Assembly: GCA_001189155.1 (NCBI GenBank)
Contig: LFCP01000004.1
Location: 1,998 to 65,997 of the forward strand
DNA: 64,000 nt
Reading direction: 5' to 3'
DNA from: Parcubacteria bacterium C7867-006
Lineage (GTDB): Bacteria; Patescibacteriota; Minisyncoccia; Phycocordibacterales; DATDWN01
Of the stretch, positions 1 to 64,000 are shown piece by piece. Under the pieces are notes generated by a model. The model had not been told where the DNA came from. It saw only the letters and a list, made by a program, of their open reading frames with translations, and did no database searches. How positions within the stretch are numbered: position 1 is the stretch's first letter; each line of letters opens with the position of its first letter. Both the position numbers and the translations under genes were made by a program.

Positions 1-249
1 AGTCCAGCCCGTGGAGGTCTCGGTTTTCTAGCGTTTCAATCAAAAGCTACAGTCGTTCCGGTTGCAATAAACACTTTTCATGCGCTCAGCTGGAAAGTGT
101 TTTTGTTAAGAAAAAGAAAAGTGGTGATTGATATTCTGAAACCAATAAAAGCAGATGAACTTTTCATAACAGATAATCCAACTGTTGATGATTATAGGCG
201 TGCATCACAGTTAGTTATGGATGTGATTAGAGAGAAAATATATAAATAA
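1..249 (+). CDS. C-terminal fragment of a PlsC-like acyltransferase (5' end outside window)
   Basis: Frame-1 ORF runs from the window edge to TAA at 247-249. Translation ...GGLGFLAFQSKATVVPVAINTFHAL... resembles the C-terminal part of lysophospholipid acyltransferases. A second plsC-like gene follows immediately. Confidence 0.4.
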   Translation, partial: SPARGGLGFLAFQSKATVVPVAINTFHALSWKVFLLRKRKVVIDILKPIKADELFITDNPTVDDYRRASQLVMDVIREKIYK

Positions 250-253
250 AAAT

Positions 254-952
254 ATGTCTGATAAATCAAACACTTTAGGATATCATGACAGTTTGTTTTT
301 AAGGTTTATGTATATTTTTATTAAATTAACTCTAGGAACTATCGTTAGAGTAATTTGGGTCTTAGAAGTGCACGATATGAATAGGATGCCAAAAAATGGA
401 CCTCTAATTGTTGCTTTAAATCATCAAAGTTTTTTTGATTTTTTGTGTTTTGTTGCAGTATCTCCAAGAAAAATACATTTTTTATCAGCAGAAAAATTTT
501 TTTCACATATTTTATGGGGCCCATTGGTCAAGTTAACTAGTCAAATAAAAGTTGATAGATTTGTTCATGATAAAAGTGAAATTCATAAGATAGTTTATGA
601 CCATTTGGAATATGGAAAGGTTGTAGCTATTTTCCCCGAGGGGACAAGATCTCCTCATCAGAATGATATGCTGCCTGCTTTTACTGGTGTTGCTGAATTT
701 GCAATAAGAGGAAATGTCCCAGTTCTACCTGTTGGCATTAAAGGAACATATGAAGTAATGGCTAAACACGATAAAAGTCCTAAATTCAAAAAAATTGTTA
801 CAATACATATTGGTGAACCTGTGTATTTTGCGGAATACCATCATTCAAAATTGGACAAAAAAACTTTTAGAACTATTACCAACAGTATAATGATAGAAAT
901 ATCTAAATTATCAGGTAAAAATTATCCGCATTTAGAATATATAGACGAATGA
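254..952 (+). CDS. plsC: 1-acyl-sn-glycerol-3-phosphate acyltransferase (PlsC family)
   Basis: H(x)4D box NHQSFFD and the FPEGTRS motif, both typical of the PlsC family. Confidence 0.75.
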   Translation: MSDKSNTLGYHDSLFLRFMYIFIKLTLGTIVRVIWVLEVHDMNRMPKNGPLIVALNHQSFFDFLCFVAVSPRKIHFLSAEKFFSHILWGPLVKLTSQIKVDRFVHDKSEIHKIVYDHLEYGKVVAIFPEGTRSPHQNDMLPAFTGVAEFAIRGNVPVLPVGIKGTYEVMAKHDKSPKFKKIVTIHIGEPVYFAEYHHSKLDKKTFRTITNSIMIEISKLSGKNYPHLEYIDE

Positions 953-1608
953 AAGAACTAGTTATATTAGATATTGATAACACTATTTTGAAAGGATTTA
1001 GCCAAGGTCTTTTTGTTGATTATTTATACAAAAAGGGTCAAATTTCTTTTTTTCAGAAAATTTTAATAGTATTTTGGTTTGTTTTATATAAAATTGGTTT
1101 TATTAAAAACCCAAAACCTGCAATGGAGTATGGTTTATCATTTATTAAAAATAAAACTCTCGGGGAGGTAGATGAGACCGTGGATGACTTTTTTAATACA
1201 GTTTGGATTAAAAAAATATATCCTGAAATGGAAAAAATTATTAAGGATCATCAAAATAAAGGCAGAACATTAATTTTAGTATCAAATGCACCAGATGTTT
1301 TGGTTGAAAAACTAGCTAATTATTTAAAAATAAGTGAATGGGTTTCAACTGAGTTAGAAGTTAAGAATGGAATCTATACAGGAAAAATTATTGATGAGAT
1401 AATGTATGGTGAGCAAAAAATAAAAGGACTGAATAAATATATAAACGACAGAGGTTTGTCTTTAGAAAATTCTTGGGGGTATGGAGACCATGATACTGAC
1501 ATGTTTTTGCTTTCAGAAGTATCTCATCCGGTTGCAGTTAATCCCTCCGGTGGTTTAAGAAGTTTCGCTATAAAAAATAATTGGCAAATATTGAAAACTA
1601 AAATATGA
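949..1608 (+). CDS. HAD superfamily hydrolase (HAD-IB / phosphoserine-phosphatase-like)
   Basis: N-terminal LDIDNTIL (DxD nucleophile motif) and C-terminal GDHDTDM motif. Confidence 0.6.
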   Translation: MKELVILDIDNTILKGFSQGLFVDYLYKKGQISFFQKILIVFWFVLYKIGFIKNPKPAMEYGLSFIKNKTLGEVDETVDDFFNTVWIKKIYPEMEKIIKDHQNKGRTLILVSNAPDVLVEKLANYLKISEWVSTELEVKNGIYTGKIIDEIMYGEQKIKGLNKYINDRGLSLENSWGYGDHDTDMFLLSEVSHPVAVNPSGGLRSFAIKNNWQILKTKI

Positions 1609-3155
1609 ATATATTTGGTATAACAAGCATAATGATTTTCTTTTCAAGTATAGGTTTTGGTCTTTTTCTTTATTCTTCAAATAGAGAATCAAATTTAAAT
1701 AAGTCTTGGTTTGTTGTATCTATTTTTGTTGCTCTTTGGGGTCTTGCTCTTTATGGAGTGACTTCTACAGATAATGAGAGTGTAGCTTTGAATTGGCAAT
1801 ATTTACTAGACATTTCTGCATTAATGATTCCAGTTACATATTTTTCTTTTGTTTGTAATTTAATTAAAGTAAATTTTAATTTTTTAAGAAGAACAATTTT
1901 ATATTTTGGGGCTGTTTTAGCTATATTTACAGTCACACCATATTTTAAAATTGGTGTTATGAATAAGTACGGTTTTCATTGGATTAATCCTGGGCCTTAT
2001 TACATAATATTTCCTATTTTTTTTGCAACAGTAACTTTTCTATCATTAGCTTTACTAATTAAGGCTTATATAAAAACAAATGACTTGTTATTTAAAGCCC
2101 AAATCAGGAATACTTTGCTAGCTGGGGTAATTGGTTTTGGTGGTGGGATTACAAATTTTTTCCCACAGGTAATTAATATATATCCATTCGGAAATTATTT
2201 TGTTTTACTGTATGTATTTTTTATGAGTTATGGTGTTATAAAGTATAAACTACTTAGTAGAAAAATTATTTCTGCTCAATTGTTAAGTGGGGCTATTGTT
2301 TTGGTATTTTTATTTAACCTATTGCAACCAGATTCAATAGTAAATTGGGCGATAAAACTTTTGCTTTTTATTCTTATACTCGTTTTTTCTATTTTGTTGG
2401 TTAGGGGTGTTTATAAGGAGGTTGAGCAGAGAGAGAAAATACAAAAATTAGCTGATGATTTACAAAAGGCGAATCAGGGTCAGGCAAGTCTTATGCATTT
2501 TATGAACCACCAGGTGAAGGGGCGGTTGGGTAATATTAAAAATATTTTTGCCGAGCTTTTGACTGATGACTACGGGACAATGCCTGATGACTCAAAACCA
2601 CTTTTGGAAAAAGGTTTAGATGAGGCAGATATTGGTGTGAATTATGTTCAGAATATTTTGAAAGGAGCATCAGCTGAAAACGGAACATTGCCATATGATA
2701 TGAAACCGATGGATTTAAAGTCCACAGTTACAGAAGTTTTTGAAAAACAAAAAGATAAAGCAGAGGCTAAGGGTCTAAAAATTGATCTAGATGTTTCTGA
2801 CGGAGACTATTCGATGACAGGAGACTCTCTTGAGTTGGGTGAGGCCGTGAGAAATCTAATAGATAACTCCATAAACTACACTATTGAGGGAAGTATAAAA
2901 TTGCATCTATTTAATAATGGGAATTTTTTAAGGTTAGAAATAAAAGATACAGGTGTCGGGCTTTCTCCTGAAGACAAAGCAAAATTATTTAAATCCGGTG
3001 GTCGTGGAGAAGAATCAATAAAAATAAACACGAACTCAACTGGTTACGGTCTAGTGTTTGTAAAAGGTGTAGTGGAGGCTCACAAAGGTAAAGTTTGGGC
3101 AGAGTCAGAAGGCCGTGGTAAAGGTTCTGCATTTATAGTAGAGTTACCAAAATAA
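1605..3155 (+). CDS. sensor histidine kinase with multi-pass membrane N-terminus (LytS-type 5TM-like)
   Basis: Multiple hydrophobic helices, H-box HFMNHQVKGRLGNI, and HATPase_c G-boxes DTGVGLS and GYGLVFVKGVVEAHKGKVWAE. No response regulator is adjacent. Confidence 0.75.
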   Translation: MNIFGITSIMIFFSSIGFGLFLYSSNRESNLNKSWFVVSIFVALWGLALYGVTSTDNESVALNWQYLLDISALMIPVTYFSFVCNLIKVNFNFLRRTILYFGAVLAIFTVTPYFKIGVMNKYGFHWINPGPYYIIFPIFFATVTFLSLALLIKAYIKTNDLLFKAQIRNTLLAGVIGFGGGITNFFPQVINIYPFGNYFVLLYVFFMSYGVIKYKLLSRKIISAQLLSGAIVLVFLFNLLQPDSIVNWAIKLLLFILILVFSILLVRGVYKEVEQREKIQKLADDLQKANQGQASLMHFMNHQVKGRLGNIKNIFAELLTDDYGTMPDDSKPLLEKGLDEADIGVNYVQNILKGASAENGTLPYDMKPMDLKSTVTEVFEKQKDKAEAKGLKIDLDVSDGDYSMTGDSLELGEAVRNLIDNSINYTIEGSIKLHLFNNGNFLRLEIKDTGVGLSPEDKAKLFKSGGRGEESIKINTNSTGYGLVFVKGVVEAHKGKVWAESEGRGKGSAFIVELPK

Positions 3156-3841
3156 TGGCTCAGGAAAATGTTTGGGAAAGGGAATATAGAAAATCAAAAC
3201 TTTTAACAAAAGAGAACAAACCACAGTCAGATGTGGTTCGTTTTGTTCAGTTTTTAAAAAAGGAAGAAGGACTAATTCCTGAAAATTTAAGTATTTTGGA
3301 TCTTGGTTCTGGAACAGGAAGAAATAGTTTTTATTTTGCAGAAATAGGGAATAAGGTTTTGGGTTTAGAAATATCAAAAACTGCAATAGAAATAGGAAAT
3401 GATAATGCAAAAAATGCTGGTTTGAATGTTAAGTATATAAAGCAAAGCATTGGAGAAATATTTCCATGTGACAGTGAGTCAGTTGATGTTGTTTTAGACG
3501 TTACATCATCCAACTCCTTAAATGAGTCAGAAAGGGAAGTGTTTCTATCTGAAACAAATCGTGTTTTAAAAAGTGGAGGGTATTTTTTTACAAAAGCTCT
3601 GTGTAAAGATGGTGATGATAATGCAAAATTTTTAATAAAAAATTTTCCAGGAAAAGAAAAAGATACATATATAATGCCTGAGCTCGGGGTGACAGAGCGA
3701 GTGTGGACCAAAGATGATTTTGTTCAGACCTATGAGAAATATTTTAAAATTTTACATATGGAAAAAAAGACAAGTTATTCTCGTATGAACAGTCGGAGCT
3801 ATAAAAGAAACTTTTGGATTGTGTATATGAAAAAAGCTTAA
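3155..3841 (+). CDS. class I SAM-dependent methyltransferase
   Basis: Motif I LDLGSGTGRNSFYFAE. Confidence 0.6.
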   Translation: MAQENVWEREYRKSKLLTKENKPQSDVVRFVQFLKKEEGLIPENLSILDLGSGTGRNSFYFAEIGNKVLGLEISKTAIEIGNDNAKNAGLNVKYIKQSIGEIFPCDSESVDVVLDVTSSNSLNESEREVFLSETNRVLKSGGYFFTKALCKDGDDNAKFLIKNFPGKEKDTYIMPELGVTERVWTKDDFVQTYEKYFKILHMEKKTSYSRMNSRSYKRNFWIVYMKKA

Positions 3842-3843
3842 TA

Positions 3844-3871
3844 TTGACTTTTTTAAAAAATAAGTTATACT
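3844..3871 (+). promoter_or_regulatory. sigma70-like promoter TTGACT-N16-TATACT upstream of the GC-rich clpP-like cassette
   Basis: TTGACT at 3844-3849, TATACT at 3866-3871, about 26 nt before RBS aaaggggag and ATG 3898. Confidence 0.4.
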
Positions 3872-3897
3872 ATGTGGCTAGGAAAGGGGAGTTAGCT

Positions 3898-4470
3898 ATG
3901 AATGACTTGCAGAGAAGGTGGCTTGAGAAGAATCGCATCGGCATCATCGACGAGGTCAATCGCGACATGTTCGTTTATGTTCGCGAGGCAATCGCCATCA
4001 AAATGGGTGAAGGTGGCCCACCAATCACAGTTCACATCTCAAGTGGTGGTGGCGCTGTTGTATGGGGTCTCGATATCTATGACCTCATCAACTTCTACCC
4101 GGGCAAGAAGGTCGGGGTCGTACATTCTATGGCGGCATCGATGGCATCCATCATCCTCCAGGCGTGTGACTGGCGAACGGCAACACCTTACGCTTCAGTT
4201 CTGATTCACCACGTGAACAACCAGAACCTCAAGCTGGATGTTGCCAGAGACAAGAATGAGCTCGAGAAGTTCATCGCCGGCATGGAGAAGAGCCAGAGCA
4301 AGTTGTATGAGATTCTTGTTCGGCGCACTGGAAAACCGATGGAGGAAATCAGTGCCCGTTGCAAGATGGAAGAATCCATGACTGCGCAGGAGGCGCTCAA
4401 CTATCACCTCATCGACCAGATTGTGGTTCAGGAGTCTGACGTGGTGATTCCAGAACCCGAAAAGAAATAA
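3898..4470 (+). CDS. ClpP-like serine protease (S14 family) encoded on a GC-rich islet
   Basis: Aligns by eye to ClpP: GGAVVWGLDIYD, catalytic Ser context VHSMAASMASI, His context SVLIHH, and the C-terminal EALNYHLIDQIV block. The ORF-track start at 3814 is an AT-rich in-frame extension. The true start is ATG 3898, preceded by an SD. GC-ending codons contrast with the flanks. Confidence 0.65.
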   Translation: MNDLQRRWLEKNRIGIIDEVNRDMFVYVREAIAIKMGEGGPPITVHISSGGGAVVWGLDIYDLINFYPGKKVGVVHSMAASMASIILQACDWRTATPYASVLIHHVNNQNLKLDVARDKNELEKFIAGMEKSQSKLYEILVRRTGKPMEEISARCKMEESMTAQEALNYHLIDQIVVQESDVVIPEPEKK

Positions 4471-4471
4471 C

Positions 4472-4528
4472 AGCTTCATGCAGGAGAGCCGATTGCGGCC
4501 CGCCTGCATGAAGCTTTTCTGTTTTTTA
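4472..4528 (+). terminator. rho-independent terminator (13-bp GC-rich stem + T-run)
   Basis: agcttcatgcagg ... cctgcatgaagct followed by tttctgtttttt. Confidence 0.6.
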
Positions 4529-4551
4529 ATAAAATCTGTTAGAATATTTCT

Positions 4552-5532
4552 ATGACTAAAAAAACATTACTTTCGGGAGTAAAACCTACAGGACGGCCAC
4601 ATATTGGAAACTATTTTGGTGCTATGCGCCAGTTCGTTGATATGCAGGATGAGTATAATGCTATATATATGATAGCTGACTATCACGCGCTTAACTTTAT
4701 TCAAAATAAAGAGGAGTTGAATCAAGCTATCATTGATTTAACTATAGACTATCTAGCTCTAGGTTTGGACCCTAAAAAATCTATTATTTTCAAACAATCA
4801 GATGTAATGGAGCATACAGAATTGGCTTGGATTTTTGACACTATTACAACAATGCCGTATCTAGAGAGAGCTCATGCATACAAGGATGCCGAGGTAAAGA
4901 ATAAGGAAATAAGTGTTGGAACTTTTAACTACCCGATGCTTATGGCTGCAGATATTTTGTTATATGACGTTGATGCAGTACCTGTTGGTCAGGATCAAAA
5001 ACAGCATGTTGAGTATGCTCGTGATACAGCACAAAAATTTAACTTCATTTTTGGAAAAGAAGTTTTTAAACTTCCTGAATCAAAGATATTAGGTGAAGTA
5101 GCAGTCGTTCCTGGAATTGATGGTCAGAAAATGAGTAAAAGTTATGGAAACACAATTCCGCTTTTTGCTACATTGGATGAAATCACAAAAGCAGTGATGT
5201 CTATTCCTACAGACTCAAAACCAATGAACGAACCTAGAAATCCGGAGGAAGACAATGTTTTTAAACTTCACAAACTATTTTCAAAATCAGAGGATTTATT
5301 TGTTTTGAGAGAAAGATATGAAAAAGGTGAAATAGGTCACAAAGAATCAAAAGAGATTTTGATAAAAAATATTGATGCTTTTATTGCACCACTTCGTGAA
5401 AAGAGAGATCAAATAGCTCACGATATAGATTATGTTCTAGATGTTTTGAAAGATGGTGGAAAGAGAGCAAAAGCAAAAGCAGAAAAGAAAATGGAAGCTG
5501 TGCGAGAGGTGATAGGAGTTAAACTATACTAA
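4552..5532 (+). CDS. trpS: tryptophanyl-tRNA synthetase
   Basis: Class I HIGH-type motif PTGRPHIGNYFGA and the KMSKS motif (QKMSKSYGN). Length 326 aa. Confidence 0.9.
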   Translation: MTKKTLLSGVKPTGRPHIGNYFGAMRQFVDMQDEYNAIYMIADYHALNFIQNKEELNQAIIDLTIDYLALGLDPKKSIIFKQSDVMEHTELAWIFDTITTMPYLERAHAYKDAEVKNKEISVGTFNYPMLMAADILLYDVDAVPVGQDQKQHVEYARDTAQKFNFIFGKEVFKLPESKILGEVAVVPGIDGQKMSKSYGNTIPLFATLDEITKAVMSIPTDSKPMNEPRNPEEDNVFKLHKLFSKSEDLFVLRERYEKGEIGHKESKEILIKNIDAFIAPLREKRDQIAHDIDYVLDVLKDGGKRAKAKAEKKMEAVREVIGVKLY

Positions 5533-5561
5533 GAGACTCTATTTTGATAGTATAAAATTCT

Positions 5562-6956
5562 ATGAAAAGAACTTATATAAAGGATTTGAGTAAGGAAGTT
5601 GGTCAGGAAGTTACTATTTCTGGCTGGGTGGATGTTCGTCGAGACCAAGGGAAAATGGTCTTTATGGATATGCGAGATATGACTGGAAAGGTGCAAGGTG
5701 TTGTTCTCCCAAACCATCCAGAGGCTATAGAGCAGGTAAAAGAGGTGAGAAACGAATGGGTTCTCTCTGTAACTGGCCTTATAAATAAACGACCAGAAAG
5801 AAATGTTAAAGCTGGTGTTCTAAATGGTGATATAGAAATGGAAATCACTGGTATAGAAGTTTTGAATAAATCAGAGACTATTCCTTTTGATATTTCTGGG
5901 GACACAAAAGAAATAAATGAGGAAGTTCGTTTGAAGTATAGATATGTTGATTTGCGTTCAGATAGAATGCAGAAAAATATCAGGAATCGGCACAAAGTAA
6001 TAAAGTTTATTCGAGATTATTTGGATAATGAAAACTTTATTGAAGTTGAGACTCCTATACTTACAAAATCAACTCCAGAAGGTTCACGAGATTATGTTGT
6101 GCCTGCGAGACTTTATCCAGGAAAGTTTTATGCACTTCCACAATCACCACAACAGTACAAACAACTACTTATGACAGCTGGTGTAGAGAAATATTTCCAG
6201 ATTGCACGATGTATGCGAGATGAGGATACTCGCGGAGACAGACAACCAGAGTTCACACAGTTAGATATGGAAATGAGTTTTGTTAAACAAGAAGATGTAA
6301 TGGAACTAAATGAGAAACTTTTGATCGAACTTGTTACAAAACTATATCCAGAAAAGAAAATTCAACAGATTCCTTTCCCACGACTTACATATGCAGAAGC
6401 AATGGAGAAGTATGGAAACGATAAACCTGATCTAAGAGAAGATAAAAATGATCCAGACTTACTGGCTTTCTGTTGGGTTATTGATTTTCCTTTCTTTGAG
6501 AAAACAGACACAGGAGCATGGACATTTACACACAACCCATTTTCACGACCAAAGCCAGAACATGTTGAGTGGCTAATGAAAAAAGAAAATATTGGTGAAA
6601 TACTGACAACTCAGTATGACGTTGCTCTAAACGGTATGGAAATTGGTGGAGGAAGTATAAGAAACCATGATCCAGAGGCTTTGCGAAAAGTTTTTGAAAT
6701 AATGGGTCACGAGTCAGATGCTATAGACAGAAACTTCGGTCATATGATGACAGCTTTTTCTCTTGGAACTCCACCACACGGAGGTATCGCTTGGGGACTA
6801 GATAGGTTCGTGATGACACTTCAGAATGAACCGAACATTCGTGAAGTTATTCCTTTTGCAAAAACAGGAGAAGGTAAAGACCCTATGATGGACTCTCCAG
6901 CAGAAATTTCTGTTGACCAACTATTGGAACTCGGAATTACTCTAAGAAAGAAATAA
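5562..6956 (+). CDS. aspS: aspartyl-tRNA synthetase, short (archaeal/non-discriminating-type, no GAD insertion). AsnRS not fully excluded
   Basis: Class IIb motifs: LPQSPQQYKQLLM, ARCMRDED, GGGSIR. At 464 aa it lacks the bacterial insertion domain. Confidence 0.75.
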   Translation: MKRTYIKDLSKEVGQEVTISGWVDVRRDQGKMVFMDMRDMTGKVQGVVLPNHPEAIEQVKEVRNEWVLSVTGLINKRPERNVKAGVLNGDIEMEITGIEVLNKSETIPFDISGDTKEINEEVRLKYRYVDLRSDRMQKNIRNRHKVIKFIRDYLDNENFIEVETPILTKSTPEGSRDYVVPARLYPGKFYALPQSPQQYKQLLMTAGVEKYFQIARCMRDEDTRGDRQPEFTQLDMEMSFVKQEDVMELNEKLLIELVTKLYPEKKIQQIPFPRLTYAEAMEKYGNDKPDLREDKNDPDLLAFCWVIDFPFFEKTDTGAWTFTHNPFSRPKPEHVEWLMKKENIGEILTTQYDVALNGMEIGGGSIRNHDPEALRKVFEIMGHESDAIDRNFGHMMTAFSLGTPPHGGIAWGLDRFVMTLQNEPNIREVIPFAKTGEGKDPMMDSPAEISVDQLLELGITLRKK

Positions 6957-6958
6957 TA

Positions 6959-7540
6959 ATGTCTAATTCTGATTGGGTAACATACTTTAATCAAACAAAA
7001 GATCGTAAACCCAGGCCACTTTTAGTCGAAGCTATAGAGCATGTTAATAGTAGAAATGAAGCTTTGGATTTAGGTTCTGGAGCCCTAAATGACGTCAGAT
7101 TTCTAGTCTCTGAAGGCTTCAATCATGTTACAGCAGTTGATCACGAGCCCTTGGCTCAGGATATAATAAATAACTTCCCAAAAGACATAGTCGATTATGT
7201 CATCTGTGATTTCATAGATTTTAATTTTGAAAAAGATAAATTTGATCTAATAAATTCACAGTATTCTTTGCCGTTCATTTATCCAGATTATTTGTTAAAA
7301 ATTATTGCTTCAATTGAAGACTCTTTAGTAACAGGGGGGATTTTTACTGGTCAGTTTTTTGGAATTAATGATGAATGGAATGTTGGTAATAGTAAAATGA
7401 ATTTTCACACCAAAGAACAAGCAGAGGAACTCCTATCAAAGTTTAAAGTTATAAAATTTACTGAGGATGAGTCTGATGCGATAACAGCAGCAGGCAAAAT
7501 GAAGCATTGGCATATTTTTCACTTTATTGTGCAAAAATAG
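6959..7540 (+). CDS. SAM-dependent methyltransferase (small)
   Basis: Motif LDLGSGALNDVRFLVSEGFNHVTAVD. Confidence 0.5.
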   Translation: MSNSDWVTYFNQTKDRKPRPLLVEAIEHVNSRNEALDLGSGALNDVRFLVSEGFNHVTAVDHEPLAQDIINNFPKDIVDYVICDFIDFNFEKDKFDLINSQYSLPFIYPDYLLKIIASIEDSLVTGGIFTGQFFGINDEWNVGNSKMNFHTKEQAEELLSKFKVIKFTEDESDAITAAGKMKHWHIFHFIVQK

Positions 7541-7565
7541 GTTTGTATTTGGTACAATAAAATAA

Positions 7566-8294
7566 ATGGAATCTTCCTATAACGTAAAAACTCATATATT
7601 TGAGGGACCACTGGATACACTACTTTCCCTCATCGAAAAAAGAAAACTTTTTATAAATGATATTTCACTTGCACAGGTGGCGGATGACTATATTTCATAT
7701 GTTAAATCTCTAACAGATTTTCCAATAGCGGATTCTGCTCATTTTGTTTTGATTGCATCTACACTTGTTCTCATCAAATCCAAATCACTTTTGCCTAACC
7801 TCAGTTTGACGGAGGAGGAGCAGAGCAATATCGACGATCTAGAAGATAGGCTGAAACAATATCAGAAATACAAGGCATTGAGTCTGCATCTCAAAGAAAG
7901 ATTTGGAATAAACACAGAGTATTTAAGGCTTCCATCAAAAGAGAAGATAATAGTTTTTACCCCTGATAAAAATACTTCGGTTGCTAGAATAAATGAGGTT
8001 ATAAAATCTGTTATAGCAGGAATGCCTAAAAAAGAGTTTGTTCCAAAGGCAGTGGTGCAAAAAGTTATAAGTTTGGAGGAAATGATGGACAGTTTAGCTG
8101 AGAGAATAACAAAAAGCATGAAAATGACTTTCAAGGATTTTGCTGGTGTTGGAAAAACAGAGAAGGTAAATGTTATAGTTTCTTTTTTAGCTATGTTGGA
8201 GTTGGTAAAACAAGGAATAATTCAGGTACGACAAGATAAGGATTTTCATGATATTGAAATAGAGACAAATGAGGTTGGTGTGCCATCATACTAA
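7566..8294 (+). CDS. scpA: segregation and condensation protein A
   Basis: N-terminal FEGPLDTLLSLIEKRKLFINDISLAQVADDY, typical of ScpA. Confidence 0.8.
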   Translation: MESSYNVKTHIFEGPLDTLLSLIEKRKLFINDISLAQVADDYISYVKSLTDFPIADSAHFVLIASTLVLIKSKSLLPNLSLTEEEQSNIDDLEDRLKQYQKYKALSLHLKERFGINTEYLRLPSKEKIIVFTPDKNTSVARINEVIKSVIAGMPKKEFVPKAVVQKVISLEEMMDSLAERITKSMKMTFKDFAGVGKTEKVNVIVSFLAMLELVKQGIIQVRQDKDFHDIEIETNEVGVPSY

Positions 8295-8474
8295 TCTCTT
8301 TTTCGCAAAACCTTTTTAGAGACAAAAACTTTTCCAGCGAAAAGTTTTTTCTGTCCTCGGCTTTGATTTGTCAATGAGCTCTGATTACAGAGTCGTTGAC
8401 AAAACCATGCTCAAAGCCTGTGGATGCTCTAAAAAGATTTTGGCTCAAAGAGATTTTCGAGTATACTTAATCTG

Positions 8475-9038
8475 ATGAAATCGAGTGAACTTATAAAACA
8501 AATAGAGGCTGTGCTTTTTTATCTTGCGGAGCCTGTGAAGATTGATTTTCTTGCTAAAACGCTAGAAGTCTCCAAAAAAGAGATAGAAGCTGGTTTGAAG
8601 GAGTTGGAAGAAAATCTAAAAAATAGGGGAGTTAGAATTGTAAATCACAATGATGAAATAGTTCTAACAACCGCACCAGAACTTGCCCCTCTTATTGAGA
8701 AAATCATAAAGGAGGAGAGAGAAAGGGATTTGGGGCGGGCAGGGATTGAGACTCTCTCTATTATTGCCTATAAAGGTCCAGTCAGTAAAAAAGAAATAGA
8801 GTACATAAGAGGGGTTAACTCTCAGTTTGCCTTAAGAAACCTGCTTCTGCGTGGGCTTGTGGAAAGAAAGGCTAGTACTTGGGATGAACGTGTTATAGTT
8901 TATAGCATTACAGCTGATACTCTGAGGTATCTAGGACTGAGTAGGATAGATGAGTTGCCAGAGTATGGTGAGGTTAGAAAACAACTGGAGATTGAAGAAG
9001 CGGAAGAGGTAGAGGAAACAGAAAACGAAAATGGATAA
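8475..9038 (+). CDS. scpB: segregation and condensation protein B
   Basis: IEAVLFYLAEPVKIDFLAKTL and tandem winged-helix pattern. Follows scpA after a 180-bp structured spacer. Confidence 0.8.
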   Translation: MKSSELIKQIEAVLFYLAEPVKIDFLAKTLEVSKKEIEAGLKELEENLKNRGVRIVNHNDEIVLTTAPELAPLIEKIIKEERERDLGRAGIETLSIIAYKGPVSKKEIEYIRGVNSQFALRNLLLRGLVERKASTWDERVIVYSITADTLRYLGLSRIDELPEYGEVRKQLEIEEAEEVEETENENG

Positions 9039-9987
9039 ATTTGAATATTTTAGAAATAAATACGATATATCTAAAAGTCTACTAGCCCTAAATGCTTTTT
9101 TTATTTTATCTATTGTTGTAATGTCTTTTGCTATTTATACAGTAAACAGTATTCCTGATATCTCAGATAAAACTGTTCCAGTCAAAAAGCATCTTTCCAG
9201 AGCATTTGATAATATAAAATTACAAGCAAAGGCTGTTTATGTTTATGATATAAAAAATGGTGTAGCTTTGTATGAAAAAAATGCAGACGCTCAGTTACCA
9301 CTTGCTTCTATAACAAAACTTATGATGGCCCTGACTGCAGTAGAGTTATTACCAAAAGACACAGAGATAACTATCAAAAAAGAGTTTTTGGCAGAGGAGG
9401 GTGATAGTGGGCTTTTAGCAAATGAATCTTGGAAGATGAAATATTTACTGGATTTCTCTCTAGTTTCATCTTCAAACGACGGAGCTAGATCAATAGCTTC
9501 TGTTATTGGAGCCACAAAACTTAACACAACTGATTACGATCTTGGCCGACAGGATTTTATAAAAAAGATGAATGAAAAGGCACAGGCTCTAGGATTGAAA
9601 CAAACTTTCTTTATTAATGAAACAGGATTGGATGAAGGAAATATTTCTGGAGCATATGGTTCAGCAAAGGATATAGAAAGTTTAATGCAGTATATTTTGG
9701 TACATAATTCAGAGATTTTGGAACCAACAAAAAATAAGTTTTTGAGTTTGGATTCTGATACAAAAGAGCACAAAGCAAAAAATACCAATACTGATGTTAG
9801 TTATATTCCAGGTTTGCTTGCTTCAAAGACTGGTTATACAGATATGGCTGGTGGAAATCTAGCTGTGGCTTTTGATCCAACTATCGGCAGACCTATTATT
9901 ATAGTAGTTTTGGGTTCAACTATTGATGGTCGTTTTGATGATGTTGATAAGCTAGTGAAAGCTAGTTTGGAATACGTAAGAGAATAG
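9031..9987 (+). CDS. D-alanyl-D-alanine carboxypeptidase (serine-type, PBP5/DacA-like)
   Basis: N-terminal TM helix, SxxK active-site motif (LASITK), and overall S11-like layout. Confidence 0.7.
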   Translation: MDKFEYFRNKYDISKSLLALNAFFILSIVVMSFAIYTVNSIPDISDKTVPVKKHLSRAFDNIKLQAKAVYVYDIKNGVALYEKNADAQLPLASITKLMMALTAVELLPKDTEITIKKEFLAEEGDSGLLANESWKMKYLLDFSLVSSSNDGARSIASVIGATKLNTTDYDLGRQDFIKKMNEKAQALGLKQTFFINETGLDEGNISGAYGSAKDIESLMQYILVHNSEILEPTKNKFLSLDSDTKEHKAKNTNTDVSYIPGLLASKTGYTDMAGGNLAVAFDPTIGRPIIIVVLGSTIDGRFDDVDKLVKASLEYVRE

Positions 9988-10045
9988 GTTTTTTGAATTA
10001 GGGCCTATTTTGGACTCTTTTTGGAGTTTTAGGTATACTCTAACT

Positions 10046-11881
10046 ATGTGTGGAATAGCTGGCGTAATAGAGCCATCAATTAAGAATAAAGAGAAGGTTA
10101 TAGAGGCTATGGTCTCAAGAATCATCCATCGTGGACCAGACGAGGATGGTTTTTATGTAGATAAAAATGTCGGTCTTGGAATGCGCAGACTCTCTATAAT
10201 TGACCTATCTACTGGCCATCAACCTATAACATCCGAAGATGAGAAACTTTTGATATTTTTCAATGGTGAGATTTACAACTATCTAGAACTTAAAAAAGAT
10301 CTTTTAAATAAAAAATATAATTTCAAAACTGATTCTGATACAGAAGTTATTCTCCACATGTATGAGGAGTATGGAGAGAATATGCTCCAGATGTTGCGAG
10401 GGATGTTTACTTTTTGTATTTACAATACAGAAACAAAAGAAGTTTTTGTTGCACGAGATTTTTTTGGAATCAAACCTCTTTACTATCTAGTTCAAAATGA
10501 AAAAATTGTGGCTTTTTCTTCGGAGGCAAAAAGTTTTCTGTCTTTTCCAAAGTTCAAACCAGAGGTTAATGACTCTGCTGTAATGAACTACCTTTCTTTC
10601 CAGTACAATCCTTTAGTTGAAAGTTTTTTCAAGGATGTTTATAAACTTCCACCAGCTCATTTTATGAGAATTAATCTGGAATCTGGTCAGACAGAAATTA
10701 AAAAATACTGGTCATTTGACTTCAAACAAAACAGGGAACTTGATGAAAAGAAAACTAAAATCGATTTACTGTATACAATAAAAGATTCAGTCAGACATCA
10801 TATGATAGCGGATGTTCCTGTTGGAGCTTTTCTGTCTGGAGGAATAGACAGTAGCATCATAACTACTCTGATGCAGGAGATAAGAGGTGATAAGAAAATC
10901 AAAACATTTACTGTTGGATTTAACACTCTAACAGAAGCAACAGAAGCAAAAGAAACATCAGATGTTTTGGGGACTGATCACAACGAAATAACAGTTGGAC
11001 CAGAAGAATATTTTTCTGTTTTAGGAAAGGCTGTTTATCACTTTGATGAGCCTGTCGCTGATCCGAGTGCAATCGGAATATATTTTCTAGCTCGTGAGGC
11101 GGCAAAAAGTGTGAAAGTTGTTCTCTCTGGAGAGGGTTCAGATGAGTTATTTGGTGGATACAATATTTATACAACTCCTTTTGCTTCAAATAAAATGTTG
11201 TGGCTTCCAAAACCTATTATAGATTTTGCTATTAAACTTCCTTTTAATTTTTTTGGTAAAAATTATTTAAAACGAGTAAGTCAGAAAATTGAGGATTGGT
11301 ATTTCGGTCAAAAATATTTTAGCGATTCTATTTTCGATAGGTCAGAAATAAAGAAAATTTGGAAGGGTGGGGAAGGAGAGTTTTTGTCTATGAGTCCTTT
11401 GTATAAAAAGGCGGGCAGACTTTCAGACTCCACAAAAATGCAGTATATAGACATAAACACCTGGCTAGTTGGTGATATATTGGCCAAGGCAGATAAAATG
11501 ACTATGGCTCATAGTTTGGAGCTCCGAGTACCGTTCCTAGACATAAAGGTAGCAGAGCTTGCTAGAACCCTCCCAGACCGCTTTAAATGGCATAATGGAG
11601 CCACAAAGTACCTACTTAGAGAGGCATTTAGTAGGGTAATACCGGAGTCCACTAGAAACAGACGAAAGCTAGGTTTTCCTACTCCTATTCGTGACTGGAT
11701 GACTGGAGAAAGTATTGGTATTTATAACTCAATTTTGAACAACGATTACATCAAAAAAAATCTAGATATTGAGTATATAAAAAAACTTATCGAAGACCAT
11801 AATGATGGCAAAAAAGATAACTCTAGAAAGATTTACACATTGTTAATGTTGGCTCTGTGGTATGATACATTTATCAAGTAG
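10046..11881 (+). CDS. asnB: asparagine synthetase (glutamine-hydrolysing)
   Basis: Begins MCGIAG (N-terminal nucleophile Cys), followed by the SGGIDSS PP-loop of the synthetase domain. The ORF-track start at 10010 is an upstream extension. Confidence 0.85.
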   Translation: MCGIAGVIEPSIKNKEKVIEAMVSRIIHRGPDEDGFYVDKNVGLGMRRLSIIDLSTGHQPITSEDEKLLIFFNGEIYNYLELKKDLLNKKYNFKTDSDTEVILHMYEEYGENMLQMLRGMFTFCIYNTETKEVFVARDFFGIKPLYYLVQNEKIVAFSSEAKSFLSFPKFKPEVNDSAVMNYLSFQYNPLVESFFKDVYKLPPAHFMRINLESGQTEIKKYWSFDFKQNRELDEKKTKIDLLYTIKDSVRHHMIADVPVGAFLSGGIDSSIITTLMQEIRGDKKIKTFTVGFNTLTEATEAKETSDVLGTDHNEITVGPEEYFSVLGKAVYHFDEPVADPSAIGIYFLAREAAKSVKVVLSGEGSDELFGGYNIYTTPFASNKMLWLPKPIIDFAIKLPFNFFGKNYLKRVSQKIEDWYFGQKYFSDSIFDRSEIKKIWKGGEGEFLSMSPLYKKAGRLSDSTKMQYIDINTWLVGDILAKADKMTMAHSLELRVPFLDIKVAELARTLPDRFKWHNGATKYLLREAFSRVIPESTRNRRKLGFPTPIRDWMTGESIGIYNSILNNDYIKKNLDIEYIKKLIEDHNDGKKDNSRKIYTLLMLALWYDTFIK

Positions 11882-11908
11882 AAAGTTCATAAAGTTACAA
11901 AGTAAATC

Positions 11909-12964
11909 ATGATTGACGTACTTAAAGTTGTTATTCCATCAGTTCTTACCTTTTTTGTTGGTGTTTTGATTACTCCATTTTTCACAGATTTTTTCTATAA
12001 ATACAAAATGTGGAAAAAAACCTCTCGCCTTCTTAACACAGATGGTGTATCAAAGGAATTTTCTGATGTTCATAATACAGCAGACGAGCTTTCTACTCCT
12101 CGAATTGGTGGAGTTATCATCTGGGTTTCAGTGCTTTTAACTGTTTTGATTATTTATTTGCTGTCGGTCATTTTCCCGTCAGATCTTACGGAAAAATTAA
12201 ACTTTTTTAGTCGAAGTCAGACATATATTCCTATAGGTGCACTTATACTCGCATCACTTATTGGTCTTGCTGATGATCTTATGCAGATATTTGGAAAAGG
12301 GAACTACTCTAGAGACCCGCTGATTTATAGAAAAATAAAAATATTTTTCATATCTCTTATTGGGCTTTCTATTGGGTTTTGGTTTTACGACAAACTACAG
12401 ATAACATCTATTCACATTCCTTTTGATGGGGAGTTACAAATGGGTATTTGGTTTATTCCATTTTTTATAACGGTTATGCTCGCTGTTTTTTCTACTAGTG
12501 TTGTTGATGGAATGGATGGTTTGGCAGGAGGAATAATGTCTATTATTTATCTAGCTTTCGCGGTTATAGCGTATGTTCATCAGCAGATAGATATATCTGC
12601 ATTGTGTGCAGTGATATCTGGCGGGACTCTAGCTTTTCTTTGGTTCAATATTCCTCCTGCACGGTTCTATATGGGGGAAACAGGAATGGTTGGTCTTACT
12701 GTAACTCTAGCTGTAGTAGCTTTTCTTACTAATTCAGTTTTAATACTTCCTATTATTGCTGTTCCACTCGTTGCGACATCTTTGTCTGTAATTATTCAAG
12801 TCATATCATATAAATATTTTGGAAAACGAAGAGTTTTTAAAGTTGCACCACTTCATCATCATTTTGAAGCAAAGGGTTGGTCAAGAACAAAAATAGTAAT
12901 GCGATACTGGGTTATAACTGCTGTATTTGCTATGACTGGGGTTATACTTGCACTTGTTAGTTAA
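11909..12964 (+). CDS. mraY: phospho-N-acetylmuramoyl-pentapeptide transferase
   Basis: Polytopic membrane protein with DDLMQIFGKG and the APLHHHFE signature. Confidence 0.9.
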   Translation: MIDVLKVVIPSVLTFFVGVLITPFFTDFFYKYKMWKKTSRLLNTDGVSKEFSDVHNTADELSTPRIGGVIIWVSVLLTVLIIYLLSVIFPSDLTEKLNFFSRSQTYIPIGALILASLIGLADDLMQIFGKGNYSRDPLIYRKIKIFFISLIGLSIGFWFYDKLQITSIHIPFDGELQMGIWFIPFFITVMLAVFSTSVVDGMDGLAGGIMSIIYLAFAVIAYVHQQIDISALCAVISGGTLAFLWFNIPPARFYMGETGMVGLTVTLAVVAFLTNSVLILPIIAVPLVATSLSVIIQVISYKYFGKRRVFKVAPLHHHFEAKGWSRTKIVMRYWVITAVFAMTGVILALVS

Positions 12965-12967
12965 TTA

Positions 12968-13012
12968 AACAAAAACCCACAAATCAGGGTTTCTGTTTTG
13001 TGGGATTTTACA
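12968..13012. terminator. bidirectional intrinsic terminator between mraY and a minus-strand islet gene
   Basis: aaaacccacaaa ... tttgtgggatttt hairpin with A/T runs on both sides. Confidence 0.5.
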
Positions 13013-13018
13013 CCTCCT

Positions 13019-13249
13019 TTAGTTAGAGTTGCTCATGAATTCAAACAGTATCAACCTCAGAATAGAAAGGAAGAAGAAGCCACTTGATAGCATGCCGATC
13101 GCATACATCAAGCTTCCTCTCAGGCCCCTGGGCTGGTAGCCTGAAATCATGAACGTTATTGATGTGAACTGATGGTTCACACCGAGGTAGAAGATTACTC
13201 CCGCGAGCATGGCCAGACCAGACAACACTGTGGTTCCTAAGGTCTCCAT
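13019..13249 (-). CDS. small (76 aa) two-helix membrane protein on a GC-rich islet inserted between mraY and ftsW
   Basis: Strong RBS aaggag 6 nt before the ATG (minus strand), two hydrophobic helices, GC-richer than the flanks. Confidence 0.45.
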   Translation of the reverse strand: METLGTTVLSGLAMLAGVIFYLGVNHQFTSITFMISGYQPRGLRGSLMYAIGMLSSGFFFLSILRLILFEFMSNSN

Positions 13250-13344
13250 TGGGATCTCCTTCTGTTTTTACTCTAGCAAAATAAAAAGTGTCGTCAAATT
13301 ATTTATTCTTAAAAAATAAATGATATACTGTCTTGTAGTATTTT

Positions 13345-14442
13345 ATGAAGAAAATAAAAGTTGATATTCCATTTTTAATATCTATTGTCATTTTAGTTGT
13401 TGCTGGCTATTTGATTTTTGCTTCTGCTTCTTTAGGTCTACTATCCAAACAACCGGCAAAATACGCAAACGTAGCTTTTAATCAAACATTTTTCGGTTTG
13501 TTTTTAGGTTCAGTGGCTTGTTTCTTTGCATCTCGGTTTGACTATAAAAAGTATCGTAAGTATGCATTTTATATTTTTGTGGCGTCAATTATTGCAACAC
13601 TTTTAGTGTTTGTTCCACATATTGGGATTGGTCACGGAGGGGCACAGCGATGGATTTATGTCGGTCCTTTGTCGTTTCAACCTTCGGAGCTATTGAAGAT
13701 TGGTTTTATTATGTATTTTGCTGCGTGGTTAGCCTCCATCAAAGACAAAGCTGATACTCTGAAGTACGGTTTAATTCCATTCGTTTTAATTATTGGAGTT
13801 GTTGGAGCTGTTTTGCTTGCCCAACCAGATACAGATACTTTTCTTATTATAGCTTTTGCTGGTTTAGCTATGTATCTTTCTGGAGGAGGTAGGTGGAAAT
13901 ATATTTTTATTATAGCCATTATTGGAGTTATAGGTATTGGAGCTTTGGCTATGACCAGACCATATGTTAAAAGCCGTATCACTACTTTTTTCCATCCAGA
14001 AAATAATGCACAAGGAAGTGGCTACCAGATTCAGCAGTCTCTTATAGCAATAGGAAGTGGAGGAATGTTTGGTCGAGGTTTCGGTCAGAGTATACAAAAG
14101 TTTAATGTTCTACCTGAACCGATAGGAGACTCTATTTTTGCTGTGGCTGGTGAGGAATTCGGTTTCGTTGGGGCTATTGGCATCGTAGCTCTATTTGTCT
14201 TTTTTGCCTTTAGGGGGCTTAAAATAGCCGGTCAAATAGCCGATTCTTTCGGTAGACTAATGGTTGTTGGAATTGTTATACTGATTGTATCCCAAGCTTT
14301 TGTTAATATAGGGGCTATGGTTGGTGTTTTGCCTTTGTCTGGTATAACACTGCCGTTTATTAGCCATGGAGGAACAGCTCTGTTTATGACCTTGGCTGAG
14401 GTTGGAATTATATTAAACATTTCAAAAAATAAAAAAGCTTAA
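13345..14442 (+). CDS. ftsW: SEDS-family peptidoglycan polymerase (FtsW/RodA). dcw context favours FtsW
   Basis: 10-TM SEDS layout, lies between mraY and murG. Confidence 0.8.
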   Translation: MKKIKVDIPFLISIVILVVAGYLIFASASLGLLSKQPAKYANVAFNQTFFGLFLGSVACFFASRFDYKKYRKYAFYIFVASIIATLLVFVPHIGIGHGGAQRWIYVGPLSFQPSELLKIGFIMYFAAWLASIKDKADTLKYGLIPFVLIIGVVGAVLLAQPDTDTFLIIAFAGLAMYLSGGGRWKYIFIIAIIGVIGIGALAMTRPYVKSRITTFFHPENNAQGSGYQIQQSLIAIGSGGMFGRGFGQSIQKFNVLPEPIGDSIFAVAGEEFGFVGAIGIVALFVFFAFRGLKIAGQIADSFGRLMVVGIVILIVSQAFVNIGAMVGVLPLSGITLPFISHGGTALFMTLAEVGIILNISKNKKA

Positions 14443-14448
14443 AATAAA

Positions 14449-15588
14449 ATGAAAATATTAATGACGGGTGGTGGTACTGGAGGACATTTTTACCCAATAA
14501 TTGCCGTCGCTCAAGAACTGAATGAGACCTCAAAGGAAAATAGGCTTTTAAAGCCCGAATTATTTTATATGTCCACCGATCCATACAATGAAACTTTACT
14601 GTATGAGAACAATATAACTTTCGTTAAAGTTTCTGCTGGTAAAATTAGACGACAAAAATCTATCTCAAATTTTATTTTGAATTTTTTTGATTTATTCAAT
14701 ACGTTTTTTGGAGTTTTGGGTGCTATTTGGAAAATGTTTCTGATTTATCCTGATGTTGTTTTTGGTAAAGGTGGTTACGCTAGTTTTCCAGCACTTTTTG
14801 CTGCTAGGATTTTAATGATACCTGTTGTTATACACGAGTCTGATAGTAAACCAGGAAAAGTAAACAAATGGGCTGGTAAGTTCGCACGTAGAGTTGCTGT
14901 TTCTTATCCAGAAGCAGTTAGTTTTTTCAAAACAGAAAAGACTGCATATACAGGAAATCCAATCAGAAAAGAAACTTTAGATCCACTCTCCACTGATTCT
15001 TTTGAGTTTTTTGGTTTTGACCCAAGTATTCCTACTATATTGATAATCGGAGGTTCTACTGGTTCAAGGTTTATCAATGAAGCAATAATGGATGTTTTAG
15101 CTGAATTAGTTAAGAAATACCAGATAATTCATCAAACTGGCAACAACAACTTTAGTGTTATCCAAGAAACAGCAAATGTAGTTTTGAATGGAAATCCTTT
15201 AAAAAATAGATATAAACCATATGCTTATTTAAATGTTGTGACACTGCGACGAGCTTCTGGTATAGCTAGTATTGTTATTTCAAGAGCTGGTTCAACTATT
15301 TTTGAAATTGCATCATGGGGCAAACCAGCTATTATAGTTCCGATTCCAGAGCCAACAAGTCATGATCAAAGATCAAATGCTTATGCTTACGCTAGAACAG
15401 GTTCTGCTGTTGTTATAGAAGAGAAAAATATGGCTCCTGGAGTTTTGATTTCTGAAATAGAAAGAATACTTTCTAATCCAGCTGAAAAAGAAAAAATGAT
15501 TAATTCAGCTAAGTCTTTTTCTCGAAAAGATTCTGCTGAAATAATAGCAAAAGAGTTGATTGCTATTGGTTTAGAGCACGAGAAATAG
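14449..15588 (+). CDS. murG: undecaprenyldiphospho-muramoylpentapeptide beta-N-acetylglucosaminyltransferase
   Basis: N-terminal MKILMTGGGTGGHFYPIIAV, a GT28 fold signature. Confidence 0.85.
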   Translation: MKILMTGGGTGGHFYPIIAVAQELNETSKENRLLKPELFYMSTDPYNETLLYENNITFVKVSAGKIRRQKSISNFILNFFDLFNTFFGVLGAIWKMFLIYPDVVFGKGGYASFPALFAARILMIPVVIHESDSKPGKVNKWAGKFARRVAVSYPEAVSFFKTEKTAYTGNPIRKETLDPLSTDSFEFFGFDPSIPTILIIGGSTGSRFINEAIMDVLAELVKKYQIIHQTGNNNFSVIQETANVVLNGNPLKNRYKPYAYLNVVTLRRASGIASIVISRAGSTIFEIASWGKPAIIVPIPEPTSHDQRSNAYAYARTGSAVVIEEKNMAPGVLISEIERILSNPAEKEKMINSAKSFSRKDSAEIIAKELIAIGLEHEK

Positions 15589-15622
15589 GTTAGTTAGAAA
15601 GTTCATAAAGTTATAAAGTAAA

Positions 15623-17095
15623 ATGCAAGAAAAAAATCAAAAAGTAGTAACAAGATTCGCTCCATCACCAACAGGCTTTATGCATATTGGGGGTGTTCGT
15701 ACCGCTCTTTTTGCTTATTTGTACGCCAGAAAAAATAATGGAACTTTTATTTTGCGTATTGAAGATACAGATAAAGAAAGAGAGGTTCCTGGTTCAATAA
15801 AACACATTCAAGAGTCACTGACTTGGCTTGGGATTGATTGGGATTTTGGTCCTGATAAACATGGGGACTTTGGTTCAACTATTCAGTCTGAAAGACTTCC
15901 AACATATATAGAGTATGCTCATAAACTGATTGAAAAAGGTCTGGCTTATCCTGATCCATATACCCAAGAAGAGTTAGCGGAGTTTCGTAAAAAAGCAGAT
16001 GAAGAAAAAAGACCTTTTCTTTATAGAGATTATAGGCCAGAAGTTTTTGAAAAATGGGATGGTAAAAAACCATTACGTTTTAAAGTTCCAGAAATAAAAA
16101 GATACAAATGGAATGATGTTGTTCGTGGTGAACTAGAGGCCGGAGAGGAGGCCTTGGATGATTTTATTTTGATAAAAAGTGATGGATATCCGACTTACAA
16201 CTTTGCTCACATAATAGATGACCTCAATATGGGCGTTACTCACATAATGCGTGGAGATGAGTTTATTTCTAGTACACCAAGATTTTTGAGTTTGTATAAT
16301 GCTCTAGAAATAGAACCTCCGATTTTTGTCTCACTTCCTCCGATTTTGCGAGACGATAGAACAAAAAAACTTGGTAAAAGAGATGGAGCAAAAGATATTT
16401 TGGAGTATAGAGAAGAAGGATACTTACCTGAAGCGATGTTAAATTTTCTTGCTTTGATTGGTTGGAATCCTGGAACGGAGCAGGAAATATTTACAAAGGA
16501 TGAACTTATAAAGGCTTTTGATATCAATAAAATTCAAAAAGCAGGAGGAGCTTTTAATGAGGAAAAACTAGACTGGATGAATAAAGAGCATCTGAGAAAA
16601 CTTCCAGTGGAAACTGTAAGGGACGAGATTTCAAATCGTCTCAAGAAGAATCCAACTATTGGAGAAAATGAGAAATTAAACGACAGAAATTTTCTAGCGA
16701 AAATTTCTGATATTGTGATGGATCATATTTCAAAATGGTCAGATATAGATATTATGGTTGGGGCAGGGGAGATAGAGTATTTTTTTGAATCTCCTCAATA
16801 CGACCATACCCTACTCTATTGGAAGGGAAATGAAGACAAGGAAACAACAAAAAAACATCTAGAATGGGTGATTGAAACTTTGAAATCTGCTGATGAGAGT
16901 TTTGATTCATCTGATAAAGTAAAAAGTCTTATTTTTGACTATGCAACAGAAAATGGTCGAGGAGAAGTTCTGTGGCCACTACGTGTCTCGTTGTCAGGAA
17001 AAGAAAAAAGTCCAGATCCATTTACTCTAATATATGTTTTAGGTAGAGATGAAAGTATAAAAAGAATAACAGATGCTATTGGAAAACTACTATAA
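15623..17095 (+). CDS. gltX: glutamyl-tRNA synthetase
   Basis: RFAPSPTGFMHIGGVRTALF (class I HIGH region) and the KLGKR KMSKS-like motif. Confidence 0.9.
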   Translation: MQEKNQKVVTRFAPSPTGFMHIGGVRTALFAYLYARKNNGTFILRIEDTDKEREVPGSIKHIQESLTWLGIDWDFGPDKHGDFGSTIQSERLPTYIEYAHKLIEKGLAYPDPYTQEELAEFRKKADEEKRPFLYRDYRPEVFEKWDGKKPLRFKVPEIKRYKWNDVVRGELEAGEEALDDFILIKSDGYPTYNFAHIIDDLNMGVTHIMRGDEFISSTPRFLSLYNALEIEPPIFVSLPPILRDDRTKKLGKRDGAKDILEYREEGYLPEAMLNFLALIGWNPGTEQEIFTKDELIKAFDINKIQKAGGAFNEEKLDWMNKEHLRKLPVETVRDEISNRLKKNPTIGENEKLNDRNFLAKISDIVMDHISKWSDIDIMVGAGEIEYFFESPQYDHTLLYWKGNEDKETTKKHLEWVIETLKSADESFDSSDKVKSLIFDYATENGRGEVLWPLRVSLSGKEKSPDPFTLIYVLGRDESIKRITDAIGKLL

Positions 17096-18356
17096 ATATT
17101 TTTTATTAATATCCCTATTTTTACTATCTTTTAATACTGTTTCATCACAAACAGCAACGACTACAGATGTACTAAAAAGCAAAATAGAAGAAAGAACTAA
17201 TCAAATAAAACAATTGGAAGCAGAGATAAGTCAGTACAATACTGAAATTATAAATACTCAAGGTCAAGCCAAAACTCTACAGAGCACTCTTAAAACTCTA
17301 GACCTCACAAAGAAAAAAATAAGTACAGATATCAATCTGACTGAAAATAAAATAGTAAAAACAAATCTAACTATAAGTCAGTTAGATTCAGAGATAAATA
17401 AAACTCAAGACAAAATAGATAATAATAAAATAGCCATAGGCTCTGCTTTGAAAAGTGCGTACTATGTTGAGGAATCAGGTTTTTTGCCACTTATTCTTTC
17501 AAAATCAAATATTAGTGAAGTTTGGAATGATATAGATAATACTAGGCAGATTCGTGAAAGTATCAGAGAAAAAACCAAAGAGTTAGTGGTTCTCCAAAAA
17601 GATATGAGGATAAAACAAGACTCACTTAATGGCCAAAAAACTCAATTAGTTGGTTTGAAACAAGATCTCTCTGGTAAAAAGCAAGCTGTTGAATTAACAG
17701 CAAAAGAGAAAGCAGATTTATTAGCTCAAACAAAAAATAAAGAGCAGACTTTTAAAGAGATTGTAAAAACAAAAGAGCAACTTAAAGCCCAGTTTGAAAA
17801 AGAAGTTTATGACTACGAGTCCCAACTACACTATTTGATTGATCCAACTAGTTATCCAAAACCAAAAACAGGAATATTTGCTTGGCCTTTAGATAATATT
17901 TATATAACACAACTGTTCGGTAGAACTGTAGGTGCAGAAAAACTCTATACATCAGGTTCTCACAATGGAATAGATCTTAGAGCAAGTGTTGGTACTAGGG
18001 TTAAAAATGTTTTGGATGGTACTGTTATGGGAACTGGTAATACCGATATTTATCCTGGTTGTTATTCTTTTGGAAAATGGGTTTTTGTTCAGCATGACAA
18101 CGGTCTATCTACTATTTATGGACATTTATCTGTTATATCAGCTCAAAAAGGTCAGAGACTTGCGACGGGGGATACGATAGGATTTTCTGGAAACACTGGA
18201 TATTCTACTGGCCCACATCTACATATAAGTGTGTATGCATCACAAGGTGTGAGAATAGAAAAGTTTGTAAACAGTAGGGGTTGTAAAGAAGCCACTCTCC
18301 CACTTGCTGATATTCGAGCGTATCTAGACCCTATGAACTATTTCCCAAGAATATAG
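17073..18356 (+). CDS. M23 family peptidase with N-terminal signal/TM and long coiled-coil (EnvC/LytM-like)
   Basis: C-terminal HNGIDLRA ... GHLS ... GYSTGPHLHISV LytM motifs. The N-terminal half is heptad-rich. Confidence 0.8.
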   Translation: MLLENYYKYFLLISLFLLSFNTVSSQTATTTDVLKSKIEERTNQIKQLEAEISQYNTEIINTQGQAKTLQSTLKTLDLTKKKISTDINLTENKIVKTNLTISQLDSEINKTQDKIDNNKIAIGSALKSAYYVEESGFLPLILSKSNISEVWNDIDNTRQIRESIREKTKELVVLQKDMRIKQDSLNGQKTQLVGLKQDLSGKKQAVELTAKEKADLLAQTKNKEQTFKEIVKTKEQLKAQFEKEVYDYESQLHYLIDPTSYPKPKTGIFAWPLDNIYITQLFGRTVGAEKLYTSGSHNGIDLRASVGTRVKNVLDGTVMGTGNTDIYPGCYSFGKWVFVQHDNGLSTIYGHLSVISAQKGQRLATGDTIGFSGNTGYSTGPHLHISVYASQGVRIEKFVNSRGCKEATLPLADIRAYLDPMNYFPRI

Positions 18357-18375
18357 TTTTTGTTACAATTAATCC

Positions 18376-18582
18376 ATGAAAAAAACTAGAAACGATGAGG
18401 GTTTTATTGTAAAGATAGTTCTCGTTATAATCGCTCTTATTACTCTCAAATACTATTTTCATTTTGATGTTATTGAGTGGCTTAAGTCAGACAAAGTTCA
18501 AACATTTATTTCTCCAGCAATAACAGCAGTAAAAAACTTTTATAGTTACATGGACAATCTAGTTAAGGGTTGGACTAACTAA
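18376..18582 (+). CDS. small hypothetical membrane protein (68 aa)
   Basis: Single hydrophobic helix IVKIVLVIIALITL. No homology recognised. Confidence 0.3.
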   Translation: MKKTRNDEGFIVKIVLVIIALITLKYYFHFDVIEWLKSDKVQTFISPAITAVKNFYSYMDNLVKGWTN

Positions 18583-18585
18583 CGA

Positions 18586-18626
18586 CGAAACCCGCTTCTG
18601 ACACTGTGTCAAAAGCGGGTTCAGAG
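18586..18626. terminator. bidirectional intrinsic terminator
   Basis: aacccgctt ... aagcgggtt 9-bp stem sitting between convergent genes. Confidence 0.5.
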
Positions 18627-18932
18627 TCTTGGGCGAATTTCCTTGAACGCCAATATAACTGCTCTGTAGAACAAATCGTTAGCCAGCCAGAACGACGGCT
18701 CACTGTAGAGGATGATGTTAATCAGCTCTTCACCTAGTTTCTCTGGTTTGTAGAAGCTGATGATTTCATCCTTCTTTTTCTCGATCACCTCCGGTTTTCT
18801 GATAACGAGTCTTCTGTTGATCAGGAACTCCATGACCTTGATACGCTTGTCGGCCAAGGTCAGCTTGTCTGGGAACTCGTGCTTTTTCTGTCCGAACCAA
18901 CTTTCCTTTCCGCGGATCACTCGTCCAGCCAC
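18621..18932 (-). CDS. hypothetical protein (103 aa) on a GC-rich islet
   Basis: GTG start preceded by aaaggag. GC-ending codons. No motif recognised. Confidence 0.45.
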   Translation of the reverse strand: MAGRVIRGKESWFGQKKHEFPDKLTLADKRIKVMEFLINRRLVIRKPEVIEKKKDEIISFYKPEKLGEELINIILYSEPSFWLANDLFYRAVILAFKEIRPRL

Positions 18933-19010
18933 GTAGTCTCCTTTCTTTCTACAAAAATTAAAGCATTAATAAGGGTTTTCCTCAAGTATTAGGTATGTTA
19001 AAATTAACGT

Positions 19011-19406
19011 ATGAAAACACTATCAATACCTTTGGCAATAGTAATAGGGTGTGTTATTTTGGGAGGCTTTTATTATGCTAGTGAAGTTAATAAGCAGAAA
19101 TCCATTGAGATGCAACAATGGACGGAGCTTGCATCAAAAAAGGAACAAGAAAAAAGAGAATACACTCTTAAACAAAAAGATACATGTCTTTCTATTTATG
19201 AGACTGAAGGAAAAAAATGGAGTAATGTAACTGGTTGGAGATATAATGAAACTGAAGATAGATGTTATATTGAATATAAAGAAACTAATCCTAAGACTTC
19301 AGCACAATGTAATTCAACATATAAAGATGAAGATGGAAAAGTTTCGCCACTTGTTTTTATGGATTACTTACTGTGTCTAGATGGAAAATTTGAAAAGATT
19401 TTTTAA
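19011..19406 (+). CDS. hypothetical secreted/membrane-anchored Cys-containing protein (131 aa)
   Basis: N-terminal hydrophobic helix and six Cys in the mature part. Confidence 0.4.
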   Translation: MKTLSIPLAIVIGCVILGGFYYASEVNKQKSIEMQQWTELASKKEQEKREYTLKQKDTCLSIYETEGKKWSNVTGWRYNETEDRCYIEYKETNPKTSAQCNSTYKDEDGKVSPLVFMDYLLCLDGKFEKIF

Positions 19407-19418
19407 ATAACTCAATAA

Positions 19419-19446
19419 TTGCAAGCTTCTATACGTTATTTATACT
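19419..19446 (+). promoter_or_regulatory. sigma70-like promoter TTGCAA-N16-TATACT upstream of the fic gene
   Basis: TTGCAA at 19419-19424 and TATACT at 19441-19446, about 125 nt upstream of the fic ATG. Confidence 0.35.
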
Positions 19447-19570
19447 TAATTCATCTCTATTCCGAATGTTTAATCATTGACGTTTAAGATGTTAAATGAT
19501 AGGATTAGCAATAAGTCATTAGAATCTTTATTTATAGCCATTTATTAGAGATTGATGATAAATAATCATT

Positions 19571-20767
19571 ATGATAACTGAAAATAATAAAGCTTTCAAA
19601 GATATACCCTTAAAGATATATGAGCCCGAGTTTGGTTCTGAACTGACTAACATTATTATTGAACTAGAGAAGCTTCGTGTTAAAAAATTAGGTGGGCCCG
19701 TTCCACCTCATATATTTTTCCAATTAAAAGAAATTTTTCAAATGTTTGAGAGTCTTGGTTCTGCCAGAATAGAAGGAAATCGAACTACCTTGTCTGAATT
19801 TGTTGAAAAAATCATTGAGAATCCAACTAAAAAAACAAAAGACGACGGTCTTAAAGAAATTTATAATATTGATAATGCAATTCAATTTATAGAAAAGAAT
19901 GTTGATAGTAAAACAAATTTTAGCCGCTATTTTATTTCTGAAATTCATAAAATTTTGGTTGATGGGCTTACACCACCTCCAACGGGGGAGGGATCTAGGT
20001 ATCCTGGTCAATTTAGACCAGTAAACGTTACCATTAACAAGTCCTCCCTTATTTCACCCGAACATGTTCAGGTGCCAGAATATATGGAAGAGTTATTAGG
20101 GTTTGTGAATCAACCAAGAACATCTCAGTACCATCTTCTTGTAATGGCTTTAGCACATCATAGAATGGCATGGATTCATCCGTTTGATAATGGAAATGGA
20201 AGAATGGTTCGTATGTTTACCTATGCTCTTTTGATCAAACAAGGTTTTAAGGTTAAGAGTGGAAGAATTATTAATCCTACAGCAATTTTCTGTATGGATC
20301 GTAATAAGTACTATGAAAAATTAGCTCATGCAGATTCTGGAACGAGAGAAGGTGTTTTGGAATGGTGCACTTATGTATTAGAGGGGTTACGTTCAGAAAT
20401 AGAAAAAATAGATAATCTCTTAGATTTAAAATATATGACCAATACAATTCTTATACCTGCATTAGATTTTGCTTTAGAGAGAGAAAACATCACAAGACGG
20501 GAGTATGAAATACTGGTTTTTATTGTAAAAAATAAAGGTATGGAGATTCGCCCTATTGATCTAAAAAAAGCAATTGGAAAAGATAGTGTTGTTGAAAGAT
20601 CAAGAATATTAAAAAAGTTAAGAGATAAAAAAATGGTTGAGCCTATTGGTAAACAGAATGGGAGGATATACACTATAAGTTTTGCTAATAATTATCTATT
20701 AAGAGGTATTGCCCATGTGCTGGAGAAAAATGGCTTTGTCCCAGAATCTTTGAATAAGAAAGATTAA
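19571..20767 (+). CDS. Fic family protein (putative AMPylase) with N-terminal inhibitory motif and C-terminal winged HTH
   Basis: Fic core HPFDNGNGRMVRMFTYALL (HxFx(D/E)GNGR). Upstream SARIEGN fits the (S/T)xxxE(G/N) auto-inhibition helix. Confidence 0.8.
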   Translation: MITENNKAFKDIPLKIYEPEFGSELTNIIIELEKLRVKKLGGPVPPHIFFQLKEIFQMFESLGSARIEGNRTTLSEFVEKIIENPTKKTKDDGLKEIYNIDNAIQFIEKNVDSKTNFSRYFISEIHKILVDGLTPPPTGEGSRYPGQFRPVNVTINKSSLISPEHVQVPEYMEELLGFVNQPRTSQYHLLVMALAHHRMAWIHPFDNGNGRMVRMFTYALLIKQGFKVKSGRIINPTAIFCMDRNKYYEKLAHADSGTREGVLEWCTYVLEGLRSEIEKIDNLLDLKYMTNTILIPALDFALERENITRREYEILVFIVKNKGMEIRPIDLKKAIGKDSVVERSRILKKLRDKKMVEPIGKQNGRIYTISFANNYLLRGIAHVLEKNGFVPESLNKKD

Positions 20768-21063
20768 TTTTTTAGGGTAGGGGACTTCCCTATTGGGAAT
20801 AGGAAAAAATAAGGTTCCAGAAATTGGGTTCAGTGTGCATATTTCGGGGTAGGTAGATAGCACCACAAAAAGATTTGGAGGCAGATAAATTGGGGAGAGA
20901 AATACAAGAATCATTTAATCAAAAATTAAATTATTGAAATTATTAAAAATTATCTTTTTATAGTTTTGCCCCTCTAGAGGTATGTACAAAAGATATATTG
21001 TGCGACACGTATATAATCGCTCCCCTCTATAAAGATGATCAATAAAACATTCTTTGTATAAAA

Positions 21064-21096
21064 CAAAAACCACCCTTGCGGATGGTTTTTGTTTTT
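21064..21096. terminator. hairpin terminator (one mismatch in stem) flanked by A and T runs
   Basis: aaaaaccaccc ttgc ggatggttttt. Confidence 0.4.
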
Positions 21097-21128
21097 AAGT
21101 TTAGTTCTGATTATTCAGATAAGCTTGA

Positions 21129-21587
21129 TTATTGATTTATGGCTAAGTCTTTGTTTTCGTACTTACCCCAACAAGGCTTTGATGAAGCCCAAGGTCGTGT
21201 ACCTTCTCGCTCATACAAATCTCGAGCGTAGGCCACGTTACCTTCTAGTGTGTAGATGTTTATGTTCTTCTTTTGAGCTTGATCTAAGTGATAAAACTCA
21301 TTGATTTGCATAACACCAACATCAGCATTGTTAACAACTCCTCGGTGGATTTCTCCATCCGCATCTAGTTGTCTAAAATGTGACTCACATCTAGCAACCT
21401 GAATCATAATCGGAATGTCTGAGAAATATTGACGAACGTACTTTTCAGTAGACATCATATTATCAACATCTTCGTTAGATAACTTTCTTACGACTGATGA
21501 TTCTGTGACTGAATTTTCAAGCTTTGGAGTATCTTTGATCGCAATTGGACTGTTAACTCCACCTATGGCTGAAATAACCATGAACAA
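21129..21587 (-). CDS. small lytic transglycosylase / lysozyme-like (SLT domain) protein
   Basis: ARCESHF ... GVMQIN matches the SLT catalytic E-S ... GLMQ(I/V) pattern. Probable start is ATG at 21579-21581 (MVISAIGG...). GC is moderately elevated. Confidence 0.6.
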   Translation of the reverse strand: MFMVISAIGGVNSPIAIKDTPKLENSVTESSVVRKLSNEDVDNMMSTEKYVRQYFSDIPIMIQVARCESHFRQLDADGEIHRGVVNNADVGVMQINEFYHLDQAQKKNINIYTLEGNVAYARDLYEREGTRPWASSKPCWGKYENKDLAINQ

Positions 21588-21887
21588 ACTGATCGCTGTG
21601 AAATTTAAAATAAGCTATTGTTAAGGTGTAATTCTATCGTAATGAAGGAAGTTAAGGACCGTTAAGGTTAGTTGGCTCCCTTCAAAGGAAAAACTCAGAC
21701 TTACTGAGTTGCTAATATACTAACATACTTACCCCCCTTCTGTCAAGATAAAACAACAAAATATGGCTCTTGTATAGGGCATAAAAACCCTTATTTATAG
21801 CCATATTATGTTAAATTTTACTAGACAAGATAATAGGCAAAAATGCAACCTTCCATGAAACTTTCTAACCTTTTTGTTTCTTGGGAG

Positions 21888-22382
21888 CTATAGGAAAGCT
21901 AGTAAGGCAAAAATGCCGACATTCCAGTAGAAAATCCTAGTTGCTGGGACAAATAATGAGTCTATAGAGCCAGAAAAGTTGTGAAATACATCATAATTAA
22001 CCGTACTGTATGAGAACATAACCATCAAAATCAGAGCTATCAATGCGAATCCACTGGTTCTTATGAGGTGTGAGGCTCCTGTGCTTATGGATTCAGAGAA
22101 TATGTAATAGTTCATTATTATACTCAAAGGTATAAAAATTATTAAAAATATACCTATTTTGTTTAAAACTAGTCCACTGTCTCCTTTTAGAAATAGAATT
22201 TTGTCTATAAAGGGTATGCTTGTATAGAGGACTGTTGCTGGGTAGTAGGCTAATATTAGGGAGATCATCTTCCCTCTTCCAAGGTAAAGTGTAAATATTA
22301 GAAACAATATAAAAGCTACAACAAAAAAGAGCATATCTCCTGAAAGGAAATGCCCTATTTGTGAAAGAGTGCTTGAAGCCAT
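21888..22382 (-). CDS. hypothetical polytopic membrane protein
   Basis: Five predicted hydrophobic helices. No motif recognised. Confidence 0.4.
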   Translation of the reverse strand: MASSTLSQIGHFLSGDMLFFVVAFILFLIFTLYLGRGKMISLILAYYPATVLYTSIPFIDKILFLKGDSGLVLNKIGIFLIIFIPLSIIMNYYIFSESISTGASHLIRTSGFALIALILMVMFSYSTVNYDVFHNFSGSIDSLFVPATRIFYWNVGIFALLAFL

Positions 22383-22435
22383 ATTTAGATTATATGTAAA
22401 TATGGTTAATCAAACAATGACTTTCTCCCCAAATT

Positions 22436-23512
22436 CTATAGTCCTTCTTTTTTGAGGTCTTCTATTTTTTTACGCACATCTTTTGATAGTTTCTTTGGAA
22501 GATCAATATGAATTTTGATCAAGATGTCTCCTCTACTTCCTCGCTCTGATGGGACACCTTTACTTTTTATCCTTAGAATCTCTCCGTGAGAAACTCCTTC
22601 AGGGATTTTAACCTTGATTGCTCCGTCTAATGTGTTGATTGTTTGTTCCCCACCCAATAGGGCATCAGTAAGTTTAATTCCAAGATCCATGACTAGGTTT
22701 TGACCTTCTTTTTTGAAGATTGGATGTTTTTTAACATGGATTTTAATATACAAGTCTCCACTCTGCCCACCTGAGATGGCTTCACCTCCTCCAGATAGTC
22801 TGATCATCTCGCCATTCTCAATTCCTGAAGGAATTTTTACTTTTATTTCTGATTCTTTTTTGTATACACCGTGTCCATGACATGTACGACATTTAACTTT
22901 TGGAATTTTCCCACTTCCATGACAATTTTCACATACTGCATTTGTCTCAAATTGTCCAAAGAATGTTCTCTTCACCTCTCGTATGTTTCCCTTTCCGTTA
23001 CATGTATCACAAGTTACCATATCAGAACCTTTTTCCGCACCAGAGCCTCCACAAGTATCACACTTTGAAACCTTGTTTAGGAGAATAGTTCTTTCTACAC
23101 CGAATACAGATTCATCAAAGTTTAGCTCAATATCAACAGATATATCACGACCTCTCTTTGTCTGTCGTCTACCACCTCCACCAAATACATCTCCAAAGAT
23201 ATCACCAAAGTCGAATTCAAAACCTCCATTTGCACCTTGTGTAAACTGAGAGAAGTCAAAACCTTCAAAGCCTCCACTACCACCACCAAAACCGCCCATA
23301 TTTGGGCCAGCAGATCCGAACTGGTCATACTGAGCACGCTTCTGATCGTCAGATAACACTGAATACGCCTCGTTAATCTCTTTAAACTTGGCGTCATCGC
23401 CAGTTTTTTTGTCTGGATGGTACTTGTGCGCCAAAGTACGGAAAGCGCGTTTTATGTCGTCCTTTCCGGCTTTTTTATCTACACCAAGTATTTCGTAATA
23501 GTCTTTTTTCAT
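22436..23512 (-). CDS. dnaJ: molecular chaperone DnaJ
   Basis: J-domain with HPD (KYHPDK), a G/F-rich region, and four CxxCxGxG zinc-finger repeats. Confidence 0.9.
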   Translation of the reverse strand: MKKDYYEILGVDKKAGKDDIKRAFRTLAHKYHPDKKTGDDAKFKEINEAYSVLSDDQKRAQYDQFGSAGPNMGGFGGGSGGFEGFDFSQFTQGANGGFEFDFGDIFGDVFGGGGRRQTKRGRDISVDIELNFDESVFGVERTILLNKVSKCDTCGGSGAEKGSDMVTCDTCNGKGNIREVKRTFFGQFETNAVCENCHGSGKIPKVKCRTCHGHGVYKKESEIKVKIPSGIENGEMIRLSGGGEAISGGQSGDLYIKIHVKKHPIFKKEGQNLVMDLGIKLTDALLGGEQTINTLDGAIKVKIPEGVSHGEILRIKSKGVPSERGSRGDILIKIHIDLPKKLSKDVRKKIEDLKKEGL

Positions 23513-23599
23513 TAGTTTTTATTATAAGGTTTTGATGTTTTAAGTATACTTGACGACTTACAGTATAAATCGTAGTCTGATACCAGACTGGGAGGTCAC

Positions 23600-23803
23600 A
23601 TGAAGGTTAAGGTTGGTAATAACCACATGAGGGATGTCAGCTTTGCTGACGATCGATACGTGGACATCATCTCCATGGATGGAAGTATTTCCATCCGAGT
23701 GATCATCGAGAAAGACCAGGTCGTCATTACAGCAAGATCCGGTAGCATGGTTATTGAACATGACCGTGCCTACCCATCAGTTCGTGTCGAGAAGAAGGTG
23801 TGA
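23600..23803 (+). CDS. small hypothetical protein (67 aa) on a GC-rich islet between dnaK and dnaJ
   Basis: RBS gggagg precedes the ATG, and a strong terminator follows. The opposite-strand ORF 23558..23761 has no RBS. Confidence 0.35.
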   Translation: MKVKVGNNHMRDVSFADDRYVDIISMDGSISIRVIIEKDQVVITARSGSMVIEHDRAYPSVRVEKKV

Positions 23804-23810
23804 GACTTTT

Positions 23811-23850
23811 CCACGGCCGGCCAGATTTGGTCGGCCGTTCGTCGTTTCTA
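23811..23850 (+). terminator. intrinsic terminator (GC stem acggccg/cggccgt + U-run) for the islet gene
   Basis: ccacggccggccagatttggtcggccgttcgtcgtttcta. Confidence 0.5.
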
Positions 23851-25755
23851 TTTATTATCCTCTGACTTTTTTTCTTCAAAGTCAGCATCTCTAACTTTCT
23901 CATCCTTTGGAGCTTCACCTCCTGTTTGTCCTGCTTGAGCTTGCTCTTGGGAAGCTTTGTTTATTATCTCCCCTATTTTCTGTAATTCATTTGATAATTC
24001 AGTCGTCGCTTTCTTTATAGCATCCATATCTTCACCCTCTCGAGCTTTTTTAGCATCAGCTATTTTTGACTCGATAGAAGTCTTTAGATCTGCAGGAACT
24101 TTGTCCCCTGCATCTGTGAGTGACTTCTCAGCTGTATATATAAGTTGTTCTGCAATATTTTTTGCTTCAACTAAATCTTTTTTCTTCTGGTCATCAGCTG
24201 CATGAGCCTCTGCATCTTTCTGCATTTTCTCAATATCTTCTTTAGACAAACCTGATCGAGCCTCTATTCGGATAGATTGCTCTTTGCCAGTTGCTTTGTC
24301 TTTTGCTTTTACAGAAAGGATTCCATTTGCATCAACATCGAACATAACCTCCACCTGAGGCATACCTCGTGGTGCTGGTGGGATTCCGTCTAGAATAAAT
24401 CTACCAAGTGACTTGTTATCGCTCGCCATTGCTCGTTCACCTTGAACAATATGAATCTCTACAGATGTTTGGTTGTCTGCCGCTGTTGAGAAAACTTGTG
24501 AACGTGATGCTGGAATAGTCGTATTTCGCTCTACAAGCTTTGTAGCAACACCTCCCATAGTTTCGATACCTAGAGATAGCGGTATAACATCTAGAAGCAA
24601 TACGTCCTTTACATCTCCTGACATAATACCTCCTTGGATAGCAGCACCTAGGGCTACCACTTCGTCAGGGTTGATAGATTTGTTAGGCTCTTTTCCAAAG
24701 TACTCTTTTACTTTTTCTGCAATCTTTGGCATTCGAGTCTGTCCTCCAACTAGAATAACTTCATTTATCTGTGAGTTAGAGAAACCAGAAGCTTCCATGG
24801 CTCGTTTTGTGATTGCCATTGCTCGGTCGATAAACTCAGCGGTTAGTTCCTCAAGTTTAGCTCTAGATATTTTAATAAGTAGGTGTCGTGGACCAGAAGC
24901 ATCTGAAGTGATGAACGGAATGTTTACTTCTGACTCCATAGCTGTAGAAAGTTCAATCTTTGCTTTTTCTGCAGCTTCATCTAGTCGCTGTAGCGCTAGT
25001 GTGTCGCCTCGCAGGTCGATACCTGACTCCTTTTTGAACTCGTCAGCAAGGAAGTTTATGATTTTCTGATCAATATCTTTTCCTCCAAGGTGTGAGTCTC
25101 CGTCAGTAGACTTCACTTCGATAACAGAGTCACCAACTTCTAGTACAGAAACGTCAAATGTTCCACCTCCAAAGTCGAACACAACTATCTTCTCTTCTTT
25201 CTTTCCTTTGTCGAAACCGTATGCAAGAGCAGCTGCTGTTGGTTCATTTATGATTCTCAAAACCTCAAGTCCTGCGATAGCGCCAGCGTCTTTTGTTGCT
25301 TGTCTCTGTGAGTCGTTAAAGTATGCAGGTACGGTGATGATAGCCTGTGTGATTTTTTCTCCAACTTTAGCTTCAGCATCTGCTTTTAGTTTTGCAAGAA
25401 TCATTGCAGAGATTTCCTCTGGAGTTGAGTCTTTGTCACCAAGGTGAACTTGAACACCTCCTGTCGGAGCTTTCTTTACTTCAAAAGGCACGATACCTTT
25501 ATCTTTCTGAACTGCTTCATCGTCAAAAGTGTGACCAATGAATCTTTTAATTCCAAAAACTGTGTTTTTTGGATTTGTAACTGCTTGTCGTTTTGCCAAA
25601 AGACCCACAAGTCTTTCGCCTGTTTTTGAAACAGCAACAATAGATGGAGTAGTTCGAGCCCCTTCCGCATTTTCTAATATTTTAGGATTCCCTGCTTCCA
25701 TGATGGCAACAGCGGAATTTGTTGTACCTAAGTCTATACCTATGATCTTAGCCAT
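23848..25755 (-). CDS. dnaK: molecular chaperone DnaK (Hsp70)
   Basis: N-terminal [16 protein letters not shown] and the full Hsp70 layout. 635 aa. Confidence 0.95.
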
Positions 25756-25799
25756 GAGTTTAATTTAATTAGTTAAGTTTTAATAAAAACGAAATCTAA

Positions 25800-26108
25800 T
25801 TAAAATGTTGGTGCTCTGGGTTTAGAACCTGAGAAATATAATATTTCAGAATATACAAAAGGACTTACTACTGCTTTATAAAAAGAGTTAAGTTTAGTTG
25901 AAACTTTGTTTGAAAAACCAACAAGAGACAGGACTTTTCCAGTGAGTTCTTTTACATCAATGTAAACAAAATCAACAAGTCTAGCTTTGATACGTCCTGC
26001 ATTTTCATATATAGCAAATCGTGCACGAACAAGTCGACCTTCTTTGTCTCGAAGGACTTTTTCAACTATATTACTTTGTGATTTAACTATCTGCTGCATT
26101 TTATTCAA
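25800..26108 (-). CDS. hypothetical protein (102 aa) between grpE and dnaK
   Basis: Overlaps the grpE stop by 8 nt and shares the operon strand. No recognisable motif. Confidence 0.4.
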   Translation of the reverse strand: MNKMQQIVKSQSNIVEKVLRDKEGRLVRARFAIYENAGRIKARLVDFVYIDVKELTGKVLSLVGFSNKVSTKLNSFYKAVVSPFVYSEILYFSGSKPRAPTF

Positions 26109-26688
26109 AATGTCCCACTTTTACCTTTGGCGCCCTGATTTCCTTTCCGTTTAGTTCGTATCCAACCTGTACTACGTCGATTATTTTACCATCGTCTTTT
26201 TTGTCGTCAACTTTTATAGTTTCCACTGCTTCGTCTCTACTAGCATTATACATTTCTCCTAGTGGGTTTATTACCTTTAGAGCGTGGTTTCCAAGAACAT
26301 TCATCAGTTGTGAGTTGATATATTCAACCCCCACTCGCCAGTTTTTATCAACTTTTTCCCAAGCTTCTTTGTTTTTAAACGCAGACTCAAAAGAGTCGAG
26401 TACTGGAAGAAGTTCGGCAATAATATCTGCCTTAGCAAACTTTATGAACTCCTTTTTATCCTCCTCGTCTTTTTTTCGAAGGTTTACAAAGTCAGCTTTG
26501 TCTCTCTGCCACTTGTCCATGAGGTCGGCATTTTTCGCCTCAAGCTCCTTGATACGAGCTTTGAGTTTGTCGCTCTTGTCTTTCATCTCAGGAGCAAGAT
26601 TTTCTGACATGTCTTCAAAAGTGACATCGTCACCTGGGTCAGTATCTATCTCCTCTTCTAAGTCAATTTTGTTAAGTTCATCTGTCAT
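26101..26688 (-). CDS. grpE: nucleotide exchange factor GrpE
   Basis: Acidic N-terminus, coiled-coil, and C-terminal GrpE beta-domain signature (IDVVQVGYELNGKEIRAPKVKV). Confidence 0.85.
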   Translation of the reverse strand: MTDELNKIDLEEEIDTDPGDDVTFEDMSENLAPEMKDKSDKLKARIKELEAKNADLMDKWQRDKADFVNLRKKDEEDKKEFIKFAKADIIAELLPVLDSFESAFKNKEAWEKVDKNWRVGVEYINSQLMNVLGNHALKVINPLGEMYNASRDEAVETIKVDDKKDDGKIIDVVQVGYELNGKEIRAPKVKVGHFE

Positions 26689-26757
26689 AGTTCGGCTATT
26701 TTAACACAATTTTTGAGCGATTCAAAATTATTGACAAAATATTAATTATATTTTACT

Positions 26758-26973
26758 GTGTCTACAGGGAGGAAGACTTTGAACATCATCATCACGAACA
26801 GAAGCAGCGACTACCACGCTGCAATTGAAGGAAGGCCTGAGATCTGGGGAAACGGCACAACTCCCCGAGAAGCCATCGGCAACCTCGTTCAATCGCACAA
26901 GGAGGTGTTCGGGATCACTGAGATCCAAAGCACAATACCAGCAATTGAGATCTACTCAACGCTAGTCGGCTAG
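26758..26973 (+). CDS. small HicB-like / UPF0150-like protein on a GC-rich islet (start probably TTG 26779)
   Basis: DYHAAIEGRPE-IWGNGTTPREAIGNLVQSH resembles the HicB antitoxin core (Y.A.I....G.G.T..EA..N). RBS gggagg lies 5 nt before TTG. No hicA partner was seen. Confidence 0.35.
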   Translation: MSTGRKTLNIIITNRSSDYHAAIEGRPEIWGNGTTPREAIGNLVQSHKEVFGITEIQSTIPAIEIYSTLVG

Positions 26974-27220
26974 TCATACCGTCATCGTGGCGGCGAATTA
27001 ATTGCCAGCACGATCGGCGGTTTTTTCGTATAAATATTATCACTTTCCCCAATGAGGCGTGCAAAGCTTTTCAGACTTTGCTTCTTGGAAATACCACAGG
27101 AGTACTTCAAATTTCTAATCGCTTTGCTCAAGAAATTTTGGTCGCCCACGGTTTTCCAACGCTCACTATCGCTCACTGCCTTCCGACACAGGAGAGACCT
27201 TTCTCTCCCGACCCCACTCT

Positions 27221-27296
27221 CACCACAGTGGAGTAAACTAAACAAAAAATCCCTTTCGGGATTGTTTTGTTTTTAACGCTTACTCCACTGTGGTGC
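27221..27296. promoter_or_regulatory. rpsI 3' terminator hairpin enclosed by a perfect 16-bp inverted repeat that includes the rpsI stop region
   Basis: caccacagtggagtaa (27221-27236) and ttactccactgtggtg (27281-27296) flank the hairpin aaacaaaaaatccc tttc gggattgttttgttt. Confidence 0.5.
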
Positions 27297-27677
27297 TTTT
27301 CTCGCTTTCTTCAGACCGAACTTTCTTCGTTCCTTAGCTCGTGGATCTCTTTTTAGATATCCTGCTTTCTTTAGAGTCTTTCGTAGTTCACCTGAGTGTT
27401 CTACTAGAGCTCGAGCAATACCGTGTCGTAGAGCTTCTGCCTGTGAGTGCATTCCTCCACCAACAATTTTAGCTGTAACTTTATATTTATCTTTTACTTC
27501 TCCATCAGTAAGGGGTTGCTTTATAAGGTTCTGCATTTCTGCAATTGGGAAATAACCCTCTAGATCCTTATCGTTTATTTCAAAAGTGTTTTTTGACGCA
27601 GGAGTAATTCGAACACGAGCAACGGCTGTTTTTCGTCGTCCTACTGTTTCTATGTATTTATCAGTTGTCTTTTCCAT
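27273..27677 (-). CDS. rpsI: 30S ribosomal protein S9
   Basis: Ends ...KKARKAPQWSKR, the typical S9 C-terminus. Confidence 0.9.
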   Translation of the reverse strand: MEKTTDKYIETVGRRKTAVARVRITPASKNTFEINDKDLEGYFPIAEMQNLIKQPLTDGEVKDKYKVTAKIVGGGMHSQAEALRHGIARALVEHSGELRKTLKKAGYLKRDPRAKERRKFGLKKARKAPQWSKR

Positions 27678-27682
27678 ATTTA

Positions 27683-28027
27683 TTATTCAGTGATTGTTAG
27701 GTTGTTCATCATCTTCTGTCGAAGCTTATTCTTTGGAAGCATACCCCAAACAGCCTCTTTGAACAACTCTTTATTTCCGTGCTTTGCAGCTATCTGTCTA
27801 GCTGTAGGCTTTCGTAGTCCTCCTGGGTAACCAGAGTAGTAAGCGATAGTCTCTAGATCATACTTCTTGTCATAAATAGCAGCTTTTCCAGCGTTTTTGA
27901 TTTCAACCTTGACTTCAGGAATTGTGTTTCTAGCAAATGAAGTTAGATTTTTTCCCATTAAGTAAACAGCAGCTTGTGTAGCTATTCGTCCAACTTTTTT
28001 ATTTTCTGCATCTAGTACGTATTTCAT
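27683..28027 (-). CDS. rplM: 50S ribosomal protein L13
   Basis: L13 family sequence. The true start is the ATG giving MKYVLDAENKK. The ORF-track TTG start at 28051 would overlap rplQ. Confidence 0.9.
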   Translation of the reverse strand: MKYVLDAENKKVGRIATQAAVYLMGKNLTSFARNTIPEVKVEIKNAGKAAIYDKKYDLETIAYYSGYPGGLRKPTARQIAAKHGNKELFKEAVWGMLPKNKLRQKMMNNLTITE

Positions 28028-28037
28028 ATGTTTATTT

Positions 28038-28385
28038 TTATACAAATTCAACTATCGCCATCAAACTTCCATCTGAAAGTCTTGCTGGAAGCTTTGTGAT
28101 TCTTGTGTAACCACCTTTTCTATCCATGTATTTTGGAGATATATCTTTTACGATTTTTGTTGCGGCTATTGATCCAACTTTTGAAACAAGAGCTCTTCGA
28201 GAAGCAACTGTTCCAGATCTTCCTTGAGTAACTAGTTTCTCAACGAAAGGTCGTAGTTCTCTAGCTTTTGCATCTGTAGTTTTTATTTTTCCATTAACAA
28301 CCAACGCCAAAGCAAGAGACTTCATAAGTCCAGATCTTACTTTTGTTACTCGTCCAAATTTTCTTTTTGCGTTGTGGTGTCTCAT
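28038..28385 (-). CDS. rplQ: 50S ribosomal protein L17
   Basis: MRHHNAKRKFGR, typical L17 N-terminus. Confidence 0.9.
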   Translation of the reverse strand: MRHHNAKRKFGRVTKVRSGLMKSLALALVVNGKIKTTDAKARELRPFVEKLVTQGRSGTVASRRALVSKVGSIAATKIVKDISPKYMDRKGGYTRITKLPARLSDGSLMAIVEFV

Positions 28386-28409
28386 ATCCGTAAATCTATA
28401 TTATTCTGT

Positions 28410-29363
28410 TTATTTAAGTGTTATTCCAAAACTTTCTAGAACTTCTTTAATTTCTGTTAGACCTTTTGATCCTAGACCTTCTATTTCTAGAATATCTTTC
28501 TCTTTCTTTCTAGCCAAACCTCCAACTGTTCGGATGTTTGCGTTTGAAAGAGCATTAAGTGTTCTTGCTGAAAGGTTTAGTGTTTCAATTCGAGTCTTTA
28601 GAGAATCATCATCGATATCCTCTTTTGCAGCAGACTCTTTGTGAGAACTAGAAGACAATATCACATCTTCTTCTTTAAAACCAACTATAGCTTTTAGCTG
28701 GTGAATCATAGTTTCAATAGATTTCTCTAAAGCCTCTTTTGGAGAGATAGTTCCATCTGTTTCAATAAACATTTTTAGTCTGTTGAAATCTGTTCTATCT
28801 CCAACTCGCATATTTTCAACTTCGTAACTAGCTCTTTTTATAGGTGTAAAAATAGCGTCCAAAGTTATATGACCAATATCAACTCGATTTTTCTGTAGTT
28901 CTTCCTTTGATACAAATCCAAGTCCTTTTTCAACTGTTATTTCCATATCAAGATCAGCACTTTTATCAGTTAGGTTTGCAATAACAAGTTCTGGATTCAT
29001 TATTTCAACTCCACCAGTTACTTTTATATCACCAGCTGTAACTTCTTTTACACCTTTTACTTTAAGTGAAAGAGTTTGTGGTTCATCTGATACAACTGAA
29101 AGTCGCATCTTTTTTAGATTCAAAAGAATAGTAATAGCATCTTCTTTTACTCCAGGGATTACTGAAAATTCGTGTGAAATACCAGCTATTTTAACTGATG
29201 TAACAGCTGATCCTGGAAGAGATGATAGGATTATTCTTCTAAGAGAGTTTCCTAGAGTGTGGCCGTAGCCAGGATAAAGACCATCTATTTCGTAAGTTCC
29301 TGAGAACTTTTCTTCAGAGACAATCTTTGGTTTTGAAGGCAATACAATGTTGAAATCAGACAT
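28410..29363 (-). CDS. rpoA: DNA-directed RNA polymerase subunit alpha
   Basis: Alpha NTD/CTD layout, lying between rpsD and rplQ as in the canonical operon. Confidence 0.9.
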   Translation of the reverse strand: MSDFNIVLPSKPKIVSEEKFSGTYEIDGLYPGYGHTLGNSLRRIILSSLPGSAVTSVKIAGISHEFSVIPGVKEDAITILLNLKKMRLSVVSDEPQTLSLKVKGVKEVTAGDIKVTGGVEIMNPELVIANLTDKSADLDMEITVEKGLGFVSKEELQKNRVDIGHITLDAIFTPIKRASYEVENMRVGDRTDFNRLKMFIETDGTISPKEALEKSIETMIHQLKAIVGFKEEDVILSSSSHKESAAKEDIDDDSLKTRIETLNLSARTLNALSNANIRTVGGLARKKEKDILEIEGLGSKGLTEIKEVLESFGITLK

Positions 29364-29431
29364 ATAGGGTGTTGTTATTTAGTTAAATTGTAATTTACGC
29401 AATATACATTATTTCTAATAAAAAATCAATA

Positions 29432-30043
29432 CTATCGACTGTAAAACTCAACCACTGTGTTAAGGTCAAACATATTCTCTGTTTTTACGTATTGTGGCTT
29501 ACCTTGAATCTCCGCAACCTTCTTAACTGCATCAAATTTAATCCAAGATGGAACAGTAGCAGAGTTTTTTATTCTTTCATCTAGGCTAGTAAATAGAGGT
29601 TTCTTTAGTGATCTCTCTGCAATAGTGATTTTATCTCCTATTTTGAGTCTTCTTGATGGAGTATCAACTCTTCTGCCGTTTACTGCTATGTGACCATGAG
29701 AAACCATTTGTCTTGCTCCACTTCTAGTTGGAGAGAAACCTAGTCTGTAAACAACACTGTCTAATCTAAGTTCTAGGAACTCATAAATAGTAGCAGGAGC
29801 ATTTGTTGCTTTTGATTCAATCGCTTCTTTAACGTATGCAGCAAACTGCTTTTCAGGCATACCGTATATAAATCTAGCTTTCTGCTTTTCATTTAGTTGT
29901 AGACCGAATTCAGACTTTGGTTTTGTAAAACCTCTACTCTTTCCTCGTCTCTCTAGGTGAAGTGCATATTTTTGAGTTTGAGTTTTCTCAAATATTGGTG
30001 CCCCTAGGCGTCTCGCTATTTTATATTTTGGTCCTGTTATCAT
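29432..30043 (-). CDS. rpsD: 30S ribosomal protein S4
   Basis: S4 N-terminal region plus S4 RNA-binding domain. Confidence 0.9.
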   Translation of the reverse strand: MITGPKYKIARRLGAPIFEKTQTQKYALHLERRGKSRGFTKPKSEFGLQLNEKQKARFIYGMPEKQFAAYVKEAIESKATNAPATIYEFLELRLDSVVYRLGFSPTRSGARQMVSHGHIAVNGRRVDTPSRRLKIGDKITIAERSLKKPLFTSLDERIKNSATVPSWIKFDAVKKVAEIQGKPQYVKTENMFDLNTVVEFYSR

Positions 30044-30061
30044 AATTTTTTTATTAAAATA

Positions 30062-30487
30062 CTATACTCTTCTTGGTTTTTTAGGTTTTGGCCCGTTGTG
30101 AGGGACAGGAGTTACATCTTTGATTGAGTTAATGTTTATTCCTTTTGAAATAAATCCTCTAATTCCTGATTCTCGTCCTGATCCAACTCCTTTTACCACA
30201 ACAGCTACTTCTTTCATTCCCATAGTTGCTGCTTTTGCTCCTAGAATCTCACCAACCTTTGCCGCTGCAAATGGAGTTCCCTTTTTTGCACCCTTAAATC
30301 CGATAGCTCCAGATGAAGATGTTGCTAAAACATTACCTTTTGCGTCTGTAAGAACGATCTGAGTGTTGTTATATGTAGACTGAACATATAGAGTTCCAGT
30401 TTCAACTTTTTTCTTAGATACGGTAGGAGTAGCTACTTTTGTAGCCTCTGCACCGTCCCCTGTTTTTACTATACGTTTCTTTCCCAT
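30062..30487 (-). CDS. rpsK: 30S ribosomal protein S11
   Basis: S11 family sequence (C-terminal PHNGCRPPKRRRV-like tail: PHNGPKPKKPRRV). Confidence 0.9.
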   Translation of the reverse strand: MGKKRIVKTGDGAEATKVATPTVSKKKVETGTLYVQSTYNNTQIVLTDAKGNVLATSSSGAIGFKGAKKGTPFAAAKVGEILGAKAATMGMKEVAVVVKGVGSGRESGIRGFISKGININSIKDVTPVPHNGPKPKKPRRV

Positions 30488-30508
30488 ATTATTTTTATTT
30501 ATTTACTG

Positions 30509-30886
30509 TTATTTCTTATCAGCGGTCTTTCGTCCAGTACCCATAGTTTTCTTCGCTCCTCTCTTTGTTCTGGCGTTTGTTTTTGTTCTCTGACCTCTAG
30601 TTGGAAGATTTCTAGCATGTCGTGAGCCTCTGTAAGTTTTGATATCTTTTAGTCGTTTTATGTTACCAGCAACCTCTCTTTTTAGGTCTCCTTCGATTTT
30701 TATACTCTCGATAACCTTTCTAATAGCGTTTTCCTGGTCAACAGTCAAATCCTTTGGTTTTAAACCATATTCAACTTTTGCTTTATTTAAAATGGTATGA
30801 GCTAATGGTCGTCCAACTCCATAAAGGACTGTTAGGCCAATTTCAATTCTCTTATTCTCCGGTAGTGTTATTCCTAGTATTCTCAT
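30509..30886 (-). CDS. rpsM: 30S ribosomal protein S13
   Basis: Starts MRILGITLPENKRIEIGLT. The ORF-track N-terminal extension is not real because it overlaps rpmJ. Confidence 0.9.
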   Translation of the reverse strand: MRILGITLPENKRIEIGLTVLYGVGRPLAHTILNKAKVEYGLKPKDLTVDQENAIRKVIESIKIEGDLKREVAGNIKRLKDIKTYRGSRHARNLPTRGQRTKTNARTKRGAKKTMGTGRKTADKK

Positions 30887-30899
30887 TTTTTTATTTGTT

Positions 30900-31016
30900 T
30901 TATCCTTGTCTTTGCTTATGTCTGGCGTTAAGTTTGCATACAACATAAACATAGCCCTTTCTTCGGACCACCTGGCAACCTGAACAAATTTTTTTAACTG
31001 AAGATTTTACTTTCAT
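30900..31016 (-). CDS. rpmJ: 50S ribosomal protein L36 (38 aa). Absent from the ORF track because it is under 60 aa
   Basis: Minus-strand translation [38 protein letters not shown] matches the L36 zinc-ribbon pattern (C-x2-C ... C ... H). It sits in the canonical infA-rpmJ-rpsM position. Confidence 0.8.
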
Positions 31017-31047
31017 TTTTTAACAATTTAAATCAAAATAATACACC

Positions 31048-31269
31048 CTAGCCTCGTTTTACTATACGGCCCTTGCCTCCATATGGTTCAAGTTCAACAG
31101 CGACCCTGTCACCAACCATAACTCTGATTCGGTGAAGGCGCATTTTACCAGACAAATATGTCAACATTTCCTCGCCGTTGTCGTCTCTTTTGACTTTAAA
31201 AAAGGTGTTAGGTAATGCCTCAATAACTTGAGCACTAACTACTACTTCTTTTTTGTTAGGTTCTTGCAT
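31048..31269 (-). CDS. infA: translation initiation factor IF-1
   Basis: S1-like OB fold. KMRLHRIRVMVGDRVAVELEPYGGKGRIV is the IF-1 signature. Confidence 0.9.
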   Translation of the reverse strand: MQEPNKKEVVVSAQVIEALPNTFFKVKRDDNGEEMLTYLSGKMRLHRIRVMVGDRVAVELEPYGGKGRIVKRG

Positions 31270-31335
31270 TATTTTGATCCCAATTTCAATTCAGACGTCT
31301 TTTAAGTAACAGGTAGTATGGTAACAGAATTAGCC

Positions 31336-32811
31336 CTATTTCGTCAAGGTATTTATTAAGGTCACCTTATTTGTGTCTGTTGGAACGGTTTGATTCCAGA
31401 ATGGCTGTGTTTCAATCCATGTTTCTTTTATTGTTGGGTACTTAGAAACAATGTTTTTAGCCTCTTTCTTTGAAAGACCCAGGAGTTCTGATTTTATTTT
31501 GTTTTCATCAACAACCCAAACGAATTGAGGAACTCCTTTTAGAGAAAAAGTTATAGAATTAGCCGTATTTATATCCACTGGAGATTGTGTTGCATATTCA
31601 AAATTCAATGAATCTAGGTTGGTTATTTTTACAACATCATTAGTTGAATCAGGAGATAGTTTTGCTAAAAGAGTTCTAGAAAGAACTCCTTTATCAAAAA
31701 TAACAGCAGAGGCAACACCTTTCTTTTTCAAAACCGCACCACCAGTTGAGCTATTAGTTTGTGTAATAGCTTCAAGTTTGTAAGTTAGTGATGATGAGAA
31801 TAAAACATAATCTGCCGGTATTTGAGCTGTTATATCTTTTGCTAGGGTCTCTTTTAGAGTTTTTTCCAATTCTGTATTAGTTTGGTTTATTATAGCTTCC
31901 GAAACTATCTTTTGCATACCAGAAAATCCTCCTGTCATTTCAGTTTTTGATCTAGCGTATACTTTCGTATATTTAGGATCGCCTTTAAAGCCTGGAATGG
32001 TGAAATCCTTATATGAAATATTGTATTCAGCCCCTGTTTTGTCTGCTTCAACTACAGCATCAACACTACCAGCCACTGTTTTACCCGACTTTACTGATGT
32101 ACCTGGCACTGTAACTGGACTTACAAGCCTATATATAAGGCCTTCTGGAGTCTCAAACCTTGTTGTTGCTACTAGTTTTTGAGATTGAGAGCTATATGTA
32201 TTGTATATTGTTATTGTACCTCTAGCTTTTTTATCAACTCGGGCTTCACCTGTAGCTTCTACACTTTTTTCTACTTCTTTAACCACTGTGACAACCTGAA
32301 AACCTAACCCACCAGACGAGATATCTTTTTTGGCAGTAAACGAATCGTTTAGAGGGATACTTATATTTTTTGGAGTTATTGTTATTTTTGCACTTTTGAA
32401 AAATGCAGATATTCCGAATGCTCCAAGGATAACTAATACAAAAACACTGGTATATAAAATCTTTTTACTAGGTTTTTTGGGTTCATCAAACTCGTATTTA
32501 TAAGACGAATTAATTATTGGCGGTTTATTGTTCCCAACAGGAGCTTCTACTCTAACTGGGGCTGATACCTCAGTTTTTATTGATACGGGTCTAGAAAAAT
32601 CCTCTAGCATAGGTTCAGGTTTAGGAGCTTCTTCTCTATTTATTTTAGGCGCAGTTCTTCTTGGAGCAATATCTAGTCCAGCTGATCTAGATGGTAATTT
32701 TACGTTACGTATTGATTTTTTAGGTGGAATTACGTCTTGTACCAAATTTTTATTAGCCATTTTCTTTTGAAAAATATTTTTAGAAAAATACCTTCTATCA
32801 TTGTAACGCAA
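31336..32811 (-). CDS. hypothetical bitopic membrane protein (cytoplasmic Pro/Lys-rich N-terminus, one TM, large extracytoplasmic domain)
   Basis: TM helix ILYTSVFVLVILGAFGISAFF. No motif recognised. Downstream of an FtsA/PilM-like gene. Confidence 0.4.
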   Translation of the reverse strand: MRYNDRRYFSKNIFQKKMANKNLVQDVIPPKKSIRNVKLPSRSAGLDIAPRRTAPKINREEAPKPEPMLEDFSRPVSIKTEVSAPVRVEAPVGNNKPPIINSSYKYEFDEPKKPSKKILYTSVFVLVILGAFGISAFFKSAKITITPKNISIPLNDSFTAKKDISSGGLGFQVVTVVKEVEKSVEATGEARVDKKARGTITIYNTYSSQSQKLVATTRFETPEGLIYRLVSPVTVPGTSVKSGKTVAGSVDAVVEADKTGAEYNISYKDFTIPGFKGDPKYTKVYARSKTEMTGGFSGMQKIVSEAIINQTNTELEKTLKETLAKDITAQIPADYVLFSSSLTYKLEAITQTNSSTGGAVLKKKGVASAVIFDKGVLSRTLLAKLSPDSTNDVVKITNLDSLNFEYATQSPVDINTANSITFSLKGVPQFVWVVDENKIKSELLGLSKKEAKNIVSKYPTIKETWIETQPFWNQTVPTDTNKVTLINTLTK

Positions 32812-32845
32812 AGACCTATATTTGCCAACGATAAAATCCTGTGGA

Positions 32846-34051
32846 TTATTTTGTGTTTATTAGTTTTTTATAAAAAAGAGCTACAAAAGTAATGAACTCG
32901 TCTATCTTTCCTACAGCTTGGTTTTTGATAAATTTAGAAACAACAATTTCATCTATTATATTTATGTTTAACATTTTTCTAAAAATAGAAGTTGTATCAG
33001 TTTTTGGCATTTTCAAAAATTCTGTATATATGTGTACAACATCACTATCTGACATTAAGTATATATTTGAAGGTAAATTAATAGTTGGAGATAGTTCCAC
33101 TAAAGCATTTTCTAGATATATAGCCCATTCTTTTTCAATTTCAGCTATAACCTCGTGCATTTTTTGATTTACAGAATCATCAGACTTGTCGGAGCTAAAC
33201 ATGTGGAGCATAGACTCCGCTATCTCAGGAGTAACGTCAAAATTTTTACTTATTTGTCTTAATATGAAATTTCTACCAGAAGGTATAGATACATTTTGTT
33301 TAATAACAAAATCCTGTACAAGTGTTAGATCGGTTACATCTCCGGAGACATCACATATCAAGAAATCCCCACCTGCGCTGAAAAAATCTCTAACAACCGC
33401 AAAAGAGACTACTGGGAATGTATGAAACTTGAAATCATCTTTGTGTATGTGCGCATATCTTAGGACAATATCTTGTATTTTATATACAAGGCCCACATCC
33501 ATAGCCGACATACAAAGAAAAGCCTCTAAGCTTTTTGTTTTTTTATCTAATATATTTTGAAGTTCATAGCCATTAATTTTTGTATGTAAAACATTTTTCT
33601 CTATAACCTCAAAAGCATCAGGTCTTTCAGGATAAAGTTCTGATTTAAATATGTTTTCTTCCTGTGAAATTACATCATTTAAAAATGATTCCGTAACAAT
33701 AAAATCCTTCTCGTGAGAAAGTGAAAGATGTTTAGTTTTTATCGCAAACCATGGAGATGAGAAAGATATAATTCCACCAGAAAGCTTTTTTGATTTATTA
33801 TTCCAGTATTTATGATTAAAACCTTCTTTTACGAGTTCTTTTAGTTGTAAATCTAATATGGATAGTAGAGATTCTATTAGCCGATTAGCATCTGCTTTGT
33901 CCCCGACAGGATGTGTTGCTGTTTTAGAGTACAAAAAAGTAGGTAATTCTTCAGCATTAAAAACTACCATTGCTGATGTAACTGTACTGCTACCAACATC
34001 AATAACGAGAGAAACTTTTTCTTTTTCATTCCCAAATGAGAATATAGACAT
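32846..34051 (-). CDS. actin-fold ATPase of the FtsA/PilM family
   Basis: N-terminal LVIDVGSSTVTSAM phosphate-1 motif, DVSGDVTDLTLV phosphate-2-like motif, and SIPSGRNFI resembling FtsA GG-motif. Confidence 0.55.
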   Translation of the reverse strand: MSIFSFGNEKEKVSLVIDVGSSTVTSAMVVFNAEELPTFLYSKTATHPVGDKADANRLIESLLSILDLQLKELVKEGFNHKYWNNKSKKLSGGIISFSSPWFAIKTKHLSLSHEKDFIVTESFLNDVISQEENIFKSELYPERPDAFEVIEKNVLHTKINGYELQNILDKKTKSLEAFLCMSAMDVGLVYKIQDIVLRYAHIHKDDFKFHTFPVVSFAVVRDFFSAGGDFLICDVSGDVTDLTLVQDFVIKQNVSIPSGRNFILRQISKNFDVTPEIAESMLHMFSSDKSDDSVNQKMHEVIAEIEKEWAIYLENALVELSPTINLPSNIYLMSDSDVVHIYTEFLKMPKTDTTSIFRKMLNINIIDEIVVSKFIKNQAVGKIDEFITFVALFYKKLINTK

Positions 34052-34071
34052 ACATTTATTCTAACACAATT

Positions 34072-35826
34072 TTACTCCAAGACAGCTTTGATGCGCCTGA
34101 CGCCAGCCGAAACAGCCTCCTCTTTTGCAATTTTGAATCGTCCAAGCACCCCAGTATTTTCTACATGAGGACCTCCACAGAACTCTTTTGAGTAGGCAGA
34201 GTCTAATGAGTCTCCAATATAATAAACATTTACTTCATCTGGATACTTCTCTCCAAAAAAGTGTAGGGCTCCAGTTTTTTCAGCTTCCTCTTTTTTCATA
34301 ACCTCCTTTTTAACAGGTAGATTTAATTGAATTTTTTCATTAACAATATCTTCAACTTTTTTCTTTTCCTCATCGGTCATTTTTCTTTCAAAGGCAAAAT
34401 CGAAACGCAGTCTTTCTGTTGTTATATTACTTCCTTTTTGTTGTACTGATTCACCTAAAACATCCCTCAGGGCTTGGTGTAGTAGGTGTGTTGCTGTATG
34501 GTATTTTGTTTCTACTTCTCCAGTTCCAGCTAAACCTCCTTTGAATTTTTGTTCACTACCTGCGCGAGAAAGTTCTTGGTGCTTTTTAAATTCCTCGTTA
34601 AATTTTTCTTCGTCTATAACAGTTCCTCTTTCTTTGGCTAACTCTTTTGTTATCTCAATAGGAAAACCATATGTTGTAAACAAAACAAACGGGTCAATAC
34701 CTTTTTCAAATTGTTTTATTCCATCCTCTAGAGTTTTTGTAAATTTATTAACCTCTTCTTCTATTTTTTGTGTAACTGAAGTAAGGTTTTGCTTAATTTC
34801 TGGATAAGAGGCCTCATATTTGTCAGAGATTATATTAACTAAACTAGATATTTCCTGATTATCTAGCTTTCTTTTATCTGTTTTAAGAACCGCTCTCCTT
34901 AAAAGCCGCCTCAAAATATACCCTCTATCTGTATTTGATGGGCTGACTCCGTCTACAATCATAAATACAGCAGTTCTTATATGATCAGCAATTATTCTTT
35001 GATTTTTTAAACTTCCTGTTAGATTTTTTGTATTTTTTATTAAATCTGAGAATATATCTGTTTCAAAAACACTAGATTTACCCTGAACAACAGCAATCAT
35101 TCTTTCAAATCCAGCGCCAGTATCAACATTTTTGTTTTCTAGTTTACCAACAACTTTACCATCCTTTGACAAAAACTCCATAAATACGTTGTTCCAAATC
35201 TCAACCACTTTTTGTTCATCATCAGCTTTTAAATACTGTTCCAAACTCATCCCCTCAGTTATGTTTCCTGTCAAATCATAAAACATTTCTGTATCTGGTC
35301 CACATGGTCCATTTGGTCCAGCACTCCACCAGTTTTTATTTGCAGGCCGAAAATATATTCGCTCTCCCGTGACTCCATTTTTCTCAAAAATTTCTTTCCA
35401 GATAGTGGCCGACTCTTCATCTCGAGGTGCATTCTCATCCCCTTCAAAACAAGTAACATAAAGTCTCTGAGGATCTAGCCCAAAACCCTCTTCCTTTGAT
35501 GTTAGTAACTCATAGCTCCAGTTTATTGACTCAGATTTCCAATAATCACCCAAAGACCAGTTACCAAGCATCTCAAAAAAAGTAAGATGTGTATTGTCTC
35601 CAACTTCATCTATATCGTTTGTTCTTACGCATTTTTGTACGTCAGCAAGCCTTGTCCCTTGTGGGTGCTTTTCCCCAAGTAGGTACGGGACTAAAGGTTG
35701 CATTCCAGCCGTGTTGAACAAAACAGAAGGATCATTTTCTGGAACAAGAGATGCGGATGGAATTATGGCGTGGCCTCTTTTTTCAAAGAAAGTAAGAAAC
35801 CTCTGTCTAATCTCGTTTGATGTCAT
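34072..35826 (-). CDS. alaS: alanyl-tRNA synthetase, truncated form lacking the C-terminal C-Ala domain
   Basis: N-terminal MTSNEIRQRFLTFFEKRGH plus the editing-domain HxxxH (HTATHLLH) and CxxxH (CGGPHV) motifs. About 585 aa. Confidence 0.85.
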   Translation of the reverse strand: MTSNEIRQRFLTFFEKRGHAIIPSASLVPENDPSVLFNTAGMQPLVPYLLGEKHPQGTRLADVQKCVRTNDIDEVGDNTHLTFFEMLGNWSLGDYWKSESINWSYELLTSKEEGFGLDPQRLYVTCFEGDENAPRDEESATIWKEIFEKNGVTGERIYFRPANKNWWSAGPNGPCGPDTEMFYDLTGNITEGMSLEQYLKADDEQKVVEIWNNVFMEFLSKDGKVVGKLENKNVDTGAGFERMIAVVQGKSSVFETDIFSDLIKNTKNLTGSLKNQRIIADHIRTAVFMIVDGVSPSNTDRGYILRRLLRRAVLKTDKRKLDNQEISSLVNIISDKYEASYPEIKQNLTSVTQKIEEEVNKFTKTLEDGIKQFEKGIDPFVLFTTYGFPIEITKELAKERGTVIDEEKFNEEFKKHQELSRAGSEQKFKGGLAGTGEVETKYHTATHLLHQALRDVLGESVQQKGSNITTERLRFDFAFERKMTDEEKKKVEDIVNEKIQLNLPVKKEVMKKEEAEKTGALHFFGEKYPDEVNVYYIGDSLDSAYSKEFCGGPHVENTGVLGRFKIAKEEAVSAGVRRIKAVLE

Positions 35827-35856
35827 AGCGTTATAATTACACAAAATGAACTTATT

Positions 35857-36474
35857 TTAAAGATACTGTATATATTTCTTCAATACTTGAAAATCCTGAA
35901 CCAAAGTATCTTTATTTGAGCCATTATATAAAGTAACAGCCGGATGATATAAAGGTATAATCACAACTGAACCAAAATAGGTATCAATCTTGAACTCTTT
36001 TCCATGTAAATCACCGATAGTTCCGAGTTTATCTGAAAGATTAAAGCGATTAAATATATATTCCATTGAAAATCTACCCAAAGTAGCAATAACTTTTGGT
36101 TGTATTATATCAATCTGTTCGTCCAAAAAAGGAGCATAAATTTTTATTTCCTCTGGGCTTGGGTCTCTATTCTCTGGGGGTCTATCTTTTACTATGTTAG
36201 TTATATAAACATCACTTCTATTTAAACTAATCGATTCGAGCATTTCATCTAAAACTTTTCCAGATTTACCACAAAAAGGTCTGGCTGTTTCAGCTTCATT
36301 TTTTCCAGGGGCCTCACCAATAAACATTATGTGAGCAACAAGACTCCCCTCTCCAACAACAGGAAAATATTTATTTTGAACTCTGTATTCATATAACGGG
36401 GATTCTTTAAGATGTAGAACTTGATCCCTAACATTTTTCATCTTATCGAACTTTTCTTCAAGTGAAAATGACAT
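35857..36474 (-). CDS. uracil-DNA glycosylase, family 4
   Basis: FIGEAPGKNEAETARPFCGKSGKVLD, the family-4 UDG motif GEAPG..E ... F.G..G. Confidence 0.7.
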   Translation of the reverse strand: MSFSLEEKFDKMKNVRDQVLHLKESPLYEYRVQNKYFPVVGEGSLVAHIMFIGEAPGKNEAETARPFCGKSGKVLDEMLESISLNRSDVYITNIVKDRPPENRDPSPEEIKIYAPFLDEQIDIIQPKVIATLGRFSMEYIFNRFNLSDKLGTIGDLHGKEFKIDTYFGSVVIIPLYHPAVTLYNGSNKDTLVQDFQVLKKYIQYL

Positions 36475-36478
36475 ATTT

Positions 36479-37111
36479 TTATTTTTTATTCTTCTCTTTG
36501 CTCTTATAAGAAACCGCTACCTTTTTGTTATCAAACCACCAAGCATTTGAGTCTGTCTTCATTATTTCGTTTACAATTTTTTTAGCATTTTCTGTTTTTA
36601 TTCTTTTTACCGCATGCTCGGCCCACTTTAATGCTCTGGTATTACCTTGATCAACTTGTTCTTTTAAAGCCATTATCCATTCAATATTATCTGCATCTTT
36701 AACCAAAATAGACTCTTTACTTTGCCTATCTTCATATTCCTCAATGATTCCAAAAATTTCTTCACCAAAAGATATTGAGTCTGCTATGTCACGATGTGCA
36801 GCTTCTTCTTTTCTTTCAACATATTTTTGATGAACATAGTTCAAATCAGATATTCTGGTTTCTGATATATCATGAAATAAACACATTTCTAAAACTTTTG
36901 AAATGTTGACTGTACCGTCCATCATGGCTAAGGCATATCCTATATAACAAACGCGGTTTATGTGTTCAGCCACAGATTGATCACCGGTTCCTAAAAAGTG
37001 AAAACCACTTCTTGGAGTTTTTGATAAAATTCCAACCTCAAAAAGGAAATTTGCTGTATTTTTATAATCACTTTTTGATTTTTTATTACTTTTTTTCATT
37101 TTATAACGCAT
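36479..37111 (-). CDS. HD-domain phosphohydrolase, YfbR-like 5'-deoxynucleotidase family
   Basis: FLFEVGILSKTPRSGFHFLG ... ESVAEH-like (QSVAEH) ... LFHDISE. HD motif present. Confidence 0.6.
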   Translation of the reverse strand: MRYKMKKSNKKSKSDYKNTANFLFEVGILSKTPRSGFHFLGTGDQSVAEHINRVCYIGYALAMMDGTVNISKVLEMCLFHDISETRISDLNYVHQKYVERKEEAAHRDIADSISFGEEIFGIIEEYEDRQSKESILVKDADNIEWIMALKEQVDQGNTRALKWAEHAVKRIKTENAKKIVNEIMKTDSNAWWFDNKKVAVSYKSKEKNKK

Positions 37112-37934
37112 CTATCTCATCTATCACTTTTTTTATTTCAGTATCCTTAATCCCAATATCAGAAAGTAATTCTGGCTTTTCTATAATAGATTTACACAAA
37201 ACAATACCTTGATCCAAAAGAGCTTTTTTCTCATGAGTATTTAGGCTAACCAAACAAGTAAGTGGATGAAGTTTTGATTCTATTATTAGATCATGAAGAT
37301 TACCTATTGGAGGATAGTTCCAACCAATCATTCTAATGCCTCCCTGACAGCTACCGTATTCTATGGCTGTAGAAGTGAATTTTGTATTTGTAACAAGCCA
37401 CGCCTCATCCAACTCTCTTTCCTTTCCATAATTAAATTTCATTTTTCGTAAATCATCAAAACGAGCCTTAACATACAAAATAACTTTCAAATCAGATTTT
37501 GTCCCACCTTCATTGTGGAATTTAGCCTCAACCATAATAAGCTCCTTATCATTCCAAGCAACTACATCTATTTCGTGAGCAACACAAGAGCCTTTTACTA
37601 TTTGTCCTGTTTTTGCTTCAAAACCTTTATTTCTAAATATCTCTGCTACAAAATCCTCAAAAGGAAAACCTGAGGGTCCCAATTCTGAGATAGCTTTTTT
37701 TAGAGAATATTTTATTGCGATTGGTTTTTCTTCTTTATGAAGAAGCTCAAAAGCATGTTTATAAATATTATGAGTTGTAATATCTTGTTTAAGATGACCA
37801 TAAACATGGTTTATGATATCTCGAGTAGCTTTAGTAGAAGCGCCAGCACGTTTTAGAGAAAATTCTAATTTTTTTTCATCAAATGGTTCTTTTGTTCCGT
37901 CTGCTTTAATGACATAAATTGGTTCTGTATGCAT
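37101..37934 (-). CDS. ATP-cone domain fused to an Mrr-like PD-(D/E)xK restriction-endonuclease-fold domain
   Basis: N-terminal ATP-cone pattern (VIKADGTKEPFDEKKLEFSLKRAG). C-terminal FEDFVAEIFRNKGFEA ... HEIDVVAW ... IMVEAKF matches the Mrr_cat motifs (D ... E-x-K). Confidence 0.55.
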   Translation of the reverse strand: MHTEPIYVIKADGTKEPFDEKKLEFSLKRAGASTKATRDIINHVYGHLKQDITTHNIYKHAFELLHKEEKPIAIKYSLKKAISELGPSGFPFEDFVAEIFRNKGFEAKTGQIVKGSCVAHEIDVVAWNDKELIMVEAKFHNEGGTKSDLKVILYVKARFDDLRKMKFNYGKERELDEAWLVTNTKFTSTAIEYGSCQGGIRMIGWNYPPIGNLHDLIIESKLHPLTCLVSLNTHEKKALLDQGIVLCKSIIEKPELLSDIGIKDTEIKKVIDEIDAL

Positions 37935-37969
37935 AAAACCATTATCTCATATCCATGTTTTCGGGCAAA

Positions 37970-39043
37970 CTAGATAATTTTTTCAATAATACCTCCACCA
38001 AGACAGACTTCCCCATCATAAAGCACGGCTGATTGGCCTATAGCTATTCCACTTTGTGGCTCATCAAACAGTATATGGTAACCATTACCTTCTTTTTTAA
38101 CCAAACAAGACTGCTTTTGTTGTCTATATCTTATTCTGACTGAAATTTTTTTATCAATCTCTTTCTTATTTTCAGAAATAAGGTGAAGATTTTTTAGAAC
38201 AATCTCTTTTATGGAATAAACTTTGTCTGCTTCAGCTTCTTTACTTGCGACAGTTACAGTATTTTTATCTAGATTTTTCGCCACAACAAAATATCTAGGA
38301 TCATCTCCTGTCTTTTTTGTTATAGTAAAACCGTGTCGCTGGCCGATAGTTAAAAACATAGCGCCATCGTGGGTACCAATAACTTCTCCTTTAGTATTCA
38401 AAACATCTCCAGTTTCGGTTTTTATATAATGAGAAAGAAAATCTTTCATATCTATCTTTCCGATAAAACACAAACCTTGGCTATCTTTTTTGTGGGCCGT
38501 AGGAAGACCAAATTTCTCCGCCAACTTTCTGACTTCTGGCTTTGTCATATGACCTATCGGGAAAAGTGTGTGGGAAAGCTCGTGTTGTCCAAGTGTATAA
38601 ACAAAATACGACTGGTCTTTCTCTTTGTCAGTTGACTCGTGTAACTCAAATACGTTGTTATTATTCAAAATTTGAGCATAATGCCCTGTAGCAACATAGT
38701 CAGCTCCCATCTCTAGCGCTTTTCGTAAAAAAACTCCAAATTTTACATACTTATTACAAAAAACATCAGGGTTCGGCACTCGTCCATCACGATATTCACG
38801 TATCATATAATCCACCACTTCTTTTTTATATTCTGCCTCGCAATCTAGTGTAATAAAAGGGACATCTAGTGTCGCACAAACTTTCATTGCACTTCTTCTT
38901 TCTTCTCTCCAGTCACAAGGTAAAAAATCTGGTGCCCAGACCTTCAAAAATACCCCCGTTACATCATAACCTTGATTTTTAAGCAGTGCCAAAGCCACAG
39001 AAGAATCAACTCCTCCGGAGACACCAACAAACACTTTTGGCAT
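37970..39043 (-). CDS. mnmA: tRNA-specific 2-thiouridylase
   Basis: PP-loop VGVSGGVDSSVA. Start taken at MPKVFVGV. Confidence 0.85.
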   Translation of the reverse strand: MPKVFVGVSGGVDSSVALALLKNQGYDVTGVFLKVWAPDFLPCDWREERRSAMKVCATLDVPFITLDCEAEYKKEVVDYMIREYRDGRVPNPDVFCNKYVKFGVFLRKALEMGADYVATGHYAQILNNNNVFELHESTDKEKDQSYFVYTLGQHELSHTLFPIGHMTKPEVRKLAEKFGLPTAHKKDSQGLCFIGKIDMKDFLSHYIKTETGDVLNTKGEVIGTHDGAMFLTIGQRHGFTITKKTGDDPRYFVVAKNLDKNTVTVASKEAEADKVYSIKEIVLKNLHLISENKKEIDKKISVRIRYRQQKQSCLVKKEGNGYHILFDEPQSGIAIGQSAVLYDGEVCLGGGIIEKII

Positions 39044-39072
39044 TTTATTCATAACAAACTTATAACACAAAT

Positions 39073-40071
39073 TTACTGGTTTAGATAGAGTTCCTTATTT
39101 CTTTTATGTTGCTCAAACGTAGTCGCATAGTACATTTTTCCACTTTTACTTGATAAGAAATAAAGATACTTTGAATTTGTTGGATTAACAGCAGCAAATA
39201 TTGCATCTAAACCAGGATTACTTATTGGACCAGGAGGAAGACCTCTATATTTATAAGTGTTATATGGCGAGTCTATTTTTAAATCATCAGCTGTTAGTTC
39301 ATAAGTATTTTTACCATTTATATAAAGAAAAGTAGAATCCACTTGAAGAGGCATACCGATGGACAATCTTTTCCAAAGTATACCTGCAACCATTCTACGA
39401 CTTTCTGTGGTTCTGGCTTCTTCCTCTAAAATAGAAGCCATTATAATTATTTCTTTCAAACTATGGGTTGACGTCGCTATTCCACCAACAGTTTTTATTT
39501 TTTGATCAAAATTATTTTTCATCAACTCAACAACAGCTTCTGGTTTTATGGTTGGAGAAATAAAATAAGTATCAGGAAAAAGATACCCTTCATTACTTTT
39601 TGCTAACTTTAAAAATTTAGTTTTATCAAAACCAATCAAGTTGGCTTTTAAATAATCAGCTATTTGAAAGATACTCCATCCTTCAGGAATAGTGGCTTTA
39701 AATGTAACTAAATGAAACTGCCCTTCGGTTATACGATAGGCCAGCTCAAAAGAACTCTCTTTTGCATCTAATAGGTAGTCTCCTGCTATCATTTTTTTCT
39801 CCCCACCAAGCATTCTCACCGCCAACCTGAAAAAGAACGGTGATCTAATAACTTTTGAGTCATAAAGACTATTCGCTATCCCTTGAAGAGATGCTCCTTG
39901 TTGAACTACCACAACCTGACCAAGAGGAAATTCTCTTGGTTGTGTATTCATATACAAATAAAAAGAAAAAAATATAACAAAAATTAAAGAAAAGTAGAGA
40001 GAATACTTCTGTCTTTTTGGTAAAGACCTTATATTTTTAATTAATTCAGATAATATTACGGAATATTTCAT
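39073..40071 (-). CDS. mltG: endolytic murein transglycosylase (YceG/MltG family)
   Basis: N-terminal TM and the C-terminal YceG signature YNTYKYRGLPPGPISNPGLDAIFAAVNP. Confidence 0.8.
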   Translation of the reverse strand: MKYSVILSELIKNIRSLPKRQKYSLYFSLIFVIFFSFYLYMNTQPREFPLGQVVVVQQGASLQGIANSLYDSKVIRSPFFFRLAVRMLGGEKKMIAGDYLLDAKESSFELAYRITEGQFHLVTFKATIPEGWSIFQIADYLKANLIGFDKTKFLKLAKSNEGYLFPDTYFISPTIKPEAVVELMKNNFDQKIKTVGGIATSTHSLKEIIIMASILEEEARTTESRRMVAGILWKRLSIGMPLQVDSTFLYINGKNTYELTADDLKIDSPYNTYKYRGLPPGPISNPGLDAIFAAVNPTNSKYLYFLSSKSGKMYYATTFEQHKRNKELYLNQ

Positions 40072-41381
40072 TATACAGGAAGATTTGTAGGTGCTTGTGA
40101 TTTCTTTGAATCAATACGAGTAAATGTAGGTGTTGTAGATACTCCACCAGGAAGATGGAATAGAGTAGCCAGCTCTTCTGTGTTTAAAACAAAATGAGGA
40201 CTTTTAAATGGGCCATAAAAATATCCTCTGTGTTTGTATGCGTCTAACAAATACTGCTTTTCACTCTCTCTCTTTTTTAGACTTCTTGTTTTCCAAGCAA
40301 TAAAAATATTTGAAAACCTCTCATCTATACCACGAGCTGGCTTAAAACCATTTAAATGCGAGTTAAAGTGCGTTATCCCACCTATTATCCCTCCAATATT
40401 ATCAGGACTCCAAATGTCTTTAGGAGCTATATAAATTGCTCTCATACCAACATCAAAACCTTTTTTAGAAACACTTCTTGCAAGAGCTGTTACAGTTTCT
40501 TTTTCAACATCAGTTAACTGTCTTCCTGTTCCTGGAATAATTTTTCCATCTGGACCTTTTTCACCCTTAGCTTTTGTGATAATTTTATCTATCTCCACCT
40601 GAGCAGCCTCTTTCCATCTGAAATCTTTCTTTGCCCAACGATCCCAGATATCTTTTGGTCTTAAAGTTGTCCATATTTTAGCATTAGACCAAGTTTTACT
40701 TGGATCTTTTTCCTCAGCGACATGAGCACGAATAAGAATCTGAATCCAAGCCTGCTGGCCACGACCAAGACTTCCAAGGAATTCTATAAGTGGAGTCATA
40801 GGATCTATTTTGTATTCTTCATCTGGGTCTTTGTCCATTCCATAATCTATATAAGTTTTTATGGGAAAAACATCAGCTCCGGTTAGATCAAATTCAGAAG
40901 CCCATATTGAATTAACTTCTGGATTGTAGCTAGTTGGCAATGTATAGTCTGGAACTTCATATATTTCAATTCCGGGATATTGAGAATACAAATTTGCCTC
41001 TAGAACATTTTTCATTGATTTTCTTATCCAGATGAAAAAATGTACACCTCCATCAATAGAAGCTATCTCTAAAGATGTCCATGCACGAACTTTTCCTTGC
41101 CAAAATTTTTCAAACCAATTTTTCTCTCCGGCTAATTGATGAAGTGACTGTATACAAAACTCCATCGCTTTTGGAGATTTGAAAATGTCCTTTGGGAGTT
41201 TTATTTCCAAAACAATCATTGATGTTTTAGCAAAAAATAAAGCCCTAACATAGGCAACCCAAACTTCCCAGGCAATGTAAACCAAAGCAAATGGAACTAA
41301 AACATAAGCTGAGTAATACAACAGTTTAAATGTTAGGAGAAAATTTGAATTTGCAAAAAAATCTATTAGAAATGAAAACAT
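40071..41381 (-). CDS. hypothetical membrane-anchored protein (436 aa)
   Basis: N-terminal hydrophobic helices, then a soluble domain with no recognised motifs. Confidence 0.35.
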   Translation of the reverse strand: MFSFLIDFFANSNFLLTFKLLYYSAYVLVPFALVYIAWEVWVAYVRALFFAKTSMIVLEIKLPKDIFKSPKAMEFCIQSLHQLAGEKNWFEKFWQGKVRAWTSLEIASIDGGVHFFIWIRKSMKNVLEANLYSQYPGIEIYEVPDYTLPTSYNPEVNSIWASEFDLTGADVFPIKTYIDYGMDKDPDEEYKIDPMTPLIEFLGSLGRGQQAWIQILIRAHVAEEKDPSKTWSNAKIWTTLRPKDIWDRWAKKDFRWKEAAQVEIDKIITKAKGEKGPDGKIIPGTGRQLTDVEKETVTALARSVSKKGFDVGMRAIYIAPKDIWSPDNIGGIIGGITHFNSHLNGFKPARGIDERFSNIFIAWKTRSLKKRESEKQYLLDAYKHRGYFYGPFKSPHFVLNTEELATLFHLPGGVSTTPTFTRIDSKKSQAPTNLPV

Positions 41382-41438
41382 ATTTTAATTATAACTTACA
41401 TAAAAGAAAAAACCACCCCTTTAGGGTGGCTTTTTCTT

Positions 41439-42476
41439 TTATGCTATATCGTACTTTCCGTCTTTTGTTTTTTTGAAGAATTTTGGATTCTGAAGGTTTA
41501 CCATAATTGTATTTTCTTTTACATATCTCTCCTTCAATACTTTCTTAACTATATCATCCTTTGTCATTGGGCCATTTTTAGCAATAACACCTTTTATGAC
41601 ATCTTTAACTACTCCACTCATATAACCCCACTCAGACAGCGCGTAGAGTCCTCGTCCAACCAAAACGAATCTTGGATCCTTTATTAGTTCATTGTGAGTT
41701 GTTGCAACGTGCGCTTTTTTCTTAAATAGCTCTGTTATAAGTTTTGCTACCTCTCTAAAATGAATTGGAGAACCGTGTCGTCTGATAACTAGGTATGCAT
41801 AGTCTCTCATACCTTTTGCATTTATATTTGCAGATTTAGTTTTACCCCATTCACCTAGTGGATTTTTATCTATAACTTTAGATAGTTCCAACCATCGTTT
41901 TGCGATTTCTTCGTTTCTGTATTTATCAGAAACATCTTTTAGGTGTTCCAGAAACTTTTCTATCATTTCTGACTCTAGTAAAATTTCATCATCAGATAGA
42001 GTACTATATAACTGTCGTAGTGAGTAATGGATCTTTTTTGATAGATCTTTATCAATAGTCCATCTGTGTTTGAATTCCAAATCCTCTTTTTCTTTCATAA
42101 AATCCTCACCAACTGTAAGTAGGAAGTGGATTTGATTTTGAGTAGCTTTGTCTTTTGATATGTGTTTCAAAAGAGCTTCCTCGTGAATAGTAGAACCTAA
42201 ATCAGCTATTATCTTTTTTAATTCATCAAAAACTGCTTTTTCCTTTGCGTATTCTTTTGATTTTCTTATGTTTATTATTGAGTAGTTCTCAATCTGTCTA
42301 ACTCTTTCTCTAGTGATTTTATATTTTTTACCAATAGCTTCCAATGTCATTCTTTTTGTATCATTTCCGAGTCCAAATCTAGAAGTAAGAACATCCTGTG
42401 CTCTATCCCCTAAAACAGAAAGTAACCGTTTTACAACTTGCTTTGGTTTGAATGTAATTGGTGTTTTTTCACTCAT
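41439..42476 (-). CDS. hypothetical DNA-binding protein: sigma-70 region-4-like HTH (N-terminal) plus HARE-HTH-like winged helix (C-terminal)
   Basis: LEAIGKKYKITRERVRQIENYSI (region 4.2-like) and C-terminal FVLVGRGLYALSEWGY (HARE-HTH / RNAP delta-like pattern). Confidence 0.4.
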   Translation of the reverse strand: MSEKTPITFKPKQVVKRLLSVLGDRAQDVLTSRFGLGNDTKRMTLEAIGKKYKITRERVRQIENYSIINIRKSKEYAKEKAVFDELKKIIADLGSTIHEEALLKHISKDKATQNQIHFLLTVGEDFMKEKEDLEFKHRWTIDKDLSKKIHYSLRQLYSTLSDDEILLESEMIEKFLEHLKDVSDKYRNEEIAKRWLELSKVIDKNPLGEWGKTKSANINAKGMRDYAYLVIRRHGSPIHFREVAKLITELFKKKAHVATTHNELIKDPRFVLVGRGLYALSEWGYMSGVVKDVIKGVIAKNGPMTKDDIVKKVLKERYVKENTIMVNLQNPKFFKKTKDGKYDIA

Positions 42477-42585
42477 AATTTTGATAATTTATGTATAAAT
42501 TAGCTATTGGTATTGGGCTAATGTCAATTATTTGTATCATTTACCTCAGGTAAAGTCAAGCCTTGACCAAAACAGCCAAAAAAGA

Positions 42586-45162
42586 CTAAAAAACTACCAG
42601 ATTTACGAGTTTATCTTTGATAAAAATCACCTTTTTTATCTCTTTTTCCATTATCCATTTTTCAACATCAGGAAGAGCCTTTATTTTTTCTAGTACAACG
42701 TTTTCAGATAACCCTTTAGGTAACATCGTTTCTGCTCGAACTTTGCCGTTTATCTGAATAATAAACTTAACCTCCAATTCCTCCATTTTTTTCTTACTTG
42801 CCTTTGGCCAAGCCTCCAACACAAGAAAACTTTTGTGTCCGAACATGCTCCATATTTCTTCTGTCATATGAGGAGCAAATGGATTTAATATTTTTAAGAA
42901 TAATTCAAAATCTGACTGTTTTACATATTCCATTTTTTCCATTTCATTTAACAAAATCATCATTGAAGAAACTGCTGTGTTGAAAGCAAAATTGTCTATA
43001 TCTTCAGTAACTTTTTTGATTGTTTTATGGAGTACAGATTCAAAAATTGGAGTTGATTTAGCTTTTTTGGAAACTCTTTCAGTCAATCTCCATATTCTAT
43101 CCAAAAATCTTCTAGATCCAATGATATTGTCTGTGCTCCAAGGAAGAGATGCCTCAAATGGCCCCATAAATGTCTCATAAACTCTCAGAGTATCTGCTCC
43201 ATAGTTTTTTACAACATCATCTGGATTGATGATGTTACCCCATCTTTTACTCATCTTTCTGTTATCTGGCCCCAGTATCATTCCTTGATTTTTCAAAGTC
43301 TGAAATGGTTCCTCTGTTATAACAAGTCCATAATCTTTCAAAAACTTATGCCAAAATCGTGAGTATAAAAGATGCCCTGTTGCGTGTTCTGCACCACCAA
43401 CATACATATCAACATTTTTCCAATATTTTATAGCTGATTTATCTACAAAAGCTTTTTTGTTTTTCGGATCCATGTACCGCAAAAAATACCAAGAAGAACC
43501 AGCCCAACCAGGCATAGTGTTTGTCTCAAAACCTTTTTTCATCCAAGAAGAAACACCGGCGAGTGGAGACTCTCCTGTTCCTGTAGGCATATATGATTTA
43601 ACTTCAGGAAGTTTTAGTGGAAGATCTTTTTCTTTAAGTGGAGTTATGATTCCATTTTTATCATGCATAAGAGGTATAGGCTCACCCCAGTATCTCTGTC
43701 GTGCAAAAATAGCATCTCGCATTTTATATTTTGAAACAATTTTACCACCGACTTCTTTTGTTATGCTTTTTTTACATTCTTCTGAACTGAGACCATTGAA
43801 TTTTCCAGAGTTTATCAAAAACCCTTCACCAGTTATTGGCAACTCTAAATTCCCTCTATCTTTCGGAATTATGACTTCTCTTATAGGAAGTTTGTATTTC
43901 TTTGCAAACTCATAATCTCTTTCATCAGATGCAGGTACAGCCATAATAGCTCCTGTTCCGTAGTCAGCCAAAACATAATCAGCTATCCAAACAGGAATTT
44001 CCTCGTTGTTTGCTGGGTTTATAGCTTTTATACCTCTCAACTCCACTCCAGTTTTTTCTTTTCCTTCAATTCTTTCTTCTCTAGTTTTTTTCTTTAAACT
44101 TTCAATATATTTTTTAACTTCCTCTCTGTTATCCAAAACTCCTATATGGTCATCATCTACAGCTAGAGTTACCCAAAGGTGCTCTGGAGAAAGAACCATA
44201 TAAGTCGCACCGAACAAAGTATCAGGTCTTGTTGTGAATACAGGTATAATTCCAGGTTTACCCTCCTTAAAAACTATTTTGAAAGGAATCTCTGCGCCAT
44301 CACTTTTACCAATCCAGTTTCTCTGAATTTCTTTAATATGTTCAGACCAGTCAAGTCCATTAAGACCAGTCAAAAGCCTGTCTGCATAAGCAGTAATACG
44401 CAAAAACCACTGTCGCATTTTCTTTTTCTCAACAGGAAAACCACCCCTCTCTGAAACTGGGCCATTTGGCCCATCCACTATTTCATCATTAGCCAAAACT
44501 GTTCCAAGTTTCGGTGACCAGTTCACATCACTGTATCCTTCATACGCAAGACGATATCTCATTAACATATCTTGCTTGTCTTTATCACTCATCGCTTTCC
44601 ACTCCTCTGCAGAAAAACTAGCTCTGTTATCTGTAACAGCGTTTATTTTTTTGCTTCCTTCTTTTTCAAAAATTTTTATCAGATTTTCTATTGGTTCAGC
44701 TTTGTCTGTATCTTTGTTGTACCAAGAGTTATAGATTTTAAGGAAAATCCACTGTGTCCATTTATAAAAACCTGGGTCAGTCGTGTTTACTTTTCTATCC
44801 CAATCAAAAGAAAGCCCTATGTTGTGTAGTTGCTTTTCAAAAGTTTTTATATTCATTTCAACTGCCTTTCTAGGATGAATATTATGCTCTAACGCATACT
44901 GTTCTGCGGGCAAACCAAAAGCATCATAACCCATAGGATGGAGAACATTCATCCCTTGCATTCTTTTGAAACGTGCAAAAACATCTGAGCCTATATAACC
45001 TTTTGGATGCCCAACATGGAGTCCTGTACCGCTCGGATAAGGAAACATATCAAGAACATAGTATTTCTTTTTCTTTGATTTGTTTGAGGCTTTGTAAACT
45101 TTTTTAGTAACCCACTTTTTCTGCCACTTTTTTTCTATATCTAGATGGTTGTATTCCTTCAT
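42586..45162 (-). CDS. leuS: leucyl-tRNA synthetase
   Basis: Class I HIGH-type HVGHPKGY and KMSKS motif (RKMSKRWGN). 858 aa with CP1 editing domain. Confidence 0.9.
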   Translation of the reverse strand: MKEYNHLDIEKKWQKKWVTKKVYKASNKSKKKKYYVLDMFPYPSGTGLHVGHPKGYIGSDVFARFKRMQGMNVLHPMGYDAFGLPAEQYALEHNIHPRKAVEMNIKTFEKQLHNIGLSFDWDRKVNTTDPGFYKWTQWIFLKIYNSWYNKDTDKAEPIENLIKIFEKEGSKKINAVTDNRASFSAEEWKAMSDKDKQDMLMRYRLAYEGYSDVNWSPKLGTVLANDEIVDGPNGPVSERGGFPVEKKKMRQWFLRITAYADRLLTGLNGLDWSEHIKEIQRNWIGKSDGAEIPFKIVFKEGKPGIIPVFTTRPDTLFGATYMVLSPEHLWVTLAVDDDHIGVLDNREEVKKYIESLKKKTREERIEGKEKTGVELRGIKAINPANNEEIPVWIADYVLADYGTGAIMAVPASDERDYEFAKKYKLPIREVIIPKDRGNLELPITGEGFLINSGKFNGLSSEECKKSITKEVGGKIVSKYKMRDAIFARQRYWGEPIPLMHDKNGIITPLKEKDLPLKLPEVKSYMPTGTGESPLAGVSSWMKKGFETNTMPGWAGSSWYFLRYMDPKNKKAFVDKSAIKYWKNVDMYVGGAEHATGHLLYSRFWHKFLKDYGLVITEEPFQTLKNQGMILGPDNRKMSKRWGNIINPDDVVKNYGADTLRVYETFMGPFEASLPWSTDNIIGSRRFLDRIWRLTERVSKKAKSTPIFESVLHKTIKKVTEDIDNFAFNTAVSSMMILLNEMEKMEYVKQSDFELFLKILNPFAPHMTEEIWSMFGHKSFLVLEAWPKASKKKMEELEVKFIIQINGKVRAETMLPKGLSENVVLEKIKALPDVEKWIMEKEIKKVIFIKDKLVNLVVF

Positions 45163-45235
45163 ATGAATACATCCTACATAAATTTTTGTCTCTACGCAAA
45201 ACCCTCCAGATTTGCTGGAGGGTTTTGTTTAAATA

Positions 45236-46153
45236 CTACATTGGCAACTTTACGTACTGACCAACTGGAATAGCGAGCTTGAAGCAATAGTAACCTGCCG
45301 GATGAACCCGTGATATATCTTGATATGGATATGATGCAGAAACACCTTTAGTTGTTTTTGAGTCTATGTTGAATTCTGCACAAAGTTCATATGCTTTTGC
45401 ACTCTGACCGATAAGATTGTACTCATATGCTTTTCCACTCTGTGGGTCAACTGGAATCTGTGAATACTGAACTAATGTTAAATCTTCCATTTTTGAAGGC
45501 ATACTAGCTTTCATCTGATAGTAACTTTGTACTAATGAGTTAATAGTCATCAAATCGTTAACTTTTTGTTCATCATACTTTAGAAGTCTCTGTGTTCTAG
45601 GTGAACCCAAAACTGAAAATCCCCAAACTATTGAACCAAGAATAATAACAGAAGCAACCCCAGCCCAGATTTTTCTGGAATTTGAATTTAACTTTCCTCT
45701 TATATCAGAAATGTAATAAACAAAAACAGCTAGAGCTACAACTAGAACAGCTAAAACTTTAAAAAGAAAACCTGTTGTTAGTTCCTGACCGTCAATGAAG
45801 TAATAAAGCACAGTTACAAGATCTCCAGCAGTGGCAATTCCAGCTAGAAATAAAGTTATATACGAAAGCCATTTTCTAATACCCATATTTCTTCTATCAG
45901 GTTCAGAAACATAAGCTTTTTCCAATAACCACATCAAAAATACAAAAATCGGGAAGAATATAATCAGTATCGCTACTGGCCATGATATAGACTGACTACC
46001 GTAGTAGTTATAACCATTAGTGATTTGAGGGTAGGCTGTATTTATTACAGCAAAAAGTAGGTTAATAAGACTAATAACAACTGTATACAATGCAACAATA
46101 GCACCAAGATTTAAAAATAAATCTTTTACATTTGTTTTTTTTGTTGGTTCCAT
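45236..46153 (-). CDS. hypothetical polytopic membrane protein
   Basis: Five or more hydrophobic helices. No motif recognised. Confidence 0.4.
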   Translation of the reverse strand: MEPTKKTNVKDLFLNLGAIVALYTVVISLINLLFAVINTAYPQITNGYNYYGSQSISWPVAILIIFFPIFVFLMWLLEKAYVSEPDRRNMGIRKWLSYITLFLAGIATAGDLVTVLYYFIDGQELTTGFLFKVLAVLVVALAVFVYYISDIRGKLNSNSRKIWAGVASVIILGSIVWGFSVLGSPRTQRLLKYDEQKVNDLMTINSLVQSYYQMKASMPSKMEDLTLVQYSQIPVDPQSGKAYEYNLIGQSAKAYELCAEFNIDSKTTKGVSASYPYQDISRVHPAGYYCFKLAIPVGQYVKLPM

Positions 46154-46180
46154 AATTTTTTGTTAATTGATAAATAATTG

Positions 46181-46579
46181 TTATTCTGTTGTCTTGCCAT
46201 CAAACTCAGGACTATTTGCTTCTGCTTCTACTTTTGTGGCTCTCATTACAGCATCTTGGTGATGTGCTGGACTATATATTGTGTATAGCTTTAGACGATC
46301 ACTCCCCGTGTTTATTACATTATGTCTTGCACCACGAGGAACTACTACAGCGTCTCCATCAGCAACCTCGTACTCAGTTTCGTTTATAACAACCTTGCCT
46401 GTTCCAGATTCAAATCTAAAAAATTGATCGTTATCCTCATGCACTTCTGCTCCAATATCCTCTCCTGGAAGAAGCGACATCAGCACAAGCTGGCTTTTCT
46501 CACCAGTGTAGAGGACTTTTCTAAAGTTCTCATTTTCCTGTGTGAGTTTTTCTATATTGTCTTTATATCCTTTTTTCAT
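46181..46579 (-). CDS. cupin-domain protein
   Basis: Cupin motif pair G(x)5HxH-like (GAEVHEDNDQFF) and GDAVVVPRGARHNVIN. Confidence 0.6.
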   Translation of the reverse strand: MKKGYKDNIEKLTQENENFRKVLYTGEKSQLVLMSLLPGEDIGAEVHEDNDQFFRFESGTGKVVINETEYEVADGDAVVVPRGARHNVINTGSDRLKLYTIYSPAHHQDAVMRATKVEAEANSPEFDGKTTE

Positions 46580-46685
46580 GGTATTAAGTTAGATTTATAA
46601 CAGGCGTATTATACCACAAAATAATGGTTAACAAAGAAGCGACTTTGTTTTATTCATAAAACAAAAAACACTCTTGTGGTGTTCG

Positions 46686-47783
46686 TCAAATTTTGAACTC
46701 GATCACGTCTCCGTCTTTGACTATATACTCTTTTCCTTCAGTTCTAACTTTTCCCTTTTCTCTAGCTGGTCCATAACCACCAGCATTTAGCAAATCATCA
46801 CAGTGAACGACTTCTGCTCTAATAAATTTATCTTTAAAATCAGTATGTATTGCCTGACCAGCGACAGGTGCTGTCGAGTCTCGTAGCACAGTCCATGCTC
46901 TTGTTTCATCCTCACCAGTTGTAAAGTATGTAATAAGGTTCAAAAGTTTGTATCCAGCTTTAATAAGGTTATCTATACCATCATCTTTTCCACCCAACTC
47001 CGATCTAAAAACTTCTTTTTCCTCTCCTTCTAGATCCTTCAGTTCATTTTCTATATTTGCATCAATAATCACGTACTGACTGTTGTTTTCTTTGAAAAAT
47101 TCCAAAAGCTTTGTAAACTTTTCATCATTCATTTCATCCAAATTTTTTCCTCCAGCTTTTTTATTCAAACCATACATTATAGGTTTTGCTGTCAAAAGGT
47201 TTAACTGTTTTACAACCGGAGTTTCTTTTTCATCGAAACTAAGTGTGTTGACTAACTTGCCCTGTTTCAAAACAGCATCTACTTTATTCAACACTTCATT
47301 TTCAAACATAGCCTCTTTTCGGTTGGCTTTAACATCCTTTTGTAATGTTCCGATACGTTTTGTGACAGTCTCTTGATCAGCTAAAATCAACTCATAATTA
47401 ATAACCTCAATATCAGAAACAGGATTTATACCACCATGAACATGGATAACTTTGTCGTCCTCAAATATTCTAACTATTTCCAAAATAGCATCAGTCTCGC
47501 GAATATTTGAAAGAAATTTATTTCCCAACCCCTCACCCTCGCTCGCCCCCTTTACTAAACCAGCAATATCAACAAACTCAACAACTGCTGGAATAGTTTT
47601 TGCTGAGTTTGAAAGTTTTGAAAGCTTCCAAAGTCTTTCATCAGGAACAGGAACAATTCCTACAGATGGGTCAATAGTACAAAAAGGATAGTTCTCTGCT
47701 GGAACAGCCTTTTTTGTTAGCGCGTTAAAAAGCGTGGATTTACCCACGTTTGGCAAACCGACAATTCCGATTGATAGTGACAT
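46686..47783 (-). CDS. ychF: redox-regulated ATPase YchF (Obg-like GTPase family)
   Basis: G1 motif GIVGLPNVGKSTLFNALT and C-terminal TGS domain. Confidence 0.9.
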   Translation of the reverse strand: MSLSIGIVGLPNVGKSTLFNALTKKAVPAENYPFCTIDPSVGIVPVPDERLWKLSKLSNSAKTIPAVVEFVDIAGLVKGASEGEGLGNKFLSNIRETDAILEIVRIFEDDKVIHVHGGINPVSDIEVINYELILADQETVTKRIGTLQKDVKANRKEAMFENEVLNKVDAVLKQGKLVNTLSFDEKETPVVKQLNLLTAKPIMYGLNKKAGGKNLDEMNDEKFTKLLEFFKENNSQYVIIDANIENELKDLEGEEKEVFRSELGGKDDGIDNLIKAGYKLLNLITYFTTGEDETRAWTVLRDSTAPVAGQAIHTDFKDKFIRAEVVHCDDLLNAGGYGPAREKGKVRTEGKEYIVKDGDVIEFKI

Positions 47784-47877
47784 AATAAAACACTATACAG
47801 CAAAACACAGTTTTTTTGAAATTCTGAACAAAATATAAAAAGTTGATGATAAAATTATATACAGAAGGAGGACCGCT

Positions 47878-48492
47878 ATGCGAGATTTCTTGTTTTTCCT
47901 GCTCGCTACTTTCCTCCTGTTACCAAATGTAGCAGAAGGAAAAAGCAGCCTAGTTGGAAGCACTGTCTCTCAACACAAACAAAACGACCACGCCGAAGAA
48001 GAAGGTCTTCCTCAAATCAGAAATGATGAGGAACTAAACACTCTAAAAGAATCCGGAGCGCTCGTCCCAATTCCGGGAACCGTAAGAGTGGACTACCGAC
48101 TAGAAGACAAATGGCGTTGGTGTCTTCCCCAGACATCGTTCTTTCTTGGAGATATTGGACTCGAGTTCCAAGAAGTTTTTGGAAAACGACTCCAAATCAA
48201 CTCGGCAGTCAGGACAACACTGAGACAAATTGAGCTCCAAAAAACGAACAACAACGCTGTACCTGTCACTGGTCGTCGTCGGTCTTCCCACCTCACTGGG
48301 GCAACAGTGGACATTGCCAAAATCGGTCTCACAAAAGATGAACTTGAGTGGGTTCGATTAAAACTCCTCTCTCTAGAAGACGAGGAAAAACTGGAGGCAA
48401 CAGAAGAACACGATCAACTCGTTTTCCATGTAATGATTTTCCAGAGCTACACAAACGAAGCCAAGGCTTCGGAACTGCGAGCGCAGCAATAG
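47878..48492 (+). CDS. secreted LAS-superfamily zinc peptidase (peptidase M15 / DUF882-like) on a GC-rich islet
   Basis: Signal peptide MRDFLFFLLATFLLLPNVAEG. SAVRT ... RSSHLTGATVDI matches the SxHxxGxAxDI metal-binding motif of M15/VanY-like peptidases, with a second His later (FHVM). Confidence 0.5.
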   Translation: MRDFLFFLLATFLLLPNVAEGKSSLVGSTVSQHKQNDHAEEEGLPQIRNDEELNTLKESGALVPIPGTVRVDYRLEDKWRWCLPQTSFFLGDIGLEFQEVFGKRLQINSAVRTTLRQIELQKTNNNAVPVTGRRRSSHLTGATVDIAKIGLTKDELEWVRLKLLSLEDEEKLEATEEHDQLVFHVMIFQSYTNEAKASELRAQQ

Positions 48493-48508
48493 GCGCTCGC
48501 AGTTTTTC
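48476..48508 (+). terminator. intrinsic terminator, perfect 10-bp GC stem + T-run
   Basis: ctgcgagcgc agcaatag gcgctcgcag ttttt. Confidence 0.6.
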
Positions 48509-48516
48509 TTTAATAA

Positions 48517-48552
48517 GAAAACTCCCGAAACCTTGCTAGGGTCTCGGGAGTG
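48517..48552 (-). terminator. intrinsic terminator for the convergent minus-strand gene
   Basis: actcccgaaacc ... ggtctcgggagt stem. The minus-strand reading is followed by a U-rich run. Confidence 0.5.
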
Positions 48553-48570
48553 ACTGAGAATACTGGAGAA

Positions 48571-49410
48571 CTAGGTCTTCAGCACGCCGAAGAACTGACG
48601 TGCAGCAGCCTGAACCGCAGTGAGCTCAGCTTCAGCCTTATCAGCCCGACTCTTCTCTTGAGCCAAGGCTTCGTTCGCCAACTTCAGATCAGCGGTGACT
48701 TTCGCAACCTCCTCGCGGTAAAGCTCAAGCTCCGCGAGCTGATCCTGGGTAGAAGCAATCTGCCCCTCGAGTTCAGAGACTCTCATGGACAGATCGGTGC
48801 TCTGTTTCTGCAGTGGAGCGATCGAGCGACGGAGTTCGTCACACTCCTGCTCCTTCCTGATAAACAGTTGATACTGTTTGAGAACATTGTCGATGACCTC
48901 ACCCAGGTTGGGAATCCCACTTCGGAACTTCTCCAACTGACGGGCAGAATCGCTCCAGCCCTTATAGGGAGAAGACGAGCCGTTCCCGTCAGCCTTGTTC
49001 AGATCCTGAACAAGAACCGACGGAACAGGACCCTGATCCTCCACCGATGGATGTTCCTTCGGCTTCTCCTTTTCATTCGGGTAAGCCGAACTAAGAAGAT
49101 CCCGAATCTCAGCGGGGGTCAGAGTCTTGGGATGAAGAATCGCTCCATCGGGCCGGTCGTTCTTGATCTTCATCGTCAGCTCGTGATCGACGAAGCGGGT
49201 CTGAAGAATGAGTCCCGTGTTGCTCGGAACTGTGCACTTCTTACTGTCATCAGTGAACCAGAACAGCAAACGTCGGTCGCCCTTGTTGTACCAACCACCC
49301 ATGTTGCTCGGCCTGACGCCAGCAACAAGAATGGTGCCGTTGTTGGCGAGAACTGTCTTGGCCTGTTCGATGAGAGTGCTGGTGATCATGATCCGCTCCT
49401 TTTCCGACAC
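48571..49410 (-). CDS. hypothetical protein: N-terminal globular domain + C-terminal coiled-coil (GC-rich islet)
   Basis: RBS aaaggag 7 nt before the ATG on the minus strand. The C-terminal 110 aa is heptad-rich (LQKQSTDLSMRVSELEGQIASTQDQLAELE...). The antisense 297-aa plus-strand ORF is rejected. Confidence 0.5.
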   Translation of the reverse strand: MSEKERIMITSTLIEQAKTVLANNGTILVAGVRPSNMGGWYNKGDRRLLFWFTDDSKKCTVPSNTGLILQTRFVDHELTMKIKNDRPDGAILHPKTLTPAEIRDLLSSAYPNEKEKPKEHPSVEDQGPVPSVLVQDLNKADGNGSSSPYKGWSDSARQLEKFRSGIPNLGEVIDNVLKQYQLFIRKEQECDELRRSIAPLQKQSTDLSMRVSELEGQIASTQDQLAELELYREEVAKVTADLKLANEALAQEKSRADKAEAELTAVQAAARQFFGVLKT

Positions 49411-49509
49411 GTCCGTTTACCACGGACTGGGTTGAGGATTTAAAAAGAACACCTCGAAGGAGGATTATGACATGATTGTTATAATTTGTAAATATAACTA
49501 CTATTTTGT

Positions 49510-50085
49510 TTAATAAACTCTTTTACCGTATTTAACAAATTTAGAAACCCACTTTGCACGTCGTTCTGGAGATATTTTTTTCATTGGTCCACATTTTTTC
49601 ATTTGGGTATGAATACCAGCAAACCAAAGTATTCCATCCTGAATCTCATTTGTATTATCACCAAAAAGAAATCTAGCCAGTATAGGATTAGAATCTGAAG
49701 TTACAAAAACTCTAGCTGTTTTACCCTTTAAAAGCCTCCACCAGCCCAAGCCATTTGGTTTGAACTTGTAAGCAAAACCGGGAAGCCACGATCTATCAAA
49801 CAAACCTTTGAGCAATGCCGGCATTGTAGACCACCATGATGGATAGATAATAACTAAATGGTCACACCATTTAACATCTTCTTGAAACTTCAATAAATCT
49901 GGCTCCAGTGCTTGAATAACTTTGTATCCCTTGTGAAGTATCGGATCAAACTGCATATCACCGAGATTTGTTCTCCTTACCTCGTGACCAGCTTCCTTTG
50001 CACCTTTAGCATAAGCATCCGCAAACTCGCAACACATAGACTCAGTGTCAGGATGCCCCAACAGTACAAAGATTTTTTTAGACAT
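49510..50085 (-). CDS. flavodoxin-like fold NAD(P)H dehydrogenase (quinone) family protein
   Basis: IFVLLGHPDTESMCCEFADAYAKGAKEAGHEV and HLVIIYPSWWSTMPALLKGLFDR match the Flavodoxin_2/NQO-like signature. Confidence 0.65.
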   Translation of the reverse strand: MSKKIFVLLGHPDTESMCCEFADAYAKGAKEAGHEVRRTNLGDMQFDPILHKGYKVIQALEPDLLKFQEDVKWCDHLVIIYPSWWSTMPALLKGLFDRSWLPGFAYKFKPNGLGWWRLLKGKTARVFVTSDSNPILARFLFGDNTNEIQDGILWFAGIHTQMKKCGPMKKISPERRAKWVSKFVKYGKRVY

Positions 50086-50094
50086 ATCTATATA

Positions 50095-50322
50095 TTACAT
50101 CAAACCTTTTAAATCAGCTTCATACTTTTTAACAACCTTCATTGTTGCAGTCATCTGATCACTACCGGTTCTTTTCATTTCATCTTGAACTTCCATACCT
50201 ATTTTCTGAAATAGTTCAGGATTTTTTTCTAACATTGAAAAAACTTTGTCTTGATCAGCCTGAGGAACACCCTTCATCTGACTTCCCAACATTTTTCTTA
50301 ACAGAAATGATTTTATTGACAT
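50095..50322 (-). CDS. small hypothetical protein (75 aa)
   Basis: ORF with no recognisable motif, tight spacing to upstream gene. Confidence 0.3.
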   Translation of the reverse strand: MSIKSFLLRKMLGSQMKGVPQADQDKVFSMLEKNPELFQKIGMEVQDEMKRTGSDQMTATMKVVKKYEADLKGLM

Positions 50323-50385
50323 ATTTTTTGAATTTTTAATTTACTTATCAAATATACTATATGCTACAATATATTCAAACAATCT

Positions 50386-51204
50386 ATGGCAAAGAAAAAA
50401 CAAATCGGAATGAAATGGAAATACACTCTTGGTTTGCTCGGTATATCATTCGGAAGTCTTTTGGGAATGATGTTCTACTATCATCTAGATTTATCCCTAC
50501 TCGCTTCCCTTTCGTTCTATGAAAATCTAGCAAACCCATCAATCAGAATTGTTAGAGTTCAAGAAGGACTACGTAAGGAACAAATCGCAGAGGTTTTTGG
50601 AGATAAACTTGGTTGGTCAGAGAGAGAAAAAGAAGAATTTATAAACGCCCACCTAGCTTTAAACAGTCAGAACCTAGAAGGTAGATATTTCCCAAAAACT
50701 TATATGGTTCTAAAGGACGAAGACCCTATGGGAGTAACTAGTAATATGCTCCACGAATTCATAAAAGAAACCTCTACAATTAAAAAACCGAAACCTTCAG
50801 AAATACTAAATCAAGATACAGTAATAAAAATTGCTTCCATAATCCAAAGAGAAGCTGGTGGAAAAAGTGATATGAAATTAATCTCTGGAATTATCTGGAA
50901 CAGACTTTTCAAAGGAATGAAACTTCAGATTGATGCGACTCTACAGTATGCAAAAGGTTCAGAGGAAGATGGATGGTGGACAAAAGTAGATCCCGAAGAT
51001 AAATCAATCGACTCTTACTACAATACTTATAAATACAACGGCCTTCCACCTAGTGCTATATCAAACCCAGGTTTAGCTGCATTAGATGCTGCATACAATC
51101 CGCAAAAAACAAATTGTCTTTACTATCTGCATGATAAAAAAGGACGGATACATTGTTCTACAACATACGAAGGACATAAAGCTAATATAAAAAAGTACCT
51201 ATAA
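50386..51204 (+). CDS. YceG/MltG-family endolytic transglycosylase, second paralog
   Basis: N-terminal TM and YNTYKYNGLPPSAISNPGLAALDAAYNP. The same signature occurs in 39073..40071. Confidence 0.7.
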   Translation: MAKKKQIGMKWKYTLGLLGISFGSLLGMMFYYHLDLSLLASLSFYENLANPSIRIVRVQEGLRKEQIAEVFGDKLGWSEREKEEFINAHLALNSQNLEGRYFPKTYMVLKDEDPMGVTSNMLHEFIKETSTIKKPKPSEILNQDTVIKIASIIQREAGGKSDMKLISGIIWNRLFKGMKLQIDATLQYAKGSEEDGWWTKVDPEDKSIDSYYNTYKYNGLPPSAISNPGLAALDAAYNPQKTNCLYYLHDKKGRIHCSTTYEGHKANIKKYL

Positions 51205-51212
51205 AATAAACC

Positions 51213-51239
51213 AGGTCGCACTCCGTAGAATGCGACCTG
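51213..51239. terminator. bidirectional hairpin terminator
   Basis: caggtcgca ctccgtagaa tgcgacctg, lying between convergent genes. Confidence 0.5.
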
Positions 51240-51263
51240 AGGGTAAATCTTGTGCCGTGGGTG

Positions 51264-51527
51264 CTAGTCGTGACCCTCCGGACTCATGTTGAGGTTGTCC
51301 CAGCGACAGGCCTTGAGCCCCTCGCAAGAATTGAAGAACGTGCACTTGCGCGCCTCGGAGCCGAGCTGGCAACCGCGCGTCTGGCGATCTCCCGTCGTGA
51401 TGTGACTGAAGAGGATCTCATCAGACTGAATCCTGTTCAGACGCCCTGGCAGGGTAACTCCCTGCAGGGCCCGAAATTCCTCCACAACTTCGATGTGACG
51501 TGTGACTTCGCGGGACAAACCTTCCAT
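51264..51527 (-). CDS. small 4-Cys hypothetical protein (87 aa), GC-rich islet
   Basis: RBS gaggagg 8 nt before the ATG. C-terminal Cys cluster C-x9-C-x6-C-x5-C. The antisense plus ORF is rejected. Confidence 0.45.
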   Translation of the reverse strand: MEGLSREVTRHIEVVEEFRALQGVTLPGRLNRIQSDEILFSHITTGDRQTRGCQLGSEARKCTFFNSCEGLKACRWDNLNMSPEGHD

Positions 51528-51685
51528 TATGCGCCTCCTCTAATATAGTACGACTAACACATTTAGCTGTCAAATAATATTTTTAATATACCAACCAAAA
51601 CAAGGATATATTTATTTATAATTTGACAAAATATTGTTATATATGTAGGATTTTTCTCTGAAAGGCCTTAGGAGGGCCTGAGTTC

Positions 51686-51883
51686 ATGGGGAAAGAGACC
51701 AGAGGATTCGCATCGATGTCACCGGAGAAGCAGCGTGAGATCGCAAGCAAGGGCGGCCGGGCCGCACACGAGAAGGGCAAGGCCCACGAGTGGACCAGCG
51801 ATGAAGCTCGTGAGGCTGGACGCAAGGGCGGCATGGCCAGTCGTGGCGGGCGCGGCAAGACTACCGCTCAGCCGACGACCTAG
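51686..51883 (+). CDS. KGG-repeat general stress protein (YciG/Con-10-like)
   Basis: Repeated KGG/RGG motifs (ASKGGRAAHEKGKAHEWTSDEAREAGRKGGMASRGGRGK). RBS aggaggg. GC-rich. Confidence 0.55.
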   Translation: MGKETRGFASMSPEKQREIASKGGRAAHEKGKAHEWTSDEAREAGRKGGMASRGGRGKTTAQPTT

Positions 51884-51904
51884 TCGACAGTAGCAACGCA
51901 ACGC

Positions 51905-51939
51905 AAACGGGGTGAGCCAGATGGCCCACCCCGTTTTTC
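51905..51939. terminator. bidirectional intrinsic terminator
   Basis: cggggtg agccagatggccc caccccg ttttt. Confidence 0.6.
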
Positions 51940-51962
51940 CTATATTGAGAATTTGAAACTTA

Positions 51963-52649
51963 CTATTGAACTGTTGTCTCTATTTTTGCTGTAGCTTTTA
52001 GAGACTCAATGAATGCAGCTATTAACTGTTGTTGTTTAGTGTTAATTATCTGCTGTTTGATTTGCTCTTTGATGTCTTTTAGAGCAGGAGCTCCTTGCTG
52101 ACCTTTTACATTATCATTGTAGTACTTTGAAACTTCTGCATCAGTAGCTGTTGCGGTACTGATATCTATTTTACTTAGGAGGTATTTCTGAATTGTTAAC
52201 TGCTTTGAAACATTCTCTCTAAGCTGTGCTTCTGTAAGATTTGCCTTTGTAAGCTCGGCTGCAAATTTATCTGCACCACCAACTTGAGCAATCAAAGCAT
52301 CTACTTGTTTCTGAACTTCATCAGCTGTAGCTGTTACTCCAGAAGCTTTTACTGCTTGGTTCAACAACTCATTTCCGATTAGATCATTCAAAACTTGAGC
52401 TTTGATTTTAGGAAGCTCAGTGTCTGTATTTACTCCCTGTGACTTAAGCGTAGATATCACTGAAGCCAACTGTGACTCATATGCTGACTTTGTAATATCA
52501 ACGCCATTTACTTTTGCTACTGTTTCAACAACTGGAGCAACAGCAACCTCAGCTTTAGGCTTGCTGTACATTTTGTAACCAACTGCACCGAAAATCACAA
52601 CCAAAACAACTACCACTGCAACTATTTTTTCTTTACTTAATGTATTCAT
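51963..52649 (-). CDS. SurA N-terminal-domain-like periplasmic chaperone-like protein, membrane-anchored
   Basis: N-terminal TM, then an Ala/Lys-rich helical domain similar to the SurA_N / PpiD N-domain. Confidence 0.5.
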   Translation of the reverse strand: MNTLSKEKIVAVVVVLVVIFGAVGYKMYSKPKAEVAVAPVVETVAKVNGVDITKSAYESQLASVISTLKSQGVNTDTELPKIKAQVLNDLIGNELLNQAVKASGVTATADEVQKQVDALIAQVGGADKFAAELTKANLTEAQLRENVSKQLTIQKYLLSKIDISTATATDAEVSKYYNDNVKGQQGAPALKDIKEQIKQQIINTKQQQLIAAFIESLKATAKIETTVQ

Positions 52650-52871
52650 TATTTATTTTAATTAAAGCAAACAAATTTAATATTCCAACATTCTATCACA
52701 GAGGGTTTCTATAGGCCAACTAGGTTATACAGACTAATTAGGTTAAAACTAATAATCTACGACTATTATACACCCACTGTATTTTTTTATTTCAAATACA
52801 GTTTCACTTTGTAGATATTGACTTTTTTCTATAAATAGGTTAGAAATTACCATTGAAAGGGTTCTTTACAC

Positions 52872-53051
52872 ATGGCAAAATTGAGCAAAGACAATGCTGT
52901 GACGCATGCGCTGCGTCACGGTACGAGCAAGAACTGTGCACACCTCGCCTCCCCATCGAAAGTGAAGGAGGCTAAAGCACCGATTCACGTAGTAGACCGT
53001 TCTCTCCTTTGTGGGGAATGCGTCCCAACAGAGGAGCTCTCCGCAGTCTAG
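52872..53051 (+). CDS. possible tiny protein (59 aa) on a GC-rich islet. Not in ORF track
   Basis: ATG 52872 to TAG 53049-53051 gives MAKLSKDNAVTHALRHGTSKNCAHLASPSKVKEAKAPIHVVDRSLLCGECVPTEELSAV. Followed by a plus-oriented terminator. Weak RBS. Confidence 0.3.
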   Translation: MAKLSKDNAVTHALRHGTSKNCAHLASPSKVKEAKAPIHVVDRSLLCGECVPTEELSAV

Positions 53052-53078
53052 CTCTGGCTAGCTCATGTCATCACACCG

Positions 53079-53115
53079 TGCGCTCGGGCCTTTGGCCCGG
53101 GTGCGCGTTTTTTTA
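53079..53115 (+). terminator. intrinsic terminator (imperfect GC stem + T7 run)
   Basis: gcgctcgggcc tttg gcccgggtgcgcg ttttttt. Confidence 0.45.
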
Positions 53116-53121
53116 TTATTT

Positions 53122-53538
53122 TTACCAGACAGCTATTATCGCCCCCATAACAAGAATACAAACCAGTGATGTAGCCATCTCAAACAACCAGTATTTGAGT
53201 GTCCTTCCCATCCAGATAACTTCCATTGATGATGAAGTTACAATAAAACCGAGCCACATCCAAAATGATATACCCATAGCACCGATAACATTTCCAACAT
53301 TATTGTAATATGAAGATGTCACAAAAATAACAACAGCCAAAACATACGCGAATACAATATTAGCCAAAAAGTTTTGAACCATCTGAGGGATCATATCTGA
53401 AAACTTTTCATTGCCTGTAGGGTGAATATTCGCAAGCTTCATCCAAACTTTTCCAAAAACTGGCCCATGTGCAAGAAAACCAATAACAAAATTAGCAATA
53501 GCAGCTACTAAAACAGCAATATAATTAATTGGTAACAT
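53122..53538 (-). CDS. small polytopic membrane protein (DUF1761-like)
   Basis: Four hydrophobic helices. Weak resemblance to DUF1761 family. Confidence 0.4.
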   Translation of the reverse strand: MLPINYIAVLVAAIANFVIGFLAHGPVFGKVWMKLANIHPTGNEKFSDMIPQMVQNFLANIVFAYVLAVVIFVTSSYYNNVGNVIGAMGISFWMWLGFIVTSSSMEVIWMGRTLKYWLFEMATSLVCILVMGAIIAVW

Positions 53539-53569
53539 AAATAAACATTAAATTTGTAATATCTATATT

Positions 53570-54031
53570 CTAACTCTTTTTTATGTTTTGCACCTCATCT
53601 AGTAGTTTTTTAAGAACAGATTCTATCTCTTCTAGTTTCTTTCTGTCATTCTGTGCTGTTCCCTCTTCTGCATCGACTTCTTTTTCGATTTCATCCACGT
53701 CCTCTTGGATTTCATCAACATCATGTTGGATCTCATCCACGTCTTGTTGAATTTCATCAATATCTTCAGAAATCTCTGTCACTTCCTCAGCAATATCCTC
53801 AATATCCTCCTCCACCTCCTCTAGGGATTGAGTGTTTTCATTAACGGTCATCTGAATAAAAATGGAAAGATATATAGCCTCTAGAGAAACTACTGTTGTA
53901 AGAATAAGCAAAACAGTATCAGTTTTTACCCCCAAAAAAGCCAAAGAAAACATAGCGATAAAAAATATCGTATGTAATACAACGGACATTCTAGAACCAA
54001 CCCATTTTGTAAAATTTCTTTCCCAACTCAT
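53570..54031 (-). CDS. DUF1003-like membrane protein with tandem acidic heptad repeats
   Basis: Two N-terminal TM helices, then four tandem 7-aa repeats DIDEIQQ / DVDEIQH / DVDEIQE / DVDEIEK (21-bp DNA periodicity). Confidence 0.5.
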   Translation of the reverse strand: MSWERNFTKWVGSRMSVVLHTIFFIAMFSLAFLGVKTDTVLLILTTVVSLEAIYLSIFIQMTVNENTQSLEEVEEDIEDIAEEVTEISEDIDEIQQDVDEIQHDVDEIQEDVDEIEKEVDAEEGTAQNDRKKLEEIESVLKKLLDEVQNIKKS

Positions 54032-54068
54032 TTATTTTGATTCTAGCATTTTTAAAATATACGACAAA

Positions 54069-54100
54069 GCCCGCGATGGACTAGTCGTCCCATGCGGGCA
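54069..54100. terminator. hairpin terminator downstream of minus-strand islet gene
   Basis: gcccgcgatggactagtcgtcccatgcgggc, immediately after the stop at 54101-54103. Confidence 0.4.
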
Positions 54101-54442
54101 TTACTTTCTGACAAGTCCGAGGTTTGCTCGGACTTTATCGTTCAAATTCTTGATATCTTCAGCCTTCACATCTCCTTTCGGAAGTTCGTTCATCTTGCTC
54201 AGGCACTGAGCCTGAAAAGAAACGTCGTGATCTGCTCTGATAACGAGCAGAGCGGCATCGCTCGAGGCTTGAGCCCCGACCTTCGAGATGGAGGGCCAAC
54301 CAATAGCCCTCACGATGCGTTTCATCACCTGACCGTGTGCCGTTGGCTGAGGTGGATCCGCTCGAGCCATCTCCAAAATCATCTTTGGAATTTCTTCCAC
54401 GACAACTGGTGGATTGTAGAAATGCGAGTTCTTCCAACTCAT
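54101..54442 (-). CDS. hypothetical protein (113 aa) on a GC-rich islet
   Basis: RBS ggaggggg precedes the ATG. GC-ending codons. Overlapping plus-strand ORFs are rejected. Confidence 0.45.
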   Translation of the reverse strand: MSWKNSHFYNPPVVVEEIPKMILEMARADPPQPTAHGQVMKRIVRAIGWPSISKVGAQASSDAALLVIRADHDVSFQAQCLSKMNELPKGDVKAEDIKNLNDKVRANLGLVRK

Positions 54443-54489
54443 AACCCCCTCCAGTTTTATTTATACATCACTTTCAAACAGTGTCAATA

Positions 54490-55047
54490 CTATTCATTAT
54501 CCAAAATGTGCCAGAGGTAAAGAGTAAGATTGGTTCGAGAGCCGAGGTGTGGCTCAGCGAGTTTGAGCATTTGTTTTTCTGACGGAAGTGACTTTAGTTT
54601 GAACGCTTTTTGGAAACCTTTTTTTGTACCCAAATCCCCTAACGGCAAAATATCTGGTCGATTGAGTGCAAAGATAAGAAACATATCTGCTGTCCACGAG
54701 CCTATTCCTTTTACTCTGACTAGGTGTTCTTTCACCTCATCATCCGTCATCTTATGAAAGTTTTTATGATCTATGGTTTTATCTACAAACTTTTCTGCGA
54801 GGTCCGTGAGATACCCAAGTTTCTGTGGAGAAATCCCCGCTCCGCGTAACTCTGCAGTTTTCAGTTTCAGAAAATTCTCTGGTGTAACTTTCTTTCTTCC
54901 AAATAGTGCGAGAAACTTTGTCCGTATCACATTCCCAGCCTTTGTCGATATCTGCTGACCTATGATTGCGTTTGCCAGCGACAAAAACGGATTCTCTGTT
55001 GGAGATATTTTTCTCAGTTTCTTTTTATCTATCTTGAGTTTCATCAA
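54490..55047 (-). CDS. HhH-GPD superfamily DNA glycosylase (AlkA-like 3-methyladenine glycosylase)
   Basis: Helix-hairpin-helix with GIGSWTADMFLIFAL and catalytic Asp context PLGDLG. Confidence 0.65.
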   Translation of the reverse strand: MMKLKIDKKKLRKISPTENPFLSLANAIIGQQISTKAGNVIRTKFLALFGRKKVTPENFLKLKTAELRGAGISPQKLGYLTDLAEKFVDKTIDHKNFHKMTDDEVKEHLVRVKGIGSWTADMFLIFALNRPDILPLGDLGTKKGFQKAFKLKSLPSEKQMLKLAEPHLGSRTNLTLYLWHILDNE

Positions 55048-55052
55048 ACAAA

Positions 55053-55463
55053 TTATTCTTTAATTCGCATTGATAGGACAAAAATCAAAACATAGAATAT
55101 TAGTCCTAGAGCGCATGTTGGTAAACCTAGAGCATATGCTTTTATTCCATCTGTAAACAATAGAGGTAACTCTTTGAAAGTAAAATATCCAGCAAACAGA
55201 ATTCCCAAAAGTGAAACTCCCGATACAATTCTCAATCCCTTTGCTAACAAGACACGATTTGTTATGAGTAGATAACTTGTAACACTGAGAACGAGGTACA
55301 TAGCGAAACCATAGTAACAAGCCGGATATCCTAGGAAATACGGACACGACTCGTTAAAAGCACATGTCTCAGTAAAAAACTTTATCCCTCCTATATAACC
55401 AGCAAACAACAAACCACCAAAAGAAAATACGAACAATAAAATTGTTTTTATGTCTTTTTTCAT
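55053..55463 (-). CDS. small membrane protein with paired Cys motifs (possible VKOR/DsbB-like thiol oxidoreductase)
   Basis: Four TM helices. Cys pairs TETCAFNESCPYF and PACYYG sit in a loop. Confidence 0.35.
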   Translation of the reverse strand: MKKDIKTILLFVFSFGGLLFAGYIGGIKFFTETCAFNESCPYFLGYPACYYGFAMYLVLSVTSYLLITNRVLLAKGLRIVSGVSLLGILFAGYFTFKELPLLFTDGIKAYALGLPTCALGLIFYVLIFVLSMRIKE

Positions 55464-55513
55464 ACCCCCATTATACTCCTATTTTAAAAAATGAAGTGAT
55501 AAGTATTCTTAAA

Positions 55514-56011
55514 TTATTTATTTAAATGATTATTTAAAAGCTCCATCGCTCTTTGCATTATTCTGTCTCCAACCTCACCCCAATCAAAATATTTTTTATA
55601 TTCCAACGGATCTATGAGTTTTATTTCCATAATTTCCCCATCCGGATCGGCTACAAATTCACCATATGGTTCAACTATACACAACGAACGAGTTTGTTTT
55701 GATATTTTGGTTGGTGTCTCGAACACTGAATATCCGATTATCTCCTGATGCAAAACTTTCATGTTAGTTTCCTCCCCAACCTCCCTTTCCGTCGTTTGCA
55801 AATAATTTTCACCTTCCTCTCTATGACCACCTGGTGGTATCCAACCTACTTTTGGATGATTTACCAAAACTAATTTTCGGTCACAAAAACAAAAAGCATG
55901 TGTGCCTTCAAAATCCATATCATTTAGTACACCATCCAAATCACCTTCGTCATAGTAGGATTGTTTTACCAACTGACCAGATTTGTTTGTATATGTTGAT
56001 TTAATTATCAT
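55514..56011 (-). CDS. NUDIX hydrolase
   Basis: Nudix box GGHREEGENYLQTTEREVGEETN. Confidence 0.75.
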   Translation of the reverse strand: MIIKSTYTNKSGQLVKQSYYDEGDLDGVLNDMDFEGTHAFCFCDRKLVLVNHPKVGWIPPGGHREEGENYLQTTEREVGEETNMKVLHQEIIGYSVFETPTKISKQTRSLCIVEPYGEFVADPDGEIMEIKLIDPLEYKKYFDWGEVGDRIMQRAMELLNNHLNK

Positions 56012-56543
56012 TTAAATACTGTATTAATTTTGAATACTCCTCATCATGATCAGCGAACATCCTCACATCAGTCCTCGTCCAATTTTCAAATGTCTCCAGA
56101 TCCAACCATCTTACTTCATCAACCTCATTTTTCTCAATTTTCAAATTTGATATATCTAAATCACGGCGGACTACATACACATCATTTATTTCATTATCAA
56201 TAAAATCATCGAAATGTTTCATTACCCGAGCTCTTACTGTAAAGACCAACTGATATTCCTCTTTTGGAATATCTAAACCAATCTCCTCTCTAGTTTCCTT
56301 TTGTGCTCCTTCAACACTAGTCTCTCCAGACGATACATGTCCACCAACTCCCGCATCCCAAAGTCCTGGAAAAATCTTCTTATTCATTGATCTTTTCTGA
56401 ACAAGAACCTCACCTTTTGAATTTACAAACCACACACGTGCTGTTCGATGAAGCAACCCTCTTTTATGAACTTCTTTGTATGTTAAAGACTCACCAGTTG
56501 GTGATCCATCTTCATTTAAAATATCTAGATATTCTTCTATCAT
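56001..56543 (-). CDS. NUDIX hydrolase
   Basis: Nudix box GGHVSSGETSVEGAQKETREEIG. Confidence 0.75.
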   Translation of the reverse strand: MIEEYLDILNEDGSPTGESLTYKEVHKRGLLHRTARVWFVNSKGEVLVQKRSMNKKIFPGLWDAGVGGHVSSGETSVEGAQKETREEIGLDIPKEEYQLVFTVRARVMKHFDDFIDNEINDVYVVRRDLDISNLKIEKNEVDEVRWLDLETFENWTRTDVRMFADHDEEYSKLIQYLNDN

Positions 56544-56743
56544 ATTATTATTTTACTCCACCACCTCCTTCTCCGTTAACCAAAAGCTGTGGTGTGACAG
56601 GTATCAAAACCCCAATCCCAATCATATCGATAAGTATCGTCAAATATAAAAACCAAATTTTCTTATGCATGAGGATATACTAGCATTTTTATTCAATATA
56701 TTAAAAAAGAAAGATTGCAAAACCGTAAGTAAAAGTTAACGAT

Positions 56744-58093
56744 TTAGTTATTTTTAGTAATTTCCTCTTTTACAGTTTTAATAACTTCTTTCTCCACGTC
56801 TTTCATTGTTTTTGTAATCTCACCTTTCAAAGAAGCAAATTTACCATCAAATCCCAAACTAAATTTCGACTCCTTTGTTGGTTCATAAGGCTCTTGATAT
56901 ATCATTGTCATAGAATTAAGTACAAAATCAAGAATCTTCTCTTCATTTTTCTTTTCTCCAAAAGTATTAATCAAAAGTGTAGTATATCCATGCAAAGAAA
57001 GTGCCGTTGCTGATTTAAAAGCATATTTTTCAAGGTAATTTCTCTCTTTGCTATATTCAAAGGTCGCAAAGGTAATGAAGAAAATGAGCGGTGACGTTAA
57101 TGTTAGTCTATACCAAAGATACCCATCCACATTAAGAGTCACACTACTTCTAAGAACATGCCAAAAAAACCAAATAATAAGACATAATAATATTGCTGTA
57201 GATACAACAACAGACCAATACCAAAAGTTTGAACTTTTTTGTAAATCCACTTTTCTCTGATCAAACGAATTCGCCAGAGCACTATCTGTAGCAATTTTGT
57301 AAATCTCTTTTATTTTGTCTTTTAGGTCTGTACTCTCCTTTTCGTGTGACAAAATAAGATCCTTATTTTCTATAGATGTTTTTCTTAAATTTTCAATCTC
57401 TTTTGTATAGTTTTGAGATTCATCTCGGAAAGTTTTTATTTCTAGAAATACTACATCAGACTGTTTTTTCACCGCTTCTATTTCTTCTTGAATAGCTTCT
57501 GAATTTACAAGAATAGTTTTGATACCACCTTCTGGGTCATCAATCTTTTTCTTTATAGTTAAAAACTCTTCGTAAGCAACTTTCATTTGTTGGATGTTTT
57601 GTTGCACAGTAGCTAATGCAGTTCCTATTTGACCCAACTGTTCCTCAGAAGAAACCTTCAATTTATCTATTTCAGCTTTTACTTGAGTAGCTTTGTTTAG
57701 TACAGCTTCTATACCACTTTCTGGATTTATCATTCTAGAATTTACCCCCTTAAACTCTTCGTAAGCAACATTCATTTGTTGGATGTTTTGTTGCACAGTA
57801 GCTAATGAAGTTTTAATCTGACCCAACTGTTCCTCAGAAGAAACCTTCAATTTATCTATTTCGGAAGAAGAGTTCTTTGAACGTTCCAGGTTTGAAATAA
57901 TTCCCGTTGATGGATCATCAAAGGTAGTTCTTAGTAATTCAAATTTTGTATTATAATCGTTAATAACAGCAATAAGGCTGTTTGCCTTATTAGCCATGCT
58001 TTCTATATTGGAAACATCCTGTTTACCCTTATTTATTAAGGTTTTTAGCTCTTCCAATTGTTCTTTTGCTTTTATTATGTCTATATCTTCCAT
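56744..58093 (-). CDS. hypothetical coiled-coil protein with internal about 63-aa tandem duplication and C-terminal TM region
   Basis: The repeat EIDKLKVSSEEQLGQI(K/G)T(S/A)LATVQQNIQQM(N/K)VAYEEF occurs twice. Hydrophobic helices lie near the C-terminus. Confidence 0.45.
   Translation of the reverse strand: MEDIDIIKAKEQLEELKTLINKGKQDVSNIESMANKANSLIAVINDYNTKFELLRTTFDDPSTGIISNLERSKNSSSEIDKLKVSSEEQLGQIKTSLATVQQNIQQMNVAYEEFKGVNSRMINPESGIEAVLNKATQVKAEIDKLKVSSEEQLGQIGTALATVQQNIQQMKVAYEEFLTIKKKIDDPEGGIKTILVNSEAIQEEIEAVKKQSDVVFLEIKTFRDESQNYTKEIENLRKTSIENKDLILSHEKESTDLKDKIKEIYKIATDSALANSFDQRKVDLQKSSNFWYWSVVVSTAILLCLIIWFFWHVLRSSVTLNVDGYLWYRLTLTSPLIFFITFATFEYSKERNYLEKYAFKSATALSLHGYTTLLINTFGEKKNEEKILDFVLNSMTMIYQEPYEPTKESKFSLGFDGKFASLKGEITKTMKDVEKEVIKTVKEEITKNN
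57565..57864. repeat. intragenic tandem duplication (two copies, about 110 bp each, near-identical, period about 189 bp)
   Basis: aactcttcgtaagcaac(t/a)ttcatttgttggatgttttgttgcacagtagctaatg(c/a)ag ... gacccaactgttcctcagaagaaaccttcaatttatctatttc appears at about 57565 and about 57754. Confidence 0.6.
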
Positions 58094-58273
58094 AGTTTTA
58101 TGTTATTGAGAAATGTTAGAAATGTTGACATAACCCTACAATATCCATGATATTTTTACAATAGATACTAGACTTGGACTCAAACCTAATTACTTTTCTA
58201 ATAGTCTACATAAAGACTATCTGGAAAAGCCACAACATCAGAACTAAAAATAGTAAAGTTAGTAGCTTAACTC

Positions 58274-58675
58274 TTACACCTCACCCAACAAATACGCAAT
58301 GTTTGTGTAAACAACCTTTTTTGCCTCCTCTAGAGGGAACCATTTTGATTTCGTGCCTTCTTCGGCTGTAGCTTTTTGGCCAAGTGACTTTGCTTTGAAC
58401 ATTGCGACGACTATCTCCTCGTCTGTGCCACCTCTCAAATATTTTAAATCCGACAGTCTAGAGATGATTTCAACTTCATAACCAGTTTCCTCCAAAACCT
58501 CTCTCACGGCTACATCCTCAAGATTTTCTCCTGCCTCAGCATGACCTTTTGGATATGACCAGATATCCTCGTCCACTCTACTCACCAGCAAAACTTCGTT
58601 GTTGTCGTTTACAACAACACAACCCGCTTTCATAGTCTCCCCGCTTTCATTTTTTATTTTTTTCTCGTGTGACAT
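58274..58675 (-). CDS. NUDIX hydrolase (third copy, small, GC-richer)
   Basis: Nudix box GHAEAGENLEDVAVREVLEETG. The ORF-track N-terminal extension to 58942 overlaps the next membrane gene and is rejected. Confidence 0.65.
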   Translation of the reverse strand: MSHEKKIKNESGETMKAGCVVVNDNNEVLLVSRVDEDIWSYPKGHAEAGENLEDVAVREVLEETGYEVEIISRLSDLKYLRGGTDEEIVVAMFKAKSLGQKATAEEGTKSKWFPLEEAKKVVYTNIAYLLGEV

Positions 58676-58683
58676 TTTGTGAT

Positions 58684-59082
58684 TTAAATATTGTTGAAAC
58701 TTCTCAAAAAGAACTTTCCACCAAACCAAACAAATAGAGGACCAGATACGGCAAGCGCAACAGGATACCAATGGTTGCCCAAACTCCATCCGGAAACTGC
58801 TCCAGCGACTCCACCTATACCACCAAGAATCATAAGGACATACACGTGCTTTATAGGATTTGCAGGAGCCAAACGTGCTGTGACATATCCACCTACTACC
58901 GTGTAAATACTGCGATAGAAAAGAGCCAGGGCCAGCATCCATGTGACATATGATCCAGAGTCAGCAGAAGAAGGAAATACTCCAAACTTTTCGAGCACAA
59001 CGTCAGTGGCTATAGATAAAAATGCAACTGAAACAAACCCCACTATCACTGACCCGATACTTTTAAATATATTTTTATTCAT
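58684..59082 (-). CDS. small polytopic membrane protein
   Basis: Four hydrophobic helices. GC-richer than the backbone. Confidence 0.4.
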   Translation of the reverse strand: MNKNIFKSIGSVIVGFVSVAFLSIATDVVLEKFGVFPSSADSGSYVTWMLALALFYRSIYTVVGGYVTARLAPANPIKHVYVLMILGGIGGVAGAVSGWSLGNHWYPVALAVSGPLFVWFGGKFFLRSFNNI

Positions 59083-59113
59083 ATTTTTTATTTTATTATT
59101 GTTTAACGTAAGT

Positions 59114-59515
59114 TTATTTGCTAGAGATTGCGCTGGTAATAAAGTAAGTCACCGTAGATACAGAAGCTGCGAGCACGGCGCCCCAGATCATGTCCACGAT
59201 AGTTATGAGTAGTGGCCAGTCTTTTGCCACAGCGAGGTTGGTGAGGTCGTATGTTGCATAGCAGACAAGACCGAACAGTGCGCCGAACATAACTGCGTAC
59301 ATCCATGAACCTTTTTCTACTGCTGGAGTGATAACGAAAACAACTAGTCCAACGATGAACAAAAGGTAGAAAGTTATTGCTGCGACCCAGTTAACATCTG
59401 TTTTGAGAAGTGAGCCTATCTGAGCACGATAAAAGTTTTTTGAAACAACACCTAGCCAGAACATGTCGATAGCAAAGAAAACTGGAAGAGCTATAACGTA
59501 AAGTTTTATGAACAT
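59114..59515 (-). CDS. small polytopic membrane protein (DUF2177-like)
   Basis: Four hydrophobic helices. GC-richer than the backbone. Confidence 0.4.
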   Translation of the reverse strand: MFIKLYVIALPVFFAIDMFWLGVVSKNFYRAQIGSLLKTDVNWVAAITFYLLFIVGLVVFVITPAVEKGSWMYAVMFGALFGLVCYATYDLTNLAVAKDWPLLITIVDMIWGAVLAASVSTVTYFITSAISSK

Positions 59516-59557
59516 AATGTGTAAAGTTATTTTTAACTACAAGATTATAACATTTTA

Positions 59558-60415
59558 TTATTGGGTCGCTCTACATTCCTGCTGATTAAGGTATTTTTTG
59601 GTTAGAGTAGAGAGATTTACTGTTACTTTTGACATAATGACTGCGCCGAGGCCGTTTGAGGTGTAGGTTTTCAAATCAGGACAGTTTTGGGTTGTAGGTT
59701 TTATTGAAGTCTTTGCGAAATAAGTAATACTGTCCCCCACAACATCCACTGGTTTTGCATACGAGTCAGTGAATACTTGTTTTTTGGTCCTCAAATCATA
59801 AACAACAAGTCCGCGAGGTTCTGGAGCTGTGCCTTTGTCTATGAGTAAAAAGTTATCTGTAAAAGCTAGAAAATATTCTGCCTCAAGATTCTTCAGTTCA
59901 AAGTCTCCACTGGCGACTTCGTACTTACAAGAAAAATTTTGAGTAGGACTAGTTTTGTATTTCACCAAAATATTTGAACCAACATTTGGGGCCAAACTCT
60001 TTTCAATTGCAAAATATTTGGAACTTTCGTGACAAGACAGCGATGGATCTTCTACAACCATCCAGTTTTTTATATATATAGTTCGTTTTACTCTGTCTAC
60101 TCCTTGTTCGAGGAATATGTCATATGCTCCTGCCTCTTCATACGAGTTGAAAGAAGCAATAGTCAGAGCGTAACTAGATCCAACAGAGTCAACAGCGAGT
60201 TTCGACGCTTTTTTAATATCAGCAGTCATATCAAATGATCTAATACAAGCACCAACATTTTCATCAAAAGCATAACCAGCTGATATCAGACAACCGCTTT
60301 TGTCCCTATCACCACCAATAGTTGGTTCTTTTCTGTTGAAAAAATAAACAGCTACGATAATCCCAACAGCAAATATAAAAACAAATAAAATAGTTAGGTT
60401 CTTTTTCATAAACAT
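59558..60415 (-). CDS. hypothetical secreted/anchored protein
   Basis: N-terminal signal-anchor LTILFVFIFAVGIIVAVYFF. Cys-containing extracytoplasmic domain. Confidence 0.4.
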   Translation of the reverse strand: MFMKKNLTILFVFIFAVGIIVAVYFFNRKEPTIGGDRDKSGCLISAGYAFDENVGACIRSFDMTADIKKASKLAVDSVGSSYALTIASFNSYEEAGAYDIFLEQGVDRVKRTIYIKNWMVVEDPSLSCHESSKYFAIEKSLAPNVGSNILVKYKTSPTQNFSCKYEVASGDFELKNLEAEYFLAFTDNFLLIDKGTAPEPRGLVVYDLRTKKQVFTDSYAKPVDVVGDSITYFAKTSIKPTTQNCPDLKTYTSNGLGAVIMSKVTVNLSTLTKKYLNQQECRATQ

Positions 60416-60527
60416 ATTCTAACATTTTTACGTTTTAAAAACGAAAAACTCGCCGGGGTACGCCCGCTAGGTTAGAAAAATAAATTTCTGCAACAAAAAC
60501 ACTAAAATATAAAATCAAAAAACAAAC

Positions 60528-60556
60528 AGCGCACAATCCCGTATGGGATTGTGCGC
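60528..60556 (-). terminator. intrinsic terminator (perfect 13-bp stem) downstream of parB-like gene
   Basis: agcgcacaatccc gtat gggattgtgcgct. The minus-strand reading is followed by a U-rich run. Confidence 0.55.
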
Positions 60557-60572
60557 TTCGGACTCACCGAAA

Positions 60573-61925
60573 CTAGTCCTTACTCCTGACCGTGGTCCTC
60601 AAGTCAACCTGATCGCGGAGCATGGTCAATTTTTCAGCGAGATCATCGATCTCCTTGAGAACGTTCTGTCTGTCCTCAAGTGGACGATTTTGAAAGAGCT
60701 CATCGATTGCACGATGGGGCATGTCAACGAGATGCTCCAAGTTCTCGTTCGCCTTCCGCAGATAGTTGCGCAGGATTACGTAATCCTCTCTTGGACTACG
60801 TCCGGGTGACCCAACCCTGATGCCGGCGGCCGAAGCCAACTGGCGAGCCAGATGTTTGGCCTTCGCAACACTAAGACCCTTCTCGACAGCCTCCTTGCAG
60901 ACTTTGAGTTGAATCTCCCGGCTCTCGATTGACGCCAGGAAAACACCCATGGACTGTGGAAGTGCCGAACGCTCATTGTCGTCCGGCTCCAACATATCCT
61001 GAACTTCCTTTGGCAGGTTGAGAAGCTTCAGGTAGTTGAATGCCCAGACGTCGGTCTTGCCGGTCAACGAGGCGATGATCCTGAGAGCAGCCATCTTGCT
61101 GAGGTCTGCATATTCAGGAAAATCCATCATGCGCCGAATTGAGCGAGCGGTCTCGAGAGGAGTGTGTCCTTCGCGAGCAAAGTTCGCCACGAAAGACTTC
61201 TTGAACTGGTCTTCGGAGTCTTTGACCTCCCTGACCGTAGCGAGCATCTCCTCGACACCGAGCTTGGTGCAAGCACGAAGCCGTCGCTCACCCTCAATCA
61301 GCTCATAGTCAAAGTTGGGGTCATCATCGATCGGACGAACGATGATCGCCGTAACCTGACCAATGGCCTTGATGCTGGTCATGAGTTCCTGCATCTTCTT
61401 GGGACTGAAGTACGTGCGAGGTTGACCCTTGAGGGGTCTCACCCGTTTCGTCTTCACCAGGAACTCACCCTCCCACTTTCTTGGTGCTGGAGGTACAGTC
61501 ACAGGACCGGGGCTGCGCATGAGGTGAGCCGGAATCTGCCGTCTGGTGGTAACACCAGGCACAGCGTAATCAGCTCCGTTACCATTGCCGTTCCCGTTTC
61601 CACCAACTTCATCGCTGAAATAGGTGTTGAGGTTCTTTTCCAGATGGTTCGAGGAGTACTCGGTGTGAATCTGGTCGTCCTTGATGCCGTTCTTTCTTGC
61701 CCACGTTTTGATGATGTTCTCGGCATCTTTCTTCATTGCGTATGGAAGAACGATTCCAACCACACCGTCAGGCACAGTACCGGCGCCAAGGAACTCCCAT
61801 GAGTTCATCCAGTGGACACGTGCTCCAAACCGGAGTTGTGCCTTTCTGGGTAGGCTCATGTTGACGACAATGATCTTTCCACCGGAAGGAAAGGGCAGAC
61901 CACTAGTTGTGTTGCTCAAACTCAA
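60573..61925 (-). CDS. ParB/Srx-fold (ParB N-terminal domain) protein with N-terminal extension and GNGNGNGNG linker. Orphan (no parA)
   Basis: IKAIGQVTAIIVRPID ... YELIEGERRLRACTKLG and NFAREGHTPLETARS match ParB boxes. TTG start with RBS ggagg. GC-rich islet. Confidence 0.6.
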   Translation of the reverse strand: MSLSNTTSGLPFPSGGKIIVVNMSLPRKAQLRFGARVHWMNSWEFLGAGTVPDGVVGIVLPYAMKKDAENIIKTWARKNGIKDDQIHTEYSSNHLEKNLNTYFSDEVGGNGNGNGNGADYAVPGVTTRRQIPAHLMRSPGPVTVPPAPRKWEGEFLVKTKRVRPLKGQPRTYFSPKKMQELMTSIKAIGQVTAIIVRPIDDDPNFDYELIEGERRLRACTKLGVEEMLATVREVKDSEDQFKKSFVANFAREGHTPLETARSIRRMMDFPEYADLSKMAALRIIASLTGKTDVWAFNYLKLLNLPKEVQDMLEPDDNERSALPQSMGVFLASIESREIQLKVCKEAVEKGLSVAKAKHLARQLASAAGIRVGSPGRSPREDYVILRNYLRKANENLEHLVDMPHRAIDELFQNRPLEDRQNVLKEIDDLAEKLTMLRDQVDLRTTVRSKD

Positions 61926-62061
61926 CCTCCGAGGAAATAGTTACGAATTTGTTGGTGCTATTCCGTTTTTCAGTCTAGTAAATATATAAATTATTGTCTA
62001 TGATTCCAAACTATTAGATTTGTTGTGTATTTTTATTTTTTTTGGTAATCTAATTGTTACT

Positions 62062-62150
62062 GGGCCCGTAGCTCATCTGGCAGTTGCGTAGCAACAAGTC
62101 AAATAGCCACATCATTTGAGCAAATGATTAAACGGGTCTAAAACAAGTTT
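62062..62150 (+). pseudogene. degenerate tRNA-Ala copy (5' acceptor + D-arm intact, T-arm deleted, internal insertion)
   Basis: The first 19 nt gggcccgtagctcatctgg are identical to the downstream tRNA-Ala. It also shares cacatcatttg and cgggtc, but cannot form a cloverleaf. Confidence 0.4.
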
Positions 62151-62164
62151 GAAATTTAATATTT

Positions 62165-62237
62165 GGGCCCGTAGCTCATCTGGTAGAGCACATCATTTGC
62201 AATGATGGGGTGGCAGGTTCGAGTCCTGTCGGGTCCA
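62165..62237 (+). tRNA. tRNA-Ala (anticodon UGC)
   Basis: Manual cloverleaf: acceptor GGGCCCG/CGGGTCC with G3:U70, D-arm GCTC-ATCTGGTA-GAGC, anticodon arm CATCA-TTTGCAA-TGATG, T-arm GCAGG-TTCGAGT-CCTGT, discriminator A. CCA is not encoded. Confidence 0.9.
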
Positions 62238-62239
62238 CA

Positions 62240-62270
62240 GAAAAAAGTCCGCTGTAAGGCGGATTTTTTC
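62240..62270. terminator. short hairpin flanked by A6/T6 runs after the tRNA
   Basis: aaaaaag tccgc tgtaag gcgga ttttttc. Confidence 0.4.
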
Positions 62271-62271
62271 G

Positions 62272-62360
62272 TGACCCGAAGTAAAGCGAAGCTTTACTTC
62301 AGGACTCGAACGGAAACCTGGTTACGCGGCGAGTGCGCCGTGTCAGGTTTCCGCGTCCTA
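62272..62360. repeat. structured non-coding segment carrying an inverted 12-nt copy of the tRNA-Ala T-arm plus nested long stem-loops
   Basis: caggactcgaac (62296-62307) is the reverse complement of gttcgagtcctg in the tRNA. Stems cgaagtaaagc/gctttacttcg and cggaaacctg/caggtttccg. Confidence 0.35.
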
Positions 62361-62513
62361 ACTTTTATTGAGTGGCGATGAATTAAAAGTTAGGAAGAGT
62401 CCTGTGTTTCAGAACAAGTGTACTAACCCTATAAGGGTCAAATCCGATATTTAACATTTGACAATCCTCCCAAAATACCGCAATCTTTTGCTCAGAGCGA
62501 GGGAGGCTCTTTA

Positions 62514-62873
62514 ATGCAAAACACTGTCGCAAAAGAAGCGACATTGCAGACTAAAGCCGTAAAATCGTGGCTGAAATCTGCAGGTTACAGAGAAGTAACC
62601 AGGATGGACCTCAAAGCTAATGGGGTTCTCATCATGGTAGACACGACAAGAATCAAACCGGTTGAAGATGGTGAGATCAAAGCAGGTTACACTGCGGGCA
62701 CCACACTAGTTCAACTCGGCAACCCACCGATAACCGAAAGCGAAATGTTCGGCGGGCTTGAAGTTCTACACTTCCAGATGACCTACCCTGCAATGGGCAG
62801 ACATTCGTTTGTGCCGGTAGACGATGTGCTTACCGGCAAAGAGTCAACGCTCTGGTTTGTTGAAAAGGAGTAG
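62514..62873 (+). CDS. hypothetical protein (119 aa), paralog A of a tandem pair on a GC-rich islet
   Basis: RBS gagggagg precedes the ATG. Shares blocks with the next ORF: GVLIMVDTTRI~CIVMVDVQRL, EVLHFQMTYPAMGRHSFVPVDDVL~KVVHFRHIERASHRPDFVPLEEIL, LWFVEK~RYFVRR. Confidence 0.45.
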   Translation: MQNTVAKEATLQTKAVKSWLKSAGYREVTRMDLKANGVLIMVDTTRIKPVEDGEIKAGYTAGTTLVQLGNPPITESEMFGGLEVLHFQMTYPAMGRHSFVPVDDVLTGKESTLWFVEKE

Positions 62874-62877
62874 ATAG

Positions 62878-63258
62878 GTGGACAATCCACGTTACTTTGA
62901 AGAGGAGATCTTCAAAGCCAAAGCTGTCATGGCGCAACTCGGCTTCGATCCAGTCAAACTGGAGGACATCGTCGCGGACAACTGTATCGTGATGGTGGAT
63001 GTCCAGCGACTCTGCGCCCACAACGCACCTCCAAGCAAACTCGGTGAGGCAGGAACGTCGGTCATCTGCATCGACAACGAGCCAATCCGTGAGCACGAAA
63101 GGATTGCTGGACGAAAGGTGGTCCACTTCCGCCACATCGAGAGAGCTTCCCACAGACCAGACTTTGTCCCTTTGGAGGAAATACTCCGAGACGAGTACGA
63201 CCCGCGAGTCGCCAACTCGTCCGACACGCGCTACTTCGTGAGGCGCAAACGCGATTAG
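62878..63258 (+). CDS. hypothetical protein (126 aa), paralog B of tandem pair
   Basis: GTG start with RBS aaaggag, 4 nt after paralog A's stop. Homology blocks as above. Confidence 0.45.
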   Translation: MDNPRYFEEEIFKAKAVMAQLGFDPVKLEDIVADNCIVMVDVQRLCAHNAPPSKLGEAGTSVICIDNEPIREHERIAGRKVVHFRHIERASHRPDFVPLEEILRDEYDPRVANSSDTRYFVRRKRD

Positions 63259-63282
63259 CGCTACGACTAGACGTCGCACGAG

Positions 63283-63313
63283 AGCCCCGGCCGATACCGG
63301 GGTTCTTTTTTTA
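63283..63313 (+). terminator. intrinsic terminator (ccccgg/ccgggg stem + T7)
   Basis: gagccccggccgataccggggttcttttttt. Confidence 0.6.
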
Positions 63314-63336
63314 TATAAAAAAGATATAATTAAAAT

Positions 63337-63633
63337 ATGTCTATAGAAAATCCAGAAAATGATAAAAAAATAAACCCTGCAGAAATTGAGACTCAAAAAG
63401 AAGAAGAGATTTGGGAGTCTTTTAAAAATACAGAGTCAAAAGAAAACATTAAAAATATTTTTGAAAGTATACTAGAAAAACTTGTAATGGAAGATTACAA
63501 ATACTACCTAGAAGAAACAGAATTTGGAGTTGCTGTAAAAAGAACTGACAATAACGAAACAATTTATTTTACAGATGTAGAGGCTGAGATTGAGACACTG
63601 TACGAAGCAGTAGCAAAAGGAAGAGTTGATTAG
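63337..63633 (+). CDS. hypothetical acidic protein (98 aa)
   Basis: Glu-rich. No motif recognised. Confidence 0.35.
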   Translation: MSIENPENDKKINPAEIETQKEEEIWESFKNTESKENIKNIFESILEKLVMEDYKYYLEETEFGVAVKRTDNNETIYFTDVEAEIETLYEAVAKGRVD

Positions 63634-64000
63634 TTTTTATTTAAAGCTAGATTGATTGTGTGATGAATAAAATCTCGTATTGAAACACCAACAGCCTCCA
63701 AAGATCTCCTTATGACAGACTTTTCTCCTAATTTAGGTTGAGTATTTACCTCTAGCACATATATTCCCCTTCGTGGAGTAACAATAAAATCTGTAGTTGA
63801 ATAATGTCGCAGACGTAATCCTTTGTGAATTATTTTTGCTAGATGCTCCATTTCATTTTTTTCATCATCAGTAAAACGAGTTGGATAAAATGGATTGTCA
63901 CTAGAATCAAGCTCAACTGGAGCTAAAGTATACAAATTCTTATCTCTAAAACCCTCTATTACACCAGAGGAAGCCCGCGTACCGTTTATATACTCCTCCA
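63630..64000 (-). CDS. ddl: D-alanine--D-alanine ligase, C-terminal part (N-terminus beyond window end)
   Basis: GIYVLEVNTQP ... S ... P ... A ... GVS ... LI resembles the Ddl C-terminal ATP-grasp segment. The reading frame continues open to position 64000. Confidence 0.6.
   Translation of the reverse strand, partial: EEYINGTRASSGVIEGFRDKNLYTLAPVELDSSDNPFYPTRFTDDEKNEMEHLAKIIHKGLRLRHYSTTDFIVTPRRGIYVLEVNTQPKLGEKSVIRRSLEAVGVSIRDFIHHTINLALNKN

Follow-up and report, generated by a model that had tools for sequence, protein, structure and literature searches.

The window of Parcubacteria bacterium C7867-006 that was analysed here (64,000 nucleotides, 36.7% GC overall and interrupted by distinct stretches at 45-56% GC) is best read, at roughly even odds, as part of a two-compartment genome, in which a phylum-wide, fast-evolving accessory compartment possesses its own expression signals. 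This division into two gene classes is found again throughout the phylum, which argues for a separate gene compartment with fast turnover rather than for fresh DNA from a high-GC host, and the architecture is typical of Parcubacteria. One compartment would be the AT-rich backbone, with housekeeping genes co-oriented with replication and expressed either from -10 or TG-extended -10 promoters abutting the start codon (the leaderless type) or through coupling with the preceding gene; these genes would have no Shine-Dalgarno (SD) motif and, in most cases, no terminator. The other would consist of small self-contained cassettes that sit in the gaps between genes and may face either way. Each would have a sigma-70 promoter (-35/-10), a 15-35-nt leader in which the SD is a consensus GGAGG, an ORF at around 52% GC whose mRNA is more structured than usual, and a strong hairpin as terminator.

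The GC heterogeneity in the window is real. Across the junctions, the JGI contigs agree at 100% identity with a Logan assembly made independently from SRR2043728, and that identity, together with the same architecture in dozens of other metagenomes, ruled out an assembly artefact at the junctions; an Rfam search of the window returned a tRNA-Ala at 62165-62237 as its sole match, the islets matching no rRNA, tRNA or known RNA family. The GC-rich class comprises 14 genes in 13 transcription units at 11 loci. In the 79-gene table used to compare GC3 and SD (15 high-GC3 genes and 64 others), GC3 ranged from 0.43 to 0.73 in the islets versus 0.14 to 0.40 in the backbone. The cassette genes are about 52% GC, with GC3 of 0.61 versus 0.25 for the backbone, and their usage at codon positions 1, 2 and 3 and of amino acids is shifted to match the expectation for such a regime.

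Anatomy of the cassettes

An earlier note had described GC-rich, SD-bearing cassettes in an AT-rich, SD-less backbone, and had proposed GC and GC3 profiling with RBS mapping of every ORF; that mapping demonstrated that GC is not uniform and that SD motifs are concentrated in high-GC3 genes, and the description was borne out, as were 12 entries of the islet list. Cassette 1 (3844..4528, +), between a methyltransferase gene and trpS, carries a TTGACT-N16-TATACT promoter at 3844-3871, a GGGGAG SD, a ClpP-like/prohead-protease-like ORF (3898-4470; GC 0.51, GC3 0.64) and a terminator hairpin at 4460-4527; its promoter had been taken to be of the backbone type, which it is not, because it possesses a -35 element that backbone promoters are without. 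The split pairs mraY|ftsW, dnaK|dnaJ and rpsI|grpE had been named correctly, and the inserts in the first two do face against their operon. Cassette 2 (12966..13297, -), antiparallel to both mraY and ftsW, has a TTGACG promoter, an AAGGAG SD, an ORF for a 76-aa small membrane protein (13019-13249, GC3 0.64) and a terminator that it has in common with mraY. Cassette 4 (23550..23848, +), antiparallel to both dnaK and dnaJ, has a TTGACG-N17-TAGTCT promoter, a GGGAGG SD, a 67-aa ORF (23600-23803) and a terminator at 23812-23845, and no homolog of it was found among 80 GrpE-anchored relatives. Cassette 5 (26731..27035, +), in the grpE|rpsI gap, has a TTGACA-N17-TACTGT promoter, an AGGGAGG SD, a 64-aa ORF with a TTG start (26779-26973, GC3 0.65) and a terminator; of the islet listed at 26740-27240, the part at 26740-27035 was confirmed and the stretch 26982-27245 is uncertain, positions 27036-27245 having a GC of about 0.45 and a doubtful 64-aa ORF. 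Cassette 3 (18583..18990, -) has an AAAGGAG SD, a GTG start and a bidirectional terminator at 18589-18620; its 103-aa product, hyp103 (18621-18932, GC3 0.64), is a near-orphan with 4 relatives among 1.84 billion representatives.

The islet at 47860-49470 was confirmed as two convergent units, its true second gene lying on the minus strand. Cassette 6 (47845..48512, +) has a TG-extended -10 promoter, an AGGAGG SD, a terminator at 48471-48506 and an ORF (47878-48492) for a secreted DUF5715 protein with a VanY/LdcB-like L,D-carboxypeptidase fold. Cassette 7 (48521..49492, -), missing in loci L008, L024, L016 and L017, has a TTTACA-N17-CATAAT promoter at 49492-49464, an AAAGGAG SD, a 272-aa ORF with a coiled-coil C-terminus (48571-49389, GC3 0.64) and a terminator at 48551-48521. 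Cassette 8 (51205..51573, -; TTGACA-N17-TACTAT, GAGGAGG SD, terminator 51240-51211) encodes the 87-aa, Cys-rich hyp87 (51264-51527, GC3 0.72), and cassette 9 (51623..51945, +; TTGACA-N17-TAGGAT, AGGAGGG SD, terminator) a 65-aa protein of the KGG stress-protein type (51686-51883, GC 0.65). Cassette 10 (52819..53117, +) has a TTGACT promoter, a weaker SD (AAAGGG), a 59-aa ORF (52872-53051) and a terminator with a 14-bp stem (53077-53107). Cassette 11 (54060..54487, -), the TTGACA promoter of which begins 3 nt past the HhH-GPD stop codon, has a GGAGGGGG SD, the 113-aa ORF of hyp113 (54101-54442) and a terminator at 54062-54100. Cassette 12 (60528..62009, -) encodes a ParB-like CTPase-type protein with a family-specific N-terminal alpha/beta domain (60573-61919), with a GGAGG SD, a TTG start at 61919 and a terminator at 60557-60528; it is paired divergently with tRNA-Ala(TGC) (62165..62238, +). 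Cassette 13 (62458..63315, +) has a TTGACA promoter, a GAGGGAGG SD, a terminator at 63280-63307 and two paralogous ORFs, 62514-62873 (119 aa) and 62878-63258 (126 aa, with its own AAAGGAG SD).

Two further listed islets, at about 21100-21600 and 58270-59520, proved to be backbone. The gene at 21129..21581 (-) was rejected as a cassette on a GC3 of 0.32, the lack of an SD, and homologs of backbone composition (62-74% identical) in L039, L041 and L045; the segment at 58274..59515 (-; NUDIX, a 132-aa ORF and DUF2177) was rejected on a mildly raised GC of 0.42-0.43, the lack of an SD and its backbone orientation. The first of these coincides with the strand-switch/GC-skew maximum.

Expression signals of the two gene classes

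Strong anti-SD pairing (dG <= -7 kcal/mol) was found for 12 of the 15 high-GC3 genes versus 2 of the 64 others (Fisher p = 7.4e-10), and for 13 of 15 when the ParB-like start is placed at its TTG. Counting against this reading, PMC9297842 reports that the anti-SD is missing from the 16S in roughly half of Parcubacteria. A leaderless-type -10 box (TAnnnT beginning at -14 to -10) precedes 28 of 64 backbone genes versus 1 of 15 islet genes, with 23% expected from shuffled upstream regions, and the backbone genes, judged from their upstream sequence, are probably mostly of the leaderless type. Promoters with a TTGAC -35 element serve 9 of 13 cassettes versus 3 of 60 backbone genes (p = 1.4e-6), and none of the 27 leaderless backbone promoters has a good -35. 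Strong hairpin terminators number 6 versus 0 per 20 kb, every one at a cassette end. Co-orientation with replication holds for 59 of 61 backbone genes versus 5 of 14 cassette genes (p = 8e-7), and cassette orientation is random. The tolerance of cassettes inside classical gene clusters can be ascribed to two of these features: downstream backbone genes would have their own start-codon-proximal promoters, and cassette terminators would insulate the neighbours.

Relatives and turnover at conserved junctions

For at least five cassettes the closest homologs lie in the organism's own lineage at the same syntenic position, an outcome that the earlier note had itself set against foreign acquisition. 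The ParB-like gene is retained beside tRNA-Ala, in the same divergent pairing, in L007 and L008 (the tRNA being 100% identical in both), and a distant homolog of cassette 13, hyp129, adjoins the ParB-like gene in L007; DUF5715 is retained in L024 and L016/L017, KGG (66% identical) and hyp113 in L017, and hyp87, weakly, at the identical junction in L024. Identity is 51% for hyp113 (adjoining HhH-GPD, 92%), 47% for DUF5715 and 23% for hyp87, with flanking genes at 75-92%, and the 90% clusters hold 1-3 members; on such divergence, the cassettes appear to evolve several-fold faster than the backbone. An SD at -6 to -12 is kept in every homolog while the remaining leader is unalignable, which suggests that the SD is functional.

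The syntenic comparison that had been proposed revealed presence, absence or replacement of whole cassettes at these exact junctions. In L008, Flavodoxin|YchF and SurA_N|YceG are immediately adjacent and the KGG cassette is absent; L016 and L017, with backbones 88-99% identical, differ in that entire cassettes have been inserted, deleted or replaced; one insertion falls precisely at the boundary between the 3' end of one gene and the TGnTAnAAT promoter of the next. The rpsI|grpE and dnaK|dnaJ gaps vary from 5 bp to >2 kb over 80 loci, none of which holds a homolog of the window's inserts. The cassettes would accordingly be lineage-specific accessory genes (peptidoglycan peptidase, ParB-like, ClpP-like protease, KGG stress protein, small membrane and orphan proteins) gained, lost and replaced as whole units, most likely by recombination in conserved flanks following DNA exchange between Parcubacteria.

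Origin of the cassettes and likeness to phage morons

A long series of separate and recent gains from a high-GC host donor is not supported. All detectable relatives (ParB-like, DUF5715, KGG, hyp113 and hyp87) reside in Parcubacteria-type genomes, several at the identical junction, and the two families searched in depth (ParB-like and DUF5715) were found only in such contexts; homologs have kept both a high GC content and the SD despite saturation of synonymous sites between the genomes. SD-led, GC-rich genes also lie amid leaderless backbone genes at loci with backbones of 35, 40 and 50% GC, and the SD/GC coupling holds when pooled over 40 independent Parcubacteria loci (683 crudely called ORFs; OR 8.3, p = 6e-8), SD-led ORFs being GC3-richer in 21 of 26 loci (related loci, crude ORF calling). 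The source may instead be a phylum-wide gene pool with its own composition and host-independent consensus signals, and most gene transfers into Patescibacteria are reported to originate from Patescibacteria (PMC12455944).

A pool common to genomes of 32-59% GC does not by itself explain cassettes at 50-58% GC. Selection at the RNA level, a rival reading, is pointed to by the excess mRNA structure of the cassettes (folding z of -2.9 versus -0.8 for the backbone, p = 3e-4, confirmed by a folding tool), an excess moderately supported beyond the window (p = 0.017). GC-richness as a maintained property fits as well as exchange does: five families are syntenically persistent, with GC3 not below that of the orphans (0.61 versus 0.62), and the DUF5715 tree is compatible both with and without transfer.

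The reported lack of integrases, transposases and attC-like sites holds for the islets in the window; likewise, no terminal repeats or target duplications accompany the cassettes, nor did a vehicle, a recombinase or a donor replicon come to light, and viral, phage and plasmid collections gave no close match. The likeness to phage morons that the earlier note had drawn stands, apart from its high-GC donor, in that the cassettes are autonomous units with the same anatomy: a promoter, an SD leader, an ORF and a terminator, with a foreign-looking composition.

Composition, signals and orientation of islet and backbone genes

The window corresponds to two joined contigs of JGI metagenome 3300001199, J055_10000035 (positions 1-34728) and J055_10000484 (34731-64000), both of which are 100 % identical to it, and an independent Logan assembly of SRR2043728 matches positions 204-7161 and 46455-54099 at 100 %, islets included. 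Because the junctions are identical in the JGI and Logan assemblies, assembly chimerism, which the earlier note had named as one way in which its islets might dissolve, is not the explanation, and a chimeric origin is further rejected by the recurrence of the architecture in many independent metagenomes. The corresponding MAG was recovered from the Hanford aquifer (652 kb, 36 % GC), and the paper describing it makes no mention of compositional islets (PMC4508563). The overall GC content of the window is 36.7 %, with sharp segments that reach 45-56 %. A search of the window against Rfam returned a tRNA-Ala gene alone, with nothing else at gathering thresholds or at E<=0.1, so that the GC peaks are not stable-RNA genes; rRNA, tRNA and known non-coding RNA were rejected as their source by these Rfam and tRNA searches. 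The islets display conserved reading frames, Shine-Dalgarno (SD) sequences and protein domains, and match no known RNA family.

Fourteen islets had been listed in the earlier note, and 12 of these were confirmed as cassettes (that is, as short, GC-rich, SD-led transcription units within an AT-rich backbone of leaderless type), comprising 11 loci, 13 transcription units and 14 genes. The two others were withdrawn: one, at about 21100-21600, is a normal backbone gene whose orthologs share the backbone composition, and at the other, 58270-59520, GC is raised only mildly and no SD is found. The gene set consisted of 79 JGI-called genes, with one wrong-strand call and two start codons corrected. 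At 48550-49443 the public JGI call (297 aa, + strand) runs antisense to the true gene, which occupies 48571-49389 on the - strand, is SD-led, and agrees with the Logan gene call. Wrong-strand choices also arise when a simple ORF picker is applied to GC-rich cassettes of two related genomes, L017 and L024, and gene callers trained on the AT-rich backbone mis-handle such cassettes.

Several local features lie beside these genes. Between the fifth cassette and rpsI, a stretch of GC ~0.45 (26982-27295), whose part up to 27245 is left unassigned to either class, holds a doubtful 64-aa ORF, and a 29-nt inverted repeat (27221-27249 and 27267-27295) encloses the rpsI terminator and reaches into the 3' coding end of rpsI. 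A DUF948 gene contains four to five tandem 21-nt coding repeats (53671-53775) of acidic, heptad-like character, and a gene for a 449-aa hypothetical protein harbors a 111-nt direct repeat (57563-57673 and 57752-57862, 95 % identical). Three NUDIX-domain genes occur within 3 kb (55514-56543 and 58274-58675), two of them adjacent and overlapping and the third with mildly elevated GC.

The two gene classes differ in GC content (52.1 % in islet genes versus 35.3 % in the backbone) and in GC3 (0.61 versus 0.25), and all three codon positions are shifted, from 0.47/0.34/0.25 in the backbone to 0.57/0.39/0.61 in the islets. The compositional contrast asserted by the earlier note is borne out gene by gene, with GC3 ranging from 0.14 to 0.40 in the backbone versus 0.43 to 0.73 in islet genes. 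Arginine use is increased 1.8-fold in the islets and lysine, isoleucine, phenylalanine and tyrosine are depleted, so that GC, codon use and amino-acid use all deviate from the genome. The median islet gene encodes 108 amino acids, and the median backbone gene 228.

The signals for expression are partitioned in the same manner. Strong pairing with the anti-SD was found for 12 of 15 islet genes versus 2 of 64 backbone genes (Fisher p = 7e-10), which confirms the note's further claim that SD motifs are not shared equally by the backbone. In 28 of 64 backbone genes a TAnnnT box ends about 7 nt before the ATG (shuffle expectation, 23 %), a spacing that is characteristic of leaderless mRNAs; among 27 scored backbone promoters none carries a good -35 element and nine carry a TG extension. 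On the strength of these motifs, the backbone fits predicted starts of the leaderless, or 'group C', type, with a -10 box some 6-8 nt upstream of the start and no SD. A TTGAC -35 box at the right distance was found in 9 of 13 islet units versus 3 of 60 backbone genes (p = 1.4e-6), and the promoter regions of the cassettes are very AT-rich. Strong hairpin terminators (at least 11 bp with at least 7 GC pairs) number six in an islet-rich 20 kb, all of them at islet 3' ends, and zero in an islet-free control 20 kb; those of the cassettes often act in both directions. Judged from its signals, each cassette constitutes a complete predicted expression unit. Backbone genes downstream of cassettes (trpS, ftsW, dnaJ, grpE, DUF948 and others) possess their own start-proximal -10 box, and individual promotion of backbone genes would explain why operons appear split, as described in the earlier note.

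The classes are also distinguished by orientation and by RNA structure. Co-orientation with the inferred direction of replication was observed for 59 of 61 backbone genes (97 %) versus 5 of 14 islet genes (p = 8e-7). The cumulative GC-skew maximum near 21 kb (20700-21200) coincides with a flip of gene strand, at which + genes extend up to 20767 and - genes begin at 21129; this is a convergent, replication-terminus-like switch, and a short hairpin terminator (21066-21098) lies beside it. When the folding of coding RNA was compared with dinucleotide-preserving shuffles, the median z was -2.9 for islets versus -0.8 for the backbone (p = 3e-4), and in a second computation, on genes matched in length, two from islets scored -3.9 and -4.1 and two from the backbone +0.2 and -0.4.

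The generality of this partition was assessed in 40 independent Parcubacteria loci (683 ORFs, from a deliberately crude ORF caller). A strong SD precedes 3 % of ORFs with backbone-like GC3 versus about 25 % of those with GC3 at least 0.15 above the locus median (odds ratio 8.3, p = 6e-8), and in 21 of 26 loci GC3 is higher in the SD-led ORFs. Across backbone bins of 0.29, 0.34, 0.43 and 0.57, SD-led ORFs have median GC3 values of 0.38, 0.53, 0.52 and 0.63, and so vary much less than the backbone. The excess of RNA structure also appears in other genomes, but is weaker there (median z -1.6 versus 0.0, p = 0.017).

Cassette products, homologs and turnover

A Pfam domain or a confident fold was found in six cassette products. 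One cassette encodes a ClpP-like serine protease that falls below every curated cutoff, lies about equally near to phage prohead proteases and to ClpP, and scores best against head-maturation protease families; another encodes a KGG stress-type peptide. The DUF5715 cassette protein is predicted to be secreted, and its family model (pLDDT 92) matches L,D-carboxypeptidases of the VanY/LdcB type. A ParB-type protein (gene at 60573-61919) passes the TIGR00180 domain cutoff, and the secondary structure of its predicted model suggests a conserved N-terminal domain of four beta-alpha units (residues 11-105, pLDDT 72-86) that is joined by a disordered Gly/Asn-rich linker to a ParB CTPase-type core; this domain is specific to the family and is lacking in the canonical Parcubacteria ParB (P0034). 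Further products are a 272-aa coiled-coil protein, a 76-aa membrane protein, two paralogous proteins of ~120 aa, and several orphans. The small cassette proteins have no match in Pfam, PHROGs, NCBIfam or PADLOC, and a PADLOC search for defence systems and toxin-antitoxin modules returned nothing beyond coiled-coil noise. At 90 % identity the small proteins form clusters of one to three members from this organism alone, and an exhaustive search of 1.84 billion representatives recovered four relatives of hyp103 (a small hypothetical protein, like hyp87 and hyp113 named by its length).

A scan of GTDB anchored on HhH-GPD identified eight species-level relatives. In the closest of these, L017, tblastn located homologs of the KGG peptide (66 %), hyp113 (51 %) and DUF5715 (47 %) at the same junctions, between backbone proteins that are 75-92 % identical; in L024, a hyp87 homolog at 23 % identity retains an unchanged layout of promoter and SD. 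In the DUF5715 family, identities grade from 82 down to 41 %, with one named Parcubacteria genome included, and the members are SD-led and GC-elevated in L024 (syntenic), in L016 and L017, and in L025 (non-syntenic); the family tree fits either acceleration or replacement. An SD lies at -6 to -12 in every homolog, with the rest of the leader unalignable. For hyp113, identity of the aligned DNA is 83-87 % up to the HhH-GPD stop codon and then 50-63 % across promoter, leader and coding sequence. In the hyp113 terminator hairpin (54062-54100), the window and L017 share about 95 % identity (coding sequence ~57 %, backbone ~85 %), which reflects either an unusually strong constraint or a recombination breakpoint. 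Conservation of hyp113, KGG and DUF5715 is greater at the protein than at the nucleotide level. Synonymous sites are near saturation in the backbone (dS 0.9-2.6) and beyond computation in the cassettes, and since they are saturated for both, dating cassettes against backbone by dN/dS yields 'no amelioration' alone. The GC3 of persistent cassette families is as high as that of orphans. Every recovered homolog context is of Parcubacteria type, with no donor identifiable outside the recipient clade, and at least five cassettes, which have syntenic homologs in the same lineage, contradict the claim of the earlier note that the islets are recent, independent imports from a foreign donor of high GC.

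The ParB-like gene has full-length relatives at 86, 60, 53, 47, 42 % identity and so on. That of L008 is syntenic (UvrC-Ddl-...-ParB-like-...-HhH-GPD-SurA_N-YceG-flavodoxin-YchF), and other contexts were recovered in L007, L011 and L014; in all four loci the gene is GC-rich and SD-led inside a leaderless backbone, with backbone GC around the homologs of 35 % in some loci and 48-50 % in others. The L014 contig (GCA_050258715.1, JBLMZH010000027.1) is labelled Acidobacteriaceae and is gene-for-gene syntenic with the Parcubacteria-type L011; it displays the same leaderless backbone and SD-led cassettes, and is probably mis-binned. A tRNA-Ala(TGC) gene lies divergently upstream of the ParB-like gene in the window, L007 and L008 (three lineages), and in the window it sits between the ParB-like cassette and the cassette encoding the small hypothetical proteins hyp119/126. 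A 22-nt copy of the 5' (not 3') end of this tRNA, gggcccgtagctcatctggcag, occurs at 62062-62083, about 80 nt upstream of the intact gene (62165-62238), and is followed by a degenerate stretch resembling an anticodon arm; the fragment is absent from L007 and L008, and could have been left behind by a duplication of the tRNA or by an integration event. Directly 3' of the tRNA lies a GC-rich non-coding stretch with three consecutive hairpins (62240-62420), which matches no Rfam family (a spurious sub-threshold match only) and is not conserved in L007 or L008. An integrative element targeted to this tRNA, spanning 60.5-63.3 kb, would be expected to bring an integrase and a direct repeat of the tRNA 3' end; the window contains no integrase, and a large serine recombinase adjoins the ParB-like homolog in L007.

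Comparison of homologous junctions in relatives, as the earlier note had proposed, demonstrated clear presence, absence and replacement of islets, though five families are syntenic. The Flavodoxin|YchF and SurA_N|YceG gaps span 36 bp and 80 bp in L008, and in the window hold 1.6 kb and 0.75 kb of cassette DNA. The order rpsI-grpE-dnaK-dnaJ is kept in 80 GrpE-anchored Parcubacteria loci, with gaps between 5 bp and over 2 kb long that often contain GC-rich windows; homologs of the window's inserts were found in none of these gaps. Between L016 and L017 the backbone blocks are 88-99 % identical, yet whole cassettes are inserted, deleted or replaced by non-homologous ones. At one clean indel, a complete cassette (terminator, coding sequence, SD and TTGACA promoter) lies exactly where one gene's 3' end would otherwise meet the TGnTAnAAT promoter of its neighbor, with no target duplication beyond a shared A-rich run. 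A 3.3-kb block with the DUF5715 cassette (L016 17195-20545, L017 17202-20552) is 98.7 % identical, the other shared blocks being 88-95 % identical, which suggests a recent recombination between these two species-level genomes. An N-run at L016 12500-12710, flanked by a duplicated 55-nt sequence, is a scaffolding artefact.

The called genes of the 64-kb window include no integrase domain, as the earlier note had stated, and no recombinase domain. An all-against-all comparison of cassette ends and a repeat search of the whole window found no attC sites, terminal repeats or target duplications; the sequence common to the cassettes is the promoter consensus only, and their 3' hairpins are unrelated terminators followed by T-runs. 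Neither structural phage genes nor a contiguous prophage was found in the 64 kb. Searches for a reservoir in five IMG/VR scans and by tblastn against phage gave only generic ParB and ClpP domain matches (at most 37 %), and the phage and plasmid matches from tblastn reached at most 32 % identity.

Origin of the cassettes

The reading that we favor, at a probability of roughly one half, is a composite one, in which whole units turn over by recombination in conserved flanks, are drawn from a Parcubacterial pool, and form an SD-led class beside a leaderless backbone. Since the backbone genes appear to be individually promoted, a terminated unit placed inside the mraY|ftsW or dnaK|dnaJ pair would cost little. 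The conserved SD would direct SD-dependent initiation on the cassettes, with leaderless initiation serving the backbone, as far as sequence motifs can indicate. Turnover of whole units at fixed junctions, with no enzyme encoded by the element, would be best explained by recombination between conserved flanks once DNA has been taken up, with other Parcubacteria as its donors; transfers into Patescibacteria have been reported to come mostly from Patescibacteria (PMC12455944). Consensus, host-independent signals would be expected of genes that must function in many genomes. Cassette genes keep to 50-58 % GC in genomes of 35-50 % GC, even at saturated divergence, and a shared pool, GC-biased conversion, or selection for structured, nuclease-resistant transcripts each fits part of the data. 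An anti-SD motif has been detected in just 48 % of Parcubacteria (PMC9297842).

A broader claim, which we advance tentatively and rate below an even chance, is that two gene compartments are maintained in one chromosome over evolutionary time: a leaderless, AT-rich core, and a set of SD-dependent, terminator-capped genes with -35 promoters and structured mRNAs that stays at ~50-58 % GC whatever the GC of the backbone and evolves several-fold faster. Their GC-richness would then be actively produced or maintained (by GC-biased gene conversion at hotspots, by selection for nuclease-resistant, long-lived mRNAs, or by a transcript-bounded process) rather than being a foreign relic, and their movement would proceed without an element-encoded recombinase.

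The persistence of the five families at the same junctions, still GC-rich and SD-led at saturated dS, is also what would be expected if the cassettes were a resident class of vertically inherited Parcubacterial genes, with selection on their SD- and terminator-bearing mRNAs favoring high GC and strong structure (for instance, in transcripts that last through stress, dormancy or attachment states), such that composition reflects function and variability reflects weak protein constraint and ordinary loss. Conservation of the ParB-like/tRNA-Ala pair in three lineages, equal GC3 in persistent and orphan cassettes, the folding of cassette coding RNA (z about -3 to -4.6 versus ~-0.8 in the backbone, with the same trend in other genomes, though these values may partly reflect local compositional patchiness), the confinement of strong 3' hairpins to cassettes and the one KGG stress-type product all accord with this. 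Random orientation in a genome whose resident genes are 97 % co-oriented argues against it, as do the clean whole-cassette indels between backbones of 88-99 % identity, the many cassettes for which up to 80 relatives have no homolog at the corresponding junction, and the functional incoherence of the products; there is also no known selective reason for a ParB-like protein or a peptidase to need such mRNAs, and we regard a resident origin, the main rival reading, as unlikely. The same random orientation, the variable occupancy of junctions and the abundance of orphans (in clusters of one to three members) would suit the proposal of the earlier note, in which each islet is a recent, independent and slowly ameliorating import from a high-GC, SD-using organism outside the CPR, such as an epibiont's host: composition, codon use and amino-acid use match a source of ~52 % GC, the consensus expression signals are unlike those of the backbone, and some inter-phylum donors to Patescibacteria have been reported (PMC12455944). 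That proposal appears quite improbable, however, since every recovered context is of Parcubacteria type and shows the gene once more as a GC-rich, SD-led one amid an AT-rich leaderless backbone, syntenic homologs exist for five cassettes, no amelioration is apparent despite saturated dS, the promoter regions are far more AT-rich than DNA of a high-GC donor, genomes with a backbone of 50 % GC follow the same rule, and no close match was found in the phage, plasmid and viral sets.

A viral or plasmid ancestry, with the cassettes as lone genes now domesticated or in decay (true morons, partition genes, lysins, a prohead protease) and integrated, for example, at tRNA-Ala, draws on the proximity of the ClpP-like product to head-maturation proteases, the phage-like flavor of the ParB-like protein, the VanY-like peptidase and the small membrane protein, the position of the ParB-like gene against a tRNA-Ala with a 5' tRNA fragment nearby, and the serine recombinase in L007. 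We consider it very improbable: structural phage genes, an integrase and a contiguous prophage are missing from the 64 kb, the five viral-contig scans and the phage and plasmid searches returned only generic domains at 37 % or less, the cassettes are dispersed singly at more than ten sites, and the pairing of the ParB-like gene with tRNA-Ala is conserved, not sporadic. In AT-rich genomes, islands of high GC are classically non-coding RNAs; cassette RNAs are highly structured, several of the ORFs are orphans, and GC-rich DNA gives chance ORFs on both strands. The reading of the islets as structured RNA genes, or as assembly or binning chimeras, is nonetheless largely refuted, and retains only a slight probability, given the agreement of two assemblers and of many independent metagenomes, six products with a recognizable domain or fold, correctly spaced SDs and start codons just behind promoters, protein conservation in excess of nucleotide conservation for three families, and empty Rfam results for the cassettes.

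Much of bacterial diversity belongs to the CPR/Patescibacteria, whose gene expression has hardly been studied by experiment. If the composite reading holds, two regimes of translation initiation would coexist, each with its own promoter type and mRNA design, and the frequent absence of the anti-SD in Parcubacteria (PMC9297842) would become testable against gene content. The flexible genome would be readable from GC, SD, -35 element and terminator, which would offer a handle on candidate host-interaction genes, and the wrong-strand calls twice seen in GC-rich cassettes would serve as a warning for gene callers. GC-rich genes that persist at saturated divergence would challenge the standard picture of amelioration and would offer a natural system in which to separate biased conversion, RNA-level selection and gene-pool effects, while the compact promoter-SD-terminator units would provide ready-made parts for the emerging genetics of Patescibacteria.

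Comparison with known systems

Phage morons are autonomous promoter-gene-terminator units of deviant composition, located between conserved phage genes. The cassettes resemble them as single-gene units of odd composition (52.1 versus 35.3 % GC) and variable presence that leave conserved neighbors undisturbed and possess their own promoter (-35/-10 elements in 9 of 13 units) and terminal hairpin. Unlike morons, they reside in a cellular chromosome (among dnaK, ribosomal protein genes and mraY/ftsW/murG) with no phage, differ from their backbone in mode of translation initiation and promoter type, and in several cases persist across species. The likeness drawn in the earlier note thus stands for their autonomous anatomy but not for the defining phage location, since the flanks are cellular housekeeping genes and the viral scans were negative.

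Integron cassettes are likewise small, mobile, single-gene units of unrelated functions, but are promoterless, carry attC sites, and are moved by IntI within a single array of fixed orientation beside intI/attI. The units in the window are each equipped with a promoter and a terminator of their own, 11 loci are dispersed in both orientations, no integrase is present and no sequence is shared beyond the promoter consensus; neither attC sites nor a co-oriented array with intI, attI and Pc was found in the window.

The 'group C' genomes defined with GeneMarkS-2 (Actinobacteria, Deinococcus) also mix leaderless and SD-led genes (PMC6028130), and the window resembles them in the -10 box ~6-8 nt before the start of many first genes and in its leadered, SD-bearing minority. 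The classes observed here differ by ~17 GC points and in promoters, terminators, orientation, rate and accessory status; in the literature searched, such differences are not reported for the two initiation classes of those phyla. A search of the literature, of incomplete coverage, found no description of this coupling, nor of a predominance of leaderless genes in CPR.

The closest match is to chromosomal hotspots of horizontal gene transfer (HGT) and flexible islets, which have variable content at the same core-gene junctions, lack an integrase, and are exchanged mostly within a clade; the study of Oliveira et al. in 2017 reportedly exemplifies such hotspots between conserved core genes. The units described here differ from those of HGT hotspots in being 0.3-1.5 kb in length, in containing one gene, and in being uniformly packaged with consensus signals. 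They are also GC-richer than their genome, although atypical genes are usually GC-poorer (PMC6028130), and their composition is coupled to a change of initiation mode, promoter type, terminator use and mRNA structure.

What the first reader, a model, noticed from the sequence alone, without database searches (positions are those of the whole stretch)
35857..37934. Candidate nucleotide-sensing nuclease module: ATP-cone/Mrr-like endonuclease, YfbR-like HD dNMP phosphohydrolase, family-4 UDG
Three tightly linked genes sit on the minus strand, with a reading-frame overlap of 11 nt (ATP-cone gene and HD gene) and a 4-nt gap (HD gene and UDG gene).

The first gene fuses an ATP-cone domain to a PD-(D/E)xK restriction-endonuclease-fold domain with intact D ... 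EAK catalytic residues. The ATP-cone is the allosteric ATP/dATP sensor of ribonucleotide reductases and NrdR.

The next two genes are an HD-superfamily 5'-deoxynucleotidase-like enzyme and a uracil-DNA glycosylase.

The combination suggests a dNTP-pool-responsive DNA cleavage and repair system or defence system. Phage replication perturbs dNTP pools, and modified or uracil-containing DNA is a classic restriction target. I do not recognise this architecture as a described defence system.
Basis: partly seen in the sequence, partly recalled or inferred. Interest (0 to 1): 0.65.

Follow-up and report, generated by a model that had tools for sequence, protein, structure and literature searches.

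The report
Conserved ATP-cone nuclease, not defence
The three genes are real, but the ATP-cone/nuclease fusion is a slowly evolving core gene in a housekeeping gene block of Parcubacteria and its HD and uracil-glycosylase neighbours vary between relatives, so it is most likely a nucleotide-gated housekeeping nuclease of unproven role, not an anti-phage system.

Summary
OBSERVATION: confirmed. Three minus-strand genes lie at the stated coordinates:
- ATP-cone + PD-(D/E)xK (Mrr_cat) + AF1548-like C-terminal domain, 277 aa
- HD_3/YfbR-like hydrolase
- family-4 UDG

The nuclease residues E93, D123 and E136-x-K138 are invariant in 40 homologues down to 36% identity. The NrdR-type adenine-nucleotide contact residues are conserved.

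INTERPRETATION: only partly supported.
- **Module:** the contiguous three-gene arrangement occurs in 6 of 70 related species, all close relatives.
- **Setting:** the stable context is a Patescibacteria housekeeping block (LeuRS, sigma-like, DUF8128, YceG, MnmA, nuclease, variable slot, AlaRS). MnmA is within 3 kb in 65 of 72 loci.
- **Evolution:** the nuclease diverges about as slowly as MnmA.
- **Defence and mobility:** no PADLOC match beyond weak ones, no homologue in 2.9 million viral contigs or 50,697 phage records, and only 2 of 72,556 plasmids.
- **Other phyla:** in Bacteroidota and a Chlamydiota plasmid the gene heads a cassette of beta-CASP nuclease, AMP/thymidine-phosphorylase-like protein and PRPP-synthetase-like protein, among stress and energy genes.

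BEST READING: an uncharacterised but already catalogued family of ATP/dATP-gated endonucleases, acting in nucleic-acid turnover or nucleotide economy. Substrate, and which nucleotide activates, are unknown. Interest is moderate.

The parts
37101..37934 (-). ACN gene: ATP-cone + PD-(D/E)xK nuclease + AF1548-like C-terminal domain, 277 aa. Identical to hypothetical protein AB201_01630 of Parcubacteria bacterium C7867-006.
   Evidence: AlphaFold model pLDDT 92.9, pTM 0.86.
37680..37934 (-). ATP-cone domain (about aa 1-85). K10, E16, P17, F18, K22 and L23 align with the nucleotide-contact residues K53, E59, P60, F61, K65 and L66 of E. coli NrdR.
   Evidence: Pfam PF03477, 31.8 bits. Foldseek match to the NrdR cone, rmsd about 2.1 A over 85 residues. 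Residue mapping. Conservation.
37320..37670 (-). PD-(D/E)xK (Mrr_cat) nuclease core (about aa 89-205) with invariant E93, H120, E121, D123, E136 and K138.
   Evidence: Pfam PF04471. Alignment A1, 40 sequences. D123/E136/K138 correspond to D38/E51/K53 predicted for AF1548 in PMC1821046; this correspondence assumes a 13-residue numbering offset that I inferred and did not verify.
37104..37307 (-). AF1548-like C-terminal helical domain (about aa 210-277).
   Evidence: PF22357 at 21.3 bits in the window protein, below its cutoff, and 31.2 bits in the Owenweeksia homologue. Covered by the 1Y88 alignment.
36479..37111 (-). HD_3/YfbR-like HD phosphohydrolase, 210 aa, or 206 aa if it starts at 37099. 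A lineage-specific neighbour.
   Evidence: H...HD..E motif in 10 of 10 orthologues. Within 3 kb of ACN in only 10 of 75 species.
35857..36474 (-). Family-4 uracil-DNA glycosylase, 205 aa. Motif GEAPG present; only one cysteine.
   Evidence: Within 3 kb of ACN in 31 of 75 species, adjacent in 8.
37970..39070 (-). MnmA (tRNA 2-thiouridylase), the most constant neighbour of ACN in Patescibacteria.
   Evidence: Within 3 kb upstream in 65 of 72 loci, and within 200 nt in 41 of 72.
34072..35844 (-). Alanyl-tRNA synthetase, the downstream anchor of the variable slot.
   Evidence: Within 3 kb downstream in 32 of 68 loci.

Best explanation
WHAT IT IS. The first gene (ACN) belongs to a large, uniform, vertically inherited family of endonucleases about 280 aa long. 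An N-terminal ATP-cone controls a PD-(D/E)xK catalytic core and an AF1548-type C-terminal helical domain.

SHOWN:
- The three-domain architecture.
- The invariant active site.
- The conserved nucleotide pocket.
- The housekeeping or stress-metabolic genomic settings.

INFERRED MECHANISM. ATP and/or dATP binding to the cone changes the oligomeric or conformational state, as in NrdR and ribonucleotide reductases. That change switches nucleic-acid cleavage on or off, tying degradation of DNA or RNA to the cell's adenylate or deoxyadenylate status.

INFERRED ROLE. The likely role is nucleic-acid turnover and nucleotide economy, not immunity. In Bacteroidota and Chlamydiota the gene heads a cassette with a beta-CASP ribonuclease-like enzyme, an AMP/thymidine-phosphorylase-like enzyme and a PRPP-synthetase-like enzyme. 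In Patescibacteria it is a core gene next to mnmA.

THE NEIGHBOURS. In this window the HD (dNMP-nucleotidase-like) and UDG genes are lineage-specific occupants of a variable slot between ACN and alaS. That slot often holds DNA-repair or nucleotide-hygiene genes. They may act on the same pools, but they are not obligate partners.
For: Architecture and active site:
- Domain and structure evidence.
- E93, D123, E136 and K138 are invariant in 40 sequences down to 36% identity.
- Cone residues matching NrdR nucleotide contacts are conserved.

Family size and uniformity:
- 448 clusters (50% identity) at E<1e-30, nearly all 270-290 aa.
- At least 596 GTDB species.

Housekeeping synteny in Patescibacteria.

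Divergence rate: median identity 52.6%, against MnmA 54.0% and AlaRS 59.1%, correlated with the neighbours at rho 0.43-0.59.

Cassette in Bacteroidota:
- beta-CASP is among the two genes just downstream in 39 of 61 loci.
- Phosphorylase-like 22 of 50; PRS-like 20 of 50.
- Any of these or the AAA_28 gene in 39 of 50.
- The same four-gene cassette, with overlapping junctions, lies on plasmids of Pontibacter and Criblamydia.
- The MBL-PRS-TP trio is induced by microoxia in Bradyrhizobium (PMC6515984).

The nuclease core resembles the ligand-gated Can2, Card1 and Cdn1 nucleases.
Against: - No biochemical data exist for any member, nor for AF1548.
- Substrate (DNA or RNA) and the direction of regulation are unknown.
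- Gene context in Patescibacteria is a conserved syntenic backbone, so adjacency there says little about function.
- The Bacteroidota cassette partners are absent near ACN in Patescibacteria, so function could differ between branches.
- The wider (MBL)-TP-PRS cassette is itself uncharacterised. It occurs mostly without ACN, often in copper or heavy-metal islands.
- The divergence comparison is biased, because the loci were selected by ACN similarity.
Confidence: 0.5

Rival explanations
1. DNA-repair or recombination nuclease. ACN cleaves damaged or structured DNA (for example abasic-site intermediates after UDG, branched DNA or mismatches). The ATP-cone couples repair to dNTP availability.
For: - In Patescibacteria the ACN-to-AlaRS interval repeatedly holds UDG, a PDDEXK_1/Cas4-like nuclease, NUDIX, an Ogt-like DNA_binding_1 protein and the HD nucleotidase.
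- UDG lies within 3 kb in 31 of 75 loci.
- JGI labels some members 'Holliday junction resolvase'.
- A DinB-type polymerase is nearby in L084.
Against: - The same interval also holds unrelated genes: MgtC, PepF, PCMT, peptidase M16 and an ABC transporter.
- Gene order is shuffled.
- In Bacteroidota the partners are RNA- or nucleotide-catabolic and stress genes, not repair genes.
Confidence: 0.25
2. RNA-processing or RNA-decay endonuclease, acting on tRNA, rRNA or mRNA, and gated by ATP.
For: - Constant adjacency to mnmA and proximity to alaS and leuS in Patescibacteria.
- The Bacteroidota partner is a beta-CASP protein with an RMMBL 'RNA specificity' domain. Its best matches are aCPSF1 and Cas14.
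- From my own knowledge, not checked here: the structurally related Can2 and Card1 cleave RNA as well as DNA.
Against: - The mnmA adjacency is part of a functionally mixed syntenic block that also includes YceG and DUF8128, and it is absent outside Patescibacteria.
- There is no direct evidence of RNA binding.
Confidence: 0.12
3. One reading: an anti-phage or abortive-infection system that senses dNTP-pool perturbation and cuts DNA, working with HD and UDG.
For: - Sensor-plus-nuclease logic resembles CARF and SAVED effector nucleases. Matches to Can2, Card1, Cdn1 and CARF-PDDEXK models are weak.
- From my own knowledge: phage infection perturbs nucleotide pools.
Against: - PADLOC E-values are only about 1e-3 and cover the nuclease core alone.
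- Neighbours are housekeeping.
- Position is conserved and divergence is slow and co-varies with neighbours.
- The triple occurs in only 6 of 70 species.
- No relatives in viral contigs or phages, and 2 of 72,556 plasmids.
- In other phyla the gene sits in metabolic or stress cassettes.
Confidence: 0.06
4. A non-catalytic, NrdR-like DNA-binding regulator that uses the nuclease fold only for binding.
For: - The ATP-cone is closest in sequence and fold to the NrdR cone.
- From my own knowledge: some PD-(D/E)xK proteins are inactive binders.
Against: - All catalytic residues are invariant across more than 60% sequence divergence. That would not be expected without catalysis.
- There is no Zn-ribbon. 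The NrdR equivalog scores 18 bits against a cutoff of 124.65.
Confidence: 0.05

Closest known systems
AF1548 of Archaeoglobus fulgidus (PDB 1Y88; Pfam Mrr_cat + AF1548-like_C)
   Same: Homologous nuclease core and C-terminal domain (E 2e-27, 36% identity; Foldseek E 3e-14). Same D...ExK residues as predicted in PMC1821046, assuming an inferred, unverified 13-residue numbering offset.
   Different: AF1548 is 199 aa and lacks the ATP-cone. H120 is Q in AF1548. Its function has never been tested either.
NrdR and the ATP-cones of ribonucleotide reductases
   Same: Same fold (rmsd about 2 A over 85 residues). The adenine-nucleotide contact residues are conserved. Nucleotide-driven oligomeric switching is the probable mode of action, by inference.
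   Different: The output domain is a nuclease, not a Zn-ribbon DNA binder or an RNR catalytic subunit. The NrdR equivalog model is far below its cutoff.
Ligand-gated PD-(D/E)xK effector nucleases of type III CRISPR and CBASS (Can2, Card1, Cdn1; CARF-PDDEXK)
   Same: A nucleotide-sensor domain fused to a related restriction-endonuclease-fold core. Structural and profile matches to the nuclease part are weak.
   Different: The sensor is an ATP-cone, not CARF or SAVED. There is no linked CRISPR or cyclase. The genomic setting is housekeeping. The matches have high rmsd (10-20 A overall).
Mrr-type type IV restriction endonucleases
   Same: The catalytic domain matches Pfam Mrr_cat above its threshold.
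   Different: No N-terminal modified-DNA-reading winged-helix domain. Not in a restriction or defence context.
MBL-fold hydrolase, thymidine-phosphorylase-family protein and ribose-phosphate pyrophosphokinase cassette (for example Bradyrhizobium bll3115-3117)
   Same: These are ACN's operon partners in Bacteroidota and Chlamydiota. They are induced by microoxia in Bradyrhizobium.
   Different: The cassette is absent near ACN in the window and in Patescibacteria. It is usually found without ACN: 127 plasmids carry the phosphorylase and 2 carry ACN.
E. coli YfbR 5'-deoxynucleotidase, and family-4 UDG
   Same: The HD gene matches HD_3 and YfbR-like profiles and keeps the H...HD..E motif. The UDG passes TIGR00758 and keeps GE(A/G)PG.
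   Different: The HD protein is far below the YfbR equivalog cutoff (28 against 122 bits). The UDG lacks the four cysteines expected for the family-4 Fe-S cluster.

Membership tests
ATP-cone (PF03477) | Profile match above the curated threshold | tested here: met
   31.8 bits against a cutoff of 25.8, residues 6-69. Also met in the L076, L082 and L084 homologues.
ATP-cone (PF03477) | Four-helix cone with a beta-hairpin lid | tested here: met
   The high-confidence model superposes on the E. coli NrdR cone at rmsd about 2.1 A over 85 residues, probability 1.00.
ATP-cone (PF03477) | Conserved adenine-nucleotide contact residues | tested here: met
   NrdR K53, E59, P60, F61, K65 and L66 align with K10, E16, P17, F18, K22 and L23. 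K10 is invariant; F18, K22 and L23 are at least 90% conserved.
ATP-cone (PF03477) | Actual binding of ATP or dATP, with an allosteric effect | not testable with these tools
   Needs biochemistry.
PD-(D/E)xK nuclease, Mrr_cat (PF04471) | Profile match and an intact catalytic D...(D/E)xK | tested here: met
   32.6 bits against a cutoff of 21. E93, D123, E136 and K138 are invariant in 40 sequences.
Mrr-type type IV restriction enzyme | N-terminal modified-DNA-recognition domain | tested here: not met
   The N-terminus is an ATP-cone. No Mrr_N-type domain was found.
AF1548 family | Nuclease core plus AF1548-like C-terminal domain | tested here: met
   1Y88 aligns over residues 95-273 at E 2e-27. 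PF22357 is slightly below its cutoff in the window protein (21.3 against 23.9) and above it in homologues.
NrdR | Zn-ribbon DNA-binding domain plus ATP-cone; equivalog score | tested here: not met
   TIGR00244 scores 18.2 bits against a cutoff of 124.65, and only the cone part matches.
Known or candidate anti-phage defence system | Match to a defence-system protein model | tested here: not met
   PADLOC gives only E about 1e-3 to 3e-3 hits to the nuclease parts of PDC-S02, Csx1 and CARF-PDDEXK. HD and UDG have none.
Known or candidate anti-phage defence system | Location in defence islands or mobile elements, with patchy and fast-evolving distribution | tested here: not met
   Conserved housekeeping synteny. 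Divergence similar to MnmA. None in 2.9 million viral contigs, none in 50,697 phages, 2 of 72,556 plasmids.
   Contiguous triple in 6 of 70 species, all at least 66% identical to the query. The position just downstream is variable. HD-centred loci show shuffled order.
CARF-nuclease effectors (Can2/Card1) | CARF sensor domain | tested here: not met
   No CARF domain by Pfam or PADLOC. Only the nuclease core resembles them.
YfbR-type 5'-deoxynucleotidase | HD_3/YfbR-like profile and the H...HD..E metal and catalytic motif | tested here: met
   HD_3 90.2 bits; YfbR-like 33.6 bits (cutoff 25.9). Motif present in 10 of 10 orthologues.
YfbR-type 5'-deoxynucleotidase | Equivalog-level identity with E. 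coli YfbR | tested here: not met
   NF003009 scores 28.2 bits against a cutoff of 122. Substrate specificity is therefore unproven.
Family-4 uracil-DNA glycosylase | Family model above its cutoff, and motif A GE(A/G)PG | tested here: met
   TIGR00758 scores 190.1 bits against 125.3. Motif present in 35 of 35 orthologues.
Family-4 uracil-DNA glycosylase | Four cysteines ligating a 4Fe-4S cluster (a feature recalled from the literature) | tested here: not met
   One cysteine in the window protein. Orthologues mostly have 0-2, with a single conserved Cys column.

The most novel reading that the evidence does not exclude
ACN would be the first nuclease shown to be controlled by an ATP-cone. It would be a core sensor of ATP or dATP status that licenses nucleic-acid breakdown. 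In nucleotide-auxotrophic Patescibacteria it would feed nucleotide salvage. In Bacteroidota and Chlamydiota it would head a stress-induced cassette of nuclease, beta-CASP enzyme, NMP-phosphorylase-like enzyme and PRPP-synthetase-like enzyme. This would extend ATP-cone allostery beyond ribonucleotide reduction to nucleic-acid catabolism.
Probability: 0.35. Interest if true: 0.65.

Novelty: new variant of a known kind. Interest (0 to 1): 0.42.

Why it matters
- **ATP-cone biology.** ATP-cones have been studied experimentally almost only in ribonucleotide reductases and NrdR. A large, strongly conserved family that couples this sensor to an intact nuclease is an untested regulatory principle. The family has thousands of proteins and at least 596 species, including culturable Cyclobacterium, Algoriphagus, Roseivirga and Pontibacter.
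- **Patescibacteria physiology.** From my own knowledge, not checked here: Patescibacteria generally cannot make nucleotides de novo. A nuclease gated by adenylate or deoxyadenylate levels would be a plausible control point for living off scavenged nucleic acids.
- **A testable lead.** The link to the beta-CASP, phosphorylase and PRPP-synthetase cassette gives a concrete handle on that cassette, which is also uncharacterised.
- **A caution for defence mining.** For defence-system discovery the result is negative but useful. Sensor-nuclease architecture alone is not evidence of immunity.

Tried and rejected
- **Literature.** Searches for ATP-cone with nuclease, Mrr, defence, AF1548 or Patescibacteria found no description of the fusion. 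The only relevant item is the 2007 prediction that AF1548 is a restriction endonuclease.
- **A wrong recollection.** I suspected the Bacteroidota cluster matched the Burkholderia low-oxygen (lxa) locus. That paper lists no thymidine phosphorylase, PRPP synthetase, MBL hydrolase or ATP-cone protein, so I dropped the link. The Bradyrhizobium microoxia data do list the trio.
- **Mobile-element carriage.** The viral-contig scan and the phage search were negative.
- **Transcription signals.** The promoter and terminator scan was uninformative, at or below shuffled expectation.
- **RNA elements.** Rfam and tRNA scans found no RNA element near the genes.
- **MnmA as partner.** I considered that adjacency to MnmA implies a tRNA function. 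I downgraded this because the adjacency is part of a functionally mixed syntenic backbone and is absent outside Patescibacteria.
Full report
1. THE OBSERVATION

- 37101..37934, 277 aa
- 36479..37111, 210 aa
- 35857..36474, 205 aa

The 11-nt overlap and the 4-nt gap are correct if the HD gene starts at its first ATG. An ATG at 37099, one base after the upstream stop codon, gives the 206-aa protein annotated at NCBI.

Profile searches confirm every domain call:
- Nuclease gene: ATP-cone 31.8 bits (cutoff 25.8); Mrr_cat 32.6 bits (cutoff 21).
- HD gene: HD_3 90 bits; YfbR-like 33.6 bits.
- UDG: family-4 model TIGR00758, 190 bits against a cutoff of 125.

The nuclease and C-terminal part is homologous to the structural-genomics protein AF1548 (PDB 1Y88) at E 2e-27 over residues 95-273. 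The protein is identical to a hypothetical protein of Parcubacteria bacterium C7867-006.

2. THE ATP-CONE NUCLEASE (ACN) AS A PROTEIN

The family is large and uniform:
- More than 5,600 clusters (90% identity) match.
- 448 clusters (50% identity) match at E<1e-30, almost all 270-290 aa with the full architecture.

In an alignment of 40 members down to 36% identity, E93, H120, E121, D123, E136 and K138 are invariant. D123, E136 and K138 correspond to D38, E51 and K53, predicted as catalytic for AF1548 in PMC1821046. This mapping assumes a 13-residue numbering offset that I inferred and did not verify.

The cone is equally well kept. The residues that contact the nucleotide in E. coli NrdR are K53, E59, P60, F61, K65 and L66 (bioRxiv 10.1101/2025.03.28.645925). 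They align with K10, E16, P17, F18, K22 and L23. K10 is invariant, and F18, K22 and L23 are at least 90% conserved.

An AlphaFold model is confident (pLDDT 92.9, pTM 0.86). Foldseek against the PDB returns three kinds of match:
- AF1548, E 3e-14.
- The NrdR cone, rmsd about 2.1 A over 85 residues.
- More weakly, the ligand-gated CARF nucleases Cdn1, Can2 and Card1.

So an ATP-cone fused to a catalytically intact restriction-endonuclease-fold domain is solid.

3. IS THE THREE-GENE MODULE CONSERVED? NO

A scan of one genome per GTDB species found at least 596 species with a relative. The 80 best are almost all Patescibacteria. Counts among loci with enough flank:

| Feature | Count |
|---|---|
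| MnmA within 3 kb upstream | 65 of 72 |
| MnmA within 200 nt | 41 of 72 |
| YceG within 3 kb | 50 of 72 |
| DUF8128 within 3 kb | 37 of 72 |
| AlaRS within 3 kb downstream | 32 of 68 |
| UDG within 3 kb | 31 of 75 |
| UDG adjacent | 8 of 75 |
| HD within 3 kb | 10 of 75 |
| Contiguous ACN-HD-UDG | 6 of 70, all at least 66% identical to the query |

Unbiased clustering of neighbours shows a backbone: LeuRS, a sigma70_r4/HARE-HTH protein, DUF8128, YceG, MnmA, ACN, a variable slot, AlaRS, orf401, and a GlxA-like gene.

The gene just downstream of ACN, out of 67 loci, is MgtC in 12, UDG in 9, a PDDEXK_1/Cas4-like nuclease in 8, HD in 5 and AlaRS in 4. Other slot occupants are peptidase M3, PCMT and an ABC transporter.

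Starting from the HD protein gives the same picture. HD always lies between ACN and AlaRS, but in shuffled order. Its companions include UDG, PDDEXK_1, NUDIX, an Ogt-like DNA-binding protein, PepF and a 23S-rRNA-IVP gene.

The slot is therefore loosely enriched in DNA-repair and nucleotide-hygiene genes. It is not an operon of fixed composition.

About 27 co-directional genes have junctions of -11 to about +60 nt, and transcription signals are not above chance.

4. IS IT DEFENCE? VERY UNLIKELY

- PADLOC gives only E about 1e-3 matches of the nuclease core to CARF-PDDEXK-type models. HD and UDG give nothing.
- Everything around the genes is housekeeping: four aminoacyl-tRNA synthetases, MnmA, YceG, DnaK, FtsW and YchF.
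- ACN diverges as slowly as MnmA. Median identity to the window protein is 52.6%, against 54.0% for MnmA and 59.1% for AlaRS in the same 47 genomes. YceG is at 45% and DUF8128 at 42%.
- ACN divergence tracks that of its neighbours, rho 0.43-0.59. The caveat is that the loci were chosen by ACN similarity.
- No relative exists in 2.9 million viral contigs or in 50,697 phage records. Only 2 of 72,556 plasmids carry one.

5. WHAT THE OTHER BRANCH OF THE FAMILY SAYS

A second, equally conserved branch lives in Bacteroidota. Named members include Roseivirga, Cyclobacterium marinum, Algoriphagus ratkowskyi, Pontibacter, Fluviicola and Saprospiraceae.

In 85 such loci nearly all neighbours are co-directional. 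Counts among evaluable loci:

| Neighbour | Position | Count |
|---|---|---|
| beta-CASP/RMMBL nuclease (best matches aCPSF1 and Cas14) | two genes just downstream | 39 of 61 |
| Archaeal-type thymidine/AMP phosphorylase (PRK04350, above cutoff) | five genes downstream | 22 of 50 |
| PRK07199-type ribose-phosphate diphosphokinase | five genes downstream | 20 of 50 |
| AAA_28 kinase-like protein | five genes downstream | 13 of 50 |
| Any of the four above | five genes downstream | 39 of 50 |
| Universal stress protein | upstream | 22 of 67 |

P-type ATPases, PFK, GAPDH-like and 2-hydroxyacid dehydrogenase genes surround the cluster.

The same four-gene cassette, with overlapping junctions, is annotated on a Pontibacter plasmid and on a Criblamydia (Chlamydiota) plasmid. 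There it lies beside phosphoketolase, acetate kinase, glycogen phosphorylase and a P-type ATPase. The Criblamydia proteins are 67-73% identical to the Owenweeksia ones, which indicates cross-phylum transfer.

The trio without ACN is far more widespread. The phosphorylase is on 127 plasmids, often in copper or heavy-metal islands. In Bradyrhizobium diazoefficiens the trio (bll3115-3117) is induced under microoxia (PMC6515984).

None of these partners is near ACN in Patescibacteria.

6. MOST LIKELY MECHANISM

Shown:
- A cone with a preserved adenine-nucleotide pocket.
- An invariant metal-dependent nuclease site.
- Vertical, housekeeping-like inheritance in Patescibacteria.
- Operonic linkage to RNA- and nucleotide-catabolic enzymes in stress clusters elsewhere.

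Inferred:
- ATP and/or dATP binding switches the enzyme's oligomeric or conformational state, as in NrdR and RNR. That gates cleavage, so that nucleic-acid breakdown follows the cell's adenylate or deoxyadenylate status.
- The products would feed exonucleases and nucleotide salvage. The partners would be the beta-CASP enzyme, phosphorylase and PRPP synthetase in Bacteroidota, and possibly the HD nucleotidase in this lineage.

I put this at about 0.5 overall. The components differ in strength: 'not a three-gene defence module' is about 0.85, 'nucleotide-gated active nuclease' is about 0.6, and 'turnover or salvage role' is about 0.4.

Rivals:
- A dNTP-coupled DNA-repair nuclease, 0.25. The repair-rich slot supports it.
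- An RNA-processing nuclease, 0.12.
- Defence, 0.06.
- A non-catalytic regulator, 0.05.

Substrate and the direction of regulation cannot be derived from sequence.

7. COMPARISON WITH KNOWN FAMILIES, AND NOVELTY

- ACN is a member of the AF1548/Mrr_cat nuclease family and carries a bona fide ATP-cone.
- It is not NrdR: it has no Zn-ribbon and scores 18 bits against a cutoff of 125.
- It is not an Mrr-type restriction enzyme: it has no modification-reading domain.
- It is not a CARF effector.
- The architecture is already catalogued in databases. PGAP calls it 'ATP cone domain-containing protein' or 'restriction endonuclease'.
- I found no functional study of it.

I therefore rate it a new variant of a known kind: a ligand-gated nuclease with an unusual sensor.

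Noticed in passing
L076:8001-12666; L169:1972-6597; L170:8995-13602: In Bacteroidota and on a Criblamydia (Chlamydiota) plasmid, ACN heads a tightly coupled cassette: ACN, beta-CASP/RMMBL nuclease, archaeal-type thymidine/AMP phosphorylase, PRK07199-type PRPP synthetase. The Criblamydia copy is 67-73% identical to the Owenweeksia one, which implies cross-phylum transfer.
   Followed up: partly
L171:5628-9405; L172:6995-9402; L173:6956-9399: The (MBL)-phosphorylase-PRPP-synthetase cassette without ACN sits in copper and heavy-metal resistance islands on many Proteobacterial plasmids. The phosphorylase is on 127 plasmids. Why a nucleotide-metabolism pair travels with metal resistance is unexplained.
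   Followed up: partly
window 35857-36474: The family-4 UDG has a single cysteine, and its Patescibacteria orthologues mostly have 0-2. It therefore cannot hold the 4Fe-4S cluster considered typical of family 4, although motif GE(A/G)PG is kept in 35 of 35.
   Followed up: partly
window 31336-45162 (minus strand): A gene backbone is conserved across many Paceibacteria-type genomes: LeuRS, sigma70_r4/HARE-HTH protein, DUF8128, YceG, MnmA, ACN, variable slot, AlaRS, a 401-aa protein with no Pfam match, and a GlxA-like 491-aa protein.
   Followed up: partly
L040:8609-9597; L177:776-1507; L175:1-260: A PDDEXK_1/Cas4-like nuclease is a frequent first or second gene downstream of ACN in Patescibacteria (17 loci). 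The window lacks it. Two different PD-(D/E)xK nucleases side by side may be functionally related.
   Followed up: no
window 37101-37934 (residues C117, H120, H140, C196): Besides the catalytic residues, C117, H140 and C196 are at least 90% conserved and H120 is invariant in the 40-sequence alignment (H120 is Q in AF1548). They might form a second metal or redox site. I did not examine this on the model.
   Followed up: no
window 48000-51200 and 60000-63400: Two stretches have clearly higher G+C (0.41-0.47 against 0.33-0.36 elsewhere). One contains a ParB-like gene (60573-61925) next to tRNA-Ala (62165-62238). The other has long overlapping ORFs on both strands (48550-49443). Rfam finds no rRNA there. 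These may be foreign or mobile DNA.
   Followed up: no
window 37097-37111: The HD gene has two candidate start codons. ATG at 37111 overlaps the ACN stop by 11 nt. ATG at 37099 lies one base after the stop and is the start NCBI annotates.
   Followed up: yes
L176:3578-3961: In one relative, a 23S_rRNA_IVP (four-helix-bundle) gene is inserted between ACN and HD.
   Followed up: no
P0099; L084: Proteins 48-73% identical to the window's are labelled Nitrospira sp. and Gammaproteobacteria in MAG records. These are probably mis-binned Patescibacteria contigs or rare transfers.
   Followed up: no

What the first reader, a model, noticed from the sequence alone, without database searches (positions are those of the whole stretch)
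47860..49470. Convergent foreign gene pair: secreted M15/LAS zinc peptidase and a coiled-coil protein, separated by back-to-back terminators
This is the largest GC-rich islet.

The plus gene encodes a signal-peptide protein with the SxHxxGxAxDI ... H zinc-binding signature of VanY/L-Ala-D-Glu-peptidase-type cell-wall hydrolases. Such hydrolases are frequent in phage endolysins and contact-dependent effectors.

The minus gene encodes a 279-aa protein with a globular N-domain and a 110-aa coiled-coil, and has a small hairpin directly upstream of its RBS.

Two perfect terminators sit tail-to-tail between the genes. A strong orphan RBS (aaggagga) plus a 13-codon mini-ORF lies at the islet's right edge, from about 49455.

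The cargo type and composition suggest an acquired wall-remodelling, interbacterial-interaction or phage-derived module.
Basis: partly seen in the sequence, partly recalled or inferred. Interest (0 to 1): 0.55.

Follow-up and report, generated by a model that had tools for sequence, protein, structure and literature searches.

The report
Two unrelated GC-rich accessory genes
The GC-rich patch holds two real but functionally unlinked accessory genes of a groundwater Parcubacteria genome: a secreted zinc-peptidase-like cell-wall protein that close relatives also carry at the same spot, and a rare head-plus-long-helix protein whose distant relatives sit in phage genomes. It is a tidy example of mosaic genome make-up rather than a new system.

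Summary
The sequence features are real: two convergent genes, each with its own terminator, in a 1.6-kb stretch of 50% GC inside a 37% GC genome (Parcubacteria bacterium C7867-006).

- **Gene 1 (47878-48492, +)** is a clear member of Pfam DUF5715.
  - It has a signal-peptide-like N-terminus and an invariant SSHxTGATVDI…FH zinc-peptidase (LAS/M15) motif.
  - It misses the curated M15 profile cut-offs and lacks the usual acid three residues before the last His.
  - It is not a recent arrival: three close relatives carry it at the same place beside ychF, with the same raised GC. It diverges faster than its neighbours (55-65% against 86-96% identity).
- **Gene 2 (48571-49389, -)** sits in a variable slot and has no Pfam match of its own.
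  - It belongs to a rare unannotated family: a ~105-residue α/β head weakly like DUF2325, a disordered linker and a ~125-residue helix.
  - In Paceibacteria this family is a hypervariable single-gene insert that is always GC-richer than its host.
  - Distant relatives lie in high-GC phage contigs.
- **No module.** The two genes co-occur nowhere else.

The "orphan RBS" overlaps gene 2's likely promoter. The window holds at least 12 similar GC-rich islets. Interest is modest.

The parts
47865..47871 (+). Shine-Dalgarno AAGGAGG of gene 1
   Evidence: Read from the sequence; it ends 6 nt before the ATG.
47878..48492 (+). Gene 1: 204-aa DUF5715 protein with a signal-peptide-like N-terminus and a LAS/M15-type zinc motif
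   Evidence: Pfam DUF5715 E = 2.9e-19, 69.8 bits against a cut-off of 26.8. Peptidase_M15_3 E = 0.015, below its cut-off. 100% identical to AB201_01675 of Parcubacteria bacterium C7867-006. GC 0.46 and GC3 0.43.
48283..48315 (+). Motif S136-S-H138-L-T-G-A-T-V-D145-I: the first two proposed zinc ligands (His, Asp)
   Evidence: S136, H138, G141, T143 and D145 are invariant in 25 homologues. The motif aligns with the SRHLTGHAVD segment of ChiX 5opz, though that match is not significant (E = 2).
48403..48429 (+). Invariant E176-E177 ... Q180 ... F183-H184: proposed third zinc ligand and candidate catalytic acids
   Evidence: Invariant columns in A3. The residue three before H184 is Leu and varies, so the canonical ExxH/DxxH acid is absent.
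48471..48506 (+). Intrinsic terminator of gene 1; its stem overlaps the stop codon
   Evidence: 14-pair stem with 8 G-C pairs, followed by a T-run. Perfect 12-nt inverted repeat I3.
48521..48551 (-). Intrinsic terminator of gene 2
   Evidence: 12-pair stem with 7 G-C pairs, followed by a T-run. Inverted repeat I4.
48571..49389 (-). Gene 2: 272-aa cytoplasmic protein of a rare unannotated family (alternative GTG start at 49410 gives 279 aa)
   Evidence: 34 relatives among 1.84 billion representative proteins, best non-self E = 2e-36. Only itself in the word-indexed search. GC 0.54 and GC3 0.64.
49075..49389 (-). Gene 2 head, residues 1-105: four-stranded parallel α/β domain, weakly DUF2325-like
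   Evidence: pLDDT 91-98 with β-α-β-β-α-β-α order. This is the conserved part of family alignment A1. 6 of 31 members hit DUF2325 below threshold, best E = 3.5e-4. No significant structural neighbour in PDB or BFVD.
48574..48951 (-). Gene 2 residues 147-271: one long helix, a presumed coiled coil. Its end carries a motif (RA..AE.EL ... [LF]F) conserved in the subfamily that lacks the middle domain
   Evidence: pLDDT 87-98. Only generic coiled-coil matches in Pfam, NCBIfam and PADLOC. C-termini compared.
49397..49427 (-). RBS of gene 2 (AAGGAG, 49402-49397) and a 6-bp hairpin (49427-49411) just upstream
   Evidence: Read from the sequence. The leader fold is not better than shuffles, z = -0.75.
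49464..49492 (-). Best promoter-like site for gene 2 (TTTACA-17-CATAAT, with TG)
   Evidence: 10 of 12 consensus matches, the best of four sites in the region.
49457..49513 (+). 'Orphan' aaggagga plus 13-codon ORF (49472-49513); probably not functional
   Evidence: It abuts and overlaps by one base gene 2's -10 box on the other strand. The ORF runs into the stop region of the flavodoxin-like gene. The region has no counterpart in relatives, so conservation could not be tested.

Best explanation
The islet is two independent accessory transcription units that happen to sit tail to tail. It is not a functional pair.

**Gene 1**
- It encodes a Sec-exported DUF5715 protein with the LAS/M15 metal-binding signature: NSxxR, SxHxxGxAxD and a distal His.
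- I infer that it binds zinc and trims or cleaves peptidoglycan stem peptides outside the membrane. The target would be the cell's own wall, since peptidoglycan synthesis is core in Parcubacteria, or a partner cell's wall.
- It is a resident of this genus-level clade, fixed beside ychF.
- It evolves faster than its neighbours and keeps a GC level near 45%. That level is typical of the standalone DUF5715 group, whatever the host GC.

**Gene 2**
- It encodes a cytoplasmic protein with a small α/β head, a flexible linker and a ~125-residue helix that probably dimerises.
- Its family is a rare, hypervariable, single-gene accessory insert in Paceibacteria. It is always GC-richer than the host.
- Distant relatives with an extra middle domain lie in the early or replication regions of high-GC phage genomes.
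- I infer that it is of phage or mobile-element origin and acts as a scaffold or adaptor on DNA-associated machinery. That function is a guess.

**Shown and inferred**
- Shown: gene structures, family memberships, synteny, composition and phage relatives.
- Inferred: zinc binding, the substrate, dimerisation and the role of gene 2.
For: **Gene 1**
- DUF5715 scores 69.8 bits.
- All 25 relatives hit DUF5715, 21 hit VanY and 20 hit Peptidase_M15_3 below threshold.
- The motifs are invariant.
- It is syntenic beside ychF in L002, L003 and L004.
- Identity to relatives is 55-65%, against 94-96% for YchF and 86% for LeuRS.
- GC3 is 0.42-0.46 in all relatives, against 0.26-0.31 for neighbours.
- Among 63 DUF5715 loci, the standalone group has gene GC of about 0.33-0.59 (mostly 0.42-0.59) in hosts of 0.29-0.55.
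- Peptidoglycan synthesis is core in Parcubacteria (PMC4508563).

**Gene 2**
- The family was found by exhaustive HMMER and aligned. The model has pLDDT 88.
- Four members lie immediately upstream of dnaX, three of them between dus and dnaX (the fourth contig ends too soon to show dus). Only 2 of 80 related dnaX loci carry a member.
- The insert has 43-52% DNA identity inside flanks of 78-85%.
- Protein identity is 26-36% between members, while DnaX is 69-87%.
- Gene GC exceeds host GC in every Paceibacteria-type locus.
- P0042 and P0047 lie in contigs of GC 0.61-0.66. These carry a terminase (PHROG E = 4e-43, 36% identical to Arthrobacter phage terminases), a replication initiator, an integrase and a ParB-like gene.

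**No linkage**
- The two families co-occur only in this genome.
- The window shares no similarity with L002 between 48445 and 50070.
Against: **Gene 1**
- No curated M15 profile passes its cut-off.
- No significant PDB sequence match was found; ChiX has E = 2.
- The acid expected three residues before the last His is a variable Leu.
- No structure was predicted for gene 1, so fold and activity are untested.

**Gene 2**
- Its own sequence has no DUF2325 hit.
- Foldseek found nothing with E <= 0.001.
- Phage relatives are distant: E = 2.6e-6 and 1e-4, with 33-36% identity over the head only.
- No relative was found in INPHARED, IMG/VR or PLSDB.
- The direction of transfer between phages and Paceibacteria is unknown.

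**Composition**
- Raised GC shared by three syntenic relatives could reflect constraint or biased gene conversion rather than foreign origin.
Confidence: 0.65

Rival explanations
1. One reading: both genes arrived together as one foreign wall-remodelling, interbacterial or phage-derived module.
For: - Both genes are GC-rich and adjacent.
- Gene 1 has a peptidase motif found in endolysins.
- Gene 2's family has phage relatives.
Against: - Gene 1 is syntenic in three relatives without gene 2.
- The families are never adjacent elsewhere.
- Their GC3 differs, 0.43 against 0.64.
- They are convergent, each with its own promoter region and terminator.
- No phage homologue of gene 1 was found.
- No integrase, flanking tRNA or significant flanking repeat is present.
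Confidence: 0.07
2. The raised GC is not a mark of foreign origin. Both genes are old residents at recombination hot spots, where frequent allele exchange through the conserved flanks, perhaps with GC-biased gene conversion, keeps them both divergent and GC-rich.
For: - L009 against L011 shows sharp drops from about 80% to about 45% DNA identity exactly over the gene-2-family insert. The last ~90 nt of the gene and both intergenic flanks stay conserved.
- Gene 1 has the same raised GC3 in three syntenic relatives despite only 55-65% identity.
- Highly expressed native genes (DnaK, ribosomal proteins, RpoA) have low GC3, so expression level is not the cause.
Against: - In high-GC phage contigs, and in high-GC DUF5715 hosts, these genes have native composition. 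The offset appears only in low-GC hosts, as expected for transfer followed by slow amelioration.
- The gene-2 family is absent from 78 of 80 related dus-dnaX junctions.
- No population data were available to measure recombination.
Confidence: 0.2
3. Gene 2 is a native replication-associated factor. It would be a coiled-coil adaptor comparable in role to YabA, acting with the clamp loader or sliding clamp, that has moved away from dnaX in this genome.
For: - Four divergent family members lie immediately upstream of dnaX on the same strand.
- 7 of 31 members give weak YabA matches, best E = 0.058.
- Most members that lack the middle domain end in an [LF]F-type motif. From my own knowledge, this resembles sliding-clamp-binding peptides.
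Against: - The YabA matches are coiled-coil noise, far below the 30-bit cut-off.
- The dus-dnaX junction is empty in about 45 of about 70 related genomes and holds unrelated small genes in about 20 others.
- In this window and in L013 the gene is not near dnaX.
- Phage members sit in other contexts.
Confidence: 0.1
4. The islet is an assembly or binning chimera that joins reads from a higher-GC organism into a low-GC contig.
For: The GC steps are abrupt, and higher-GC Parcubacteria (48-56% GC) occur in the same sample.
Against: - A separate assembly of run SRR2043728 reproduces the same 7.6-kb arrangement.
- Gene 1 is syntenic in relatives from other samples.
- Both edges of the islet lie inside continuous native sequence, with fitting promoters and terminators.
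Confidence: 0.02

Closest known systems
Pfam DUF5715 (PF18979), family of unknown function
   Same: Gene 1 matches nearly the whole profile (positions 3-170 of 171) at E = 2.9e-19, as do all 25 relatives. It is a straightforward member.
   Different: - The family has no assigned function, and no paper in the searched library mentions it.
- This analysis adds three points. The family carries an invariant LAS-type motif set. It splits into standalone ~200-aa proteins and a high-GC clade where it is the C-terminal domain of 300-870-aa proteins. The standalone genes are GC-shifted in low-GC hosts.
LAS / MEROPS M15 zinc peptidases (VanY, VanX, ChiX, phage T5 and Ply500 L-Ala-D-Glu peptidases)
   Same: - It has the NSxxR arginine motif, SxHxxGxAxD (His-x6-Asp) and a distal His.
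- Weak hits to VanY and Peptidase_M15_3 recur across the family.
- The motif-level alignment to ChiX 5opz falls in the expected place.
- The protein is small and secreted.
   Different: - It scores below every curated M15 cut-off.
- The acid expected three residues before the last His is missing. Instead, invariant Glu-Glu lies 7-8 residues before it. From memory, the Glu-to-His spacing in Sonic hedgehog (E177/H183) is similar.
- It has no phage relatives and no cell-wall-binding domain.
- Activity and substrate are untested.
DUF2325 (PF10087) proteins, e.g. Campylobacter jejuni Cj1384c
   Same: - Gene 2's head is a ~100-residue β-α-β-β-α-β-α domain with a VxVxGG-like first strand and a T-x-F-x-x-H segment after the third strand.
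- 6 of 31 family members hit DUF2325 weakly.
- A viral DUF2325 protein is among the weak Foldseek matches.
   Different: - Gene 2 itself has no DUF2325 hit.
- DUF2325 itself has no known function (PMC9426514).
- Cj1384c is a 104-aa cysteine-rich protein without a coiled coil.
- The linker and long helix are specific to this family.
Single-gene phage-derived inserts (morons and accessory cassettes) in bacterial chromosomes
   Same: Gene 2 is a self-contained unit with its own promoter-like site and terminator. Its composition is atypical, its presence among relatives is variable, and it has homologues in phage genomes.
   Different: - It does not lie in a prophage.
- No integrase or att-like repeat is nearby.
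- The closest relatives are chromosomal Paceibacteria genes rather than phage genes.

Membership tests
Pfam DUF5715 (gene 1) | Profile score at or above the curated gathering cut-off | tested here: met
   69.8 bits against a cut-off of 26.8, E = 2.9e-19, covering profile positions 3-170 of 171.
LAS / M15 zinc peptidase (gene 1) | Metal-ligand triad His-x6-Asp ... His within SxHxxGxAxD, plus the upstream Arg motif | tested here: met
   R112, H138, D145 and H184 are invariant in 25 homologues.
LAS / M15 zinc peptidase (gene 1) | Match to a curated M15 family profile (Peptidase_M15_3, VanY, M15_4) above its cut-off | tested here: not met
   Peptidase_M15_3 scores 15.8 bits against a cut-off of 23.2. 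Across the family the best E is 6.1e-5 for VanY (21 of 25 members) and 2.5e-4 for M15_3 (20 of 25); these are weak hits.
LAS / M15 zinc peptidase (gene 1) | Catalytic acid three residues before the last His (ExxH or DxxH) | tested here: not met
   That position is L181 and varies among L, A, S, K, T, C and D. Invariant E176/E177 lie 7-8 residues upstream and may substitute, which is inference.
LAS / M15 zinc peptidase (gene 1) | LAS fold with the three ligands clustered around a metal site | tested here: inconclusive
   Both structure-prediction jobs went to gene 2. The PDB sequence-profile search gave only a marginal ChiX match, E = 2.
LAS / M15 zinc peptidase (gene 1) | Zinc-dependent hydrolysis of peptidoglycan stem peptides | not testable with these tools
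   This needs biochemistry.
Phage endolysin (gene 1) | Homologues encoded in phage genomes or lysis cassettes | tested here: not met
   PHROG endolysin E = 0.053. No relative was confirmed in IMG/VR. No tblastn match in 50,697 phage records. Neighbours are housekeeping genes.
Recently acquired genomic island (both genes) | Composition unlike the host genome | tested here: met
   GC3 is 0.43 for gene 1 and 0.64 for gene 2, against a window median of 0.273.
Recently acquired genomic island (both genes) | Absence from close relatives at the same locus | tested here: not met
   Not met for gene 1, which is present beside ychF in L002, L003 and L004. Met for gene 2, whose slot 48493-50090 has no counterpart in L002 or L003. 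The pair as a unit therefore fails.
Recently acquired genomic island (both genes) | Mobility hallmarks at the borders (integrase, tRNA, significant direct repeats) | tested here: not met
   The only tRNA is at 62165. A 13-nt repeat flanks gene 2, but 3 of 41 native-gene controls reach the same length.
Two-gene functional module, e.g. effector and partner | Conserved co-occurrence or co-transcription of the two families | tested here: not met
   The genes are convergent with separate terminators. There is no co-occurrence in any other locus examined.
DUF2325 (gene 2 head) | Profile match to PF10087 | tested here: inconclusive
   Gene 2 itself has no hit. 6 of 31 family members hit below threshold, best E = 3.5e-4. 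No profile-profile comparison with DUF2325 was possible.
YabA-type replication regulator (gene 2) | Profile match beyond the coiled coil, with a C-terminal zinc-binding domain | tested here: not met
   YabA E >= 0.058, confined to the helix. There is no Cys/His cluster at the C-terminus.
Known anti-phage defence proteins (gene 2) | Match to a PADLOC model outside coiled-coil regions | tested here: not met
   Only weak JetC and LmuB coiled-coil matches, in at most 2 of 31 members.

The most novel reading that the evidence does not exclude
Both genes may belong to a pool of accessory single-gene inserts in Patescibacteria. These inserts are repeatedly swapped through conserved flanking genes, stay GC-richer than their hosts, diverge several times faster than their neighbours, and include genes shared with phages of high-GC bacteria.

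With at least 12 such islets in 64 kb, this would describe a distinct mode of accessory-genome turnover in these tiny symbiont genomes. The inserts could carry a record of which partners or phages supply their DNA.
Probability: 0.2. Interest if true: 0.6.

Novelty: new member of a known kind. Interest (0 to 1): 0.36.

Why it matters
- **For annotation.** DUF5715 can reasonably be described as a LAS/M15-like secreted putative peptidoglycan peptidase with an unusual acid placement. A rare family with a small head and a long helix can be defined, with members in Paceibacteria and in uncultivated phages.
- **For the biology of these reduced groundwater symbionts.**
  - A fast-evolving secreted wall peptidase is a candidate for the cell-cell interface.
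  - The many small GC-rich islets raise a testable question: where does a 36% GC, 0.65-Mb genome get its accessory genes, and how does it keep them?
- None of this amounts to a new kind of system.

Tried and rejected
1. **Gene 2 as an orphan.** The word-indexed search found only itself. Exhaustive HMMER then found a family.
2. **Structure of gene 2 without an alignment.** The head had pLDDT of about 30 and was useless. It was redone with the alignment.
5. **The N-terminus of the GC-rich ParB-like protein (60573-61925) as a relative of gene 2's head.** It looks similar by eye but is not supported by hhalign or hmmsearch.
6. **Target-site duplication around gene 2.** TTTTCTTTAATAA at 48504 and 49504 is not significant: 4 matches in the window against 1.3 expected, and 3 of 41 native controls have equally long flanking repeats.
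7. **Regulatory leader for gene 2.** The fold has z = -0.75, and no Rfam match falls in the region.
8. **Raised GC3 through high expression.** DnaK, ribosomal proteins and RpoA have GC3 of 0.16-0.36.
9. **Gene 1 taken from the high-GC DUF5715 clade.** The standalone genes are not nested in that clade in the NJ tree.
10. **Shared neighbours.** The other islet proteins of the window, and the L013 islet neighbours, have no relatives in the phage contigs.
11. **Defence-system and plasmid links for gene 2.** None was found.
Full report
**Source and setting**

Gene 1 is 100% identical to AB201_01675 of Parcubacteria bacterium C7867-006. This is a 0.65-Mb, 36% GC genome bin from oxic Hanford groundwater (PMC4508563). 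The window averages 36.7% GC. Around the finding lie ordinary genes: LeuRS, a DUF5671 membrane protein, a cupin, YchF, a flavodoxin-like reductase, YceG and a SurA-like protein.

**Observation**

- The stretch 47901-49500 is the longest run at or above 45% GC.
- Gene 1 (47878-48492, +) has a strong Shine-Dalgarno sequence and a hydrophobic N-terminus.
- Gene 2 runs on the minus strand from 49389 to 48571. The ATG there has AAGGAG 7 nt upstream. The longest ORF starts at a GTG at 49410, but an independent gene call uses the ATG.
- Two strong hairpin terminators (48471-48506 on +, 48551-48521 on -) flank a shared A/T tract.
- A long antisense ORF (48550-49443, +) overlaps gene 2. The conserved protein family shows that the minus strand is the coding one.
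- The hairpin before gene 2's RBS is real but unremarkable (z = -0.75).
- The "orphan" aaggagga and its 13-codon ORF abut and overlap by one base the -10 box of the best promoter-like site for gene 2 on the other strand. I read it as coincidence.

**Gene 1**

- It is a full-length member of Pfam DUF5715 (E = 2.9e-19). It has only a sub-threshold Peptidase_M15_3 hit, no NCBIfam hit and a PHROG endolysin match at E = 0.053.
- In 25 homologues these residues are invariant: N108-S-x-x-R112, Q117, S136-x-H138-x-x-G-x-T-x-D145, E176-E177, Q180 and F183-H184.
- This is the LAS/M15 arrangement: an arginine motif, SxHxxGxAxD and a distal His. That comparison rests on established knowledge of VanX, VanY and related enzymes.
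- Across the family, 21 of 25 members hit VanY and 20 of 25 hit M15_3 weakly. A core-only profile aligns the motif with ChiX (5opz), but not significantly (E = 2).
- The usual acid three residues before the last His is absent. The invariant Glu pair 7-8 residues upstream may take its place, which is inference.
- No paper in the searched library mentions DUF5715.

**Is gene 1 foreign?**

Not recently.
- Three close relatives carry it divergently beside ychF, exactly as here. Their identity to the window is 94-96% for YchF, 86% for LeuRS and 82% for YceG.
- Its protein identity among them is only 55-65%. DNA identity is 0.5-0.7 against 0.8-0.88 in the flanks.
- GC is 0.44-0.47 and GC3 0.42-0.46 in all of them, against 0.26-0.31 for neighbours.
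- Among 80 metagenome loci the family splits in two.
  - One is a tight high-GC clade in which DUF5715 is the C-terminal domain of 300-870-aa proteins next to CysRS, with native composition.
  - The other is a deep, diverse group of standalone ~200-aa genes.
- The standalone genes have GC of about 0.33-0.59 (mostly 0.42-0.59) whatever the host. They look native in hosts of 43-50% GC. They are 4-14 points too GC-rich in several hosts, notably the lower-GC ones.
- The standalone group is not nested in the high-GC clade.
- The likeliest history is an old acquisition from a mid-GC lineage, before this clade split, or a composition that is actively maintained.
- There is no phage link.

**Gene 2**

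- It has no Pfam, NCBIfam, PHROG or PADLOC match beyond coiled-coil noise. The word-indexed search of 5.8 billion proteins found only itself.
- Exhaustive HMMER over 1.84 billion representatives found 34 proteins, the best non-self at E = 2e-36 and 36% identity.
- The shared architecture is a conserved ~105-residue head, a low-complexity linker, an optional middle domain and a C-terminal helix.
- With that alignment AlphaFold gives pLDDT 88. The head is a four-stranded parallel α/β domain, and a single helix spans residues 147-271.
- Foldseek found no significant neighbour. Weak matches include BRCT domains and a viral DUF2325 protein. Six of 31 members hit DUF2325 below threshold. DUF2325 has no known function.

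**Contexts of the gene-2 family**

- Four divergent members (P0028, P0029, P0030, P0043) lie immediately upstream of dnaX, three of them between dus and dnaX; P0028's contig ends too soon to show dus. The downstream protein carries the ALYRKYRP signature of DnaX.
- Among 80 species-representative genomes sampled around dnaX, only two carry the family.
  - In about 45 genomes dus abuts dnaX.
  - In about 20 genomes the junction holds unrelated small genes, one of them another GC-rich insert (L017).
- Between L009 and L011, DNA identity is 0.78-0.85 in dus and dnaX. It falls to 0.43-0.52 across the family gene. It returns to about 0.79 for the gene's last ~90 nt and the intergenic region. Protein identity is 34% against 83-87% for the neighbours.
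- In every Paceibacteria-type locus the gene is GC-richer than its host: 0.60 against 0.49, 0.62 against 0.47, 0.56 against 0.48, 0.51 against 0.36, and here 0.54 against 0.37.
- Two distant members that carry the middle domain are in phage-type contigs of 61-66% GC with native composition.
  - L096 and L097 have a terminase (PHROG E = 4e-43, 36% identical to Arthrobacter phage terminases), a replication initiator, an integrase, and a second paralogue of the family.
  - L095 (115 kb) has dense small ORFs, a Mgm101-type annealing protein, and a ParB-like gene directly after the family member.
- No relative occurs in INPHARED, IMG/VR or PLSDB.

**Are the two genes a pair?**

No.
- They are convergent and separately terminated.
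- The variable slot in this genome (48493 to about 50090) holds gene 2 and a flavodoxin-like gene of native composition.
- In L002 the same slot holds a glycosyltransferase. In L003 and L004 it holds unrelated large ORFs.
- The two families co-occur in no other locus.

**Wider pattern**

- Of 75 ORFs in the window, median GC3 is 0.273. Native genes, including DnaK, ribosomal proteins and RpoA, span 0.15-0.36.
- At least 12 small islets have GC3 of 0.43-0.65.
- They carry a ClpP-like protease, a KGG stress protein, a NUDIX protein, DUF2177, a ParB-like protein beside tRNA-Ala, a pair of small paralogues and several unmatched ORFs.
- The source paper does not discuss this: it has no occurrence of "horizontal", "GC content" or "islands".
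- Other Parcubacteria of 48-56% GC live in the same sample, so plausible donors are at hand.

**Verdict**

- The best reading is two unrelated accessory genes.
  - One is a resident, fast-evolving, secreted LAS-like DUF5715 protein.
  - The other is an accessory, probably phage- or mobile-element-derived, head-plus-coiled-coil protein from a rare unannotated family.
- The functions of both remain inferred.
- The most interesting open thread is the persistent GC excess and rapid turnover of these inserts across Patescibacteria. It could reflect repeated transfer or recombination-driven exchange.

Noticed in passing
window 3814-4470; 13019-13249; 18621-18932; 26758-27245; 51252-51883; 54101-54442; 58274-58942; 59114-59515; 60573-61925; 62514-63258: Besides the finding, the window holds about ten more small GC-rich islets with GC3 of 0.43-0.65, against a native median of 0.27. 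Most are single genes: a ClpP-like protease, a KGG stress protein (GC 0.65), NUDIX, DUF2177 and several ORFs with no Pfam match. The genome is a fine-grained compositional mosaic.
   Followed up: partly
window 60573-63258: A GC-rich 450-aa ParB_N + HTH_ParB protein with an unassigned ~150-residue N-terminus lies beside the only tRNA (tRNA-Ala-TGC, 62165-62238). Two GC-rich paralogous small genes follow (119 and 126 aa). This may be a remnant of an integrated element at the tRNA.
   Followed up: partly
L015-L094 (dus-dnaX junction in 80 Paceibacteria/Nomurabacteria genomes): The dus-dnaX junction is a variable slot. It is empty in about 45 genomes and holds unrelated small genes in about 20. 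In L017 it holds an 89-aa gene of GC 0.61 in a 0.375 host (2029-2298).
   Followed up: partly
L009 7976-8696 vs L011: The gene-2-family gene is mosaic. Its body shares about 45% DNA identity, while its last ~90 nt and both intergenic flanks share about 79%. This suggests replacement of an internal segment or strong constraint on the C-terminal tail.
   Followed up: partly
L096 10001-10921 and 11406-12200; L097: The ~50-kb high-GC phage contigs carry two paralogues of the gene-2 family about 500 nt apart. They sit in a run of small rightward genes near a PhageMetallopep gene, Cpn10, a replication initiator and an integrase.
   Followed up: partly
L095 10001-11852 and 1103-1630: In the 115-kb high-GC contig, a ParB-like gene (phrog_1033, E = 1e-9) follows the family member after 17 nt. 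The contig also encodes an RF-1-type release-factor fragment and a Mgm101-type annealing protein.
   Followed up: no
L013 4374-6830: A low-GC (about 0.36) genome carries a three-gene GC-rich islet before IleRS: a 78-aa gene, a 313-aa family member with the middle domain, and a 204-aa gene. The two neighbours have no relatives in the phage contigs examined.
   Followed up: partly
window 48574-48630 (C-terminus of gene 2) and the ends of P0028-P0031, P0043, P0051: Family members that lack the middle domain share a C-terminal RA..AE.EL segment followed by an [LF]F-type motif (QFFGVL, NALF, FDLF, LKLF). From my own knowledge this resembles sliding-clamp-binding peptides. Given the dnaX adjacency it is worth a co-folding test.
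   Followed up: no
L119, L134, L145, L166 (around 4200-5650): In high-GC soil and peat contigs, DUF5715 is the C-terminal domain of 460-540-aa secreted proteins. The neighbourhood is conserved, with a 250-aa secreted protein upstream and CysRS two genes downstream.
   Followed up: no
window 48504-48516 and 49504-49516: A 13-nt direct repeat (TTTTCTTTAATAA / TTTTGTTTAATAA), exactly 1000 nt apart, brackets the whole gene 2 unit from promoter to terminator. It is suggestive of an insertion scar but not significant against native-gene controls.
   Followed up: yes
window 48550-49443 (+): A 297-aa antisense ORF overlaps all of gene 2. Similar long antisense ORFs occur in the other GC-rich islets (for example 51252-51548 against 51264-51527, and 62830-63396). 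They are probably by-products of GC-rich codon usage and could mislead gene callers.
   Followed up: partly
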